Shown here: piece by piece, positions 1-64,000 of the stretch
Position numbering within the stretch: the first letter of the stretch is position 1
How the letters are laid out: each line of letters begins with the position of its first letter
From: Mustelus asterias
Lineage: Eukaryota
Assembly: GCF_964213995.1 (NCBI RefSeq)
Contig: NW_027590154.1
Span: 682,001-746,000, forward strand
DNA: 64,000 nt
Direction: 5' to 3'
Made by a program: the position numbers and the translations under genes
The notes under the pieces: model-generated
The model's input: only the letters and a program-made list of their open reading frames with translations
The model's database searches: none
Told to the model about the DNA's origin: nothing

Positions 1-149
1 CTTTTCCAGCGTTTTCTGTTTTTATTTCACCATCTCCACCATTTCTTTCCTCCACTCCCAGTTTTCTCCCTCCCTCTCCTCTGTGTTCAGATCTCCAGCT
101 CCTGCCTGCAGCCTAACAGTAAAATCAATGATTATCTCTCCTGGTCACT

Positions 150-720
150 GGGACTCTGAAGCCCCGCCCCCTCGCTGTTGTGTCAAGGTAACCACACATG
201 TGTTCTGCTCCCTGTTGAAACAAAATGGCAGCCATTAATCTGACCCTGGTCTGGAGCAGAATTCCTGGAGCTGCAAATGCAGGACCTGCAGGGTTTTATT
301 CCAGATTTGCTACCAATCCCGGGTGTTAATGACCCCCTCCATCCACCTGCCAGCTCCACCGCTCCCTCATATCTCGCTGCCTCTGCCACCACTTACCGGC
401 AGCAAATGGGAGAAAAATCTCTTCTTCACCATCACTCGCCTTGGGCATGCTCCAAACAATCCAACGCTGTTATTGTGCATTCGTCTCCCATGATGTAGAG
501 AGGGGACTTTCCCCATCACAGAGAATGCTGGGTATACTCACCACCATTTAAGTCCCAATTAGTTTTAATTATTTATTTGGTGTGACGGCACGGAGACTGG
601 GGTTAGAGTGACAATCAATAAAATTAGGAACTAAATACAGAAACCCAAGTTTACAGTCCCTCTCCAATCTGCCAGACAGTAGGAGATGGGAATTAGTGAA
701 GAACGAGAGTGTCCACATAG
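150..720. promoter_or_regulatory. CpG-decayed paralog of the ZNF promoter module
   Basis: GC box at ~165 and AAAATGGCAGCC (222-233, decayed YY1-type site) followed by ggagctgcaaa. Downstream gaatgctgggtata...aaaattaggaac matches 34818-34930 and 62516-62640. Confidence 0.5.
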
Positions 721-845
721 CAGTGTGTTATAATCCAGGTCTGAAACTCCAAGGTGTTTTATAAAGTCATCCCAGATCATAAGCTTTGCATTTTGACTTT
801 GGTACGGGTAAGCATGAGATGTTTCACTCCAGGTATGATTCAAGT

Positions 846-3800
846 CGCGGGAGAGTGAGAACAGGAATCGGTGGAGAATGAATGCGTGGCTGAGGGACTG
901 GAGCAAGGGACAAGGATTTGGGTACTTGGATCATTGGGACCTCTTTAGGGGCAGGTGTGACCTGTTTAAAAAAGACGGGTGGCACTTGAATCCCAGGGGG
1001 ACCAATATCCTGGCGGGAAGGTTGGCTAAGGCTACTGGAGAGACTTTAAACTAGAAAGGTTGGGGGGAGGGAATCGAAATGAGGGGACTGAGAGCGAGGA
1101 GGTTAGCTCGCAAATAGATAAGGAATGTAGACAGGGTAAGAGGGAGGTTAGACGAGTGATGGAGAAGGGAAGTGCTCAGGCTGAAGGTCTGAGATGTGTC
1201 TATTTTAATGCCAGGAGTGTAGTGAATAAAGTGGATGAGCTTAGAGCGTGGATTGCTGCTTCGAATTGTGATGTGGTGGCCATTACGGAGACTTGGATGT
1301 CTCAGGGACAGGACTGGGTGCTTCAGGTGCCGGGTTTTAGATGTTTCAGGAAGGACAGGGAGGGGGGCAAGAGAGGGGGGGGGGAGTGGCACTGTTGATC
1401 AGGGATAGTGTCACGGCTGTAGAGAAGGTGGACGCCGTGGAGGGATTGACTACGGAGTCTCTGTGGGTGGAGGTTAGGAACAGGAAGGGGTCGGTAACTT
1501 TGCTGGGTGTTTTCTATAGGCCACCCAATAGTAACAGAGATGTTGAGGAGCAGATGGGGAAACAGATCCTGGAGAGATGTAGGAATAACAGAGTTGTCGT
1601 GATGGGAGATTTTAATTTCCCAAACATAGATTGGAATATCCCTAGGGCTAGGGGTTTGGATGGAGAGGAGTTTGTTAGGTGTGTCCAGGAGAGTTTCCTG
1701 ACACAGTATGTGGATAAGCCTACTAGAGGAGAGGCTGTACTTGATCTGGTGCTGGCTAATGAACCTGGACAGGTGGAGGATCTCTCGGTGGGTGAGCATC
1801 TTGGGGATAGCGATCATAATTCTATCTCCTTCACGATAGCATTGGAAAGAGATAGGATCAGGCAGGCTAGGAAAGTGTTTCTCTGGAGTAAAGGGAAATG
1901 CAGTGTCATCAGGGAGGCAATTGGACGGGTAAATTGGAAGGAGGCATTCTTGGGGAAAAGTACCGAAGGAAAGTGGAGGATTTTCAAGGAATGTTTGTCT
2001 GGAGCTCTGCATGACAACGTTCCGATGAGACAGGGGGGTGTTGGTAGGGTACGGGAACCGTGGTGCACGAAGGTTGTGATGAACCTGGTGAATAAGAAAA
2101 GAGAGGCGTACAGAAGGTTCAGAGAGCTAGGAGGTGTTAAGGATTTAGAGGAGTATACGGGATGTAGGAAGGAGCTTAAGAAGGAAATTAGGAGAGCGAG
2201 AAGGGGTCATGAGAAGACCTTGGCGGGTAAGATTAAGGAGAATCCCAAGGCTTTCTACAAATATGTCAAGAGTAAAAGGATGAGATGTGAAGGCATAGGA
2301 CCCTTAAAAGGTGAAGGGGGAAAAGTTTGTGCGGAACCGTTAGAAATGGCGGAGGTGCTTAATGAATACTTTACCTCGGTATTCACGGTGGAAAGGGATC
2401 TGGGTGGTTGTACTGCTGGTTTGCGGTGGACAGAAAGGATCGAGCATGTGGACATAAAGAAAGAGGATGTGTTGGAACTATTGAATGGCATCAAGGTTGG
2501 TAAGTCGCCGGGACCGGATGGGATGTACCCCAGGTTACTGTGGGAGGCGAGGGAGGAGATTGCGGAGCCTTTGGCGATGATCTTTGCATCGTCGATGGAG
2601 ACGGGAGAGGTTCCGGAGGATTGGAGGATTGCAGATGTGGTCCCTATATTCAAGAAAGGGAACAGGGACAGCCCGGGAAATTACCGACCGGTGAGTCTAA
2701 CCTCAGTGGTTGGTAAGTTGATGGAGAGGATCCTGAGAGACAGGATTTATGATCATCTAGAGAAGTTTAGTATGATCAAAAGTAGTCAGCACGGCTTTGT
2801 CAAGGGCAGGTCGTGCCTTACGAGCCTGGTTGAGTTCTTTGAAAATGTGACCAAACACATTGACGAAGGAAGAGCGGTGGATGTGGTCTATATGGACTTC
2901 AGCAAGTGTTCGATAAGGTCCCCCATGCAAGACTTCTTGAGAAAGTGAGAGGGCATGGGATCCAAGGGGCTGTTGCCTTGTGGATCCAGAACTGGCTTGC
3001 CTGCAGAAGGCAGAGAGTGGCTGTGGAGGGGTCTTTCTCTGCATGGAGGTCAGTGACCAGTGGAGTGCCCCAGGGATCTGTTCTGGGACCCTTGCTGTTT
3101 GTCATTTTCATAAATGACCTGGATGAGGAAGTGGAGGGATGGGTTGGTAAGTTTGCTGACGACACCAAGGTAGGTGGTGTTGTGGATAGTTTGGAGGGAT
3201 GTCAGAAGTTGCAGCGAGACATAGATAGAATGCAAGACTGGGCGGAGAAGTGGCAGATGGACTTCAACCCGGAGAAGTGTGTAGTGATCCATTTTGGCAG
3301 ATCCAATGGGATGAAGCAGCAGTATAATATGAAGGGTACCATTCTTAGCAGTGTAGAGGATCAGAAGGACCTTGGGGTCCGGGTCCATAGGACTCTTAAA
3401 TCGGCCTCGCAGGTGGAGGATGCGGTCAAGAAGGCGTACGGCGTACTAGCCTTCATTAATCGAGGGATTGAGTTTAGGAGTCGGGAGATAATGCTGCAGC
3501 TTTATAGGACCCTGGTTAGACCCCACTTGGAGTACTGCGCGCAGTTCTGGTCACCTCATTACAGGAAAGATGTTGAAGCCATTGAAAGGGTGCAGAGGAG
3601 ATTTACAAGGATGTTGCCTGGATTGGGGGGCATGCCTTATGAGGATAGGTTGAGGGAGCTTGGTCTCTTCTCCCTGGAGAGACGAAGGATGAGAGGTGAC
3701 CTGATAGAGGTTTACAAGATGTTGAGAGGTCTGGATAGGGTAGACTCTCAGAGGCTATTTCCAAGGGTTGAAATGGTTGCTACGAGAGGACACAGGTTTA

Positions 3801-4047
3801 AGGTGCTGGGGGGTAGGTACAGAGGAGATGTCAGGGGTAAGTTTTTCACTCAGAGGGTGGTGGGTGAGTGGAATCGGCTGATGTCGGTGGTGGTGGAGGC
3901 AAACTCGTTGGGGTCTTTTAAGAGACTTCTGGATGAGTACATGGGATTTAATGGGATTGAGGGCTATAGATAGGCCTAGAGGTAGGGATATGATCAGCGC
4001 AACTTGTGGGCCGAAGGGCCTGTTTGTGCTGTGGCTTTCTATGTTCT
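846..4047 (+). mobile_element. CR1 LINE, 5'-truncated (ORF1 esterase tail plus complete but frameshifted ORF2)
   Basis: 846-1053 encodes the end of ORF1 (LFKKDGWHLNPRGTNILAG). ORF2 has APE motifs (YFNARS, ITETW, GDFN, SDHN) and RT motifs (NYRPVSLTS, GVPQGSVLGP, FADD). Ends in a TTCTATGTTCT tail; AAGT is duplicated at 842-845 and 4048-4051. Confidence 0.95.
1060..3973 (+). pseudogene. CR1 ORF2 (endonuclease-reverse transcriptase) with two frameshifts
   Basis: Three overlapping ORFs (1060-1398, 1341-2948, 2906-3973) joined by shifts at the G-run ~1375-1384 and at DFSK/AFD ~2906. Confidence 0.9.
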
Positions 4048-4919
4048 AAGTGAGCCACTGGGGAGCTTTTATCAAACAAAGTTTATTTAAAAATACAATT
4101 AACACATAGAAAGAAACTTAGCAAGAGCTTTTACCAATTACAAACAAGAAAAAAAACCCATGATATTGTGTAAACATTAACAGCTCAATGTACTGTTCCA
4201 ACACAACATTCTTATCAACATACACACATGGTTTTGGTTGAACACAGAAAATGCGGATACTCACGTGATTTTGCAGCTCTGCAACACCTGCTGTGAATTA
4301 GTCCTTTGGGTGGAGAATTGAAATGCTGACTTCCCCGTCCTGTAGCTCCCAGCACCGTCGAGGTAGAGATAGAGCCACTGCTTGCCTCGAGCTAGCAAAC
4401 CACTCACAGCAAAATTTTCACTCCAGAAAGGCAAGAAAGACTGCTTCCATCGAGCCAGCAGAATTTCTAATACCAGGGAGAGACACAGAAATACTGCTTT
4501 TCAGTCTGGGATCTAACAGCTTCTACCTAAAACTGAAAGTGAATCCTTGGATTCCTCTGTGAAGGAACCACCTGACCTTGACCTGTCCATCAATCTTCCC
4601 ACAACAATTCAAAAGGGACATAAACTCGTAAAACTCCAGGACATTCCATTGGGCCCAAATTACAGATAAACAAAAAGGCCCATTGTGCTTTCATCAGACA
4701 TCACGGCAACAATACAAAAAAACCCCCAGAGAATCAGGATTAAAATACCTTCCTTAAATGCACAGTAGTATCACAAGTGATCACTGCAGAATTGACTTCA
4801 CTGTAACGTGAGCTCACTGGTGTCTCAGGAAGGTGAGATGCCTGAATCAATCCTGTTTGTAATTTCAGGATTGCATTCTCATGGATATTCCAGATCATGT
4901 ACTTTATTTATGGTGGCAT

Positions 4920-5227
4920 TTTGATTTGATTTATTATTGTCACATGTATTAGTATACAGTGAAAAGTATTGTTTCTTGCGCGCTTTACAAAGCATACCGT
5001 TCATAGAGAAGGAAATGAGAGATTGCAGAATGTAGTGTTAGTCATAGCTAGGGTGTAGAGAAAAATCAACTTAGTGTGAGATAGGTCCATTCAAAAGTCT
5101 GATGGCAGCAGGGAAAATGCTATTCTTGTGTCAGTTGGTACATGACCTCAGATTTTTGTATCTTTTTTCCAACGGAAGACAGTGGAACAGAGAATGTCCA
5201 GGATGTGTGGGGTCCTTAATTATGCTG
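4920..5227 (-). mobile_element. Rex1/Babar-like LINE 3' end
   Basis: Minus strand ends in gtgacaataataaatcaaatcaa; homologous to 27047-27360. Confidence 0.65.
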
Positions 5228-5257
5228 CTTGCTGCAGCTCCTTCCTTTTCAGAAGTT

Positions 5258-5720
5258 TATAAGGAACAGGAGCAGGAGTCGACATTTCACCCACCGGGAT
5301 TGCTCTGCCATTCAATCAGATTGTGGCTGATCAGATTATGGCTGATTGCAGCCTGAAGTCCACATTCCTGCCTCACTCCCGATCCCTCGACTCCCTTTTG
5401 ATCAGAGCTCTGTGTAACTCAGCCTTGAATGTATTCAATGATCCAGCTCCAGTGCTCTCCAAGGAGAGAGAATTCCAAAGTGAATGAGAAGAAATTCCTC
5501 CTCACCTCCCTTATTATTAAATCCAGCCTCCAGTTTGAGATTTCCATGAGGGGAAACATCCTCTCAGCATCCAACCTGTCGAGCCCCCCCATGAATTTTA
5601 GGTTTCAATAAGATCATCTCTCAATCTTCTAAACTCTGTGTGCGGACCCAACCTTTCCTCATAAAGTAACCCCTTCATCCCAGGAATCAGCCCAGTGAAT
5701 CTTCTCTGAACTGCTTCCAA
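5258..5720 (-). mobile_element. Degenerate CR1 3' fragment
   Basis: Typical CR1 3' region (gagaagaaattcctcctc, gccattcaatcagattgtggctgatc) in reverse. Confidence 0.65.
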
Positions 5721-5924
5721 CACAATTGTATTTTGCATCTTTCACTGAAAACAGGACAAATATTTTGTTCAGAGTCTGGGCCATTTCCTTCATTCCCATG
5801 ATTGTTCAGTCTTACCTGCTGAGGGACCAATCCTCACTTCAGCTGCCCTTTCCTATTTCACAAACTTGGAGAAATTTTATTGTGAGATTTTTCTTGTGAC
5901 TTTCCCCTCAAACTCCATTTTCCA

Positions 5925-6390
5925 AGACATTCAATGATCTTAGAGAGGTAGGGAAGTTGGAGATGGGGCGCTAGTTTGCACAAACGGTGGGATCAAGAGT
6001 TGGTTCATTGAGGGGGAGGCTGATGTTGGCAGTTTTGCAGAGTGACAGGACCCGAGGCAAGGGAACAATTAAAACAATCAGCTGACACCGGGAAGGTGAT
6101 GGTCAGCAACTTAGTGAGAATAGAGTGAAGGGAGCAGAGGGTGAGTCTCACGGAGGTGAGCTCTGGAGGGGATGAGAGGAGATAGGAGAAAAACTAAAGA
6201 AAGAGGCAAGTTTAAGGTTCAAGGAAGGAGGAGCTTTTAGAGACAGTCTGGCTCCATGGGCCAGTGGAAGGGAGTGAATCAGCAGAGGCAGCTGATCAGA
6301 TTGTCTCAATCTTAGTGACAAAGAAGCTCCATGAGCTCCTCACACTTGTTGGAGGAGACAGGGGGGAGGGAGAGAATTTCAAAAGGAACT
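5925..6390 (-). mobile_element. Degenerate L2/CR1-group RT fragment
   Basis: Minus strand reads N*RPISNFPTSLRSL, resembling NYRPISNLPFLSKVLE, and KCEELMELL. Confidence 0.55.
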
Positions 6391-6519
6391 AACTTATGTT
6401 GGTGACAGTAAAAGGACTTGTCACACTGAGTTTAACACAAAGCTGATTTATTTATCCTTTATCCAGAATATTAACCTCCACCTGAAGTGGAATTCATTAT
6501 GATCAGAAACAGACCCAAG

Positions 6520-6794
6520 AACATAGTTCAATCCTGGATGTTATTAACAGAAGAATCTAATCACAGTAATTACATGTGAACTCTCAGGTATGTCAACAGG
6601 TTGGGCAAACAGATAAATCCCTTCCTACACGCTGAGCAGGTGAACAGCCTCTCCCCAGCATCAGTGTGCTGGTTTACAGTGAGTTGAGCTGAACCCAGTC
6701 CCAAAGTCTCTTGTCAGTGTGAACACGTTGATGGGATGTTAGTTCCTCCAATTGTCTACAGCACTTCCTGGAGTTGAGCATTCAAACAGGTTTC
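6520..6794 (-). pseudogene. Orphaned, decayed 3' fingers of the ZNF at 8337-8897
   Basis: Degenerate HQRVHTDKR and GERLFTCSACRKGF fingers plus the family 3' module; colinear with 8345 once the insertion is removed. Confidence 0.75.
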
Positions 6795-8344
6795 AGACAA
6801 GTGATCGGTTCCAGCTTTATTTCAGACTCAGTTGAAACAAAAATAAGACGTTTTAGTTGTTCAATTAAACAACAGCCTGTTCCATTTGATTACTACCAAA
6901 AGCCTGTCTATGTTCGCAGAAAGGAGGTTCGATCTATATTTTCATTTGGAATTCGTGGGGATTTTTCTTCTGATCGCAATGCATTGCTGGGCACGATCAA
7001 TGATCCAATCCAAAGTACGCATGAAATGGGGATGCCTGTTTCTCAAAATCCTCCATCTATTATAGTTAATAGGGGGAGAACATACATCGACAACCCTGCA
7101 AAGCCCAGTGTATACAATGTTGTTTCAACTCACATATGTAATCTGATTGTAAATTCAAAGGAGACAAAATGGATGCCAGTCATTTGGAAAACATACTTCC
7201 TCGGTGTGATTTGTACATGAGTGCAAGAATGAACCCTGGCCAACGATTTCAAAAAGTCCACACCACAAATTACGAGTATCAGATATCCAGTAAAGCAACC
7301 CCCAAAGAGGTCTTCAAAGTTTGCCATCTGTGAAAGCGCTTCAGCAAAGCGCATATTCAACTACTTAGAAAGGACATCACCAATAACTCTATCAGATGCA
7401 TCACCCACCACCAGAGTTTCAACCGGCCAGGAAACGCACAAGCTGTTGGCTCAAACATCATCCATCGAGAGCATTCCGAAAAGAAAAACACGTTTATCTC
7501 CAGAAGTATTGCCTGCACTCACTCCCAGGACAAGTTGCAAGTACAGAATAACAATGACTCCCGTACAACATCGGTTGAGTGCTGGACACTTCTCAACTTG
7601 GGAGGCAGAAAACAATGAAGTCCTATACTACATGCAGAAGACCAGTGGTGGTGATATCTAAGGATAAGGCAGTTGCTCCAACACCTCATCAAGAAGATCC
7701 AGTCCAAATGAGCAGACATAAGATGCATGAAACCTGACTGTCTATTTCTCGAAATCCTCCACCTGATGCACCATCCACCACCACAGTTTCAACCGGCCAG
7801 GGAAAGCGCAAGCGTTTGGATGAAACACCATCCATCGAGAGCATTCCACAAAGAAAAATGAGTTTATCTCCTAAAATATTGCCATCACTCACTCCCAGGA
7901 CAAGTTGCAAGTACAGAATAACAAAGACTCCCGTACAACATCGGATGAGTGCTGGTCACTTCTCAGCTTGGGAGGCAGGAAACGATGAAATCCTATACTA
8001 CATGCAGAAGACCAGTGGTGGTGATGACCAATCTGAGGATAAGGCAGTTGCTCCAACACCTCATCAAGAAGATCCAATCCAAAGAACGCATGAAATGGGG
8101 ATGCCTGTTTCTGGAAATCCTCCACCTGATGCACCACCCAACACCAGAGTTTCAACCGGCCAGGAAAAGCGCAAGCTGTTGCATCAAACACAATCCATCG
8201 AGAGCATTCCAAAAAGGTTTGGTTCTGCCTTTCAATTATCCTAATGAACAATGTTTGCATCTTCATAGCTGCTGACAGATAAAGTTAATAAAATACACAT
8301 TCAGTTGCCTACAACAGTTAATAAACATTTGCATTACTAAAACA
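6795..8344 (+). pseudogene. Retroposed mRNA copy (processed pseudogene) of an unrecognised gene with ~121-codon internal repeats
   Basis: 11-bp TSD AAACAGGTTTC (6784-6794, 8345-8355), AATAAA at 8287 and 8320, A-rich remnant from 8339. Long + frame broken by TGAs (7218, 7230, 7735) and one 5-bp deletion (~7655). Confidence 0.7.
7400..8215 (+). repeat. Tandem ~365-bp repeat (2.2 copies) inside the retrocopy
   Basis: gtttcaaccggccagg recurs at ~7416, ~7786 and ~8149; the units translate to near-identical peptides. Confidence 0.9.
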
Positions 8345-8891
8345 AAACAGGTTTCTCATCAGTGTGACTGCGCTGGTGTTTCCGCAGGTTGGCTAACCGA
8401 GTGAATCCTTTCTCACACTCGGGGCAGGGGAATGGCTTCTCCCCAGTGTGAACTCGCTCATGTGCCAGCAGGTTCGATGAGTGAGTGAATCCCATCCCGC
8501 AGTCAGAGCAGAGGAACGGCCTCTCCCCAGTGTGAACTCTCCGGTGGTTCAGCAGGTTGTATGAATGAGTGAATCGCTTTCCACAGTCAGAGCAGATGAA
8601 CGGCCTCTCCCCGGTGTGAATTCGCTGATGTGTCACCAGACTGGATGACTGAGTGAATCCCTTCCCACACACGGGACAGGTGAACTGTCGCTCCCCAGTG
8701 TGGTTTCGCCCATGAGCTTTCAGTTCAAATGAGTAACTGAATCCCTTCCCACAGTCCCCACATTTATAGGGTCTTTCTCCAGTGTGAACGTGCTTGTGTT
8801 TCAACAGGCCAGATGATCGGCTGTAGCCTTGTCCACACTCAGAGCACGTGTACGGTTTCACCCCACTCTTAACAGTGCTTTTACCTTCCAT
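8337..8891 (-). CDS. C2H2 zinc-finger protein, 6 fingers, truncated by the retrocopy
   Basis: ATG ([16 protein letters not shown]) at 8891, six CxxC...HxxxH fingers with TGERP/TGEKP linkers, splice acceptor tttcacag at ~8994; the stop lies within the inserted sequence. Confidence 0.8.
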
Positions 8892-9699
8892 GTTCAAATT
8901 CTGATGATACTGAGGTTCTGATGAATTGGGCGACTCTCAGATCCTGATGTGATGTTCAAATTTCCCAACTGCAAATCCTCAACTTCCAATACCCTGTGAA
9001 ATTGATTTAAAACAGAAAAAAAGAGAGTGAGAGAGAACCCACAAAACTCAAAGGCAAGTTGTGAAATTGAGCTGAATGAATCTGGTAATTTGTGGAGCTG
9101 GTACTAGGAAAAGATGACCATGAAAACAGCTGGATTGTCATAAAAACCCAACTAGTGTCCTTCAGGCGAGGAAACCTGCTCATGCAGTCTGGGCCTACAC
9201 CAGGTCTGAACCAACACAAGACTCTGGGATCAATGAGGGGAGCAAGGAAGAGAAAGATAGAGAGGTAGGAGCAGGAAGTATTGAAGGCGAGGCTTTTATG
9301 TATCTCCAACTCGACCCGAGCTTTGAAGGAATCATTAGCTCACCCACCTAGAAGGTCCAGAGCATCAGGTGTGTGTGAACATGAACACTTCCAGGTTCCC
9401 CTCCAAGTAACACACCATCCTATCATGTCTGACATCCAGTGCTCGTTGAGCAGAAATGTCCTCCAATTCAATACTGGGAAGAGGAAAGCCACTGTCTTCA
9501 GTGCTTGCAACAAAATCCACTCCTCTCTGTTGTAACTCTTTGAGGCTGAACCAGACAGTTCATAAGCTGGTTGTTAAATTTCATCCCAAGCTGAGGTTCT
9601 GATTACATATCACTAAGATTATTATATTAACACCTATAGCAGAGCTGGAGTTATTTTGCAATTCAGCAGAAACAAACCCAAATGAACTGGTTCAGTCTG

Positions 9700-10670
9700 A
9701 ATATGATTCATGCCAAAATCCAATCACTGCAGTTACTTGGAATTTGTTGGTGTTTCAGCAGCCCGGATAAGGCAATATATCCCTTCCCACAACAGGAGCA
9801 GGTGAACTGCCTCTTCCCAGTGTGACTGCGTCGATGAGTTTCCAACTTGGATTGATATTTGAGTCCCTTCCCACAGTCCCCACATTTAAGACCATAAGAC
9901 ATAGGAGCGGAAGTAAGGCCATTCGGCCCATCGAGTCCACTCCACCATTCAATCATGGTTGATTTCAACTCCATTTACCCGCTCTCTCCCCATAGCCCTT
10001 AATTCCTCGAGAAATCAAGAATTTATCAATTTCTGTCTTGAAGACGCTCAACGTCTCGGCCTCCACAGCCCTCTGTGGCAATGAATTCCACAGACCCACC
10101 ACTCTCTGGCTGAAGAAATTTCTCCTCATCTCTGTTCTAAAGTGACTCCCTTTTATTCTAAGGCTGTGCCCCCGCGTCCTAGTCTCCCCTGTTAATGGAA
10201 ACAACTTCCCTACGTCCATCCTATCTAAGCCGTTCATTATCTTGTAAGTTTCTATCAGATCTCCCCTCAACCTCCTAAACTCCAATGAATATAATCCCAC
10301 GATCCTCAGACGTTCATCGTATGTCAGGCCTACCATTCCTGGGATCATCCGTGTGAATCTCCGCTGGACCCGCTCCAGTGCCAGTATGTCCTTCCTGAGG
10401 TGTGGGGCCCAAAATTGCTCACAGTACTCCAAATGGGGCCTAACCAGTGCTTTATAAAGCCTCAGAAGTACATCCCTGCTTTTGTATTCCAAGCCTCTTG
10501 AGATAAATGACAACATTACATTTGCTTTCTTAATTACGGACTCAACCTGCAAGTTTACCTTTCGAGAATCCTGGACTAGGACTCCCAAGTCCCTTTGCAC
10601 TTTAGCATTTCCATGCCATCTCCCTGTTGTGACTACAATTATGTTCCAAAAGGCCAGATGATTGGTTGAA
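9700..10670 (-). pseudogene. ZNF pseudogene interrupted by CR1 and cut off by a SINE
   Basis: Fingers at 9740-9887 continue at 10606-10670, which is similar to 21705-21770. Confidence 0.75.
9888..10605 (-). mobile_element. CR1 3' fragment
   Basis: ORF2 C-terminus (LYKALVRPHLEYC, ERVQRRFTRMIPG) and 3' tail; CATTT repeated at 9883-9887 and 10606-10610. Confidence 0.92.
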
Positions 10671-10671
10671 A

Positions 10672-10958
10672 AGCGCCAGGGACCTGGGTTCAATTCCCAG
10701 CTTGGGTCACTGTCTGTGTGGAGTTTGCATGTTCTCCCCATGTCTGCGTGGGTTTCCTCTGGGTGCTCCGGTTTCCTCCCACAGTCCAAAGATATGCAGG
10801 TTAGGTGGATTGGCCATGCTAAATTGCCCCTTAGTGTTAGGGGGACTAGCTTGGTAAGTGCATGGGGTTATGGGGTTAGGGCCTGGGTGGGATTGTGGTT
10901 GGTGCAGACTCGATGGGCCAAATGGCCGCCTTCTGCACTGTAAGATTCTATGATTCTC
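10672..10958 (+). mobile_element. tRNA-derived SINE (HE1/V-SINE-like) with CR1-type tail
   Basis: B-box gggttcaattcc, central ggtttcctcccacagtccaaaga domain, tail gattctatgattct. Confidence 0.85.
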
Positions 10959-11164
10959 TGATTTTTAGCAACTTCTCAGCTGTCTTTATCCTCATTTCCA
11001 TTCCCTTTGTCCCATTCCACTCCCCCTCCTCATAGTATGAATCTTTTCTGATTCTCTTTACTCTTAGCTGTGACGAAGGGTCATCCAGACTGGAAACATT
11101 GGCTCTATTCTCTCCCCACAGAAGCTGTCAGACCTGCTGAGATTTTCCAGCATTGTCTGGTTTA

Positions 11165-11520
11165 GCTCCGCCCACTGACCGCGCATGCGCCCTGCACGGA
11201 ACAAAGATGGCGGCCGCGGCACTGGGCCTGATCCCGGATAAAATCCCCGCAGCTGCAAACCCGGGACCCGCAGGCTCTTATTCGGCCCTTGCGGTCTACA
11301 GCGGGTGTTTGTGAAGCCTCCGCTCCCTCCCCACCCCGACTCCCGGCTCCATTCCTCCCTCCACCCCACCGACTCTCACCCGCTAAAAAAATAGCATCTC
11401 CCTCACTCGCAGGGCTCCGAGCAAAGTGACACAACGCATGCGCCAGAGACAGCACCACGCCGGCGTACTGGCCTCCTGTGGAGTGAATAGGGCACTTTCA
11501 CACCCGCAGCGAATGCTGGG
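11165..11520. promoter_or_regulatory. CpG-rich ZNF promoter module
   Basis: GC box, GCGCATGCGC (11181), AAGATGGCGGCC (11204), second cgcatgcgc at ~11435. Confidence 0.65.
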
Positions 11521-11524
11521 TGAT

Positions 11525-12205
11525 AACGCTGCAAGAAAGGATGTCCCGAGGCATGGTACATTGGGGAAACTATGCAGACGCTGCGACAACGGATGAATGA
11601 ACACCGCTCGACAATCACCAGGCAAGACTGTTCTCTTCCTGTTGGGGAGCACTTCAGCGGTCACGGGCATTCGGCCTCTGATATTCGGGTAAGCGTTCTC
11701 CAAGGCGGCCTTCGCGACACACGACAGCGCAGAGTCGCGGAGCAGAAACTGATAGCCAGGTTCCGCACACACAAGGACGGCCTCAACCGGGATATTGGGT
11801 TTATGTCACACTATTTCACATAAATATTTCTGCTTTTTTCCTCCTGAGTCTTTATCATGCGATCCTAGAATCAGAATTTATGTCACACTATTTGTAACTC
11901 CCACAGTTGCGTGGACCTGCAGAGTTTCACTGGCTGTCTTGTCTGGAGACAATACACATCTTTTTAGCCTGTCTTGATGCTCTCTCCACTCCCATTGTTT
12001 TGTTTCTTAAAGACTGGATTAGTTGTAAGTATTCGCATTCCAACCATTATTCATGTAAATTGAGTCTGTGTCTTATAAGTTCTGTTTGTGAACAGAATTC
12101 CCACTCACCTGAAGAAGGGGCTCAGAGCCTCGAAAGCTTGTGTGGCTTTTGCTACCAAATAAACCTGTTGGACTTTAACCTGGTGTTGTTAAACTTCTTA
12201 CTGTG
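11525..12205 (+). mobile_element. Penelope-like element 3' part (GIY-YIG endonuclease and terminal repeat)
   Basis: RCKKGCPEAWYIGETMQTLRQRMNEHR...VGEHF...GLNRD, followed by a terminal repeat with aaataaacctgttggactttaacctggtgttg. Confidence 0.88.
12101..12145 (+). ncRNA. Minimal type I hammerhead ribozyme motif (Penelope-associated)
   Basis: cac-CTGAAGA-A-[GGGGCT cag AGCCTC]-GAAA-GC-TT-gtg. Stem I cac/gtg, 6-bp stem II, palindromic AAGCTT in place of stem III. Confidence 0.65.
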
Positions 12206-12410
12206 ATAACTGCACCATTGAAATCTCAAAGGGTTAATACAAAATAAAATTGTTAACATTTGAGATAAATTAACAAAATATTGTGAATTGGTGATCTGCT
12301 GTACTCCATTTCTGAAAGTTCTGCTGTGGATCCCACACAGAGATATCAAAGCTTTTATACCGTTTCTCCTCTCCTTCCTTGATGGTGCTGATTCTGGCTG
12401 GGTTCAATCG

Positions 12411-13220
12411 TGATGTGGAGATGCCGGCGTTGGACTGGGGTAAACACAGTAAGAGGTCTTACAACACCAGGTTAAAGTCCAACAGGTTTATTTGGTAGCA
12501 CAGGCTTTTGGAGTGGTCCTCCTTCAGGTGAGTGAAGAGATGTGTTCACAAACAGGGCATTCATAGACACAGACTCAATTTACAAGATAATGGTTAGAAT
12601 GCGAGTCTTGACAGGTAACCAAGTCTTTAAAGGTACAGACAATGCGAGTGGAGAGAGGGTTAAGCACAGGTTAAAGAGGTGTGAATTATCTTCAGCCAGG
12701 ACAGTTAGTGAGATTTTGCAAGCCCAGGAAAGTCATGGGGGTTACAGGTAGTGTGACAGGAACCCAAGATCCCGGTTGAGGCCATCCTCATGTGTGCGGA
12801 ATTTGGCTATCAGTTTTTGCTCAGCAATTCTGCGTTGTCATGTGTTGTGAAGACCGCCTTGGAGAACGCTTACCCGAAGATCAGAGGTTGAATGCCCGTG
12901 AGTGTTCCCCGACAGGAAGAGAACACTCCTGCCTGGTGATTGTCGAGCGGTGTTCAGTCATCCATTGTCGTAGCATCTGCATGGTCTCGCCAATATACCA
13001 TGCCTCGGGACATCCTTTCCTGCATTGTATCAGGTAGACAATGTTGGCCGAGTCGCAAGAGTATGTACCATGTACTTAGTGGTTGGTATTCTCACGTGAG
13101 ATGATGGTATCCTTGTCGATGAGCCAGCACATCTTGCAGGGGTTGCTGTGGCAGGGTGGTGTGGTGACTTGGTCTCTCCTGAAGGCTGGGTAGTTTGCTG
13201 CGGACAATGGTCTGTTTGAG
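12411..13220 (-). mobile_element. Penelope-like element (endonuclease and terminal repeat), degenerate
   Basis: Reverse-complement homology to 11525-12205. Confidence 0.85.
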
Positions 13221-13962
13221 GTGCGTCAATGCCAGATTCATCAGCCGCACTCACAAGACAGTCCCGAACGTCACCCAAGCACAACGCAATGCCATCCGCG
13301 CTCTCAAGACCAACCGCAACATTGTCATCAAACCAGCAAAGGGGGGGGGGGCACTGTCATACTGAACAGAATGAATTACTGCAAAGAAGTGAGCCAACAT
13401 TGAACAACGAGGAACACTACAGACAGTTATCCGCAGATCCGACCTGTCAACGCAACAGACTGATCAAGACCTTTGATTCAGACCTCCAAAGCACCCTCCG
13501 TGCTCTCATCCCACGTGCTCTCATCCCACGTACTCCCCGCATTGGAGATCTCTACTGCCTCCCGAAGATACACAAGGCCAACACACGCAGTTGTCCCATC
13601 GTATCAGGCAATGGGACCCTATGTGAGAACCTCTCCGGCTACGCCAAGGGCATCCTGAAACCCATTGTACAAAGAACCCCCAGCTTCTGTCGTGATACTA
13701 CGGACTTCCTACAGAAACGCAGCACACATGGAGCAGTTGAACCAGGAGCACTCCTCGTCACAATGGATGTCCCAGCACTCTACACCAGCATCCCCCACAA
13801 TGATGATATTGCTGCAACTGCCTCAGTACTCAATGCTGTCAACTGCCAATCTCCAGATGCAATTCTACAACTCATCCACTTCATCCTGGACCACAATGTC
13901 ATCACCTTCAACAACCAGTTCTTCATCCAGACACAAATTCGCACCTCAATATGCCAACATAT
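13221..13962 (+). mobile_element. Penelope-like RT fragment
   Basis: YCLPKIHK...PIVSG...RDTTDFL...LVTMDVPALYTSIPH...FNNQFFIQ. Confidence 0.88.
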
Positions 13963-14213
13963 GCGATTCCCGGCTTGGGTCACTGTCTTGTGGAGTCAGC
14001 ACGTTCTCCCCGCGTCTGCGTAGGTTTCCTCCGGATGTTCTGGTTTCCTCCCACATTCCGAAAGAGGTGCTGGTTAGGTGCATTGGCCATGCTAAATTCT
14101 CCCAAATTCAGTGTACCCAAACAGGCACTGGAGTGGGGCGACTAGGGGATTTTCAGAGTAACTTCATTGCAGTGTTAATGTAAACCTACTTGTGACACTA
14201 ATAAATAAACTTT
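13963..14213 (+). mobile_element. V-SINE-like SINE with alternative tail
   Basis: Same body as 10672; tail cttgtgacactaataaataaacttt. Confidence 0.8.
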
Positions 14214-14219
14214 TTAAAA

Positions 14220-14885
14220 AAACAGCAGTAATGACAGTAGAAGGCAATCTCTGTAGTCACTTGTGATCTCACTGGTGTCTAACCAGGTTGAATGACTGAA
14301 TGAAGCTCTTCCCACACTCAAAACAACTACTCCCCTGTGTGAGCTCACTGGTGTCTCAGCAGGTTGAAAGGGCAAATCCTTTCCCACAAATGGAGCAGGT
14401 GAATGACATCACCCTTGTGTGAATGAGCATAAGATCATAAGACATAGGAGCAGAATTAGACCACTCGGCCCATCGAGTCTGCTCAGCCATTCAATCATGG
14501 CCGATATTTTTCTCACCCCATTCTCCTGCCTTTTCCCCATAACCCCTGATCCCCTTATTAATCAAGAATGAGTTGGTGTTTCAACACTTCGTGTCTGCTT
14601 TTAAAATTTTTACACATTTAGAACATTTTTAGTGTTAAGAAATTAAATTTCAGTGAGGCAGAATAGAAATCATAGAAACCCTACAGTGCAGAAGGAGGCC
14701 ATTCGGCCCATCGTTTCTGCACCGACCACAATCCCACCCAGGCCCTACCCCCACATATTTACCCGCTAATCCCTCTGACCTCCGCATCTCGGAATTCTAA
14801 GGGGCAATTGTTAACCTTGACCAATCAACCTAACCCGCACATCTTTGGACTGATAATGACAGAGCGAATCCCTTCGCACACACAG
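14220..14885 (-). pseudogene. Heavily decayed ZNF remnant with CR1 tail (14430-14567) and SINE (14663-14851) insertions
   Basis: Scattered finger codons (gtgagctcactggtgtctcagcagg; aatcccttcgcacacacag) and the family 3' module. Confidence 0.6.
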
Positions 14886-15729
14886 GTTAGGGTCTGGAAT
14901 GCACTGACTGAACGTGCGGTGCAGGCAGATTCAATTCAAGCATTCAAAGGGGAAATTAGACATTATCTGAACAGGAAGAATGTGCAGGGATACAGGGAGA
15001 AGGTGACAGAATGGAACTCGTTGAGTTACGCATTCGGAGAACTAGTGCAGACACAATGGGCCAAATGGCCTCCTCCTGCACCAAAACTCTTCAGTGACTC
15101 TGAAATCTTTAAAAGCCTAAAATGCTGGAATAAAACTCAGCAGGTTCAGCAGCATCTGTGCAGAGAGAGAAACAGAGTTAACATTTCAGGTCTGTGACCT
15201 TTCCTGTGAACTGGGGAAAGTTAGAAATGTAACAGGTTTGGGTGGGACAGGGACTAAAGGAAGGTCTGTGAGAGGGTGGAAGACAGGAGAGATTTAATGA
15301 GAGAAAAGTGAATCCCCCCCAAAGAGCCAAAGGGAATGGAGATGGAGCGAGAGAAGAAACAGAGAAACAGAAGCTGTGTCTGGAGCAGGGGGGCTGACGA
15401 CTGAAAGAAGGAAAAATGAAACAATCAAAGGAAAAGAAACAGAACGGGCTGAGAGTTTACTCTCTGAAACTGTTGGACTGAATGTTGGGTCCAGAAGGCT
15501 GTAAAGTGTGGAGGGGGCGGGGTGAGTGGGAGGATCTTCTCCTGGACCTGCTCCAGACCCTGGTTAAAGCAGTAATCTGTTGATTCAGGATGGGTGGGGC
15601 TGAAGGGGGTGGCGGGGGTCACTCTGGTTGATCTTCTGTGGTCTTGTTTGTGCCCAGGTGGCCCTGAAGAGGGACATTCTGTTGGGACTTTGTGGCTGAT
15701 TTTGGTCTTTTAGTTTGATTGAACCACAA

Positions 15730-15930
15730 GTTTGGGGAAACGAGGAGGAAGAATGTTCCAGAGAAACTGGAATTATCTGTTTTGAATTTCTATTCTGCAT
15801 TGATAGAGACACTGACCCTGTCAACTCCTTTTTTTAAATTAGAAGGGAAGGATTTAATGATAGAAAATTAAAACCAAACATCAGGTCAAAATTTGACAGG
15901 GTCACTCGATTCACCAGGACCTGAATTTCA
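15730..15930 (+). pseudogene. Remnant of ZNF intron end and exon-2 leader
   Basis: Homologous to 51690-51880 (gttccagagaaact...aaaccaaacatca...cactcgattca...ggacctg); fingers lost. Confidence 0.55.
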
Positions 15931-16699
15931 CAGAATCATGGTGCAGGAGACCATTTGGCCCATCGTGTTTGCACTGGCCCTCCAAATGAACATTATGGCT
16001 TAGTGCCATTCTCCTGCCTTTTCTCCATACCCTTTGTTAGGGAGCTTTCCTCGCTGTCCCATTCCTCACTCCCCTGAGAGTCCAGACAAATAGTTTCAAA
16101 GTTTAAAATTGGCCTTTATTCAATCTATAGCAGGGGAAACCTGTTTCCACACGTGACATACAGGCTCCCAGAACAAAGGAATACAACAGCAATTATATCT
16201 TTAACATCAACTATAAGTCATGAACACACAAATCAAAGTTGTAAACGTATTCAAAGGTACTCAATATCCAATCCCAACTAATAGTTCTGATTACTTCATT
16301 TGTTTTCCGCAGTCGTGTTTAACCAATTACAGCAGCCCTACGCTTGCTTAATCACAATATTCAATCAACAGGGCACGTGCACATAGCTACATTATCAATA
16401 AACACATGTCTGTGTCCTTGACTATCTGGCACCCTGAGTGGTGGCTTATGACTTCTGTCAAAACACACTGCAGTCCTGGGCTGTTATCTGAAAGCAGTGA
16501 TGTTGTAGTTACAGCCTCTTGTGGGCCATCAAAGGCCCCATGTTGATTATTTTTGCAGCTGTGCCTTGCAGCTCCAGCAGTTTCCCAGGAACTTTGCTGC
16601 ATTGAATGATTTTTAACCCTTTCGCCATCTATCCCAGGTATTAGTCCAGTCGACCTTCTCTGACCTGCTTCTTACACATTTACATTCCTTTCTTAAGCA

Positions 16700-19600
16700 G
16701 ATGAATAATACTCCAACTGTGGTCACACCAGTGTTCTGTATAACTAATGAATAACGTCCTTTCTTTTGTAATCAATCCCCTTCACAATAAACAATAACAT
16801 TCTATTAACTTTCCTGATTACTTGCTGTACCTGCATACCAGCCTTTTGCGATTCATGTACAAGGACACACAGATCCCTCTGAGTCTCTCACTATTTTGAT
16901 GATATACTTTCTTTTCATTCTTCCTCCCAAAATGGACAATTTCACATTTGCCCACATTATTCTACATTTACCTGTTCTTTGCCCACTCGCTTAACCTATC
17001 TATGTCCCTTTGTAGCCTCTTTACATCCTTTTCATTACTTACTTTTCCAGCTACCTTTATATCATCAGCAAATTTAGCAACCATACCTTCAATTCCTTCA
17101 TCTGAGTTATTTATATAAATGGTAAAAAGGTTGAGGTCCCAGCATTGATCCCTGTGGCACACCGCTCGTCACATCCAGCCAACTGGAAAAAGACCCATTT
17201 ACGCCAATCCTGTTTCCTGTTAAGTCGCCAATCTTCTTTCCGTGCCAATATGTTACCATTCCCCCAGCCCCACTAGGAGTTTTCATTTTCCACAATATCC
17301 TTTGATGTGATAGCTTACAAATGCATTCTGGAAATCTCAGTACATTCGCCTTTCTGCACCTTTGGTTCCCGTTTATCCACAGCACATGTGACTCATTCAA
17401 AGAACTGAAAAAATAGGTTGAATATGGTTTCCCTTTCTCAAAACCATGTTGACTCTTCTTCATGGCCTGATTTTTTCTCACTGCCATGCTGTAACGTATT
17501 TAATAATAGCTTCTAACATTTTTCCTACGGCATGTTAAGTTAACTGTCCTGTAGTTTCCTGCTTTTTGTCTCTCTCCTTCTTTGAATAAAGGAGCTGCAT
17601 TTGCTACTTTCTAATCTAATGGAACTTCCACCAAAACCGGGGTATTTTGGAAAATTAGAACAATGCATCAACTATCTCACCCGTCATTTCTACCCCTCTT
17701 CAGCTAAAGAACAGCCATATGGCCTCGAAATGTCAACTCTGTTTCTCCCTCCACAGGTGCTGCCAGACCTGCTGAGTCTTTCCAGCATTTTCTGTTTTTA
17801 TTTCAGATTTTCAGTATCTGCAATACTTTGCTTTTATCTCACGAGCTACTTCTTTTAAGAGCTGAGAATGAAGTCCATCGGGACCCAGGCATTTGTCAGT
17901 CCACAGCTCCAACTATTTGCTCAGTGCAACTTCATAAGTGACAGCAGTTTTCCTGAGTTCCTCTCTCCCTTCCACACCCCGATAAGATATTACTTCTATC
18001 CTCGATACTATCGGGCAGAGTACTATAGTGAAGACTGATACAAAGTACCTGTTGAATTCATCTGCCACCTCCTCACTTTCCATTATTAATTCCCTGGAGT
18101 CACTTTCTCTTCGACCAACATTCACTTGGATAACTCTTTTTTATTTAAATATCCAGAGAAATGTTTACAGAACAAAGAGAATTATAGCAGAGGAACAGGC
18201 CCTTCTGCCCTCCATGGTCCTGCACCGACTATGCTGCCCGACTGAACTAAAACCCCCGACCCTTCCAGGGACCATATCCCTCTATTCCCATCCTATTCAT
18301 GTAAAAGTCAAGACGCCCCTTAAAAGTCACTACCGTATCCGCTTCCACTATCTCCCCCGGCAACGAGTTCCAGGCACCCACTACTCTCTGTGTAAAAAAT
18401 CTGCCTCGTACATCTCCTTTAAATCTTGCCCCTCGCACCTTAAACCTGTGCCCCCTGGTAATTGACTCTTCCACCCTGGGGAAAAAGCTTCTGACTATCC
18501 ACTCTGTCCATGCCTCTCATAATCTTGTAGAATTCTATCAGGTCGCCCCCCTCACCTCCGTCGCTCCAGTGAGAACAAACTAAGTTTCTCCAACCTTTCC
18601 TCATAGCTAATGCCCTCCATACCCGGCAACATCCTGGTAAATCTTTTCTGTACCATCTCCAAAGTCTCCACATCCTTCTGGTAGTGTGGCGACCAGAATT
18701 GAACACTATATTCCAAGTGCGGCCTAACTAAGGTTCTACAAAGCTGCAACATGACTTGCCAATTTTTAAACTCAATGTCCCGGCCGATGAAGGCAAGCAT
18801 GCCGTATGCCTTCTTGACTACCTTCTCCACCTGCATTGCCACTTTCAGTGATCTGTGTACCTGTACACCCAGATCCCTTTGCCCATCAATACTCTTAAGG
18901 GTTCTCCATTTACTGTATATTTCCTATCTGTATTAGACCTTCCAAAATGCATTACCTCACATTTGTCCGGATTAAACTCCATCTGCCATTTCTCCACCCA
19001 AGTCTCCAACTGATCTATATCCTTCTGTATCCTCTGATGGTCCTCATCGCTATCCGCAAATCCACCAACCTTTGTGTCGTTCGCAAACTTACGAATCAAA
19101 CCAGTTATATTTTCCTCCAAATCATTTACAGATATTAGAAACAGCAAAGGTCCCAGCACTGATCCCCAAGGAACGCCACTTGTCCCAGCTCTCCATTCAG
19201 AAATGCACTCTTCCACTGCTACCCTCTGTCTTCTTTGATCGAGCCAGTTTTGTATCCACGTAGCCAGCTCACCTCTGATCCCATGCAACTTCACCTTCTG
19301 CACCAGTCTGCCATGAGGGACCTTGTCAAAGGCCTTACTGAAGTCCATGTAGACAACATCCACTGCCCTACCCTCATCAATCATCTTCGTCACTTCCTCG
19401 AAAAACTTGATCAAGTTCGTGAGACACGACCTCCCCTTCACAAAACCATGTTGCCACTCACTAATACGTCCACTTATTTCCAAGTGGGAATAAATCCTGT
19501 CTCGAAGAATCCTCTCCAATAATTTCCCTATCACTGATGTAAGGCTCACCAGCCTGTAATTACCTGGATTATTCTTGCTCCCCTTCTTAAACAAAGGAAC

Positions 19601-19990
19601 AACATTGGCTATTCTCCAATCCTCTGGGACCTCCCCGGTAGCCAATGAGGATACAAAGATTTCTAATTTACTATCCATCTTTATATTTCTAGCTGCCTTT
19701 CTCTCGTACTCCAATTCTTCTCCTTATTTAATCTTTTTATCATTCTTTGCTGTTTATATTCTGTCTAGTTTTCTGACCTGCCACCCATCTTTGTGCAATT
19801 GTTTACTTTTTTCTTTAAGTTTTATACTATCTTTAACTTTTTTCGTGAACCACGGATGGTGGGTTGTCCCCTTGGAATTTTTCTTCCTCATTGGAATGTA
19901 TCTGTTCTGGGTTTTCTGAAATAACCCTTTCAAATCTGCCACTGCACCTCTATTGACCAGTTCCTTAACCTCATTTGCCAGTTCACTTAC
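16700..19990 (-). mobile_element. Old CR1 ORF2 remnant hosting nested insertions
   Basis: Frameshifted RT/tether peptides (SGVPQGSMLGP, KFADD, HHPWFT). Confidence 0.75.
18169..19666 (-). mobile_element. Younger 5'-truncated CR1 nested in the older CR1
   Basis: RT motifs with frameshifts, 3' tail at 18169; TTTAC duplicated at 18164-18168 and 19667-19671. Confidence 0.88.
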
Positions 19991-19994
19991 ATTG

Positions 19995-20420
19995 AACACA
20001 GTTCGGTCCTCGATGTGATTAACAGAAAAGTCCAATCACTGTGGTTAGTTGTAAACTCGCTGGTGACTCCGCAGTGTGGATGACTGAGTGAATCTCTTCC
20101 AAAACTCAGGGCAGTTAAATGGTTTCTCCCCAGTGTGATCAGCTCAGAAGACTGAGTGAATCCCTTCCCACACTCAGAGTGGGTGAATGGCCTTCCCCCA
20201 GTGTGAGTGCGCCACTGAGTTTCCAGCTCTGACAGGTAACTGAGTCTCTCCTCACAGTCTCACATTTCCATGGTCTCTCGCTAATGTGACTGTGGTTGTA
20301 AACAGTGCTGTTTCCTTCCAGGTTCAAAAATCTCTGCTTGTTATGTTACGATAAATTGTGTGGCTCCATCCAATCCTGATCTGATGTTTTGTGTGAGTTT
20401 CCTGACCCCAAATCCTCCCA
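19995..20420 (-). pseudogene. Short decayed ZNF
   Basis: LNLEGNSTV...ERPWKC, 2-3 broken fingers and the family 3' module. Confidence 0.65.
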
Positions 20421-20535
20421 TTCTCAGACCAACAATATTAACACCTACAGCAGGGCTGGAGTCACTTTTCAATTCAGCAGAAACAGACCCAAATGAACAT
20501 GGTTCAGTTTGAATATGATTCACAGCAAAATTCAA

Positions 20536-21836
20536 TCACAATAGTTCCTTGTGAATTCGCTGGTGTTTCAGCAGATTTGATGACTGACTGAATCCCTTCC
20601 CACACACAGAGCAAGTGAACGGCTTCTCCCCAGTGTGAACTCGTTGGTGAGCCTGCAGCGTGTGTGAGTGAGCAAAGTCCTTCCCACATTGGGAACAAGT
20701 GAACATCCTCTCCCCAGTGTGAATCCGTTGGTGGATTGCTAGGTTGGATGATTGACTGAACCCCTTCCCACACTGGGAACAGATGAACGGTCTCTCCCCA
20801 GTGTGAACTCGCTGGTGTGTCCACAGATTGCCTGAGTGTGCAAATCCCTTCCCACACTGGGAGCAGATGAAAGGCTTCTCCCCAGTGTGAGTTCGCTGGT
20901 GTGCCAGCAGGTGAGATGAGTCAGTGAATCGCTTCCCACACTGGGAGCAAGTTAACGGCCTCTCCCCAGTGTGAACTCGCAGGTGTATCAGGAGGTTGGA
21001 TGAGCGAGCAAATCCCTTCCCACACACTGGGAGCAAGTGAATGGCTTTTCCCCAGTGTGAACTTGCTGGTGTAATGTTAGGTTAGATGACTGACTGAATG
21101 CCTTCCCACAAACAGAACAGCTGAATGGTCTCTCCCCAGTGTGGGTCCTCTGGTGTATGTGTAAGCTGGATGACTGAGTGAATCCTTTCCCACACTGGGA
21201 GCAGATGAACGGCCTCTCCCCAGTGTGAATTCGCTGGTGTGTCAGGAGGTTGGCTGAGAGCGCGAATCTCTTCCCACATTGAGAACAGCTGAATGGCCTC
21301 TCCCCATTGTGAACGCGCTGGTGTTTTGTTAGCATGGATGATGCTTTGAAGCCCTTCCCACACACAGAGCAAGTGAATGGTCTGTCCTCACTGTGAATTC
21401 GCTGGTGTTTTGCTAGGTTTGATGACTGATTGAATCCCTTCCCACACACAGAGCAGGTGAATGGTTTCTCCCCCGTGTGAGTTCGCTTGTGCAATGCTAG
21501 GCTGAATGACCGATTGAATGCCTTCCCACACAGAGAGCAGGTGAATGGCCTCTCCTCAGTGTGAGTCCTCTGGTGTATATGTAAACTGGATGACTGAGTG
21601 AATCCTTTCCCACAGTGGGAGCAGGTGAATGGCCTCTCCCCTGTGTGACTACGTTGATGAATTTCCAGCAAGGATGGGGATTTGAATCCCTTCTCACAGT
21701 CCCCACATTTCCACAGTTTCTCTCTGTTGTGACTGCAATTATGTTCCGAAAGGTCAGATGATTGGTTGAAGTCTTGTCCACACACAGAACACTTGTACAG
21801 TTTCTCTCCACTGTGAATGGTGCTATTTTCTTCCAT
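20536..21836 (-). pseudogene. 15-finger C2H2 ZNF with one 2-bp frameshift in finger 10 (alternatively a 9-finger protein)
   Basis: ORFs 20988-21842 and 20536-21036 join if one CA is removed from cccacacact at ~21020; [15 protein letters not shown]; acceptor at ~21946. Confidence 0.8.
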
Positions 21837-22591
21837 GTTCAAAATACAATGATATTCAGGTTACAATAAATTGGCCGACTCCATAAGGTACTGATACCAG
21901 GCTTGGTTTCAGTTTCCAAACTGCAAATCCTCCTCTTCTAATACCCTGTGAAATTGAATTAAAACAGAAAAAGGGAGTGAGAGAGAACCCATAAAAACAC
22001 AAAGGCAGGTTGTGAAATTGAGCTGAATGAACCTGGTAATTTGTGGGGACAGCACGAGGAAAAAGTGACCATGAAAACGGCTGGATTGTCAAAAAACTCA
22101 ATTGATTTCCTAATGTCCTTCAGGGAAGGGAACCTGCCATCCAGTCTGGGCACTATGGGAAAAGACAGAGAGAAATAGGAGAGATCGGGAATGAAGGAGA
22201 GGGATTTTATACATCTACAACTCAATGAGAACATTGATAGAATCTCCCAAACCCTCAACCTCCACCACCTCGAAGGACCAAGATAGCAGGTAAATGTGAA
22301 CATCATCAACTCCAAGTTCCCCTCCAACTCATATCCTGACTTGTCTGATATCCAGTACTAAAAAACAGAAATTTCTTTCAAAAAATACTGGGAAGTCTGA
22401 ACCCATTGTGTTCAGTCCCCACTACAAACTCCACTCCCTCACCAACAACTCTATCCCTCTTCCTGGCAATTGGCTGAAGCTGAACCGGCTGTTCACAACC
22501 CTGGTGAAATATTTCACTCTAGGATGAGCTTCCAGCCACATATCCACATCATCATCAAGACTGCTTATTTCCAGCTTATTTCCACCTTCAT

Positions 22592-22905
22592 TCATAGAAA
22601 TCCTACAGTGTGAGGAGGTCATTCGGACCATCGAGCCTGACAACAATCCCACCCAGGCCCAATCATCCCCATTTATCCTACGTATTTACCCTGTTAATCC
22701 TGCTGATGCCAAGGGTTAATTTATCGTGGCCAATCCATCTAACCTGCACATCTTTAGACTGTGGGAGGAAACCAGAACACCCGGAGGAAACCCACACAGA
22801 CACGGGGGGAATGTAGAAACTCTGCACAGACAGCGACCTGAGGCTGGAATTGAACCCGGGTCCCTGGCGCTGTCAGGCAGCTGCACTAACCACTGTGCCA
22901 CCGGG
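22592..22905 (-). mobile_element. HE1/V-SINE-like SINE
   Basis: Reverse complement of the SINE consensus seen elsewhere in the window. Confidence 0.8.
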
Positions 22906-22960
22906 CCACATGTCAGTGCCATCGCCCGACTCCAGCCCAGTCTCAGCTCATCTGGAACTC

Positions 22961-23179
22961 TCACCCATTCCATTGTGACGTCACACCCTCACCCATTCCA
23001 TTGTGACATCACACTCTCACCCATTCCATTGTGATGTCACACACTCACCCATTCCATTGTGATGTCACACTCTGACCCATTCCATTGTGACGTCACACCC
23101 TCACCCATTCCATTGTGACGTCACACCCTCACCCATTCCATTGTGACATCACACTCTCACCCATTCCATGGTGACGTCA
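22961..23179. repeat. 28-bp minisatellite (~8 units) containing the palindrome TGTGACGTCACA
   Basis: Unit tcacccattccattgtgacgtcacaccc with variants. Confidence 0.95.
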
Positions 23180-23960
23180 GGGCTTCCCTCTCCGATCACA
23201 ATCCCTGCCGGCCTCCCACATGCAGCCTCAATGGCGGCAGTCAGCCCGGGTCAAACACTACAAGCTGCCGCTCCATTTGGTACAAAGGGGGGGACCGGGA
23301 AGTTCATTTCCGGGGTTTGGGTTTGAACAACATGTTTACAAAGTCTCTCCACCCACCCGCCATATTTATCATTCCCCGCGCGCCGCCCTCTACCTCGTAT
23401 TGATCTCGCTTCCAAATTGAAACCGTCCGTCGCCATTACCCGCACTGCGCATGCTTCAGGTCCCGCCCCTCATTCACTCCGATTGGTTGGAGGACCAGCT
23501 GCTCCCGCACTGTCCTCCAGCCCCGCCCCCTCTTCCTATTGGCCCGGAGCTGCCGTCAATCAGCCCCCGGGTATTGTGATGTGGAGCATGCGCAGTGTGT
23601 GTATGCAGCCAGTGAGTAAGTGCCGGGTGAGCGGGAAGGATGGCGTCGGAGGGAAAGAAATCAGTGGTGTCGGCCACAAAAACCAGAACAGAGGCGGTCG
23701 TGTTAAATATCAAGCGGGTGAGTAACGTCTGAGTGCGGAAGGGTGCTGGAGCCGGTGGGTGTGTGCCGATGTTTCAGATAATCCTCGATAGAGGCCTCAA
23801 TCCCGGAATGAGAAGCAGCCGGTTCAACGGTTGAAAGACCCGGATACCGACCGCCATCTTTGTAGGGGGCAATGTGTAGAAAAGCGCATGCGTAGCGCCA
23901 TCTTTATCAGTAGCAGTGCACCAGCGCGCGTGCGCAGTGCTCCCTTCAGCAGGAGGACTG
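23180..23960. promoter_or_regulatory. CpG island, probable bidirectional promoter for ZNFs 21836(-) and 25341(+)
   Basis: NRF1-type TGCGCATGC sites (23446, 23586, 23884), GC boxes, ATTGG boxes, CGCCATCTT (23852, 23896), GTGAGT donors (23612, 23718). Confidence 0.75.
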
Positions 23961-24425
23961 AGTGATGGATTTTGGAAACTCTTTTACAAGGGGATGGTTT
24001 ACACACAGCAAACACAAATCAAGAGAATTATTTGTCTCTTCTGAATGGAATTAGCAGTTAGAATGTTTATTGATCTATCTAATACTGGGAGCCATGAACA
24101 CACAAACTTCTTATTGTTCTGTTCTCTACCTGAAGGCAGGTCTGACCCACAATGTCAGGATCTCTGCTATGGGTCGGGCAAAGAGGCAGAACCCAAATCC
24201 ACCCCAGCCAGAATGGGGATTGAACCCCGTGCTGTCGGCACCAATCTCATCCACACCGGCCAGCTAGACCCCACAAGGAACCAGGCTACAGTGGCAACAG
24301 AAACTTTTATATCCGCTACCCGTGGAGCCATGGATAGTGATGGGAGAGGCTCCAAATTGTTTCCATCATATGACTGACCAGGAATCTCTCCTGCTCTTAT
24401 TGTCTATCATTGGTGTATGTTTGAA

Positions 24426-24741
24426 GGGCAGCATGGTGGCACAGTGGTTAGCACTGCTGCCTCACAGCGCCAGGGATCCAGGTTCGATTCCTGGCCCGGG
24501 TCACTGTCTGTGTGGAGTTTGCACATTCTCAGTGTGTCTGCGTGGGTTTCCTCTGGGTGCTCTGGTTTCCTCCCACAGTCCAAAGATGTGCAAGTTAGGT
24601 GCATTGGCCATGCTAAATTGCCCTTTAGTATCAGGGGGACTAGTCTGGGTCAATGCCTGGGGATAGGGCAAGGGCGGGATTGTGGTCGGTGCAGACACGA
24701 TGGGCCGAATGGCCTCTTTCTGCACTGTAGTGATTCTATGA
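24426..24741 (+). mobile_element. Full-length HE1/V-SINE-like SINE with CR1-type tail
   Basis: A-box tggcacagtgg, B-box ggttcgattcc, V-domain-like core, tail gattctatga. Confidence 0.88.
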
Positions 24742-25340
24742 ATGATTTACAGTTTGGCCACATTATGAACACACCTTCCTCGGCCATGTACTCTGAGTGG
24801 GACTGGAAACCAGAGCTTCTGACTCAGAAGAAGGGTCACTCCCCACTGCACCACATCTTCACAGTGCACAATCCAGACTAATAAATCTAACAGGAAAACA
24901 GGAGACATTTCTTTTCACAAACAGTTGTTAAAATGTGGAACTGACTGGAAGCAGTTGAGACAGATAACTTAGATTTTTTCAAAAGGAAACTAGATGAGAA
25001 TGAGAGAAAAGAGAAGCTGAAAGGCTGAGATGAGGTTAGCAGAATGGGAGGAGACTCGTGTGGAGTAGAAACTCTGTACAGACTAGATTGCCCGAATGGC
25101 CTGTTTGTGTATTATATCGTCTATGTAATTCTTTGTGAAATTATTTTGCAGGGTAATGGAAGAGGAGGATTTGCAGTCAGGAAAAACAAACCAAACTTTG
25201 TGTCACAATTGGAAAGTCAATTCATCAGGATGTGAAGATTTGTACACCTGAAGGGACTTAATTGACTGTCTCAGCAGGAAGCTGGTGAGAGTCTGTAAAC
25301 CTGCTCTTCCTGTGGGAAGGGATTGATACAGTTGGTAAAC

Positions 25341-26681
25341 ATGCTGACACGACAGCGAACTCGCCATAGTGAGAGTCCGTTCATCTGCTCCGTGTGTGGA
25401 AAGAAGTTCATGTGTTCGTCCAACCTGCTGGCTCACCAACTCGATCACATTGATGAGGACCCTCTTCAAAGCTCTGACTCTGGGGACAGCGTTGAGACGC
25501 CTGAGGAACAGGTCCAACACCAGCTCCTTCACACTGACGAGAGACCGTTCAGTTGCTCCCACTGCGGGAAGAGGTTCAGCCAGTCCTCTCGCCTTGCAGA
25601 GCACCAGCTCCTTCACACACACGAGAGACCGTTCAGCTGCTCTCACTGTGGGGAGTCATTCAGCGACTCAGTGCATCTCACTGAGCACCAACAAGTTCAC
25701 ACCAAGGACAGGCCATTCAGCTGCTCCCAGTGTGGGAAGAGATTCACTCAGTCCTCCCACTGCACTGAGCACCAGCTCATTCATTCTGATGAGAGAAGTT
25801 TTAAATGCTCAGAGTGTGAGAAGACCTTTAAAACGAACAATAGTCTCCTGAGACACCAATGCACTCACAGTGGGGAGAGGCCGTTCCCGTGCTCTGTGTG
25901 TGGGAAGAGATTCAATTATTCATTCCATCTTCTGAGGCACAAACTTGTTCACACGGGGGAGAAACCATTCACCTGCTCCGAGTGTGGGAATGGATACACT
26001 CGCTCATCTCACCTTGTGATTCACCAACGAATTCACACCGGAGAAAGGCCGTTCACCTGCTCCGAGTGTGGGAGGGGATTCACTCGTTCAACGCACCTTG
26101 TGATGCACAAGCGGATTCACATTGGGGAGAGGCCATTCTCTTGCTCTGTGTGTGGGAAGAGATTCACTCAGTCATCCGCCCTGCGCACACACAAGCGAGT
26201 TCACACCAGGGAGAGGCCGTTCACCTGCTTCGTGTGTGGGAAGAGTTTCCCTCGTTTGTCCCATGTTGTGATACACGAGCGGGTTCACACCGGGGAGAGG
26301 CCGTACATTTGTCATGTGTGCGGGAGGGCCTTTACTTGTTTACACCACGTGCAGAAACACCAGCTTGTTCACACCGGGGAGAAGGCCTTCATCTGCTCCG
26401 TGTGTGGGAAGCGTTTCCCTGAGTCCTCCAGCCTCCAGAGACACGAACGCATCCACACTGGAGAGAAGCCCTTCACCTGCTGTGTGTGTGGGAAGGGATT
26501 TGTTCAGTCGTTCGACCTGGTTAAACACCGGCGAGTTCACACCAGGAAGAAGCTGCTCACCTGCTCTGTGTGTGAGAAGAGATTTACTCGGACATCCCGC
26601 CTGCTGAAACACCAGAAACTTCACATCTTACCGACAAAGCTGGACTCTGCTGTTGCTGCTGAGAATCACACCCAGGACTGA
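25341..26681 (+). CDS. C2H2 zinc-finger protein, 14 intact fingers plus 1 degenerate
   Basis: Open frame of ~446 aa from the ATG at 25341; acceptor ttttgcag at ~25151; C-terminal LDSAVAAENHTQD. Confidence 0.88.
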   Translation: MLTRQRTRHSESPFICSVCGKKFMCSSNLLAHQLDHIDEDPLQSSDSGDSVETPEEQVQHQLLHTDERPFSCSHCGKRFSQSSRLAEHQLLHTHERPFSCSHCGESFSDSVHLTEHQQVHTKDRPFSCSQCGKRFTQSSHCTEHQLIHSDERSFKCSECEKTFKTNNSLLRHQCTHSGERPFPCSVCGKRFNYSFHLLRHKLVHTGEKPFTCSECGNGYTRSSHLVIHQRIHTGERPFTCSECGRGFTRSTHLVMHKRIHIGERPFSCSVCGKRFTQSSALRTHKRVHTRERPFTCFVCGKSFPRLSHVVIHERVHTGERPYICHVCGRAFTCLHHVQKHQLVHTGEKAFICSVCGKRFPESSSLQRHERIHTGEKPFTCCVCGKGFVQSFDLVKHRRVHTRKKLLTCSVCEKRFTRTSRLLKHQKLHILPTKLDSAVAAENHTQD

Positions 26682-26949
26682 ACCTTTTCTCCTTTCTAAC
26701 TCGAGATTATTTCAGTCTCAAACCTTCCGTTACTCTCATGGACAAGTCCCAGCTCCCCATACCTACCAGAGTGTCTCTCCCAGCCTCGAGATCCAGGGAA
26801 GGTTTCGGTAACATTCCTGGGATCAATGAACACAAAACACAGTTTGTGAATCACTTTCAGCTACTGGGCTCAGTGTGTGTCTCACAGGATCTCACTCACC
26901 TTCTGTATGTGAATGGAATGTCATGTCTGCAAACCGGGTTTAAACTGAA

Positions 26950-27548
26950 TTTGATGTGATTTATTATAGTCACATGTATTAGTATTGTTTCTTGAACGCT
27001 ATACAGACAAAGCATACCGTACATAGAGTACATAGGGGGAAAGGAATGATTTGATTTATTGTCACATGTATTGGGATACAGTGAAAAGTATTGTTTCTTG
27101 TGAACTATGCAGACAAAACATCCTGTTCATAAAGTACAAAGGGGAGACGGAAAGAAGATGTAGAATGTAATATTACAGTCATAGCTCGGGTGTAGAGAAA
27201 GATCAGCTTAATATGTGATAGGACCATTCAAAAGTCTGATGGCAGCAGGGAAAAAGCTGTTCTTGACTCGGTTGGTCCATGACCTCAGACTTTTATATCT
27301 TTTTCCTGGTGGAAGAGAGAATGTTCAGGGTGCGTGGGGTCCTTGATTATGCTGGCTGCTTTTCTGAGGCAGCGGGAAGTGTAGACAGAGTCAATGGATG
27401 GGAGGCTGGTTTGCGTGATGGACTGGGCTACATTCCCAACTCTTTGTGGTTTCTTGCGGTCTTGGGAAGAGCAGGAGCCATACCAAGCTGTGATATAACC
27501 AGGAAGAATGCTTTCTATGGTGCATCTGTAAAAGTTGATGAGAGTCGT
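26950..27548 (-). mobile_element. Rex1/Babar-like LINE 3' fragment with duplicated 3' tip
   Basis: Minus strand FYRCTIESILPGYITAWYGSCSSQDRKKPQR; the 3' tip occurs twice (26950-27045 and from 27047). Confidence 0.75.
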
Positions 27549-28539
27549 AGCCTTTTAGATCAGAGTTGAGGAGAAGAGAGTTCTGAATCAACTGTATTAT
27601 CTCTGTTCTCCAGATCGAATGACTATTTTAAAAATGTAATGGTATTTTATTCAAGAAACACATTCACGGCCCAAAGACTTAACTGCTGTGTAACTTACGT
27701 CAAAGATTCATAAAATTAAAGATACAACAATGGAAATATGTGACAATCCTGTAATAACAATAAACAAATTGATCAGGTAACAGGAAAGTGGTGGACATGA
27801 TATTAAAAGAAGGAACATTGAATTAAAGTTACAGACCAATACACCATTCCTATGTTACAGGCTCTGAAATGCATATAAATTTTATCATTTCAGTACTTCG
27901 TTGAGCACTGGAACCATGTGAGGAATTACTCTGCAGTGCAGTTAATAAAGTCAGTAAAAGACAATCCGTTGTTGGGAATTTGATTATCTGGTGTTTGAAA
28001 CCACAAGGTTCAATATTTAGAGTCAACAAGATGAACAAGGAAATACATCAGGGCCCAAAACTCCAGCTGGATATTCACAGGAGAAAGTCTGTTATTTAAT
28101 ACCTCAAGTGGACAGAAGAAAGATCTCAACTAAAAACCCTCCAATCATTTGTAAACATGTTTCAAATGCTGAGAGATTTCAACAGTGAGTTTCCATCACA
28201 TTGAAGCCAATGGAAGGTGAGAGATGGTTAAAGGTTCCAGACAGAAATGTAACTTGATGTTTCCATTGCCTTACATTGGTAGATTCAGGAATTCACACTA
28301 ACATTTTAAATCTGTACTTTTTCCAGACTGGAAACTTAAACCTGCCGTTTCACTCAGTCAGGAACAGATCCCAGCTTTACACCAATCTCTGATTTGAAAG
28401 CATGTTTCCAGCATTCACTGTTGTTCTTCCTGACTCTAAATACAATTGTAGAGGAGCTTTTGTTCCATGTCTAGGAGCTCTGAACCATTAAAGAGAGCGA
28501 CTGAGACGTATTTCTTACACACCTCGGGATTAACCCACA

Positions 28540-29630
28540 TGTTCAATCCGAACTGCAGCATTCGCCAAATCCAACTCCTGCACTCATTTGTGAACTCACT
28601 GGTGTCTCAGTCGGTTGGATGATGGAGTGAGTCCCTTTCCCACACACAGAGCAGGCGAATGCGCCCTCCTCAGTGTGAACTTGCTCATACGGCAGCAGCT
28701 CAGATGAGTCAGCAAATTCCTTCCCTCACCTGGAGCATCTGAACAGCCTCTCCCCGAATGAACTTGCTGGTGTGCCGACAGACTGGATAACTGAGTAAAT
28801 CCATCTCCACACATGGAGAAGGTGAAAGTTCTCTCCTCAGTGTGACCGTATTGATCATTTCCCAGTTGAAACGGGTAAATGAATCACATCACTCAATCCC
28901 CATATGTCCATGCTTTCTCCATGGTGCTGGTGTCCTTGTGTCTCTTCAGGTTGGATGATCAGTCAAAGCTTCATCCACACACACAACACGTATACAGTCT
29001 CTCCTCGCTGTGAATGCTGCGATGTATTTTCAGGCTGTGTAACCGGTTAAAGCTCTTTCCACACTCCGTTCACTGGGACACTCTCACTCGGGTGTGTCTG
29101 TGTCTCGGTGCTTTTCCAGTCACACTGATATTTGAAATAGGGCGGCACGGTAGCACAGTGGTTAGCACTGCTGCTTCACAGCTTCAGGGACCTGGGTTCG
29201 ATTCCCGGCTTGGGTCACTGTCTGTGTGGAGTTTGCACATTCTCCTCGTGTCTGCGTGGGTTTCCTCCGGGTGCTCTGGTTTCCTCCCTCAGTCTAAAGA
29301 TGTGCGGGTTAGGTTGATTGGTCATGCTAAAAATTGTCCCTTAGAGTCCTGAGATGTGTAGGTTAGAGGGATTAGCGGGTAAATATGTGGGGGTAGGGCC
29401 TGGGTGGGATTGTGGTCGGTGCAGAGTCGATGGGCCGAATGGCCTCCTTCTGCACTGTCGGGTTTCTATGAAATCTTTTCCCACAGACAGAACAAACAAA
29501 CATTTCTCCTTCCACATTGAAAGGTCAATGATATTCAGGTCCTGATGGATCGAGTGATTCTGTTAGATCTCAATGTGATGTTTGGCTATAAGTTCCCTCC
29601 CTGTAAATCATCCCCTGCTAATACCCTGGG
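28540..29630 (-). pseudogene. Decayed ZNF with the decayed-finger leader
   Basis: MEKAW start (~28923), broken fingers, leader homologous to 32100-32450. Confidence 0.75.
29140..29468 (+). mobile_element. HE1/V-SINE-like SINE with TSD
   Basis: TGAAAT at 29133-29138 and 29469-29474. Confidence 0.88.
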
Positions 29631-29974
29631 AATAGTGCTCACAAGAATCATCAATAACCAGCCTCTTGTGCTGTTTGGGTTTCTGTTTCTCTTCCTGTAC
29701 AATGTAACCCTGCCCTCATGTTCTACAGACATCCATTTCCCAAACACTGATCTGCTCGAGGGGGTTCCACCAACCCAAATGTCTGCCTCTGTACCGTGGT
29801 TAAATTCACGGGCTGGGTGGCCTTGGAAAGGGAGCACGTGGTGTCCACTGCCACTTCAAGCCTTCCATGACTGGTGGGCACTTGTGGGGTCGGGGCTGCA
29901 TCATCAATTCCGGCCCCCCAGTAATGACATTTTAGTCTCATTAGTTACCTTTCACCCTCATTCTGTTTCATGTC

Positions 29975-30291
29975 ACAGAATCATAGAATCCGTACAGTGC
30001 ATGAGGCCATTCGGCCCATCGAGTCTGCACCGACCACAATCCCACTCAAGCCCTATTCCCGTAACCCCACATATTTACTCTCCTAATCCCCCTGACACTA
30101 GGGTCAATTTAGCACAGCCGATCAACCTAACCTGCACATCTTCGGACTGTAGGAGGAAACCAGAACACGCGGAGGAAACCCACGCAGACACAGGGAGAAC
30201 ATGCAAACTCCACACAGACAGTGACCCAAGGCCAGAACTGAACCCAGGTCCCTGGCGCTGTGAGGCAGCAGTGCTAACCACTGTGCTGCCC
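29975..30291 (-). mobile_element. HE1/V-SINE-like SINE
   Basis: Reverse-complement SINE consensus. Confidence 0.85.
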
Positions 30292-30897
30292 ATTTACTTT
30301 TGGTTTATATTAAACAACATTTTAATTAATTTTGATACATTTTCTTTGAAGTTCTGTCTTTTTGTTACAATGATGTTTTGAGGAGATTTCACTTGTTAAT
30401 TAGTTTATTTGTTTTACTGGTATAAAAAACAGAACACAGATCAGAGACCTCACTGACTTCAGCCCAAAGTGGAACCACAGGAAGAGGAGACTTCACAAAC
30501 ATCCCTATTCTCAATGATGGGTCCAGCACATCAAGACTGGGTTTTGTGTTTACTGAGGCCGAGTGTGTTATCACTACCTTCACTGATTCCCCAGGTTAGG
30601 AGAGATGTTGTGGAAGGTCTGGGTCCAAGGGAATAGCTGAAGGTCCGCAACTGAAATGATCCAGACAGTGAGAAAGGAGAAAAAAAATACTCACAAATGG
30701 AGCAGCCAGTAACAGGATATCGAATAATCTCCTCTTATCCTGGAGAAATAAAGGACACGACGGTGTGTCTGAAATAATATTAGTTCATTTGACACGCATC
30801 GGAATACTAAACTGCAGCAAGTAATGGAGATTATTAACATCAGCATGAAGAAACTCCAGCTCTCAGGCTGAACATGTTTCAGGCTTGGATGTGATTA

Positions 30898-31140
30898 ATC
30901 TGGAATTAAAAGTCAACTGATGGCCATGACAATTGTCAGAAAAACCCATCTGGTTCACGAATGTCCTTCAGGGAAGGAAATCTGCCGCCCTTACCTGGTC
31001 TGGCCTACATGTGATTCCAGAGCCCCCACAGCAATGTGGTTGACTCTGAGATGGCCTCTGAAATGGAGGGGAATTAGGGATAGGCGATAAATGCTGGGCC
31101 CAGTCAGCGACCCTCACGTCCTGTAAAATGAATTTTTAAA
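30898..31140 (+). mobile_element. SacSINE1/DeuSINE-like SINE, 3' part
   Basis: aaaacccatctggttca...agggaaggaaatctgccg...cagcaatgtggttgactct; homologous to 33290-33635. Confidence 0.7.
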
Positions 31141-31167
31141 GATAACAGCAGAATCCAAATCCTTCTG

Positions 31168-32091
31168 TCATTTGTGAACTTTCTGGTGTCTCAAAAGGTG
31201 GGATGAGTGGATGAATGTCTTCCCACAGTCAGAGCAAAGGAATGGCCTCTCCCCAGTGTGAACTCGCTGGTGTGTCAGAAGATTGGCTGAATGAATGAAT
31301 CCTTTTCCACACGTGGAGCAGGTGAACGACCTCTTCCCAGTGTGAACTCGCTGGTGTTTCTGGAGGCTGGATGACAGAGTGAATCCTGTCCCACACACTG
31401 TACATCTGAATGGCCTCTCCCCATTGTGAACTCGCTGGTGTGTCAGCAGGTCAGTTGTGGTTCTGTAAGTCTTCTCACACTCAGAGCATTTGAAAAGTCT
31501 TTTATCCGTGTGAACCAGTTGGTGTTTAGCGAGGTGGGATGATCGTGCAAATGCCTTCTCACACACAGCGCAGGTGAATGGCCTCTCCCCAGTGTGAACT
31601 CGCTGGTGTATCAGCAATTCACTTGTGGTTTTATAACTCTTCTCACATTCAGTACATTTGAGAGGTCTGTTATCAGTGTGAACCAGTCGGTGTGTAGTGA
31701 GGTAGGATAATCGCGTGAATCCCTTCCCACACACAGAGCAGGTGAATGGCCTCTCCCCAGTGTGAGTGCGTTCATGTTCGATGAGGTTCTGTGATCGTAT
31801 GAACCCCCTCCCACAGTGAGAGCAACTGAACTGTCTCTCAGTGTGAACAACCTGGTGCGTGACCAGGTCCTCCGAGCTTTTAAAGTTGCTTTCACAGTCC
31901 GAGCGGTTTAACAGCCTCTCATCAAGGTGAACTTGCTGGTGTGAAAGCAGGTGGGATGACTGAATGAATCCTTTCCCACACATGGAGCAGGTGAATGGTC
32001 TCTCCCCAGTGTGACTGCGTTGATGATTTTTAAGCTGGGAAGGGTAACTGAACCCCTTCCCACAATCCGCACATTTCCACTGTTTCTCCAT
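31168..32091 (-). CDS. C2H2 zinc-finger protein, 10 intact fingers plus 1 degenerate
   Basis: 307-aa open frame MEKQWKC...HQKVHK with Kozak-like gccATGG. Confidence 0.88.
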   Translation of the reverse strand: MEKQWKCADCGKGFSYPSQLKNHQRSHTGERPFTCSMCGKGFIQSSHLLSHQQVHLDERLLNRSDCESNFKSSEDLVTHQVVHTERQFSCSHCGRGFIRSQNLIEHERTHTGERPFTCSVCGKGFTRLSYLTTHRLVHTDNRPLKCTECEKSYKTTSELLIHQRVHTGERPFTCAVCEKAFARSSHLAKHQLVHTDKRLFKCSECEKTYRTTTDLLTHQRVHNGERPFRCTVCGTGFTLSSSLQKHQRVHTGKRSFTCSTCGKGFIHSANLLTHQRVHTGERPFLCSDCGKTFIHSSHLLRHQKVHK

Positions 32092-33289
32092 GGCGCTGGT
32101 GTCCTTGTGTATCTCCAGGTTGGATGATCAGTTAAAGCCTCATCCACACACAGAACACGTGATGATTTCTCCTGGCTGTGAATGTTGTGATGTTTTTTTT
32201 CAGGCTGTGTAACTGGTTAAAGCTCTTTCCACAGTCAGTTCACTGGAACACTCTCACTTGGGTGTGTGTGTGTCTCGGTGCTTTTCCAGTCACACTGATG
32301 TTTGCAAAACAAACAAGCATTTCTGCTTCCCCATTCAAAGGTCGATGATAATCAGGTTCTGATGAATGGAACAATTTTGCTGTATTTTTGTGTGATGTTG
32401 TGTTTGAGTTTCACATTTGCAAAACTTCCTCTTCTAATACCCTGTAAAAGGAGTTTACAAAAATTATCATTGTAACATGACAGAAATTCAGAACAGATAT
32501 TTAATTTTCTATTGAATATTCTTTTCCCTTGTTTGTTTCCCCAAATATGTGGTCCAAACAAACTAAAAAAAGAAAAAGATCAGCAACAAAGTACCAACAA
32601 GAAGAAAGGTTAGCTTCCTAACTAAACCAGAATGTTGTTTCCAGTGTCTTGAAGTTACTTTGTACCCTGCGATGCTCATCAGTTGTGGAAGGTAGCAAGT
32701 GCATCAGTGGACACCACATGCTCCCTCTCCAGGAGAGACTGTAAGGATATGCGACATCCACCCAATTGCTATGGACACTGCTCATTCAGCTTCAACAAAT
32801 TGTTGTTTGAATCTGGCCCAAGAGCAGGTCCAGGAGAAGATACTCTGATCTTGGTTAAGCTGCATTTGGAGTATTGCATGCATTCCTGGCCACCATACTA
32901 CCAGAAGGACCTGGAAGCTTTGGAGAGAGTGCAAAGAAGGTTCACCACGATGTTGCCTGGTCTCGAGGATGTTGGCGAGGAGAGGTTGAATAGGATTTTT
33001 TGCGGGAAAGACAGAGGCTGACGGGAGACCTGATAGAGGTCTACAAAATTATGAGAGGCATAGACAGGGTGGATAGTCAGAGGTTTTTTTCTTCGGGTGT
33101 AATTATCAATTACAAGGGGCACAGGTTCAAGATGAGAAGGGGAATATTTAAGGGAGATGTGCAGTGGAAGTTTTTCACACAGAGTGGTGGGTGCCTGGAA
33201 CGTGCTGCCAGATAGGTGGTGGAAGCAGGCACATTAGCAAACTTTAACAGGAATCTGGATGGGTACTTGAATAGGGAGGAATTAGAAAT

Positions 33290-33635
33290 TATCGCTCGAC
33301 TATTAATCCAGAAACTCAGCTAATGTTCTGGGGACCCGCGTTCAAATCCTGCCACGGCAGGTGGTGGAATTTGAATTCAACAAAAAATATCTGGAATTAA
33401 GAATCTACTGATGACCATGAAACCATTGTCGACTGTCGGAAAAATCCATCTGGTTCACTGATGTCTTTTAGGGAAGGAAATCTGCCGTCCTTTTCTGGTC
33501 AGGCCTACATGTGACTCCAGAGCCACAGCAATGTGGTTGACTCTCAACTGCCCTCTGAACAAGGGCAACTAGGGATGGGCAATAAATGCTGGCCAGCCAG
33601 CGACATCCATGTCCCATAAATTAATTTTAAAAAAT
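33290..33635 (+). mobile_element. SacSINE1/DeuSINE-like SINE
   Basis: B-box gttcaaatcc, Deu-like core, A-rich end. Confidence 0.72.
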
Positions 33636-33890
33636 CCCACCCAGGGCCAATTCCCGCGACCGCACACATTTATCTTACTAATTCTCCTGACACTCGGGTC
33701 AATTTAACATAGCCAATCAACCTAACCCGCACATCTTTGGACTGTGGGAGGAAACTGGAGCACCCGGAGGAAACCCACACAGCCACGGAGAGAATGTGCA
33801 AACTCCACACAGTGACCCAAGGCCAGAATTAAACCTGGGACCCTGGAGCTCCAAGGCAGCAGTGCTAACCACTGTGCCACCATGCTGCCC
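33636..33890 (-). mobile_element. HE1/V-SINE-like SINE
   Basis: Reverse-complement SINE consensus. Confidence 0.82.
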
Positions 33891-34479
33891 AGAGGGATAC
33901 AGACCAAGCAAGGGCAGAAGGTTTTTTTAAAATTAGGGTATCATGATTGGCATGGACTTGGAGGACCAAAGGGCCTGTTCCTGTGCTCTACTTTTCTTTG
34001 TTCTCCCCAACTTCCCCCCACACAGCCAAAGATTAGGAGATTGGGGCGAAAGTGTAAACAAAGGTTGCAGAGCAGCTCCTTCAGGTAACTATACAGGGCT
34101 GCAACATCTCACACTGAATATAGAATCCCTGCAGTGCAGAATGTGCCATTTGACCCATTGAGTATGCACCAACTCTCTGACAGAGCATCTTAGCCAGGTG
34201 TTCTTCCTCACCCTATCCTGGTAACCTCACAATTTCCCATCTAACCTGCACATCTTGGGACACTCAGAGGCAATTTAACATGGGCAATCCACATCTTTGG
34301 GCTATAATATAATAATATAATGTAAACATGGCCCATGGACTCCTTTAGGCTGCAAACATTCGCTGCAGCCTGGGAGTGGGTGAAGCTGTTTAAAATCTGT
34401 TTACTCAGCTATAGTTCCCCGGGCACTAGGACCCAGTTGGGAACAGAGACCCTGAAGTCCCGTCCACTCTGTTACTTCA

Positions 34480-34860
34480 CCTGAACGAGGACGCATGCGC
34501 ACTCCTCTGCTTTGAACCAAGATGGCGGCCAGTAACCGGGGCCTCGCTTCGGGAAAAAGACCCGGAGCGGCAAACGCGGCACCTTCAGGTTCGTGAAGGG
34601 GGTTAGAGTATTCACCCGGTGTTTACAAACTCTCCCCAACCAGAATGGCCTCCGTTACTCACTCCGGGTTTCCGCATCCTTACCGACTGCCTGTTAACCA
34701 AAGAAACGTCTTTGTCTCAGGAGACATCACTCATACTGCGCATGCTCCAACTGGATGAGCATTGGGCCTGCGCACGACTCTCCTGCAGTGCGGAAAGGGG
34801 ACTTTCAGCACCGCGGGGAATGCTGGGTATAAAGCCCGCCATTGACAATCCCAATGAGTG
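34480..34860. promoter_or_regulatory. CpG-rich promoter between ZNFs 32091(-) and 35687(+)
   Basis: CGCATGCGC (34492), AAGATGGCGGCC (34519), TGCGCATGCTCC (34737). Confidence 0.7.
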
Positions 34861-35686
34861 AATAGTGATTGTTTTTGCTGTGTTGTGGAGATCGTGGCGG
34901 GTGGGGAAACCGATAAAATTAGGAACAAAATCATAAATTACGCCAAGTGTACAGACCCTTAATTATCAACCAGAAAGAAGGAAAATGGGGGTTGCTGAAA
35001 GACTGTCCTTTTAAGTATTGAAAATATATTTATAATGAGAAGAAAATCAATCTGTGTAGCTTTAGTGAATATCGATATGCAAAGAGTAAGATGAAAGACT
35101 TTTAATCATCTCAAACACTTGGCATAGAACTGTCTGAAACTCAAAACAGGAGCTTCAGGAAATCAATGACAAAATGAGCATTTATAAATATGTAAATATA
35201 TATATATAGATATACATATATAAATTTATAAATGAGCATTTACACCGTTGACAGAAGACATTTTTAAATGTAAATTATTTACACTCAATCACTTTTGTAT
35301 TCATTTGTGGGACATGGATGTCGCTGGTTGCCAGCATTTCTTGCCCATCTCTAGTTGCCCTTGGTGGGCACTTAAGATTCAACCACATTGCTGTGGCTTT
35401 GGTATCACATGTTTTAATGACAATGTTACAATCCATAATTCTCCATGTGACAGAATGTATCCCATCAGTGACTGGTTGTTCTGAATTTCTGAGCTGAACT
35501 GACAGTGATGACATTTGCAAACTTCTTTTACAGGATATTAAAAGGGAAGAACTTGCCATAAGAAATCTCAAACTGACTTCACACCAAGATCTGACAGAGT
35601 CACTCGATTTAATAGGATGGGGCAAACCATCGCCCATTTTACCATTCCTGTGACTGGAAAAGCACCGAGACACAGACACCGAATCC

Positions 35687-36619
35687 ATGGGTAAACCGTG
35701 GAAATGTGAGGATTGTGGAAAGGGATTCAAGTCCCCATCTGAGTTGGAAATTCATCGACGCAGTCACACCGGCGAAAGACCATTCACCTGCTCTCAGTGT
35801 GGGAAGAGATTTACTAATGCATCCGACCTGCTTACACACCAGCGAGTTCATACCGGACAGAGGCCATTCACCTGCTCTGTGTGTGGGAAGAAATTCAGTA
35901 TTTCATCCAACCTAGCGAGACATCATCGAGTTCACACAGGGATGAGACCATTCAGCTGCTCAGTGTGTGGGAAAAAATGCAGAGATTCATCCACCCTGCT
36001 GGTACACCAGCAAGTTCACACCAAGGAGAGGCAATTCATCTGCTCTGACTGTGGGAAGCGATTCACTCGGTCATCCAGTCTGCAGAGGCACCATCGAGTT
36101 CACACTGGGGAGAGACCATTCACCTGCTCAGTGTGTGGGAAAGGATTTAGAGATTCATCTGACCTGCTGGCACATCAGCGAGTTCACACCGGGGAGAGGC
36201 CATTCATCTGCTCCGTGTGTGGGAAAGGATTCGGAGATTCCTCCACCCTGCTGACACACCAGCGAGTTCACACTGGGGAGAGGCCATTCACCTGCTCCAA
36301 CAATGGGAATGGATTCACTCAGTTAGCCAACCTGCTAAGAAACCAACAAATTCACAGCAGGGACAGGGAGAGGCCTTTCACCTGCTCGGCGTGTGAGATG
36401 GGATTCTGTGAGTTATCTACCCTGCTGACACACCAGCGGGTTCACACCGGGGAGAAGCCATTTACCTGCTCTGTGTGTGGGAAGGGATTCAATCGGTCAT
36501 CGAACCTGCTCACACATCAGCGAGTTCATACTGGGGAGAGACCATTTACCTGCTGTGTGTGTGGGAAGGGATTCACTCAGTCATCCCACCTGCTGAGACA
36601 CCAGCGAGTTCACAAGTGA
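35687..36619 (+). CDS. C2H2 zinc-finger protein, 10 intact fingers plus 1 degenerate
   Basis: 310-aa open frame MGKPWKC...HQRVHK; acceptor ttttacag at ~35533. Confidence 0.88.
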
Positions 36620-37109
36620 TGACTGGGGTTGTATTCTGCTGTTATTGCTGCTGTTAATCATATCCAGGACTGAAGCATGTTCATTCTGACAGTTGGTGAA
36701 GTGGGAGGGTCAGAGGGTTTCTTGCTGCTGGACTGACTGGTCTCTCAATTTTCATTCCAGTGGCTGGTTCCCTTTGAGCGAGGGCACATTTCCATGGAAA
36801 TTATCCACAAAAGCAGATGTCAGATGAGACTGAGATGAGGAAAAAATTCTTAACTCAAAGGACAGTGAACTTATAGAATTGTCTACCACAGAAGGCTGTG
36901 GAATCCCAATCACTGAATATGTTCAAGGAAGAGATAGATTTTATTTTAGATTTTAATGGCTTCAAGCGGTGTGGGGAGAATATGGCATTGAGATCGAGGA
37001 TCAGCCATGATCATATTGAATGGTGGAGCAGACTCGAATGGCCTGCTCCTAGTTTCTACAGAATACATTAATTTTATACTTGATAATAAATAGTCTTTTT
37101 CCTACCACT

Positions 37110-37690
37110 ACAGGTGTCTTGTCTTTCATCCGTCCTCGTTCTGAGGGTTGGCCGCACTCTGAACAGTCTTTCTCCACTGATTTCTCAGATGCTCTCACTG
37201 CCTGTCCCATCGAGAGGCCGGTCCACATTCTGATATTATCCACCCATCTCGGGCCTTCCTTGGACACATTTTCCAGGTGTTCTGTCTCACATTACCTCTT
37301 TTTCCAAACACTCCCTCTCTATTCACAACACATGTCCAAAATAGGTGAGCTTCCTGGATGTCAGTGCCTCAGACAGGTTCCTGTGAACACCAGCTTTCTC
37401 CAGCACCCACTCATTCACACATTTTGCCATCCGTGACACACGGAATATCCGTCCGAGTCCTTTCATTTCAAACACTTTTATTGGAGCCTCGTCACTCTTA
37501 TTGATAGTCCAGCTTTCACAGACACACATTGTCACCGACCACACAAGGGCTTTCAGAAGATGAATATTTGTTGTAACTGAGATGCTGTGGCTGCTCCGCA
37601 CTGTTTTAATTTAGATCACAACAGCCGTGATCCTTAATCTGGCCTGAATTTATTTGATAGATTCTGCATCTTTCTACCTTGACAGGTTGA
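37110..37690 (-). mobile_element. RTE-clade (BovB-like) LINE 3' fragment
   Basis: LLKALVWSVTMCVCESWT...FEMK...YFGHV...RWVDNIRMWTG. Confidence 0.75.
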
Positions 37691-38094
37691 TCTCAGATAA
37701 ATATATTTGTCTCTGTTCCATTGAGTCTACAGCACAGGGCCGGGCCAGTCAGCTCATTGGTCTGTGTCAGTATTTATGCTCCTCATGAGCCTCCACCCAC
37801 CCCTCTTCATCTCCCCCATCAGCATATCCTTCTATTCCTCTCTCCCTCATGTATGTATCCAGCTTCCCCTTCAATGTATTCATGCTGTTCACCTCAACCA
37901 CTCGCTGTGGTGGTGAGTTCCACATTCTCACCACTCGCTGGTAAAGAGGATTCTCTTGGAATCACTTTCGGATTATTGAACCCTTAGTAATTTTAAAGAT
38001 TTCTGTTGGGTCACAGTTCCAATGTTTGTATTTCGGGTGGAATACCCATTACCCATGGAATCCCTTCGAGAACAGCTTTCCTGGGAGTGTGAGA

Positions 38095-39280
38095 TGGGAA
38101 TCTACAGCTTTGGGGAAACAGGATAAATGTAAGTAGAATTGTCTGTTCTGAATTTTGTACCAGGGATTAAAGTGAAGGATTTGCAGATGAGAAATTCAAA
38201 CCAAACATCACTCTGAGATCTAACAGTTATTTGATTCATTTGGACCTTGTTAAATAATTTCAAAATATGTTAGAGAATGTTAACTAATCTGGTATTCAAA
38301 ATAACAATAAAGACTAATAGAATTGAGTGGTTTAATTTAGGATAAGAATGACAGACTGCCTCATATTTTTTGCAGAGGCACTACCTGCATAGAAACACAT
38401 ATAGTTAGAGGATTTAAACATGTATTTTGGATTTAAAATGTATTTCAGATGTACTTTATGATTTATACACTTTGACCAAAATGCAGGCTGACCCCAGGCA
38501 TAATGGGAAGAAAGCTGAGTTAGACGGGCCACATTCTTTTAGAACAATACAGTCACGGAGCACCGTTCTTATCAGCTCTTAGTCATGGAAAGTACAAGCT
38601 CTCAAACCTAAGCATGAATAGAGTTATTCATTGTTATTGCTAAAGGGATGCCTCACCAGACAGTGAGAAACTGAGAGACGGTGGGAACGGTAACTTTGAA
38701 CTTTATGATTTGTGTATAGAGGGTTGATAGGCGACAAGGGTCGGGAGCTTCCAGATTCAACGAACCAATGAATTCCCATGCTACCAGGGGGAAGAATATG
38801 CTTGGCTAAAGTATATGACATTTGTTAACCATGATTGATTTGTACTGATGATGACTAGTTCATATCCAGCGGGGATTAACCCTGGGCAGGAAAAGTGAAC
38901 TTGGAAAATGGATAATAATACAGATGAATGTAATGTAACTTCAGAAAGCGTTGTCGGACTGCCTGGCTGGCCTTTCTCCCAACAAGTGTTGGTCAATAAA
39001 AATGCCTTTCACCAGGATGCTGTGTCACAAGTCTTTGTATTAACTAAAGATTTGGCAATACTTTGTCTCTGAAAGAAACCCCGTAAAAGCCCTGAACATC
39101 ACTGACCTTTGAATGTGGAAGGAGCAATGTTACATCTATTCTGTCCATGGGATAAGATTTCAGATATAATTGTGACTGCAAAAGCACCGAGACACACACA
39201 CACCCGAGTGAGAGTGTTCCAGTGAACTGAGTGTGGAAAGAGCTTTAACCAGTTACACAGCCTGAAAATACATCACACTA
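38095..39280 (+). pseudogene. ZNF exon-2 leader remnant split by an LTR-like insertion
   Basis: Leader at 38095-38247 resumes at 39091 with the decayed-finger leader; no coding fingers follow. Confidence 0.65.
38248..39089 (+). mobile_element. Probable solo LTR
   Basis: Starts TGTT, has AATAAA at ~38995, interrupts the leader cleanly with an ACCT/CCCT near-duplication; the 3' CA terminus is not preserved. Confidence 0.45.
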
Positions 39281-39654
39281 TAGGGTAAGTAGATGGGAAC
39301 GTGGGAATGATAAAGTATAATTTGGGGAAAAAGATTGTCTGCATTGTTGGGAAGAATAGAAAATCAGCATTTTATTTAAATAGAGAGGCTGCAGAATTCC
39401 ACAGTGGTCTCCTTGATGAGGGATATACTCAGCATGACCACTGTGACTGTGTCCTGTCAATGTACAGCTGCATTGCAGGGTCAGGATCATCTCTGAAGGA
39501 GCTGCCAGTTAGTCCCTTTTCCTCAGAGCCTTCACTACAATTAGAGAACGATGACAGCAAACAAAGAGGTCTTTCAGCCCATCGTGTTCACACCCACACC
39601 AGCTTTCTGAGAGAGTGACACAGCCAGTCCCACGCCCCAGCCTCTCCCTCATTG

Positions 39655-40170
39655 TTCCCCGACCTTTCCCTCGGTCACTCCCGGCCTCTCCCTCGGTCAG
39701 TGCACAGCCTCTCCCTCAGTCACTCCCGGCCTCTCCCTCGGTCACTGCACGGCCTTTCCCTCGATCCCTCCCCGGCCTCTCTCTCGGTCACTGCACAGCC
39801 TCGCCCTCAGTCCCTCCCTGGCCTCTCCCTCGGTCAGTGCACGGCCTTTCCCTCGATCCCTCCCCGGCCTTTCCCTCGGTCACTCCTGTCCTCTCCCTCA
39901 GTCCCTCCCTGGCCTCTCCCTCGGTCAGTGCACGGCCTTTCCCTCGATCCCTCCCCGGCCTTTCCCTCGGTCACTCCTGTCCTCTCCCTCAGTCCCTCCC
40001 TGGCCTCTCCCTCGGTCACTGCACGGCCTCTCCCTCGGTCACTCCCTGGCCTCGCCCTCGGTCCCTCCTTGGCCTTTCCCTCGGTCAGTGCACGGCCTTT
40101 CCCTCGATCCCTCCCCGGCCTCTCCCTCGGTCACTCCTGGCCTCTCCCTCAGTCAGTGCACAGTCTTTCT
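39655..40170. repeat. Pyrimidine-rich ~22-24-bp minisatellite with a 91-bp higher-order duplication
   Basis: ggcctytccctcggtca units; 39821-39911 repeated at 39912-40002. Confidence 0.9.
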
Positions 40171-41809
40171 CTCGTAATCCTGAACATTTTTTTTCTCTCC
40201 AGATAATTATTGAGTTGTGTTTTGAAATCTTGTTTGAACCTTCCTCCTCCCCACACTGGGTCAGTGCACGCCGGGTTCTCACCACTCACTCTGGAAACGG
40301 GATTTCCTCAAATCACCATTGCTTATTTCACAAATCACCTTTAATCTGTGTCCTCTGCTTCTTAACCTTTTTGCCAATCAGAATAGTTTCTTCCGATCTA
40401 CTCTGTCCAAATCCCTCTTGATTTTGAATATTTCTATCGAATCTCCTCTTCTCTATGGAGATCAGCCCCAGCTTTGCCAATCTACCCTCATAACTGAAGT
40501 TTCTCATCCCTGGAACCAGTCCCATGAATCTTTTCTGCATCCTCTACAATATCTTCACATCCTTCCTATAGCGATCTATCCGGAGTTGGCCACAATGCTC
40601 CAGTTGAGGCTGAACCAATGTTTTATTCTGGTTCATCACAACTTCCTTGTTATTCTCGAGTATTTGGACATCAGCCTTTCTCCTGTCAATATACCGCTGC
40701 CTTATGGGGTTGTGGTCACACATTTGAAAGAGCTGCCCATCGGAAAGATGCATCTGAATCTGCTTCCATCCCCTTTCAGGCAGAACGTTCCAGAACAGAA
40801 TTAATTGAGAAATGAATGCCCCCAGTGGATTTTTCCCAATTATTTGATGCAACATATTTAATTGTTGATCTTCTGTTAAATACATTTCCAGAGCAGATTT
40901 AAGGGAAAATGTTCATGACATCTCAGAGATGAACCACACGAAACGCTGTCTGTTTGAAACAAAGCTGATTTATTTGATGCATTAAAATATCAAACTCCAG
41001 CCACATTACAGGAGTTAACATCAGCAAAAAAAAAGTCAGAATTAATGTGATTCAATCCTAAATATGATCAACAGCAGCAACAAAAGCAGAATCCAACTCC
41101 TCTAGAGACTCTGTCTGAGAGTCAGTGCAGACTTGATGGGCTGAATGGCCTCCTTCTGCACTATCGGGATTCGATGAAAAGTAAACAAAACATTAAAATA
41201 AATAAAGATTCTTCAGCTAGTCACTAATCAGCTAAATTTGATGAATTAAACATTGACTGCAATTATATGATAATTTATCAGTTTTATACAAATTAATGAA
41301 TCATGTTTTACTTTATAGTTGGATAATGCAGTGACCAGAACTGTGCTCAGTATTCTAGCTGTGTTCTAACTCGTCTCTAACGTAATCTCCCTGCTCTTAT
41401 ATTCCAGGCCTCAGACAGGAAAGTGTCCCAAATGCCTTCTTGACCATCTGATCTACATGTGCAGCCATCTTCAGGGATCAGTGGATATGCACTCCAAAGT
41501 CCTTCTGTTCCTCTATAATTCTCAACATCATCCCATGTATTGTTCATTCCCTTGTCTTGTTTACTCTCCCAAATTCAATCTCTCTCATTGATCCAGATTG
41601 AATTCTACTTGCTATTTTTGTGTTGACTAACCCCCAAGTCCATTAATATCTTCCTGCTGTCCACAGCTTTATTCCTCATTGTCAACCATGTGAGCTACTT
41701 TTGTATCAGATGCAAACTTAGTAATAATTTTCCACACAGTTGAGCCGAAATTATTGACACAGACCAGAAAACTGTGGAACACCACTGGAAACAGGCATCT
41801 TGGCATCAT

Positions 41810-42958
41810 TCAGTCCTGGATGTGATTAACAGCAGCAATAACAGCAGAATCCAACCCCTGCTGTTGCCTGTGAACTTGCTGGTGTTTCAGCAGGTTGTTT
41901 GACTGAGCGAATCCCTTCCCACACATGGAGCAGTTGAACGGCCTTTCCCCAGTGTGAACTCGCTGGTGTTTCAGCAGATTCTGTTTACTTTTAAATCTCT
42001 TCTCACAATCAGAACATTCAAAAGGTCTCTGATCAGTGTGAACAAGTTGGTGTGTAGTCAGGTGGGATGACTGAGTGAATCTCTTGCCGCACAGGAGGCA
42101 AGTGTACGGTCTCTCCCCAGTGTGAACTCGCCGGTGTATCAGAAGGTCGGATGTATCAATGAATTCCTGACAACACACAGGGCAGGTGAACGGCCTCTCC
42201 CCAGTGTGAACTCGATGGTGTCTCAGAAGGTGAGCTAATCGAGTGAATCCCTTCCCACAGATAGAGCAGGTGAACGGCCTCTCTCCAGTGTGAGTGTGCT
42301 GGTGTTTCAGAAGATCCTTTTTGCTTTTAAATGTTTTCTCACATTCGGGACAATTGAAAGGTCTCTGATCAGTGTGAACAAATCGGTGTTTCAGGAGCTG
42401 GGATGAACAAGTGAATCCCTTCCCACACACGGAGCAGATGAACGGCCTCTCCCCAGTGTGAGTGCGTTGGTGAATCAGTAAATCCTTTTTACTTTTAAAG
42501 TTCTTCTCACAATCAGAACATTTAAACGGTCTCTGATCAGTGTGAACAGTTTGGTGTGTCAGGAGGTGGGATGACTGAGTGAATCCCTTCCCACACATGT
42601 TGCAGATGAATGGCCTCTCCCCAGTGTGAGTGCGTTAGTGAATCAACAAATCCTTTCTGCTTTTGAAGCTCTTCCCACACTCACAACATTTAAATGGTCT
42701 CTGATCAGAGTGAACCTGGTGGTGAGTCCGGAGGTTTGATAAAGCATTAAATCCCTTCCCACATTGAAGACAGGTGAATGGCCTCTCACCAGTATGGACA
42801 TGCTGGTGTGTGTACAGGCTGGATGACTGAGTGAATCCCTTCCCACACACAGAGCAGGTGAATGGTCTCTCCCCGGTGTGAATACGTCGATGGGTTTCCA
42901 ATTCAGATGGGTAATTGAATCCCGTCCCACAGTCCGCACATTTCCACGGTTTCTCCAT
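41810..42958 (-). pseudogene. 13-finger C2H2 ZNF with one in-frame TAA in finger 4
   Basis: MEKPWKC...[12 protein letters not shown] (stop 42635-42637, probably CAA>TAA); the same frame continues to GLDSAVIAAVNHIQD. Confidence 0.85.
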
Positions 42959-42959
42959 G

Positions 42960-43084
42960 ATTATTGACAGGCTATCGGGTGTAGGCGGGATGCAGATTTG
43001 AGCTCACTATCAGATCAGCCATGACGTTATTAAATGGCGGAACTGGCCCGTGGGGCTGAATGGCCTATTGCTGCTCCTTGTTCA
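42960..43084 (+). mobile_element. CR1 3' tail inserted at the ZNF start codon
   Basis: gatcagccatga...aatggcct...gctcc; CATG present on both sides. Confidence 0.75.
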
Positions 43085-44009
43085 CATGGTGCAGGTGTCC
43101 TCCTGTCTCTCCAGGTTATATAATCAGTTGAAACCAGGTCTACACAAAGAACACGAGTACGGTGTCTACCTGATGTAAATGTGCTATTTCTTTTCACGCT
43201 GTGTGACTGGTTAAAGCTCTGTTCCAGCTGACTGTGGAAAAATAACTGAGATGTCTGTGTCTCGGGGCTTTTCCAGTCACACTGATGTTGAATAATTTCC
43301 CAAAGACAAAATAGGCAAACGTTTCTCCTTCCACATTCATTGGCCTTTGATATTCAGATCCTGAAGAATCATGTGACACTGTCAGATCCCGAGACGTTTG
43401 GTTTGAATCGCCCGTCTGCAGATATTCTGGAAAAGGAGTTTACATTGAATTACTTTGAATACACAAGACACAAACAAGCCATTCAGTTTAATTCTTTATA
43501 CTTGACACATCTTCTCCTGTCCCACAGACCTCATCTCAGCCTTTCAGTTGATTTTTCTATTTCTTTTTCTCTCGTGTGTTTCGCACATTTCCTTTTGAAA
43601 CAATCTCAGCACTTTCCTCAACTCATTTCGATGGTGATTCTAAACCTGTGAGTGAAGAAATTTGTCCTTATCGCCTTCTTGGATTTATTAGTAACTATCT
43701 GGTATTTATGACTCTTTGTTTATTGATCATTCCTTCTTTTGGACTCTGTCACAAGTGGAACATTCTCTCCACAATTCCCCTGTCCAAGCCACTAATAATT
43801 TGAAAGACTTTTATCAGGTCACTGCTCGATAGGAAAAAACTTCAATCCATTTAACCTTTCCTGAAAGCTGTAATCTCTGTTTACAAAAATCATCACAGTC
43901 AATGCAGAATAGAAATCACAGAGAGACAAACATTTCTCTTGGGGTTGAGTTTTCTGTGTGTAAATCGTCAACTTGTAACCGTGTGTAAAAGCAGTTTTCA
44001 AACATCCAT

Positions 44010-44323
44010 CATAGAATCGGAGAATCCTCAAGGTACAGGAGGAGGCCATTCAACCCATCGAGTCTGCACCGACAACTATCCCACCCATTCCCGTAATATT
44101 TACCTTGTTAATCCCTCTGACACGAAGGGGCAATTGAGCATGGCCAATCCACCTAACCTGCACATCTTTGGACTGTGGGAGGAACCGGAGCACCCAGAGG
44201 AAACCCACGCAGGCACGGGGAGAATGTGCAAACTCCACACAGGCAGTCACCCAAGGGCAGAATTGAACCCAGGTCCCTGGCGCTGTAAGGCAGCAGTGTT
44301 AATCACTGTGCCACCGTGCTGCC
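44010..44323 (-). mobile_element. HE1/V-SINE-like SINE
   Basis: Reverse-complement SINE consensus. Confidence 0.85.
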
Positions 44324-44479
44324 CCATCTTGCATCTATAAAGCAGCTGTCAATCCACAATAGAAACGCTGAACAGACAATTTTCTTTTCTCCACTCCCAG
44401 TTTTCTCCCTCCCTCTCCTCTGTCTGGGTTCAGTTCTCCAGCTCCTGTCTGCAGACTGACAATAAAACCAATGGGTCTT

Positions 44480-45545
44480 ACTGGGGATGTTGGGGCCTCC
44501 AGCGGGTGTTTGTGAATCCTCCCCGCCCACCTCCCAGGGTTTCCTTCCTTCCCAGAGATCAGAACCCTCATTGATTTGAGGCCAAAGTGTAACCTCTTAT
44601 TTATTGTCCCCCTCCCCCATCCTCTGATGTGAACCATCCTCCAGTGGCTGAGCCAGGATGGGGCCGTTAACCTGGGTCTGTTCCCGGGAGGGAGGGAGGG
44701 AGAAGCCCCGCAGCTGCAAACCAGGGAGCTGACAATGATTCTGAAGGGTTTGTGGATCCACAAAGTGTTTCCAAATCCTCCTCAATGTCCAGCCACCGGT
44801 TTCAGCGCTATCCCTGCGATAAAGCCGGGGCCTGCGGCCTAGGCCAGAAGTTGGTGCTGTTTCCAGTGCAGCCGTGGTTTCCATTCCTATCCTGTGCTCA
44901 CAATCTCCTCCCGAACCCTCCCCAACACCATGACTGACACTGAGCATGCTCAGAGCGCACACCCACACCACCTGATGTGGAGGTGCCGGTGTTGGACTGG
45001 GTGAGTCACCTGATAAAGGGGCGGAGCTCCGAAAGCTCCTGATTCCAAATAAACCTGTTAGATGTGAACCTGGTGTTGTGACTTCTTCCTGTGCTCACCA
45101 CACCTGCGCAGTGCGTTCCCAGGCTCCCCGGCGCCTGATCATCTTTGCGCATGCTCCACTCCCAGCCTGGACCCGCCTCTCATTTAGTCCGATTGGTTGG
45201 AGGACCAGCCGCCCCCGCTCGGTTCTCCAGTCCCGCCCCCTCTTCCTATTGGTCCGGAGCTGCCGTCAATCAGTCCCCGGGCATTGTGATGTGGAGCATG
45301 CGCAGTGTCATTGCTGTCCTTGGCGCTTGTTTGTCCCGGAGAAGCGGAGTCAGCGTTAGGCGGTGGCTGGGAGGATTTGGAAACACTTTGTGGATCCGCA
45401 GGCGGGAAGGAGCTCGAGCCGGCGGGTTTTCAATGGGAATTTTAAATGGCGCGGATCCAGAGCCCGATAGAAAACCGGAAACATAAATGGATCCGGGCGG
45501 TGAGGCTTCATAAACACCCGGTGTCGGCCAGATGCCGGATCTCGG
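44480..45545. promoter_or_regulatory. CpG island, probable bidirectional promoter for ZNFs 42958(-) and ~52150(+)
   Basis: Cassette 45146-45304 closely resembles 23443-23597; AAATGGCG at ~45444. Confidence 0.72.
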
Positions 45546-45549
45546 GCCA

Positions 45550-45848
45550 GGGTGACACAGTGGTTAACACTGCTGCTTCACAGCGCCAGGGACCCGGGTT
45601 CAATTCCCAGCCTGGGTCAGTGTCTGTGTGGAGTCTGCACATTCTCCCCGTGTCTGCGTGGGTTTCCTCCGGGTGCTCCGGTTTCCTCCCACAGTCTGAA
45701 AGATGTGCTGGTTAGGGTGCATTGGCCGTGCTAAATTTTCCCTCGGTGTACCCGAACAGCTGCCGGAGTGTGGCGACTAGGGGATTCTCACAGTAACTTC
45801 ATTGCAGTGTTAATGTAAACCTACTTGTGACACTAATAATTAAACTTT
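45550..45848 (+). mobile_element. V-SINE-like SINE with alternative tail
   Basis: Tail cttgtgacactaataattaaacttt. Confidence 0.85.
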
Positions 45849-46106
45849 AATCCCTCAATTTGCGAGGCAAAATCCTCAGACGTTAACATCGGCCATCTTT
45901 ATTAAGGGCAAAACCAAATGGATAATCCTCAACAAACAAAACATCAGAGATAGAGTTTGTTGTGAAATCAGTGGGTTGTTGTAAAACAGGAGGTCAGAAT
46001 TATAGCCAACATAGAACATAGAACATAGAACATTACAGCGCAGAACAGGCCCTTCGGCCCACGATGTTGCACCGACCAGTTAAAAAAAAAACTGTGACCC
46101 TCCAAC

Positions 46107-48926
46107 CTAAACCAATTTCTTTTCGTCCATGAACCTATCTACGGATCTCTTAAACGCCCCCAAACTAGGCGCATTTACTACTGATGCTGGCAGGGCATTC
46201 CAATCCCTCACCACCCTCTGGGTAAAGAACCTACCCCTGACATCGGTTCTATAACTACCCCCCCTCAATTTAAAGCCATGCCCCCTCGTGCTGGATTTCT
46301 CCATCAGAGGAAAAAGGCTATCACTATCCACCCTATCTAAACCTCTAATCATCTTATATGTTTCAATAAGATCCCCTCTTAGCCGCCGCCTTTCCAGCGA
46401 AAACAATCCCAAATCCCTCAGCCTCTCCTCATAGGATCTCCCCTCCATACCAGGCAACATCCTGGTAAACCTCCTCTGCACCCTCTCCAAAGCCTCCACA
46501 TCCTTCCTGTAATGTGGGGACCAGAACTGCACACAGTACTCCAAGTGCGGCCGCACCAGAGTTGTGTACAGTTGCAACATAACGCTACGACTCCTAAATT
46601 CAATCCCCCTACCAATAAACGCCAAGACACCATATGCCTTCTTAACAACCTTATCTACTTGATTCCCAACTTTCAGGGATCTATGCACACATATACCTAG
46701 ATCCCTCTGCTCCTCCACACTATTCAAAGTCCTCCCGTTAGCCCTATACTCAACACATCTGTTATTCCTACCAAAGTGAATTACCTCACACTTCTCCGCA
46801 TTAAACTCCATCCGCCACCTCTCGGCCCAACTTTGCAACCTGTCTAAGTCTTCCTGCAAACTACGACACCCTTCCTCACTGTCTACCACACCACCGACTT
46901 TGGTGTCATCAGCAAATTTGCTAATCCACCCAACTATACCCTCATCCAGATCATTAATAAATATTACAAACAGCAGTGGCCCCAAAACAGATCCCTGAGG
47001 TACACCACTTGTAACCGCACTCCATGATGAATATTTACTATCAACCACCACCCTCTGTTTCCTATCCGCTAGCCAATTCCTGATCCAATTTCCTAGATCA
47101 CCCCCAATCCCATACATCTGCATTTTCTGCAGAAGCCTACCATGGTGAACCTTATCAAACGCCTTACTAAAATCCATATATACCACGTCCACTGCCCTGC
47201 CCCCATCCACCTCCTTGGTCACTTTCTCAAAAAACTCAATAAGGTTAGTAAGGCACGACCTACCTGCCACAAAACCATGCTGACTATCACCTATCAATTC
47301 ATTACTCTCCAAATAACTATAAATCCTATCCCTTATAATTTTTTCCAACATCTTGCCGACAACAGAAGTGAGACTCACCGGTCTATAATTCCCGGGGAAG
47401 TCTCTGTTCCCCTTCTTAAACAATGGGACAACATTCGCTAACCTCCAATCTTCTGGTACTATACCAGAGGCCAACGACGACCTGAAGATCAGAGCCAGAG
47501 GCTCTGCAATCACTTCTCTTGCCTCCCAGAGAATCCTTGGATAAATCCCATCCGGACCAGGGGATTTATCTATTTTCAGACCCTCCAGAATATCCTGCAC
47601 ATCCTCCTTATCAACTGTAATACTGTCTATTCTACTCCCTTGCAACCCAGTGTCCTCCTCAGCTATATTCATGTCCCCTTGCGTGAACACCGAAGAGAAA
47701 TATTGGTTCAATGCTTCACCAATCTCCTCCGGTTCCACACATAACTTCCCTCTGCCATCTATAACTGGCCCTAAACTTGCCCTAACCAACCTTCTGTTCT
47801 TGACATACCTATAGAACGCCTTAGGATTCTCTTTAACCCTATCCGCCAAAGTCTTCTCATGTCCCCTTTTAGCCCTTCTAAGCTCGCTCTTCAACTCCCT
47901 CTTAGCCAATCTAAAGCTTTCTAGTGCACTACCCGAGTGCTCACGTCTCATCCGAACATAAGCCTCCTTTTTCTTTTTAACCAACAAAGAAACTTTTTTG
48001 GTGCACCACGGTTCCCTAGCCCTACCAATTCCTCCTTGCCTGACAGGGACATACCTATCACAGACTCGCAGTAGCTGCTCCTTGAAAAAACTCCACATGT
48101 CGGACGTTCCCAGTCCCTGTAATCTCCTAGTCCAACCTATGTTTCCTAATTCTCTCCTAATAGCCTCATAATTACCCTTCCCCCAGCTAAAACCACTGGC
48201 CCGAGGTTCATGCCTATCCCTTTCCATCACTAAGGTGAACGTAACCGAATTGTGGTCACTATCACCAAAATGCACACCAACTTCCAAGTCTAGCACCTGG
48301 TCTGGCTCATTTCCCAGCACCAGATCCAATATAGCCTCACCTCTAGTTGGCCTGTCTACATACTGAGTCAAAAAACCTTCCTGCACGCTTTGAACAAAAA
48401 CTGACCCCTCTAACGAGCTAGAGCTATAACAATTCCAGTCAATATTAGTCAAGTTAAAATCCCCCATAACAATTGCCCTATTACTATCACTCCTAAGCAG
48501 GATTGACTCCGCAATCCTTTCCTCAACCTCTCTAGAACTTTTAGGAGGTCTATAAAAGACTCCCAACAGGGTGACCTCTCCTCTCCTATTTCTAATCTCC
48601 GCCCATACTACCTCAACAGATAAGTCCTCATCAAACCTCCTCTCTGACACTGTGATACAATCTCTGACCAATAATGCTACCCCTCCCCCTCTTCTACCTC
48701 CTTCCCTACTTCGACTAAAACATTTGAACCCCGGGACCTGCAGCATCCATTCCTGCCCCTGCTCTATCCATGTCTCTGAAATAGCCACAACATCGAAGTC
48801 CCAGGTACTGATCCACGCTGCAAGTTCACCCACTTTATTGCGAATACTCCTGGCATTGAAGTATACACATTTCAAACCCTGCTCCACCCCACCTCTGCAA
48901 TGCCGTGCATTGCAGTCCCCATCCAT
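46107..48926 (-). CDS. CR1 ORF2: APE endonuclease and reverse transcriptase (939 aa)
   Basis: Uninterrupted; YFNARS, ISETW, YRPP, GDFN, SDHN, QHGF, DFSKAFD, GVPQGSVLGP, FADD. Confidence 0.95.
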   Translation of the reverse strand: MDGDCNARHCRGGVEQGLKCVYFNARSIRNKVGELAAWISTWDFDVVAISETWIEQGQEWMLQVPGFKCFSRSREGGRRGGGVALLVRDCITVSERRFDEDLSVEVVWAEIRNRRGEVTLLGVFYRPPKSSREVEERIAESILLRSDSNRAIVMGDFNLTNIDWNCYSSSSLEGSVFVQSVQEGFLTQYVDRPTRGEAILDLVLGNEPDQVLDLEVGVHFGDSDHNSVTFTLVMERDRHEPRASGFSWGKGNYEAIRRELGNIGWTRRLQGLGTSDMWSFFKEQLLRVCDRYVPVRQGGIGRAREPWCTKKVSLLVKKKKEAYVRMRREHSGSALESFRLAKRELKSELRRAKRGHEKTLADRVKENPKAFYRYVKNRRLVRASLGPVIDGRGKLCVEPEEIGEALNQYFSSVFTQGDMNIAEEDTGLQGSRIDSITVDKEDVQDILEGLKIDKSPGPDGIYPRILWEAREVIAEPLALIFRSSLASGIVPEDWRLANVVPLFKKGNRDFPGNYRPVSLTSVVGKMLEKIIRDRIYSYLESNELIGDSQHGFVAGRSCLTNLIEFFEKVTKEVDGGRAVDVVYMDFSKAFDKVHHGRLLQKMQMYGIGGDLGNWIRNWLADRKQRVVVDSKYSSWSAVTSGVPQGSVLGPLLFVIFINDLDEGIVGWISKFADDTKVGGVVDSEEGCRSLQEDLDRLQSWAERWRMEFNAEKCEVIHFGRNNRCVEYRANGRTLNSVEEQRDLGICVHRSLKVGNQVDKVVKKAYGVLAFIGRGIEFRSRSVMLQLYTTLVRPHLEYCVQFWSPHYRKDVEALERVQRRFTRMLPGMEGRSYEERLRDLGLFSLERRRLRGDLIETYKMIRGLDRVDSDSLFPLMEKSSTRGHGFKLRGGSYRTDVRGRFFTQRVVRDWNALPASVVNAPSLGAFKRSVDRFMDEKKLV

Positions 48927-48977
48927 GCATCCCTCACTTTCAGCCCCACTACTCAGGATCCCTCCCCCCCCCCCGAA

Positions 48978-49907
48978 TCAGTTTAAACCTCCCTGCATGG
49001 CCTTAGCAAATTTACCCCCCAGGATATTGGTCCCCTTCTGATTAAGGTGTAGACCATCCTTCTCATAGAGGTCACACCTTCCCCAGTACGAGCCCCAATT
49101 GCTTAAGTACCTGAACCCCTCCCTCCTGCACCATCCCCTCAGCCATGAATTCAAACCTTCCCTCTCCCTATTCCTCTCTAAACTATCCCGTGGTACAGGC
49201 AAGAGTCCAGAGATAACCACTCTGTCAGTCTTGGCCTTTAGTTTCCACCCCAACTCCATAAATCCCTGCCTAATATCCCCTTCCCCTATCCTCCCTATGT
49301 CGTGTGTCCCCACATGTACAATAACTTGTGGTTTATCTCCCTCCCCCCTAAGAGTCCTGAATACCCTGTCAGACACATCCCGGACCCCAGCCCCTGGTAG
49401 GCAACACACCAACCCTGAGTCCCTACCTTTAGTTCCGACCCTCCTATCTGTCCCCTTAATTGTGGAGTCCCCAATCACAAGGCCCAGTCTTTTACAGCCC
49501 CTAACCACCTGAGCTTTCTCACTCGGCTCACCCCCAGAGATCTGCTCTCTATGCTCAGTTGATTCCTCCTCAACTGTAGCCTCCAGCACCGAAAACCTAT
49601 TATGGAGGGGAACCGCCCCAGGGGATTGTCTTCCCGATTGCTTCTTACCCCTCCTCCTGGCATTGACCCAAGCCTCATTTCTAGGAGTTACTATTTCTCT
49701 ATAACTCCTATCAACTTCCACCTCCGCCTCCCGAATTATGCGGAGTTCCTCTACCTCCCCCTCCAGCTCCTTTACACGCTCCTCCAGTAGCTGCAATCTA
49801 ATGCACTTCTTACAACTAAAATCTCCTGAAACACTACTGGATTTCCTCACCACATACATCCCACAGGAGATGCAGCATACTGCCTGAACTGCCATCCCTG
49901 AAGCCAT
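48978..49907 (-). CDS. CR1 ORF1: Cys-rich zinc finger/coiled coil plus SGNH esterase-like domain
   Basis: CxxC...CxxC, heptad LEERVKELEGEVEEL, then IGDS, HVGTHD and DGLHLN blocks. Confidence 0.9.
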   Translation of the reverse strand: MASGMAVQAVCCISCGMYVVRKSSSVSGDFSCKKCIRLQLLEERVKELEGEVEELRIIREAEVEVDRSYREIVTPRNEAWVNARRRGKKQSGRQSPGAVPLHNRFSVLEATVEEESTEHREQISGGEPSEKAQVVRGCKRLGLVIGDSTIKGTDRRVGTKGRDSGLVCCLPGAGVRDVSDRVFRTLRGEGDKPQVIVHVGTHDIGRIGEGDIRQGFMELGWKLKAKTDRVVISGLLPVPRDSLERNREREGLNSWLRGWCRREGFRYLSNWGSYWGRCDLYEKDGLHLNQKGTNILGGKFAKAMQGGLN

Positions 49908-50310
49908 TACCAGCAAGAAAAAAAGAAAACAAAAAACTTCCCCACACTTATAATTAGGTTAGAGGAGGATGGAAGGGTGGGATCCTCTACCAGTGTAGAG
50001 GATCGGGTATCTCCTCTGCACCAATTTATAGGGCTAGGGGCCCGAGAGAAAAAAAAAAAACTACTACTGAGGGGGAACCACCCAGGTAACTGACTTTTAA
50101 AGTTAAAATAAAAACCCTTCCCAGACTCCTTTGCTGCCCACTTCTAGTTTTCACTTTAAACTTGAAAAACTGCTGTTAAAGTAAAGGCCAAAAAAATACA
50201 CACACTAGCTGACTAATTAAATAAATAAACAATTCAATTAATCCAATTAATCTCTTACCAGCACTGCTGCTTTTCAATCACCCCTCTCAGCTTGCTCCAG
50301 TGGATCAATG

Positions 50311-51345
50311 AGCAACTTCTATTTATAATATCATAAATCATCCCAGTGCACTTCACACAAGTGGCACGGTGGCACAGTGGTTAACACTGCTGCCTCACAA
50401 CGCCAGGATTCAATTCCCGGCTTGGGTCACTGTGTGGAGTTTGTACATTCTCCCCTGTGTGTGTGTGGGTTTCCTTCGGGTACTATGGTTTCCTCCCACA
50501 GTCGGAAAGATGTGCTGGTTAGGTGCATTGACCCAAACAGGTGCTGGAGTGTGACGACTAGGGGAATTTCACAGTAACTTCATTGCAGTGTTAATGTAAG
50601 TCTTACTTGTGACTGATAAATAAACTTTAAGGAACATTATAAAACAAAGTGAGATTCCCAGATACATCAGGAGATATTAGGACAGATGACCAAAAACTTG
50701 GACAAAGAGGTGAGTTTTAAAGAGAGGCTTAAAGGAGGAAAGTGAGGTAGAGACAGAGAGGTGTAGGAAGGAAATTCAGATCCTGGGGCTGAAGAACTGA
50801 AGGCACAACCACCAGTCATGGAGCAATTACAGTAGGGAATGTACAAGAGCAGCACTGATATCTCGGATGTTTGTGGGAAGATTACAGAGATCAGGAGGGC
50901 TGAAGCCATGGAACGATTTGAAAACAAAGATGAGAATTTTACAATCAAGGTGTTGCATGACTGGGAGCCAAGGCAAGTCACGGAGGACAGGGGTGATCAG
51001 GGACTTGCTGTTAATTAGGAAAGGAGTAGCAGACTTTTGGATGACTTCACATTTCCACGGGTAAAACGTCAAGTGCAATGGAATAGTTGAGTTTGGCGGT
51101 AACAATGGCCTGAATGAGGGTTTGAGCAGCAGATGCACTGAGGTAGAGCTGAGGTCATGTGATGTTACCGAGGTGGAAATAGGCCGTCCCAGAAACTTGG
51201 GATCAAATGGGACACCGAGGTTATGAACAAACCGGCTTAATTTCAGATATTTGCCAGGAAGAGGGATTGAGTGGATTGCAAAGGAACAAGACTTGGAAGG
51301 GGGACCAAAAGCAGTGGCTTCAGTACTCTTGATATTTAATTGAGG
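50311..51345 (-). mobile_element. Old L2 LINE 3' fragment with a nested SINE (50363-50628)
   Basis: Minus strand ITPVLRDLPWLPVMQHLDCKILIFVFKS. Confidence 0.7.
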
Positions 51346-52146
51346 TTAATTAGTCAGCAGGAAGAGAACCAGAAAGCAGAATGGGCCCTGAGACTGAAAC
51401 CAGGTTTAACTTAGTTAGAGAGGGCGGTTCAGAGAAACCCCCTTCACAATTTCTCATCAAATCTCGAAACAGTCAGTTCTGGACACAAAGTTAACATCTG
51501 CTATTCTGACTCATCGGGTCAGGGTGATTCAGATTAATGTTTTCTCATGTGTTATGAATGAAGTGAATCATCAAAACTACCATCTCTAGTTGTACACATT
51601 TTTTAAGAGGAAACTGAAATAATTATCTGTCAATTTATTTGGATTTCAGTTCAGGGAGGAGGGAGAGTGTGTGGGATGGGGATCTGCAACTTTGGGGGTT
51701 CGAGAGGAAAAAGTTCCAGAGAAACTAGAATTGTCTGTTGAGAATTTCTATCCTGGACTGTCAGTGATGACTTTTATTGATGGTTTTTACAGCTATTAGA
51801 AGTTGAGGATTGTAGACGGGAATCTCAAACCAGACATCACATGAAGATCTGACAGAATCACTCGATTCATAGGACCTGGATATCATCGTACTTGGAAAGT
51901 GGAAGGAGAAATGTTTGTTTGTTTTGTCTGTGGGAAAAGATTTCAAACATCGGTGTGACTGGAAAAGCACCAAGACACACGCACACCCGAGTGAGAGTGT
52001 TCCAGTGAACTGACTGTGGAAAGAGCTTTAACACAGCCTGAAAATACATCACCATTCACAGTGAGGAGAAACTGTACACGTGTTGTGTGTGTGGACGAAG
52101 CTTCAACTGATCATCAACCTGGAGAGACATGATGACACCGACACCA

Positions 52147-52820
52147 CAGAGAAACCGTGGATATGTGGGGACTGTGGGAAAGCATTCACTTGCCCATCCA
52201 AACTGGAAACTCATCGACGCACCCACACTGGGGAGAGACCCTTCACCTGCTCCATATGTGGGAAGGATTTCACTCAGTCATCCAACCTAGCATTACATCA
52301 GCGGGTTCACACTGGGGAGAGGCCGTTTAGCTGCCCTCTGTGTGGGAAAAGATTCATTCAGTCATACAATCTAGCGTTACACCGGCGGGTTCACACTGGG
52401 GAGAGGCCATTCACCTGCTCCGTGTGTGGGAAGGGATTCATTAATTCCTCTAACCTAGTGGCACACCAGCGAGTTCACTCGGGGGAGAAACCATTCAGCT
52501 GCACTGACTGTGGAATGAGCTTTAGGCTTTCATCTACCCTGCTGAAACACCAGCGAGTTCACACTGGGGAGAGGCCATTCAGCTGCACTGACTGTGGAAA
52601 GAGCTTCAGACACTCAGGCAGTCTCACTGTACACCAGCGAGCTCACACTGGGGAGAGGCCATTCACCTGCTCCATGTGTGGGAAGGGATTCACTGATTCA
52701 TGCCAACTGCTGAGACATGAACGAGTTCACACCGGGGAGAGGCCGTTCACCTGCTCCGAGTGTGGGAAGGGATTCATTGATTCATCTCAGCTGCTGAAAC
52801 ACCAGCGAGTTCACAAGTGA
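52147..52820 (+). CDS. 8-finger C2H2 ZNF whose family start codon reads ACA; start uncertain
   Basis: Eight intact fingers; ACA GAG AAA CCG TGG occupies the position of ATG GAG AAA CCG TGG in paralogs. Confidence 0.6.
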
Positions 52821-53040
52821 GGGATTGGATTCTGCTGTTATTGCTGCTGTTAATGACAACCAGGCCCTTTCATTCTGACAGCTGGAGTTTGTTTCTGCTG
52901 ATGTTAATACACCCGGTAACTGGGCTGGAGTTTAATATTCTGGATCTAGAGGTGATTGTGTTCCTGGGGCTGCAGTTACCGCGGTCCATCTGAAATTAGT
53001 TTACAACAAGATTCAGAACTTTTACTTCAATCTCAAATTG

Positions 53041-53331
53041 TTTAAGTTAAGTTTATTTATTAGTGTCACAAGTAGGCTTACATTAACACTGCAATGAAGT
53101 TACTGTGAAAATCCACTAGTCGCCTGTCCGGGTTACACTGAGGGAGAATTCAGCATAGCCAATGCAACTAACCAGCACATCTTTCGGACTTGTGAGGAAA
53201 CCGGAGCACCCGGAGGAAACCCACACAGACACGGGGAGAATGTGCAGACTCCGCACAGATAGTGACCTAAATCAGGAATTGAACCCGGGTCCTGGCGCTG
53301 TGAGGCAGCAGTGCGAACCACTCTGCCACCC
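53041..53331 (-). mobile_element. V-SINE-like SINE with alternative tail
   Basis: Reverse complement; tail aagtttatttattagtgtcacaag. Confidence 0.85.
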
Positions 53332-54960
53332 TATTGATCTTTGGCCCGAATTCTACAATTCAGTGTCTGAGAGGTTCCACTGATGAACATCTCCAATTAG
53401 AAAGTGCTGATTAATCCTTGCTGAGAATTCTTACTGACTTGCACATTACACACAGTGACACCTCCATTATCCACCAGAAAGAAAGGGAATGGGAATCGGT
53501 GGAGAATCGAGAGTCTCCAAATGTCACCCATCCCGTCTGGAACAGAAATTCCCTCAGCTCAGGAATGGAGAAAAGTCAAATCCAAGTAACAGATTGTAAG
53601 AAATCACCATCTAATAGCCTTATAAAATCTTTGGATACTGATGGAATATTATAGAAAGAGCCTTCCCTCTGTCTTCGGAAGAAAGCTTGCTGGCTGACAA
53701 ACACAGGACAAGCCTTTCTCCCTGCCAAGGACCTGTCTCTAGCACAGGCCCTGAAGCAAGACATTTTTAATCCTGATACCATTGGCTTTTATGGTAACTA
53801 ACTACATGTAAAGGTTAAAACAGGCCCTCAAGAGCAAGGAGATTTCAAATTGACTGTCTTCTCCCCAACACCCACAATCAGGCTCATTGAAGTGAACCTT
53901 CCATAGGCACCAGTTATGGACATCAACATTCACTTGGCTTCATCCGTCTGCTTGTCCTCTGGGATCTGTAAATCTCTCTCACCTGTCACAGGTCAGGTGC
54001 TTTTCCTATCTATTTAACTCACACATCTTGTTTTAACTGTTGCTTCTCAATAAACTGTTTTAAAATCGCTTCTGAGCTCAATTCCCTTTTTGGGTGCAGA
54101 CCAGTAAGAGTTTAGAAAGTAGATTTTTAAATGTTTCTGTAGATATGTGGATAGGAAGAAGCGAGTGAAAGTAAACATTCTCTATGAGAGGCAGATAAAA
54201 GTCAAAATATAATGGGGAACAAGGAAATGGCAGAGAAATGCAACAAATACTTTGTATCTATCTGTCTTCATGGTAGAAGACAAAAGAAACATTCTAATAA
54301 TGGGGAACCAAGGGGTTAGTGCAAGGGGGCGGGAACTTTAATACAAGGAAGAGCCATTTTTAAACATTAGTCACCAATACAATATCGTTTTGAGTTGTAA
54401 TGCTGTTCAGTAAATGTCAATAATAATGAAAAACTAGACAGACATGTTCTGACATCATTTTATGGAACTTTACAGAAAAGTTGTTAATTAAATGATCCTT
54501 TCTGACAAGTGCAATGTGAATAAAAGTTTTAAAAAATGAAACTAGCCATTTAATTCCCATTAAAATGGGTTTGATTGATCAGTGGTGGGAGCTGCACAAG
54601 TCCAAAACTGTGGTGGCTTTGGAGACCGGTTACACAGTCCCTTGTCCAATAAGAATGAGGGTCTTATAGAAATAGAGACTGGAGAAATTAATGGGACTAA
54701 ATGGTGACAAATTCCCCGGACCAGACAACCTGCATCTTGGGGGTTTAAAAGAGGGAGCTTCAGAAATAATGGATGCATTAGTTTGATCTTCCAGAATTCC
54801 TTAAACCCTCGAACAGTTCCCAAGGATCGGAAGTCAGCAAACATTAACTAGTCCAGAAAGTAGGAGAGAAAATGGGGAATATAGACCAGTTAACATCGGC
54901 TGCAGGTGAAATATTAGAAATCTTATTGTTTGGGACTTGGTAATAGGGTACTCATAAAAT

Positions 54961-55190
54961 CAAAAACAGAAAATGCTGGAAAATCTCAGCAGGTCTGATA
55001 GCATCTGTGGAGAGAGAATAGAGCCAACGTTTCAAGTCTGGATGACCCTTCGTCAGCTCTGACAGACAGTCATCCAGACTCGACATGTTGGCTCGATTCT
55101 CTCCCCACAGATGCTGTCAGATCTGCTGAGATTTTCCAGCATTTTCTATTTTTGTTTCAGATTCCAGCATCCGCAGCATTTTGCTTTTAC
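54961..55190. repeat. Palindromic Penelope-derived repeat (~95-bp inverted arms)
   Basis: aaaatgctggaaaatctcagcaggtctga... and its reverse complement; single arms at 11065-11162, 15115-15200 and 17700-17840. Confidence 0.7.
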
Positions 55191-56189
55191 CGATAAAATC
55201 AGACTAGGATCAAATTAACGGTGGTGAGAAAAATCAGAGTATAGGATTCTTCATGGGCCTGAGAGGTTCGATGGTGTGAAAATGTTTCCCCTGACTGCGG
55301 AACCTGGAACACTGGGTCACAGTCTCAGAATAAGGGGTCAATCATTGTGATTGAATTGAGGAGAAAATTCTTCACTCAGTTGTGAATGTCTAGAATTCTC
55401 TACCCCAGGGAGCAGTGGATGCTCGGCATTGGGTGTAATTAAGACAAAGATTGATAAATATTTGGGTACAAAGAGAAGTTAAGCGATATGGGGACAGTGC
55501 GGGGAGGTGGGGTTGAGGTAGATTATCAACCTTGATCTAAGTGAATAGCTGAACAAACTCAAAGGGCTGAATGGCCTCTTCCTGCTCCTATTTCTTATTA
55601 CATTAAACCTCAGTCTGGTTCCCCTCAAACTGCTGAGTGAGTGAATTAAATCTTTCTTCACAAATCACCAAGACACCAGTCTACAAGTCAGAATATAAAC
55701 ATTGTTTATTGGTTACAAATTGCAGTTAAATCTGGGCAAATTGTCTCTTTCCAGACATGTCTAAGTGCAATCAGAGTTATCCAGGAGTTCAACACTAATA
55801 GGGAGAGATATTTCACAAAACAAGTAACAAAGATCCCATAGGATACTCAGTGAGTCATTGTAAATTAGCACGAATGGATGCTGAGTATTCATTACAGCAA
55901 GGAGCAGAGTTTGAGCTTATAAATTATCGAGTTTACTTTCAGAGTAATTCCTTCAATATCTGCAAGTTAACAGCTATGAACAACTCATCTATCAAACAGC
56001 TCAAGCCTGCTTGTGATTACCAACATTCAGAGCTTACACTGTCTGATCCTGGAGTTACAGAACAGACTTTCTCCTGTCAATGTAGAGCTGCAGGAATGCA
56101 CTGTGATCTGTTTATTGTTCATCTTTATTTCAGCAGAGTTTCTAAATGATATAAATTTAAAACAAAGTATTGCAGGTGTGATGGTTTAT

Positions 56190-57660
56190 TGACAGGGGAT
56201 CTCATAGAAACTTATAAAAATCTAACAGGGTTAAACAGGATAGATTCAGAACAAAGAACAATACAGCACAGGAACAGGCCCTTCGGCCCTCCAAGCCCGC
56301 GCCGCTCCCCGGTCCAGGATTGAATCCTGAATCCAGGATCCCCGCCCAATTTTCCAGCCTATCTACATACCAATATCCTATCCACCGAGCTGTCCCCCAC
56401 AGCTACGATGCTTTGTTCATTACAACCTATTAACTCACCCCCACCCCCCCATTCCAGACCATGTGATCTCCAGGGAGAGGCGAAAACCCAGAGTGAAAAA
56501 CCCCAGAGCCAATATGGGGAAAAAAAAATCTGGGAAATTCCTCTCCGACCCCCTGAGGCGATCGAAACGAGTCCAGGAGATCACAATGGCCCTGATCGGA
56601 AAATGCTTCCCAACCCTAGTCATTTCCACTTCCACGAGAAACAAGGAACAATTAGCCCGCGCCGCTCCCTGGTCCAAACTAGACCACTCTTTTGTATCCC
56701 TCCATTCCCACTCCGTTCATATAGCTGTCTAGATAAGTCTTAAACGTTCCCAGTGTGTCCGCCTCCACCACCTTGCCCGGCAACACATTCCAGGCCCCCA
56801 CGACCCTCTGTGTGAAATATGTCCTTCTGATATCTGTGTTAAACCTCCCCCCCTTCACCTTGAACCTATGACCCCTCGTGAACGTCACCACCGACCCGGG
56901 GAATAGCTTCCCACCGTTCACCCTATCTATGCCTTTCATAATTTTATACACCTCTATTAAGTCTCCCCTCATCCTCCGTCTTTCCAAGGAGAACAACCCC
57001 AGTTTCCCCAATCTCTCCTCATAACCAAGCCCTTCCATACCAGGCAACATCCTGGTAAACCTCCTCTGTACTCTCTCCAAAGCCTCCACGTCCTTCTGGT
57101 AGTGTGGCGACCAGAACTGGACGCAGTATTCCAAATGCGGCCGAACCAACGTTCTATACATCTGCAACATCAGACCCCAACTTTTATACTCTATGCCCCG
57201 TCCTATAAAGGCAAGCATGCCATATGCCTTCTTCACCACCTTCTCCACCTGTGACGTCACCTTCAAAGATCTGTGGACTTGCACACCCAGGTCCCTCTGC
57301 GTCTCTACACCCTTTATGGTTCTTCCATTTATCGTGTAGAAAGAATGTTCCCAATGGTGGGGGGGTCCAGAATTAGGGGTCATAGTTTGAGGATAAGGGG
57401 TAAACCTTTTAGGACTGAGTTGAGAAATTTCTTCACCCAGAGGGTGGTGCATCTGTAGAATTCACTACCACAGAAAATAATTGAGGCTAAAATGTTTTGT
57501 GATTTGAAGAAGGAATTAGATATAGCTCTTGGGCCTAAAGGGATATTTGGTGGGGGGGAACTGGGATATTGAATGTGATGATCAGCCATGATCATAATAA
57601 ATGGCGGAGCAGGCTCGAAGGGCTGAATGGTCTACTCCTGCTTCTAGTTTCTATGTATGT
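56190..57660 (+). mobile_element. CR1 3' fragment (+) split by a younger CR1 (-) at 56252-57337
   Basis: DLIETYK...DS|ERMFPMVGGSRIRGHSL joins across the insert; AGAA duplicated; the insert encodes the ORF2 C-terminus on the minus strand. Confidence 0.85.
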
Positions 57661-57999
57661 TTCAATGTAACAGGGCCTCTAACTCAAATATAACTGTCAG
57701 TTGTCAATGGCTGGGGAGCTAATGGCTCCAGACCTTAACTACCAAGACTTGATGGGTTTCACAGCACTTGCTCTTTAATTATCCAAGGGCATGTGATGTA
57801 TTTCATTTGTCAAATAAGGATGCAGCTACAGACAAAGAGCCAGTCACAAGATTCTCATATCTTACACTGATTACAATTAAGCAGAATATCACATCAGGTT
57901 AAATGATTAATATAATTCAATTATTTGATCATTACACATCACTAAACTACAAACTGACCTTTACTACAGTCTCACAGTCCAATCAAGTAACAGGTTGAC

Positions 58000-58885
58000 A
58001 CGGAGATAGATAGGAAAGTACGTTGTGAGGAGGATACAAAGAATCTGCAAAGGTAGATAAATAGGTAAGTGAGTAGGAAAAATCTTAGCAGATGGAGTAT
58101 GATATGGGAAAATATAAGGATATTGACTTTAGCAGGAAGAATAGAAAAAAATATATAATCTAAATATAGTGTAGAATGCTGCTGAGGGATCTGGGTGAAC
58201 TTCTAAAAGAATCACAGAAAAGTAACAAGCAGGAACAGCAAGTAGTTAGGAAGGTTTTCTGTAAGGGAGATGGAATATATAAGTAATAAAGTCTTGCTAC
58301 AATTATACAAAGAATTGGTGAAACTGCACCGAGAGTACTGTGTACAGATTTGGTCTCCTTGCTTGAACAGTGATACAGGTGCATTGGAGACAGTTCAGGG
58401 GAGATGCACTAGACTGATTGCTTGGATGAAGGAGTTTGTCTTCTGGGGAAAGTTGAGCAAGTTGGGTCTGTACTCAATGGAATTTAGAAGAATGAGAGGT
58501 GACCTGACTGAAACATGAGATTCTGAGGGATCTTGTCAGGGTGGATGCCGAGAGAATGTTTTGTTTTTGTGAGGAATCTCGAAGCAGGAGTCACACTTTA
58601 AAGATAAGGCTCTCCCATTTCAGGCAGATATCAGGGGAAATTTCTTCTCTGAGGGTCATTCGTCTGTGGAATTTTCTTCCCCAGAGAGCAATGGAGGCTG
58701 TGGGTCATTGAACATATTCAAGGCTGAGTTAGACAGAGTATTAATCAACAAGGAGTCACGGACTCTGGAGCAGCAGGAAAGTGGAGTGAAGGCCACAGTC
58801 AGATCAGCCATGATTCTTATTGAATTGTGGAGCAAGTTTGAGGGGCCAAATGGCCGACACCTGCTCCTAATTCTTGTGATCTGAT
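58000..58885 (+). mobile_element. Degenerate CR1 3' fragment
   Basis: LLQLYKELVKLHREYCVQIWSP...RRMRGDL. Confidence 0.75.
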
Positions 58886-59658
58886 ACCCTCCATCATCTC
58901 GTGTGGCACGGGATAGATTCAGAATAGACATAGATCAAAACTGCACATCCATGAGGTGCTGTGGATCATCAGCAGCTCAATATTCAACCACAATCTGTAA
59001 ACTCATGGCCCGGCATATCCCTCACTCTACCATCACCATCAAGCCAAGGGACCATTCTGGTTCAACATGGAGTGTAGGAGGACATGTCAGGAGCAGCACC
59101 AGGCACCCTAAAGCTGAGATTCCAATCTGGTGACTGGTAACACGGGACTATAAGCACACTAAACAACAGAAGCAGCATGTTCTAGGCAGGACCAAACAAT
59201 CCACAAACAACGGATCAGATCAGAGCTGCAGTCCCCCCACATCCACCCGTGAATGGTGAGGGATAATTAAACAAATCACAGAGAGAGAAAGCTCCACAGA
59301 TATCCCCATCCTCAATGACTGGGGAAACAAGCGGATCAGTGCATTTAACTGTTTTGTCTTTAGTGATCACAGATATGTTATTGATATGTTCCTTGGATTC
59401 CGAGACCAGGAAAGACACTCTGGAAGGGATGGGAGCTGGAACTTGTCCATGAGAGTAACTGAAGGTACGAGAACTGAAATAATTGAGAGTTAGAAAAGAC
59501 AAAGGCCACAAAAAAGCTGCAATTGGTAACAAGACATTGATTAATCTGTTCTTATCCTGAAGAAATGAAGGTCCCCGCTTTGCATCTGAAACAATATTAG
59601 TTAATCTGACATTTATCCAGAGTATTAATCTCCAGCCCAGTTATAGCGATGTTCAGGT

Positions 59659-61600
59659 TCAGTCCTGGATGTCATTACCAGCAGCAATAACAGCAGAATC
59701 TAATCCCTGCAGACACTTGTCAACTTTCTGGTGGGTAAGATGGTGGGTTGACTGAGTGAATCCCATCTCACACTCAGAGAAGGTGAACGGTCTCTCTCCA
59801 TTGTGAGTGTGTTGGTGTCTCAGCAGGTGGGGTGAGTGAGAAAATCCCTTCCCACACTCAGAGCAACTGTACGGTTTCTCCCTGGTGTGAATGTGCTGGT
59901 GTGTTCGCAGGTTGGATGAGCGAGTGAATCCCTTTCTACAGTCGGAGCAGGTGAACAGTCTCTCCCTGGTGCGAACTTGCTGGTGTCTCAGCAGAATACT
60001 GGAGGTCTTAAAGCTCTTCCCACATTCAGAACATTTGAAAGGTTTCTTATCCAAGTGAACAAGTTGGTGTGATCTGAGGCCGGTTAAATAAATGAATCCT
60101 TTTCCACACAAGAAACAATGTGAACTCGCGATGTTTCTGGAGGCTGGATAACAGAGTGAATTCCTTCCCACACATCCTGAATGGCCTCTCCTCGTTGTGA
60201 AATCGCTGGTGTATCAGCAGATCACTTGTGGTTTTATAACTCTTCTCACATTCCGTACATTTGAAAGGTCTGTTATAAATGTGAACCAGTCGATGTGTAG
60301 TGAGGTGGGATGATCGTGTGAATCCCTTCCCTCACACAGAGCAGGTGAACGGCCTCTCCCCAGTGTGAGTGTGTTCGTGTTCAATGAGGTTCTGTGATTG
60401 GTTAAATAACTTCCCACAATGTGAGCAACTGAACTGTCTCGCAATGTGAACAATCTGGTGCTTGACAGGTCCTCAGAGCTTTTAGAATTGTTATCACTGT
60501 CAAGCCTCTCTTCAATGTGGACTTGCTGGTGGGTCAGCACGGGTTAAATCACGGGTAGATAGTTTTCTGATCGATAAGGGAATTAGGGGATATGGGGAGC
60601 AGGCGGGTAAGTGGAACTGATTCGCTTCAGATCTGCCATGATCTTGTTGAATGGCGGGGCAGGCTCGAAGGGCCAGATGGCCTACTCCTGCTCCTATTTC
60701 TTATGTTCTTATGTCAGCAGGTGGGATGATTGAATGAATCCCTTCCCACACACGGAACAGGTGAATGGTCTCTCCCCAATGTGACTGTGGCGATGCATTT
60801 CCAGCAGAGATGGATAATTGAATCCCTTCCCACAGTCCCCACATTTTCAAGTTTGTTACACAGAATGTGGTGGGTGCCTGGAACTCGCTGCCGGGGAGGT
60901 AGTGGAAGCAGATACGATAGTGAGTTTTAAGGGGCGTCTGGAAAAATACATGAATAGGATGGGAATAGAGGGATATGGTCCACGGAAGGGTAGGGGATTT
61001 TAGTTAAGTCGGGCAGCATGGTCGGTGCAGGCTTGGAGGGCCGAAGGGCCTGTTCCTGTGCTGTAGTTTTCTTTGTTCTTTGTTCCATGGTTTCTCCATG
61101 ATGCCAGTATCCTTGTGTCTCTCTTGGTTAAATGATCCGTTCAAGCCTTGTCCACACAAAGAACTTGTGTATCCTTTCTCAGTCAGGGAATCGAGGGTCA
61201 TGGGGATAAGGCAGGAAAGTGGAGCTGAGGATTATATCAGATCAACCATGATCTCATTGAATGGTGGAGCAGACTCGATGGGCCCAATGGCCTAACTCTG
61301 ATTCTAGGTCTTCCCATCCTTTGGCTCGCTGCTGTGAATAGTGTGATGTTTTTTTCAGGCTGTGTAACTGGTTAAAACTGTTTCCACAGTCAGCTCACTG
61401 GAAATTGGGTATATGCTTGTCTCGGCGCTTTTCCAGTCACATTGATGTTTGAAATCTTTCCCCACCATCAGACCTGACAAACATTTCTTCTTCCACATTT
61501 AACGGTCGATGATATTCAGGTTCTGATGAATGGAGTGACTTTTTCAGATTTTGATGTGATGTTTGGTTTCAGTTTCCCATCTGTGTACCTTGTAAGAGAC
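59659..61600 (-). pseudogene. ZNF pseudogene, paralog of 31168-32091, with three CR1 tail insertions
   Basis: Frameshifted fingers; inserts at 60540-60712 (TSD GTCAGCA), ~60847-61082 and ~61181-61325. Confidence 0.85.
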
Positions 61601-62194
61601 ATTGGCAGAGTCAGTATCACTGTCAGTACAGGATAGAAATTCAGAACAAGCATTTTTAGTTTCCATGGAATATTCTTTTCTCTCTTGTTTCCCCAATCTT
61701 GTGGTCCAATCAAACTTCCATTTCAACTGAACCAGAACTTTGTTTCCAGTGTCTATGAGACACTCTGTACCCTGAGTTGTGGAAGATATCAAGTGTTCCA
61801 GTCGACACCGCACACTCCCTCTCCAGAACCATTCGAGCATGGACAAGACCACGGAAGAGCTTGTCCGACAGCCAAGTTACCCCCTGCCAATCTACAAATT
61901 ACTGTTTTAACCAGCCGCAAGAGCAGGTCCAGGAAAAGATCTTCTGACCTCCCTAGCTGCTCCACACTGGGCAGCCAATGAATAGGAGTGTGGGACAAAC
62001 CAGAAGTGTAATTAAAAATGGAGAAGCAGCTCCTTCAAGGACTGCAACCTCTCACACTGAATATAAACATGGCTCATGGACTCCTCCCGGCTGCAAAACA
62101 TCAGCTGCAGCTTGAGACTGGGTGAAAATGTTGGAAAACCTAATTATCTGATGGCTGTATCAGACAGGGCTGTATCAGCCCCCATACTGTGGCG

Positions 62195-62545
62195 TCAAGA
62201 ATACCCCGCCGCATGCGCTCCTCGTTGAACCAAGATGGCGGCCGTCGGCCTGGAATTGGGCCTCGGAGGGGAAAAGATCCGGAGCTGCAAACACGGGAGC
62301 GGCAGAGTCTCAATCGGGGTTTGAGGCACTCACCAGGTGTTTAGAAACTCTCCCTATCCAGAGCCCGCTCGCTCAGAGTTTTCTCTTCCTTCCCCGCTGC
62401 AAAGAGGCAACCCCATCGCCATTACTGACAGTGCGCATGCTCCAAATATGGGGGGGTTAATGCGCCTGTGCGGTGCCTGCCTCTGGTGTGAATAGGGGAC
62501 ATTCAGCACCGCGGGGAATGCTGAGTCAGGACTCTGCCATTGAAA
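62195..62545. promoter_or_regulatory. CpG-rich promoter between ZNFs ~61100(-) and 63741(+)
   Basis: CGCATGCGC (62210), AAGATGGCGGCC (62232), TGCGCATGCTCC (62433); paralogous to 34480-34860. Confidence 0.7.
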
Positions 62546-63740
62546 GTCATTATTAGTAGCTCGTGATATTTTTACTATTGTGTGTAGATTGGGGGGCGGG
62601 GACGGATTCGATAAATTAATTAAAGGAGGAACCAAGTTATACAGAAATCTATGTGCACAGATTTTTCATTATCCATCAGAAAGAAAGGGAGTGGTAATAG
62701 GTGCAGAATTGTAAATGTCCCAAAGTCTTCCACAAGCAGCAGCAATTACAGCGGAATCCAAGAGCTCCAGTCAAATGTAAACTCAGAAAATGGTGTGACT
62801 GAGTGAAGTATTTCACTGAGTAATTGTAGGATTGTATTCTCATGGATATTCCAGGTCATTTCTCAAAATCATTCAATGGAGGTGGGTGTCATTGATTAGA
62901 CCAGCACTTACTTCCCATCCCTAATTGCCCTTGAAAAGTTGTTGGTGAGCTGCCTTCTTGAATCGTGGTGGTCGTGGGTTTTGTTTCATTGCAAGTTTCA
63001 TATAGATTTGCAAAAAAATAAAACTTCTTAGGATGTGGACATTACTCACAAGGCCCAGGTTACTGTCCTGAATTACTATCCTGCACTGACAGTGATATGC
63101 TACCAATCACCAGTTATCCTTTGTGATGGTGATAGTTGGCCTTTTTCTTAAACCTCTGCAGTCCATATAGTAAAGGTGCTCCCACAATGCAACAGTATTA
63201 GGATTTTAACCCAGTCACGTTGAAGGGACAGTGATATTTGTCCAAGTCAGGGAGTTGTGTGGTTTTCCCATGTCCCAGCTGCTCTGGTACTTCCAGGTGG
63301 GGAAGATTGTGGGCTGAGGAGATTCTGCCAAAATGCTGGTTGAGTTGCTGATGTATAAAATCTCTTTCCATCACCCTCCTCCCTGACCTCTTCCTCTTCA
63401 CACATAAAGGCTGGATTTTTATTGTGGGCTCTGAAGGGGTGAAGGGTTCCTTTCCCTCAGTGCACTGGTGAACAGTTTGAAGCTTTATGACAATCCAGCA
63501 GCTTTCATATCCTTTTTCCTATTCCCAATCCCACAATTTACCAGATTCATTCAGCTCAATTTCACATCTTGCCTTTGTGTTATAATGGCTTGTCTCTTAT
63601 GTTTCCCTCTTTCTGTTTTCAATTCATTTTTCAGGGGATTAGAAGGTGAGGAATTACAGACAATTGTAAATCAAGGATTACATCAAGATCAGACAGAGTG
63701 CCTCGATTCATCAGGATCTAAATATCATAGGCCATTAAAC

Positions 63741-64000
63741 ATGGAAGAAAAAAGCACCATTCACAGTGGGGAGAAACCATACACATGTGTGTGGACAAGG
63801 CTTCAAACGATCGTCTGGCCTGTCAAGACACAAGCGCAGTCACATCAGGGAGAGACCGTATAAATGTGGAGACTGTGGGAAAGGATTCAATTTCCCAGTT
63901 GACCTGGAAAATCACCGACGCACTCACACTGGAGAGAGACCTTTTAGCTGCCCTGTGTGTGGGAAGGGATTCACTCAGTCAGCTGGCCTTTTGATACACC
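63741..64000 (+). pseudogene. 5' part of a ZNF with a frameshift in finger 1; runs off the window
   Basis: [16 protein letters not shown] followed by an apparent 5-nt deletion; fingers continue in another frame ([21 protein letters not shown]). Confidence 0.7.

Follow-up and report, generated by a model that had tools for sequence, protein, structure and literature searches.

A Nup153-like mRNA was, very probably, retrocopied into the stop codon of an existing six-finger C2H2 gene of Mustelus asterias, adding two residues to the protein and likely a longer, antisense 3' UTR, without loss of any finger. The gene lies in a 64,000-nt window (the whole stretch of DNA analyzed), which is a cluster of single-exon C2H2 zinc-finger (ZNF) genes among LINE fragments in a genome of 3.7 Gb. 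The relevant features are as follows, with the basis of each assignment in parentheses.

8337 to 8891, minus strand: single-exon C2H2 zinc-finger open reading frame (ORF) of 184 aa, with six complete fingers, ending in HTDEKPVLF* (six stretches matching Pfam zf-C2H2)
8345 to 8355, no strand: target-site duplication, ZNF-coding-side copy, containing the last linker codons (exact repeat)
6795 to 8344, plus strand: processed pseudogene of an mRNA of the elasmobranch Nup153-like/RanBP2-ZnF family, short isoform without the zinc-ribbon exon (spliced paralogs, exon joints, and homologs)
8320 to 8344, plus strand: AATAAA, cleavage site, and short interrupted poly(A) remnant (no A-run at this place in genomic paralogs)
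8229 to 8309, plus strand: 81 nt shared without mismatch by the insert and two spliced paralogs of contig C5, the sole long perfect antisense match (sequence comparison)
6816 to 6821, minus strand: second AATAAA, inside the insert (motif only)
6784 to 6794, no strand: target-site duplication, other copy, with the original TGA starting at 6784 (same sequence in all 16 copies)
6782 to 6784, minus strand: original, preinsertion TGA stop of the six-finger gene (in silico empty site; same register and stop in a contig of run X3)
6570 to 6783, minus strand: three decayed fingers (7 to 9), noncoding before the insertion and likely the old 3' UTR (in silico site, 16 copies, and empty-site contigs)
6447 to 6452, minus strand: candidate native ZNF poly(A) signal (motif only)

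Structure and origin of the insert

The exact 11-mer AAACAGGTTTC is present at positions 6784 to 6794 and 8345 to 8355 and encloses an insert of 1550 nt (6795 to 8344). This 11-mer occurs three times in the window, both strands considered, for an expectation of ~0.015 per strand. At the end of the insert, AATAAA occupies positions 8320 to 8325, and the A-rich remnant begins at position 8339. The ORF needs the TAG of the insert to stop, and this codon (8339 to 8337) is the antisense of the poly(A)/cleavage site of the retrocopy. The first-pass annotation had reported a 1.55-kb insert between exact 11-bp duplications, the AATAAA followed by an A-rich remnant, the antisense orientation of the retrocopy (ORF on the minus strand, insert on the plus strand), and the termination of the ORF within the insert downstream from six intact fingers; each of these observations was confirmed. 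No KRAB domain was detected in the six-finger ORF, and no annotated ortholog of the protein was found, the best match among 7940 scored candidates displaying 66% identity. Contigs cover this ORF in runs whose RNA status is a guess only, none of the runs that contain the stretch being recorded as RNA.

The insert comprises two copies of an exon block of ~365 nt, followed by a third copy of the first exon of the block as the terminal exon. In spliced paralogs on contigs C5 (two units) and C1, exons that are kilobases apart end at AG/GT boundaries at the positions of the insert joints, and the parental introns are absent from the insert. The pieces of the insert are 68 to 91% identical to the exons of these intron-containing genes. 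An A-run follows the poly(A) signal in all retrocopies shown and in none of three genomic paralogs, indicating that the tail of the retrocopy is nontemplated. The same mRNA family gave rise to two other retrocopies in the genome by independent insertions (L016 and L029), each with its own tail and, at least for L029, with its own target duplication. The ATG is kept in both, and it is replaced by ATA in all 16 ZNF-associated copies of the insert. The pseudogene has lost its start codon, its frame is broken, and among the copies there is no deficit of missense changes in the parental frame (35 versus 32 expected). Judged from its sequence, the insert is a processed mRNA copy that was produced by target-primed reverse transcription, has lost its coding capacity, and drifts neutrally. 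This mechanism had been proposed on the basis of the duplication and the poly(A), and the exon joints and the nontemplated tail agree with it. The nick site at the target, TTT/GA, can be likened to the site preferred by the L1 endonuclease, TTTT/AA. A LINE-type enzyme likely nicked the DNA at the TTT/GA of the stop.

The source of the retrocopy was a short isoform ending in an extended exon that precedes the zinc-ribbon exon, the latter being located downstream in the C5 paralogs. The direct parent (>92% identical and containing introns) was not found in the assembly, in which the searches revealed only paralogs at 68 to 92% identity, these searches giving lower bounds. A contig of 2329 nt in run X2 departs from the insert at only 6 positions over a stretch of 222 nt. 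Retrocopy L029, located on C1, is interrupted by a short repeat, and an 87-nt retrocopy piece on C14 (L030) follows a similar repeat end and was possibly carried along with the repeat.

A full HMMER search with the insert-encoded protein retrieved 15 homologs among 1.84 billion representatives; a word-index search revealed no longer homologs of the insert ORF, and none of the three insert ORFs scored above the Pfam cutoff. Ten of the homologs were looked up, and nine were named shark proteins, mostly "uncharacterized," including one "Nup153-like" and one "RanBP2-type domain" protein; all of the named homologs were from sharks. A RanBP2 zinc ribbon was present below threshold in 3 of 11 scanned homologs (20 to 22 bits versus the Pfam cutoff of 27), and the best PDB matches were Nup153 zinc fingers (E value of 5e-5). 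The family is organized in tandem in elasmobranchs (L021 to L025, L078, and L079, at ~107.9 to 108.3 Mb of C5 and 34.72 Mb of C1; proteins P0001 to P0022) and is characterized by an exon encoding a conserved MSAGHFSAWG motif, a weak RanBP2-type zinc ribbon, and a Nup153-like label in some members. Exon blocks are repeated in tandem in one homolog. The coding exons of the C5 and C1 paralogs differ by 10 to 30% from the retrocopy, whereas the terminal noncoding part (8209 to 8339) is nearly identical in L021, L023, and L025, whose poly(A) signal has become one base shorter. This contrast may reflect fast coding evolution or gene conversion. The existence of at least three independent retrocopies suggests that the family is expressed in the germ line. 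No paper on this locus, judged by title or start of abstract, or on the shark Nup153-like family was found in the part of the literature that was covered.

The genome contains 44 matches to the insert, a number that could be accounted for by an ordinary transposable element, either a SINE or a nonautonomous LINE, and a high-copy element was what the first-pass annotation considered as contrary to its own reading. However, 16 of the places where the insert occurs have common flanks and a common junction, as expected for segmental copies, and only three clear independent insertion sites were identified. In addition, the exon joints match those of intron-containing genes, and the protein homologs are annotated shark genes. 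The spliced paralogs refute an origin as a transposable element, to which we assign practically no probability. The order of the exons could be explained in another manner, since each C5 paralog contains a single block, yet exon 2 and exon 4 appear again after exon 6 in the insert, as if the template had been a circular or exon-repeated RNA rather than the transcript of a gene with tandem exon blocks. Against this, the two blocks differ by 10%, in comparison to 3 to 5% between independent retrocopies, and the annotated basking shark homolog P0001 contains the same block three times. We therefore rejected a circular RNA as the source, which is very improbable, and retained the spliced mRNA of a gene with tandem exon blocks.

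The empty site and the decayed fingers

Removal in silico of the insert and of one copy of the target restored the sequence CAC ACT GAT GAG AAA CCT GTT TGA, which reads HTDEKPV*. The preinsertion stop was thus two codons earlier than the present one (EKPV* versus EKPVLF*), and the original TGA overlaps the duplicated target by a single base, its first base being the last of that target. Relative to the canonical linker, the target is longer by one base, and none of the 48 canonical linkers of the window has this extra base; since the extra base is present in both copies of the target, it predates the duplication. All 16 genomic copies agree in the sequence of the downstream target copy and of the stop.

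Four runs (X1, X2, X3, and X7) were compared over positions 6300 to 9300. Contigs of runs X2, X3, and X7 (organisms B, C, and D, respectively) join position 6783 to position 8345, thereby skipping 1561 nt, i.e., the insert and one copy of the target. The site is filled in X1, the fourth of these runs, and run X8 provided no contig of this locus. The empty site that the first-pass annotation had proposed to look for in related species was found in three runs. The junction letters were read in one of the three (X3), and the joints in X2 and X7 have the same coordinates. In the X3 contig, the 30 letters past position 6788 align without any gap to the window from position 8350 onward, three of them being substituted, and encode HQRSHTDQKCV*. 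For positions 6758 to 6788, none of X2, X3, and X7 is listed with a difference from the window, indicating that the stop and the losses of the second Cys and of the Phe of finger 7 are common to the three runs. The first His of finger 9 is replaced by Tyr or Asp in all three. The empty-site contigs are short (483 to 578 nt), and their orthology is based on 16 to 30 differing letters in 270 to 370 nt of the remnant and on a matching end of finger 6, the nearest paralog in the M. asterias genome displaying 76% identity. No true empty site was found in the M. asterias genome. Three insert-free copies of the 5' ORF (C741, C232, and C1506) were rejected as empty sites, since they are rearranged and do not contain the remnant.

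Considered within the window alone, an ORF that ends inside the insert and 5' fingers that are under selection are in favor of the interpretation of the first-pass annotation, according to which the insert amputated an intact longer array and created a new six-finger DNA-binding specificity, fingers 7 to 9 having decayed afterwards. However, the stop is located in the target itself (6782 to 6784), next to an extra base that is found in both copies of the target and in 0 of 48 linkers, and the same stop with dead fingers 7 and 9 is present in all three insert-free contigs. Unless these contigs are not orthologous, truncation by the insert is refuted, and no longer intact ORF was observed at the empty site. 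We consider this scenario to be extremely unlikely. The presence of the stop and of the dead fingers in organisms lacking the insert indicates that the six-finger gene is older than the insertion. The array was not amputated by the retrocopy, and no new specificity was created, since the ORF already ended after finger 6; the fingers encoded by 6570 to 6783 are decayed, as had been described, but were already so in insert-free organisms. The insertion changed the end of the encoded protein from V* to VLF*, GFF*, or GFV*, and no finger was lost.

Copies, selection, and the antisense tail

The unit formed by the ZNF and the insert is present at 16 places with common flanks, and uncollapsed haplotypes probably account for some of them (C182 and C132 do not differ in sequence; C122, C112, and C71 differ by ≤0.1%). 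A neighboring ZNF is present in 13 copies at ≥97% identity, indicating that the amplification is regional. The 5' ORF is kept in 14 of the 16 units (10 intact, 3 with a nonsense change resulting from two events, and 1 without the ATG), and the 5' part is lost in the remaining 2. Copies C741, C232, and C1506, which contain the 5' ORF and have lost the insert and the remnant by rearrangement, were not included in these counts. The ORF copies of C741 (L095 and L111) and C232 (L096 and L112) break off inside the target-site sequence, and they are adjoined by segments that resemble T-cell receptor V genes with heptamer-23-nonamer signals; the zinc-finger cluster may interleave with an antigen receptor locus. 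At window position 7135, within the retrocopy, four copies of the unit (C172, C145, C131, and C988; L073 to L076) contain a secondary insertion of 1.2 kb along with a third exon block. A paralogous family of 345-aa ZNFs (L098 to L110; 77 to 78% identity) also has many copies, several with early stops, indicating that birth and death are general in this cluster. The window contains an apparently intact two-ORF LINE at 46107 to 49958 on the minus strand (ORF1 of 326 aa and ORF2 of 956 aa), presumably CR1-like, along with many decayed copies.

Selection was evaluated by counting distinct changes in the 14 units that retain the 5' ORF and comparing the counts to those expected from a context-dependent neutral spectrum. 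There were 16 synonymous changes versus 14.2 expected (14 to 15.5 across spectra) and 13 missense or nonsense changes versus 38.7 expected (39 to 42 across spectra), corresponding to an omega of 0.30 (P = 0.001), and the 546 nt compared were free of indels. A neutral spectrum derived from the flanks and the remnant only led to the same outcome. All 24 contact positions and all 24 zinc ligand positions are invariant across the 14 copies. Some of the synonymous changes lie in clusters, which may have arisen by single conversion events; treating three to five of them as conversion led to omega values of 0.37 to 0.44 (P of 0.01 to 0.04). The substitution rate of the insert (0.069 to 0.082 per site) is that of the flanks (0.076 to 0.098 per site). 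Together, these comparisons indicate that, since the insertion, purifying selection has acted on the six fingers and that the insert drifts. Neutral dN/dS at 8337 to 8891, the outcome that the first-pass annotation had held to be incompatible with its proposal, was not observed (omega of ~0.3 across 14 copies). Its claim of selection on a truncated six-finger gene therefore holds for the selection but not for the truncation, as the gene already had its six-finger form before the insert.

Contigs of run X1, whose RNA status is guessed and whose contigs are strandless, bridge the junction between the coding sequence and the insert (8184 to 8451) and that between the insert and the remnant (6326 to 6848). 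A ZNF 3' UTR that would run through the insert, antisense to the parent family, is plausible from this arrangement. The 9229-to-9300 bin had no cover in any of the four runs and is too short to serve as a silent-stretch control. These bridging contigs, together with the 81 nt of perfect complementarity to two C5 paralogs just behind the stop, are consistent with the possibility that the insert was kept because the 1.5 kb of antisense sequence in the ZNF mRNA yields endo-siRNAs or piRNAs damping the parent family in the germ line. Precedents exist in pseudogene-derived endo-siRNAs (PMC5408686) and in antisense insertions in Drosophila 3' UTRs that trigger piRNAs (PMC13226689). However, the insert accumulates changes as fast as its flanks do, and the 81-nt block contains 4 changes versus 6 expected (P = 0.29), i.e., its conservation is within chance, with no indication that the complementary stretch was selectively kept. 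Moreover, four copies accepted the secondary insertion within the insert, the amplification is regional, and most of the insert is only 68 to 91% similar to extant paralogs. That a selected ZNF mRNA, present in 14 copies, makes germ-line piRNAs or endo-siRNAs silencing a shark-specific Nup153-like family whose direct parent is no longer found in the assembly is improbable.

History of the locus and relation to known systems

The drifting retrocopy and the selected fingers can be accommodated in the following history. In an ancestral array of at least nine fingers, a stop arose in the linker that follows finger 6, before the insertion, and fingers 7 to 9 decayed. A LINE-type enzyme would then have nicked the stop at TTT/GA, and priming by the A-tail would have generated the 11-bp duplication. 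The short tail placed an in-frame TAG right behind the target, which may explain why the insertion was tolerated. The retrocopy subsequently lost its ATG and drifts. Finally, segmental duplication of the zinc-finger cluster multiplied the unit, with selection keeping the six fingers. This explanation has to accommodate a broken ORF in 4 of the 14 copies and 2 more copies lacking the 5' part.

The insertion of a retrocopy into the stop codon of a six-finger gene that was already there is an ordinary event of a known kind. Antisense retrocopies that supply the 3' ends of host genes are a described class: in a survey by Baertsch et al. (2008), which left zinc-finger genes aside, 34 of the 726 human retrocopies with expression had contributed exons or UTRs (PMC2584115). 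The locus resembles the type Ib antisense acquisitions of that source (antisense 3' ends of SCP2, HLA-F, and KIAA0415), since the retrocopy supplies the end of the ORF and likely the 3' UTR. Unlike these, it involves no new splice, the copy interrupting the last exon at the stop codon itself and adding two residues, and it is found in a shark rather than a primate. The mechanism does not differ from that of LINE-made processed pseudogenes, which are likewise intronless, with a nontemplated tail, a target-site duplication, and a decayed ORF, although segmental duplication subsequently carried the insert along to 16 places, and the assembly yielded no direct parent for it. As in the rapidly turning over C2H2 clusters described in PMC10547256 and PMC11952569, there is birth and death of copies, loss of fingers at the 3' end, and selection on the remaining fingers; in contrast to these, the gene has a single exon, its ORF has no KRAB domain, and the fingers were lost by a linker stop rather than by an insertion. 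Antisense and small RNAs derived from retrocopies have been reviewed (PMC5408686), and antisense insertions in 3' UTRs can start piRNA production in Drosophila (PMC13226689). The likeness is one of geometry only, an antisense copy behind the stop of the host gene, and the insert differs in being without sequence constraint.

The locus thus offers a tidy, datable case of a retrocopy tolerated at the end of a protein, and it calls for caution, as an array may end at an insert that did not cause it to end there. A greater significance would follow only from silencing of the Nup153-like family by the antisense tail. The six-finger ORF provides evidence that single short members of the huge zinc-finger clusters of sharks are under purifying selection on their contact residues.

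What the first reader, a model, noticed from the sequence alone, without database searches (positions are those of the whole stretch)
8337..64000. Cluster built from repeated head-to-head ZNF pairs sharing one CpG promoter
Seen: a (-)ZNF / CpG promoter / (+)ZNF layout recurs as 21836<-23.5k->25341, 32091<-34.6k->35687, 42958<-45.2k->52147 and 61100<-62.3k->63741. A probable fifth case is 8891/10670<-11.3k->15730 (remnant). Each gene has its fingers in one exon behind a homologous acceptor. Established: mammalian KRAB-ZNF clusters often use bidirectional promoters. Inference: the duplication unit here is a co-regulated gene pair, evolving by birth and death in a KRAB-less family, possibly in TE control.
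Basis: partly seen in the sequence, partly recalled or inferred. Interest (0 to 1): 0.7.

Follow-up and report, generated by a model that had tools for sequence, protein, structure and literature searches.

The report
Back-to-back shark zinc-finger genes, shuffled partners
Four pairs of zinc-finger genes sit back to back here, likely in a shark genome, but they were copied inside larger blocks and have changed partners, so the pair itself is probably not the unit of duplication, and only two of the five predicted promoters look symmetric.

Summary
The layout is real: four (-)ZNF / CpG island / (+)ZNF arrangements lie at the stated places; the fifth (15730) is only an acceptor remnant without fingers. 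The genes are finger-only C2H2 genes with homologous acceptors; 3 of the 8 partners are intact. The 'pair is the duplication unit' idea fails. Recent copies are multi-gene blocks that include pseudogenes and LINE pieces (14 of 15 copies of the 23.5k island also carry the 34.6k island). Left partners do not form a clade (p-AU 1e-92), and partners are swapped next to the promoter in 4 of 15 and 3 of 17 copies. Two promoter types occur: a mirror-like CCAAT/GC/NRF1 core (23.5k, 45.2k; 374 exact motif copies genome-wide) and a one-way-looking ZNF143-site/NRF1/exon-1/YY1 module (11.3k, 34.6k, 62.3k). Across 1.06 Mb, strand switching is only modestly above chance (62 of 101, expected 51, p 0.02). Bidirectional transcription and TE control are untested. 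The scan reported this family and its head-to-head layout before, on other DNA of this genome.

The parts
8337..8993 (-). Finger-only ZNF exon (acceptor 8993, ATG 8891, 184 aa, 6 fingers), intact
9624..10670 (-). Second, broken ZNF gene split by a CR1 piece and cut by a SINE; tandem with 8891
11170..11530 (-). Type-B promoter module pointing left (NRF1-like site, short exon 1 with donor, YY1+NRF1 motif); ZNF143-like site interrupted by a Penelope-like insert
   Evidence: motif names recalled, SBS rule from PMC3082894
15712..15930 (+). Acceptor/5'UTR remnant with no fingers (the proposed fifth right partner)
20540..21945 (-). ZNF exon, ATG 21836; frameshift after 9 fingers in this copy, 432 aa/15 fingers in 7 of 11 other copies
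23446..23597 (.). Type-A promoter core: CCAAT and GC boxes between two outward-facing AGCATGCGCA sites; donor-like sites at about 23440 (-) and 23612/23616/23718 (+)
25152..26681 (+). ZNF exon, ATG 25341, 446 aa, 14 fingers, intact; omega 0.48 across copies
28560..29625 (-). Decayed ZNF pseudogene carried along in the duplicated block
31168..32441 (-). ZNF exon, ATG 32091, 307 aa, 10 fingers, intact; omega 0.43
34492..34855 (-). Type-B promoter module pointing left; ZNF143-like site 34812-34829, NRF1-like site 34737, donor about 34683, YY1+NRF1 motif 34492-34530
35534..36619 (+). ZNF exon, ATG 35687, 310 aa, intact; omega 0.38 and frameshifts depleted; no recognisable own first exon
41810..43486 (-). 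ZNF exon, ATG 42958, in-frame stop after 3 fingers
45146..45296 (.). Type-A promoter core, 91% identical to the 23.5k core, with unrelated arms
46010..50260 (-). Full-length young CR1-like LINE (ORF1 326 aa GDSL, ORF2 956 aa endonuclease-RT) in the intron of the right partner
51793..52820 (+). ZNF exon with 8 fingers, no ATG before the first finger
59659..61652 (-). Broken ZNF gene (ATG 61099), interrupted by a CR1 tail and a second insert, frameshifted
62210..62550 (-). Type-B promoter module pointing left, homologous (66%) to 34.6k with an identical 18-bp stretch over the ZNF143-like site
63635..64000 (+). ZNF exon, ATG 63741, frameshifted (40 aa) in this copy; array runs past the window end

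Best explanation
This is a piece of a very large cluster of finger-only C2H2 zinc-finger genes, likely in a shark, in which genes often sit back to back around a single predicted CpG promoter, and which grows by copying multi-gene blocks while promoter cores, first-exon arms and finger exons are re-paired, likely by ectopic recombination. Shown: each gene has one finger exon behind a family acceptor with the start codon inside that exon; recent copies are blocks of 16 kb or more; partners differ between copies with the junction in or beside the promoter. Inferred: type-A cores (23.5k, 45.2k) start transcription both ways; type-B modules (11.3k, 34.6k, 62.3k) are built for the left gene, and the gene behind them would use reverse initiation from the same NRF1/ZNF143 sites, or a distant promoter, or be silent. 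A shared promoter would let a newly placed finger exon be expressed, which would explain the modest excess of head-to-head genes without any conserved, co-regulated pair.
For: Blocks: 10 of 10 fetched copies of the 23.5k island align collinearly over 9-19 kb at mostly 95-98%, pseudogene and LINE pieces included; 14 of 15 copies have the 34.6k island 11-15 kb away; 15 of 18 copies of the 62.3k island have a 45.2k-like match 12-18 kb away among the listed hits. Older units: within 464 kb of C122 no duplicated chain holds two finger arrays; those that touch a gene hold one, with or without its promoter. Partner change: left partner of 23.5k differs in 4 of 15 copies, left side of 34.6k differs in 3 of 17 with junctions at 34570 and 34673 inside the island; 24 of 40 listed hits to the 23.5k island stop at the end of the core; 23 A cores show 10 back-arm and 7 front-arm types in 15 combinations, cores still 85% alike when both arms differ. 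Trees: the four left partners are rejected as a clade (p-AU 1e-92); 32091 and 61100 are sisters (96/90) with homologous promoters while their right partners fall in different deep clades; distances among copies of 21836 and 25341 do not correlate (Mantel rho 0.06, n 12). Promoter polarity: B points along the genes in 18 of 18 tandem settings; donor pattern in front 19 of 20, behind 4 of 20 (background 0.16); CpG per 200 nt 12.5 against 4; A cores are CpG-rich on both sides. Function: omega 0.34-0.48 in four genes, structural residues 0.17; frameshifts depleted in 32091 and 35687.
Against: Pairs do travel together recently: both partners are kept in 15 of 15 fetched copies of the 62.3k pair and 11 of 15 of the 23.5k pair, and the 42958/52147 family pair recurs 3 times in the sample. 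32091 and 35687 co-vary across copies (Mantel rho 0.56, p 0.001, n 12), the only one of 10 segment pairs that does, which fits a pair-sized tract at 34.6k. 35687 is under constraint although it lies behind a one-way-looking module, so type B may be two-way after all. The A-versus-B difference in divergent placement is not significant (11:7 against 8:15, p 0.12). Only 12 of 23 A cores have an NRF1-like site at both ends and only 5 of 23 show a front donor within 200 nt. Some copies on short contigs may be uncollapsed haplotypes. Synonymous changes exceed the neutral estimate in two genes, so gene conversion may bias omega. No transcript start was observed; the lineage is inferred.
Confidence: 0.7

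Rival explanations
1. The head-to-head pair is the unit of duplication and a co-regulated module.
For: Both partners kept in 15 of 15 copies at 62.3k and 11 of 15 at 23.5k; 32091 and 35687 co-vary across copies; one promoter element in most divergent gaps; excess of strand switches.
Against: Copies extend over several pairs plus pseudogenes; 30 divergent pairs fall into 25 family combinations and 8 of the 15 small multi-member families have members outside any pair; left partners are not a clade; no single-pair duplicate was seen in 464 kb.
Confidence: 0.12
2. Head-to-head placement is a by-product of inversions and block copying; every promoter serves one gene, and genes behind a promoter are silent or are reached by splicing from a distant first exon.
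For: Excess over chance is small and not significant for intact genes (p 0.07); divergent gaps are not shorter than tandem or convergent ones (medians 5.7, 6.4, 5.6 kb); 4 of 7 genes behind a lone B module are broken; 11 of 39 tandem gaps have no recognised promoter, so exon-1 sharing is possible.
Against: A cores are flanked by outward-facing sites and CpG-rich arms on both sides; both partners at 23.5k and at 34.6k show purifying selection with one island between them; human NRF1, NFY, SP and ZNF143 motifs act on both strands (10.1101/2023.06.27.546584, passages).
Confidence: 0.18

Closest known systems
KRAB-ZNF clusters of lobe-finned vertebrates (e.g. the human ZNF398/ZNF425 divergent pair)
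   Same: Clustered tandem C2H2 arrays in one 3' exon, rapid gain and loss, CpG promoters; ZNF143 binds many human KRAB-ZNF promoters (PMC3627581, passages); one human pair shares a bidirectional promoter (PMC4839217, passages).
   Different: No KRAB or other N-terminal domain: the start codon lies in the finger exon behind an in-frame stop; head-to-head placement involves 59% of arrays; three reusable promoter types.
Vertebrate bidirectional CpG-island promoters (NRF1, NFY, YY1, GABPA, ZNF143)
   Same: The same motif set (PMC3082894, passages); the B element meets that paper's SBS rule in 14 of 20 cores against 1.4% in shuffles.
   Different: Here one core is repeated hundreds of times (374 exact 22-mers) and joined to changing arms and genes; no transcription start was measured.
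Zebrafish FiNZ-ZNFs (PMC10547256, abstract and passages)
   Same: Lineage-specific, clustered, non-KRAB ZNF expansion in a fish.
   Different: No N-terminal domain here; no positive selection seen at contact residues among recent copies; TE repression untested.

Membership tests
KRAB-ZNF | KRAB domain in frame with the fingers | tested here: not met
   Pfam on 7 finger-exon frames gives only finger families; in-frame stop between acceptor and fingers in 45 of 50 intact genes, including the 4 intact window genes. A genome search with PF01352 found nothing but its control was silent too, so that search is uninformative.
KRAB-ZNF | Tandem C2H2 array with H-C linkers in a single 3' exon | tested here: met
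KRAB-ZNF / FiNZ-ZNF | Binds and represses transposable elements | not testable with these tools
   No binding or knock-down data; contact-residue omega 0.46 against 0.50 for other residues.
FiNZ-ZNF | N-terminal FiNZ domain | tested here: not met
   No coding sequence can precede the finger exon in frame in 45 of 50 intact genes; no FiNZ profile was searched.
Bidirectional promoter | Two TSSs on opposite strands within 1 kb (PMC3082894) | tested here: inconclusive
   No RNA holder on record; contigs of four guessed-RNA runs from other organisms gave no listed joint from the 34.6k island to the 35534 acceptor.
Bidirectional promoter | CpG-rich core with NRF1/NFY/SP/ZNF143-type motifs and first-exon features on both sides | tested here: inconclusive
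   Met for 23.5k and largely for 45.2k; not met for 11.3k, 34.6k, 62.3k, whose back side is AT-rich without a consensus donor nearby.
Pair as duplication unit | Left and right partners form separate, congruent clades; duplicates bounded around one pair | tested here: not met

The most novel reading that the evidence does not exclude
A shark zinc-finger superfamily is built like a plug-board: a promoter core present in hundreds of near-identical copies is a recombination hub at which first-exon arms and finger exons are swapped, so any finger exon landing on either side is expressed at once, and a one-way-looking ZNF143 module can also drive the gene behind it. Promoter sharing would then be the engine of birth in this family rather than a sign of co-regulated pairs.
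Probability: 0.3. Interest if true: 0.6.

Novelty: new variant of a known kind. Interest (0 to 1): 0.36.

Why it matters
Cartilaginous fishes are reported to have lost KRAB families (PMC8455134, passage), yet this genome holds a ZNF cluster over many megabases at about one array per 10 kb in the sampled parts. How such a family is expressed and multiplied without an effector domain is open. The result here narrows it: blocks and swapped partners, not fixed pairs, and two promoter architectures that one CAGE experiment would tell apart. The family and its head-to-head layout were already noted several times by this scan, so the increment is the refutation of the pair unit and the promoter typing.

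Tried and rejected
RNA evidence: no RNA holder listed. Laying contigs of 4 of the 14 listed runs on 34320-36100 gave mostly paralog and repeat matches and no listed joint from the island (111 joints not shown); this is no evidence either way, and the 23.5k pair stayed untested by reads. Protein homology search with 25341 returned generic ZNFs of many vertebrates and did not place the lineage; the Atlas search with the LINE ORF1 gave only 'Chordata'. Rfam: 0 matches; the one ARAGORN hit (29130) overlaps a SINE copy. KRAB genome search uninformative. Idea that the YY1+NRF1 motif marks the start of the opposite gene: rejected, since in tandem settings it points along the served gene in 21 of 24 cases. 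Shorter spacing of divergent genes: not found. Positive selection at contact residues: not found among 9-15 recent copies per gene. Paper searches: 'KRAB zinc finger + head-to-head + segmental duplication + gene cluster' and 'ZNF genes + bidirectional promoter + duplication + chromosome 19 + divergent' gave 0; the shark-directed searches listed no title on a shark ZNF cluster (25 of 123, 15 of 40 and 15 of 23 listed). The library lacks most subscription papers and no supplements were read, so this does not show that it is undescribed.
Full report
Setting. The window is G000:C122:682001-746000 in a 3.68-Gb assembly. CR1-like LINEs and a tRNA-type SINE are abundant. That these repeats look like shark elements is recalled, not shown by a call; protein searches did not place the lineage. 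Earlier notes of this scan call the genome shark-like and describe the same finger-only, often head-to-head family on other pieces.

Observation. Only 3 of the 8 partners are intact (25341, 32091, 35687); 21836, 42958, 52147, 61100 and 63741 are damaged in this copy, although 7 of 11 other copies of 21836 are whole. The fifth case has no right-hand fingers and an intervening minus-strand remnant. In 45 of 50 intact genes of the wider sample an in-frame stop lies between acceptor and fingers, and 44 of 50 have a Met before the first finger: the proteins are fingers only.

Is head-to-head more than chance? I mapped 105 arrays of 5 or more fingers in 464 kb of C122 and three 200-kb stretches of C71; the C71 stretches were chosen near earlier hits, not at random. 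Strand switches: 62 of 101, expected 51.3, p 0.018; without the window p 0.034; intact genes only 37 of 60, p 0.073; after removing repeated family pairs 55 of 90, p 0.022. So there is a modest excess, with long same-strand runs as well. A promoter element was found in 29 of 31 divergent, 28 of 39 tandem and 2 of 31 convergent gaps; most divergent gaps hold one element. Divergent gaps are not shorter.

Promoter types. Iterated profiles gave three types. Type A (23.5k, 45.2k) is a 150-bp CCAAT/GC core between outward-facing AGCATGCGCA sites; a 22-mer of it has 374 exact copies in the genome and its reversed control 0. Type B (11.3k, 34.6k, 62.3k, all pointing left) runs ZNF143-like site, NRF1-like site, short exon, donor, then a YY1+NRF1 motif about 200 nt on. 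It meets the SBS rule of PMC3082894 in 14 of 20 cores (1.4% in shuffles), has a donor pattern in front in 19 of 20 and behind in 4 of 20 (background 16%), and points along the genes in 18 of 18 tandem settings. An 18-mer over the site is exact in 36 places, copies of the 34.6k and 62.3k islands as far as the listed places can be matched, though those islands are 66% alike overall. Weak points: only 12 of 23 A cores have both end sites; front donors were seen in 5 of 23 within 200 nt, probably because the common front exon is longer (one search shows a donor-like site further out; not counted); A is not significantly more often divergent than B (p 0.12). Names of motifs other than SBS are recalled. 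In human data NRF1, NFY, SP and ZNF143 motifs act on both strands and YY1 and the donor are directional (10.1101/2023.06.27.546584, passages).

Duplication unit. The 23.5k island has 15 other close copies. Ten were fetched with 10 kb each side: all are collinear multi-gene blocks with the 28.6k pseudogene and LINE pieces. 14 of 15 have the 34.6k island 11-15 kb away. The 45.2k and 62.3k islands co-occur in another set (15 of 18 among listed hits). Inside 464 kb of C122, duplicated chains hold at most one array. Partners change: 4 of 15 copies at 23.5k have another left gene, joined at the 28-bp tandem near 22957; 3 of 17 at 34.6k have another left side, joined inside the island; in 2 of the 17 the left gene lies outside the fetched stretch; 15 of 15 fetched copies (of 18) at 62.3k keep both. 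23 A cores carry 15 combinations of 10 back and 7 front arms. In a 99-gene tree of the acceptor region the left partners 32091 and 61100 are sisters while their right partners are far apart (the bootstrap had not settled); the four left partners are rejected as a clade among the 10 window genes (group named after seeing the large tree). Across recent copies only 1 of 10 segment pairs co-varies, 32091 with 35687 (rho 0.56); 21836 with 25341 does not. Copies are mosaics, as expected with frequent exchange; the co-varying pair counts against my reading.

Selection. Among recent copies omega is 0.34, 0.48, 0.43 and 0.38 for 21836, 25341, 32091 and 35687 (each p < 0.001), 0.17 at structural residues, 0.46 at contact residues and 0.50 elsewhere (neutral spectrum from a pseudogene and an intron; partly aligned and identical copies dropped, leaving 9-15 per gene; synonymous excess in two genes suggests conversion). 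Frameshift-length indels are depleted in 32091 (0 against 16 in flanks) and 35687 (3 against 21), not significantly in 25341 or 21836, and not in the pseudogene control (some loci entered twice, events counted once per site). So 35687 is likely expressed although it lies behind a B module; how is unresolved.

Mechanism. Shown: gene anatomy, block copying, partner change, promoter polarity, constraint. Inferred: two-way initiation at A cores, recombination at shared cores, reverse initiation or distant splicing for genes behind B. Untested: transcription starts, co-regulation, TE targets.

Comparison. It works like a KRAB-ZNF or FiNZ-ZNF cluster (clustered, lineage-specific, birth and death) but is a member of neither. 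Papers seen: PMC3082894, PMC3627581, PMC4839217, PMC8455134, PMC11603059, PMC10463633 and 10.1101/2023.06.27.546584 as found passages; PMC10547256 as abstract and passages, with no occurrence of 'shark' in its main text; no supplements. Verdict: real layout, partly right reading, a new variant of a known kind, already met elsewhere in this scan.

Noticed in passing
window 46010-50260 (-): Full-length CR1-like LINE with two open ORFs; 100%-identical pieces lie inside a 35687 paralog (L145) and beside 63741 paralogs (L157-L159), so the family is probably active and hits ZNF loci. No target-site duplication of 7 nt or more found.
   Followed up: partly
window 11523-13900 and 44974-45105: Penelope-like pieces (label recalled) interrupt the ZNF143-like site of the 11.3k promoter; a related terminal piece sits in the left arm of the 45.2k core.
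   Followed up: no
window 22960-23179: 28-bp tandem repeat (7.9 copies) at the junction where 4 of 15 block copies change left partner.
   Followed up: partly
window 44751-44781 and 45370-45400: 31-bp inverted repeat: both arms of the 45.2k core carry the start of the same leader type, echoing the mirror-leader note e1-9055795.
   Followed up: partly
window 34900-35500: The AT-rich stretch behind the 34.6k module differs less between copies (about 3-4 changes per 150 nt) than the 35687 coding region and its 3' flank (about 5-15).
   Followed up: no
window 7233-8244 (+): Two open frames of 142 and 168 aa within a 470-bp internal duplication, no Pfam match.
   Followed up: no
window 39631-40163: 23-bp GC-rich tandem repeat, 23 copies.
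   Followed up: no
G000:C122 543200-556800 and 775250-783600 (L017-L018, L033-L034): CpG-rich 7-kb elements, 98% identical, in tandem inside type-C promoters; possibly the exon-1-targeting Tx1 elements of earlier notes.
   Followed up: no
window 51793-52147 and similar 5'UTRs: The non-coding start of the finger exon holds decayed, out-of-frame finger-like sequence.
   Followed up: partly
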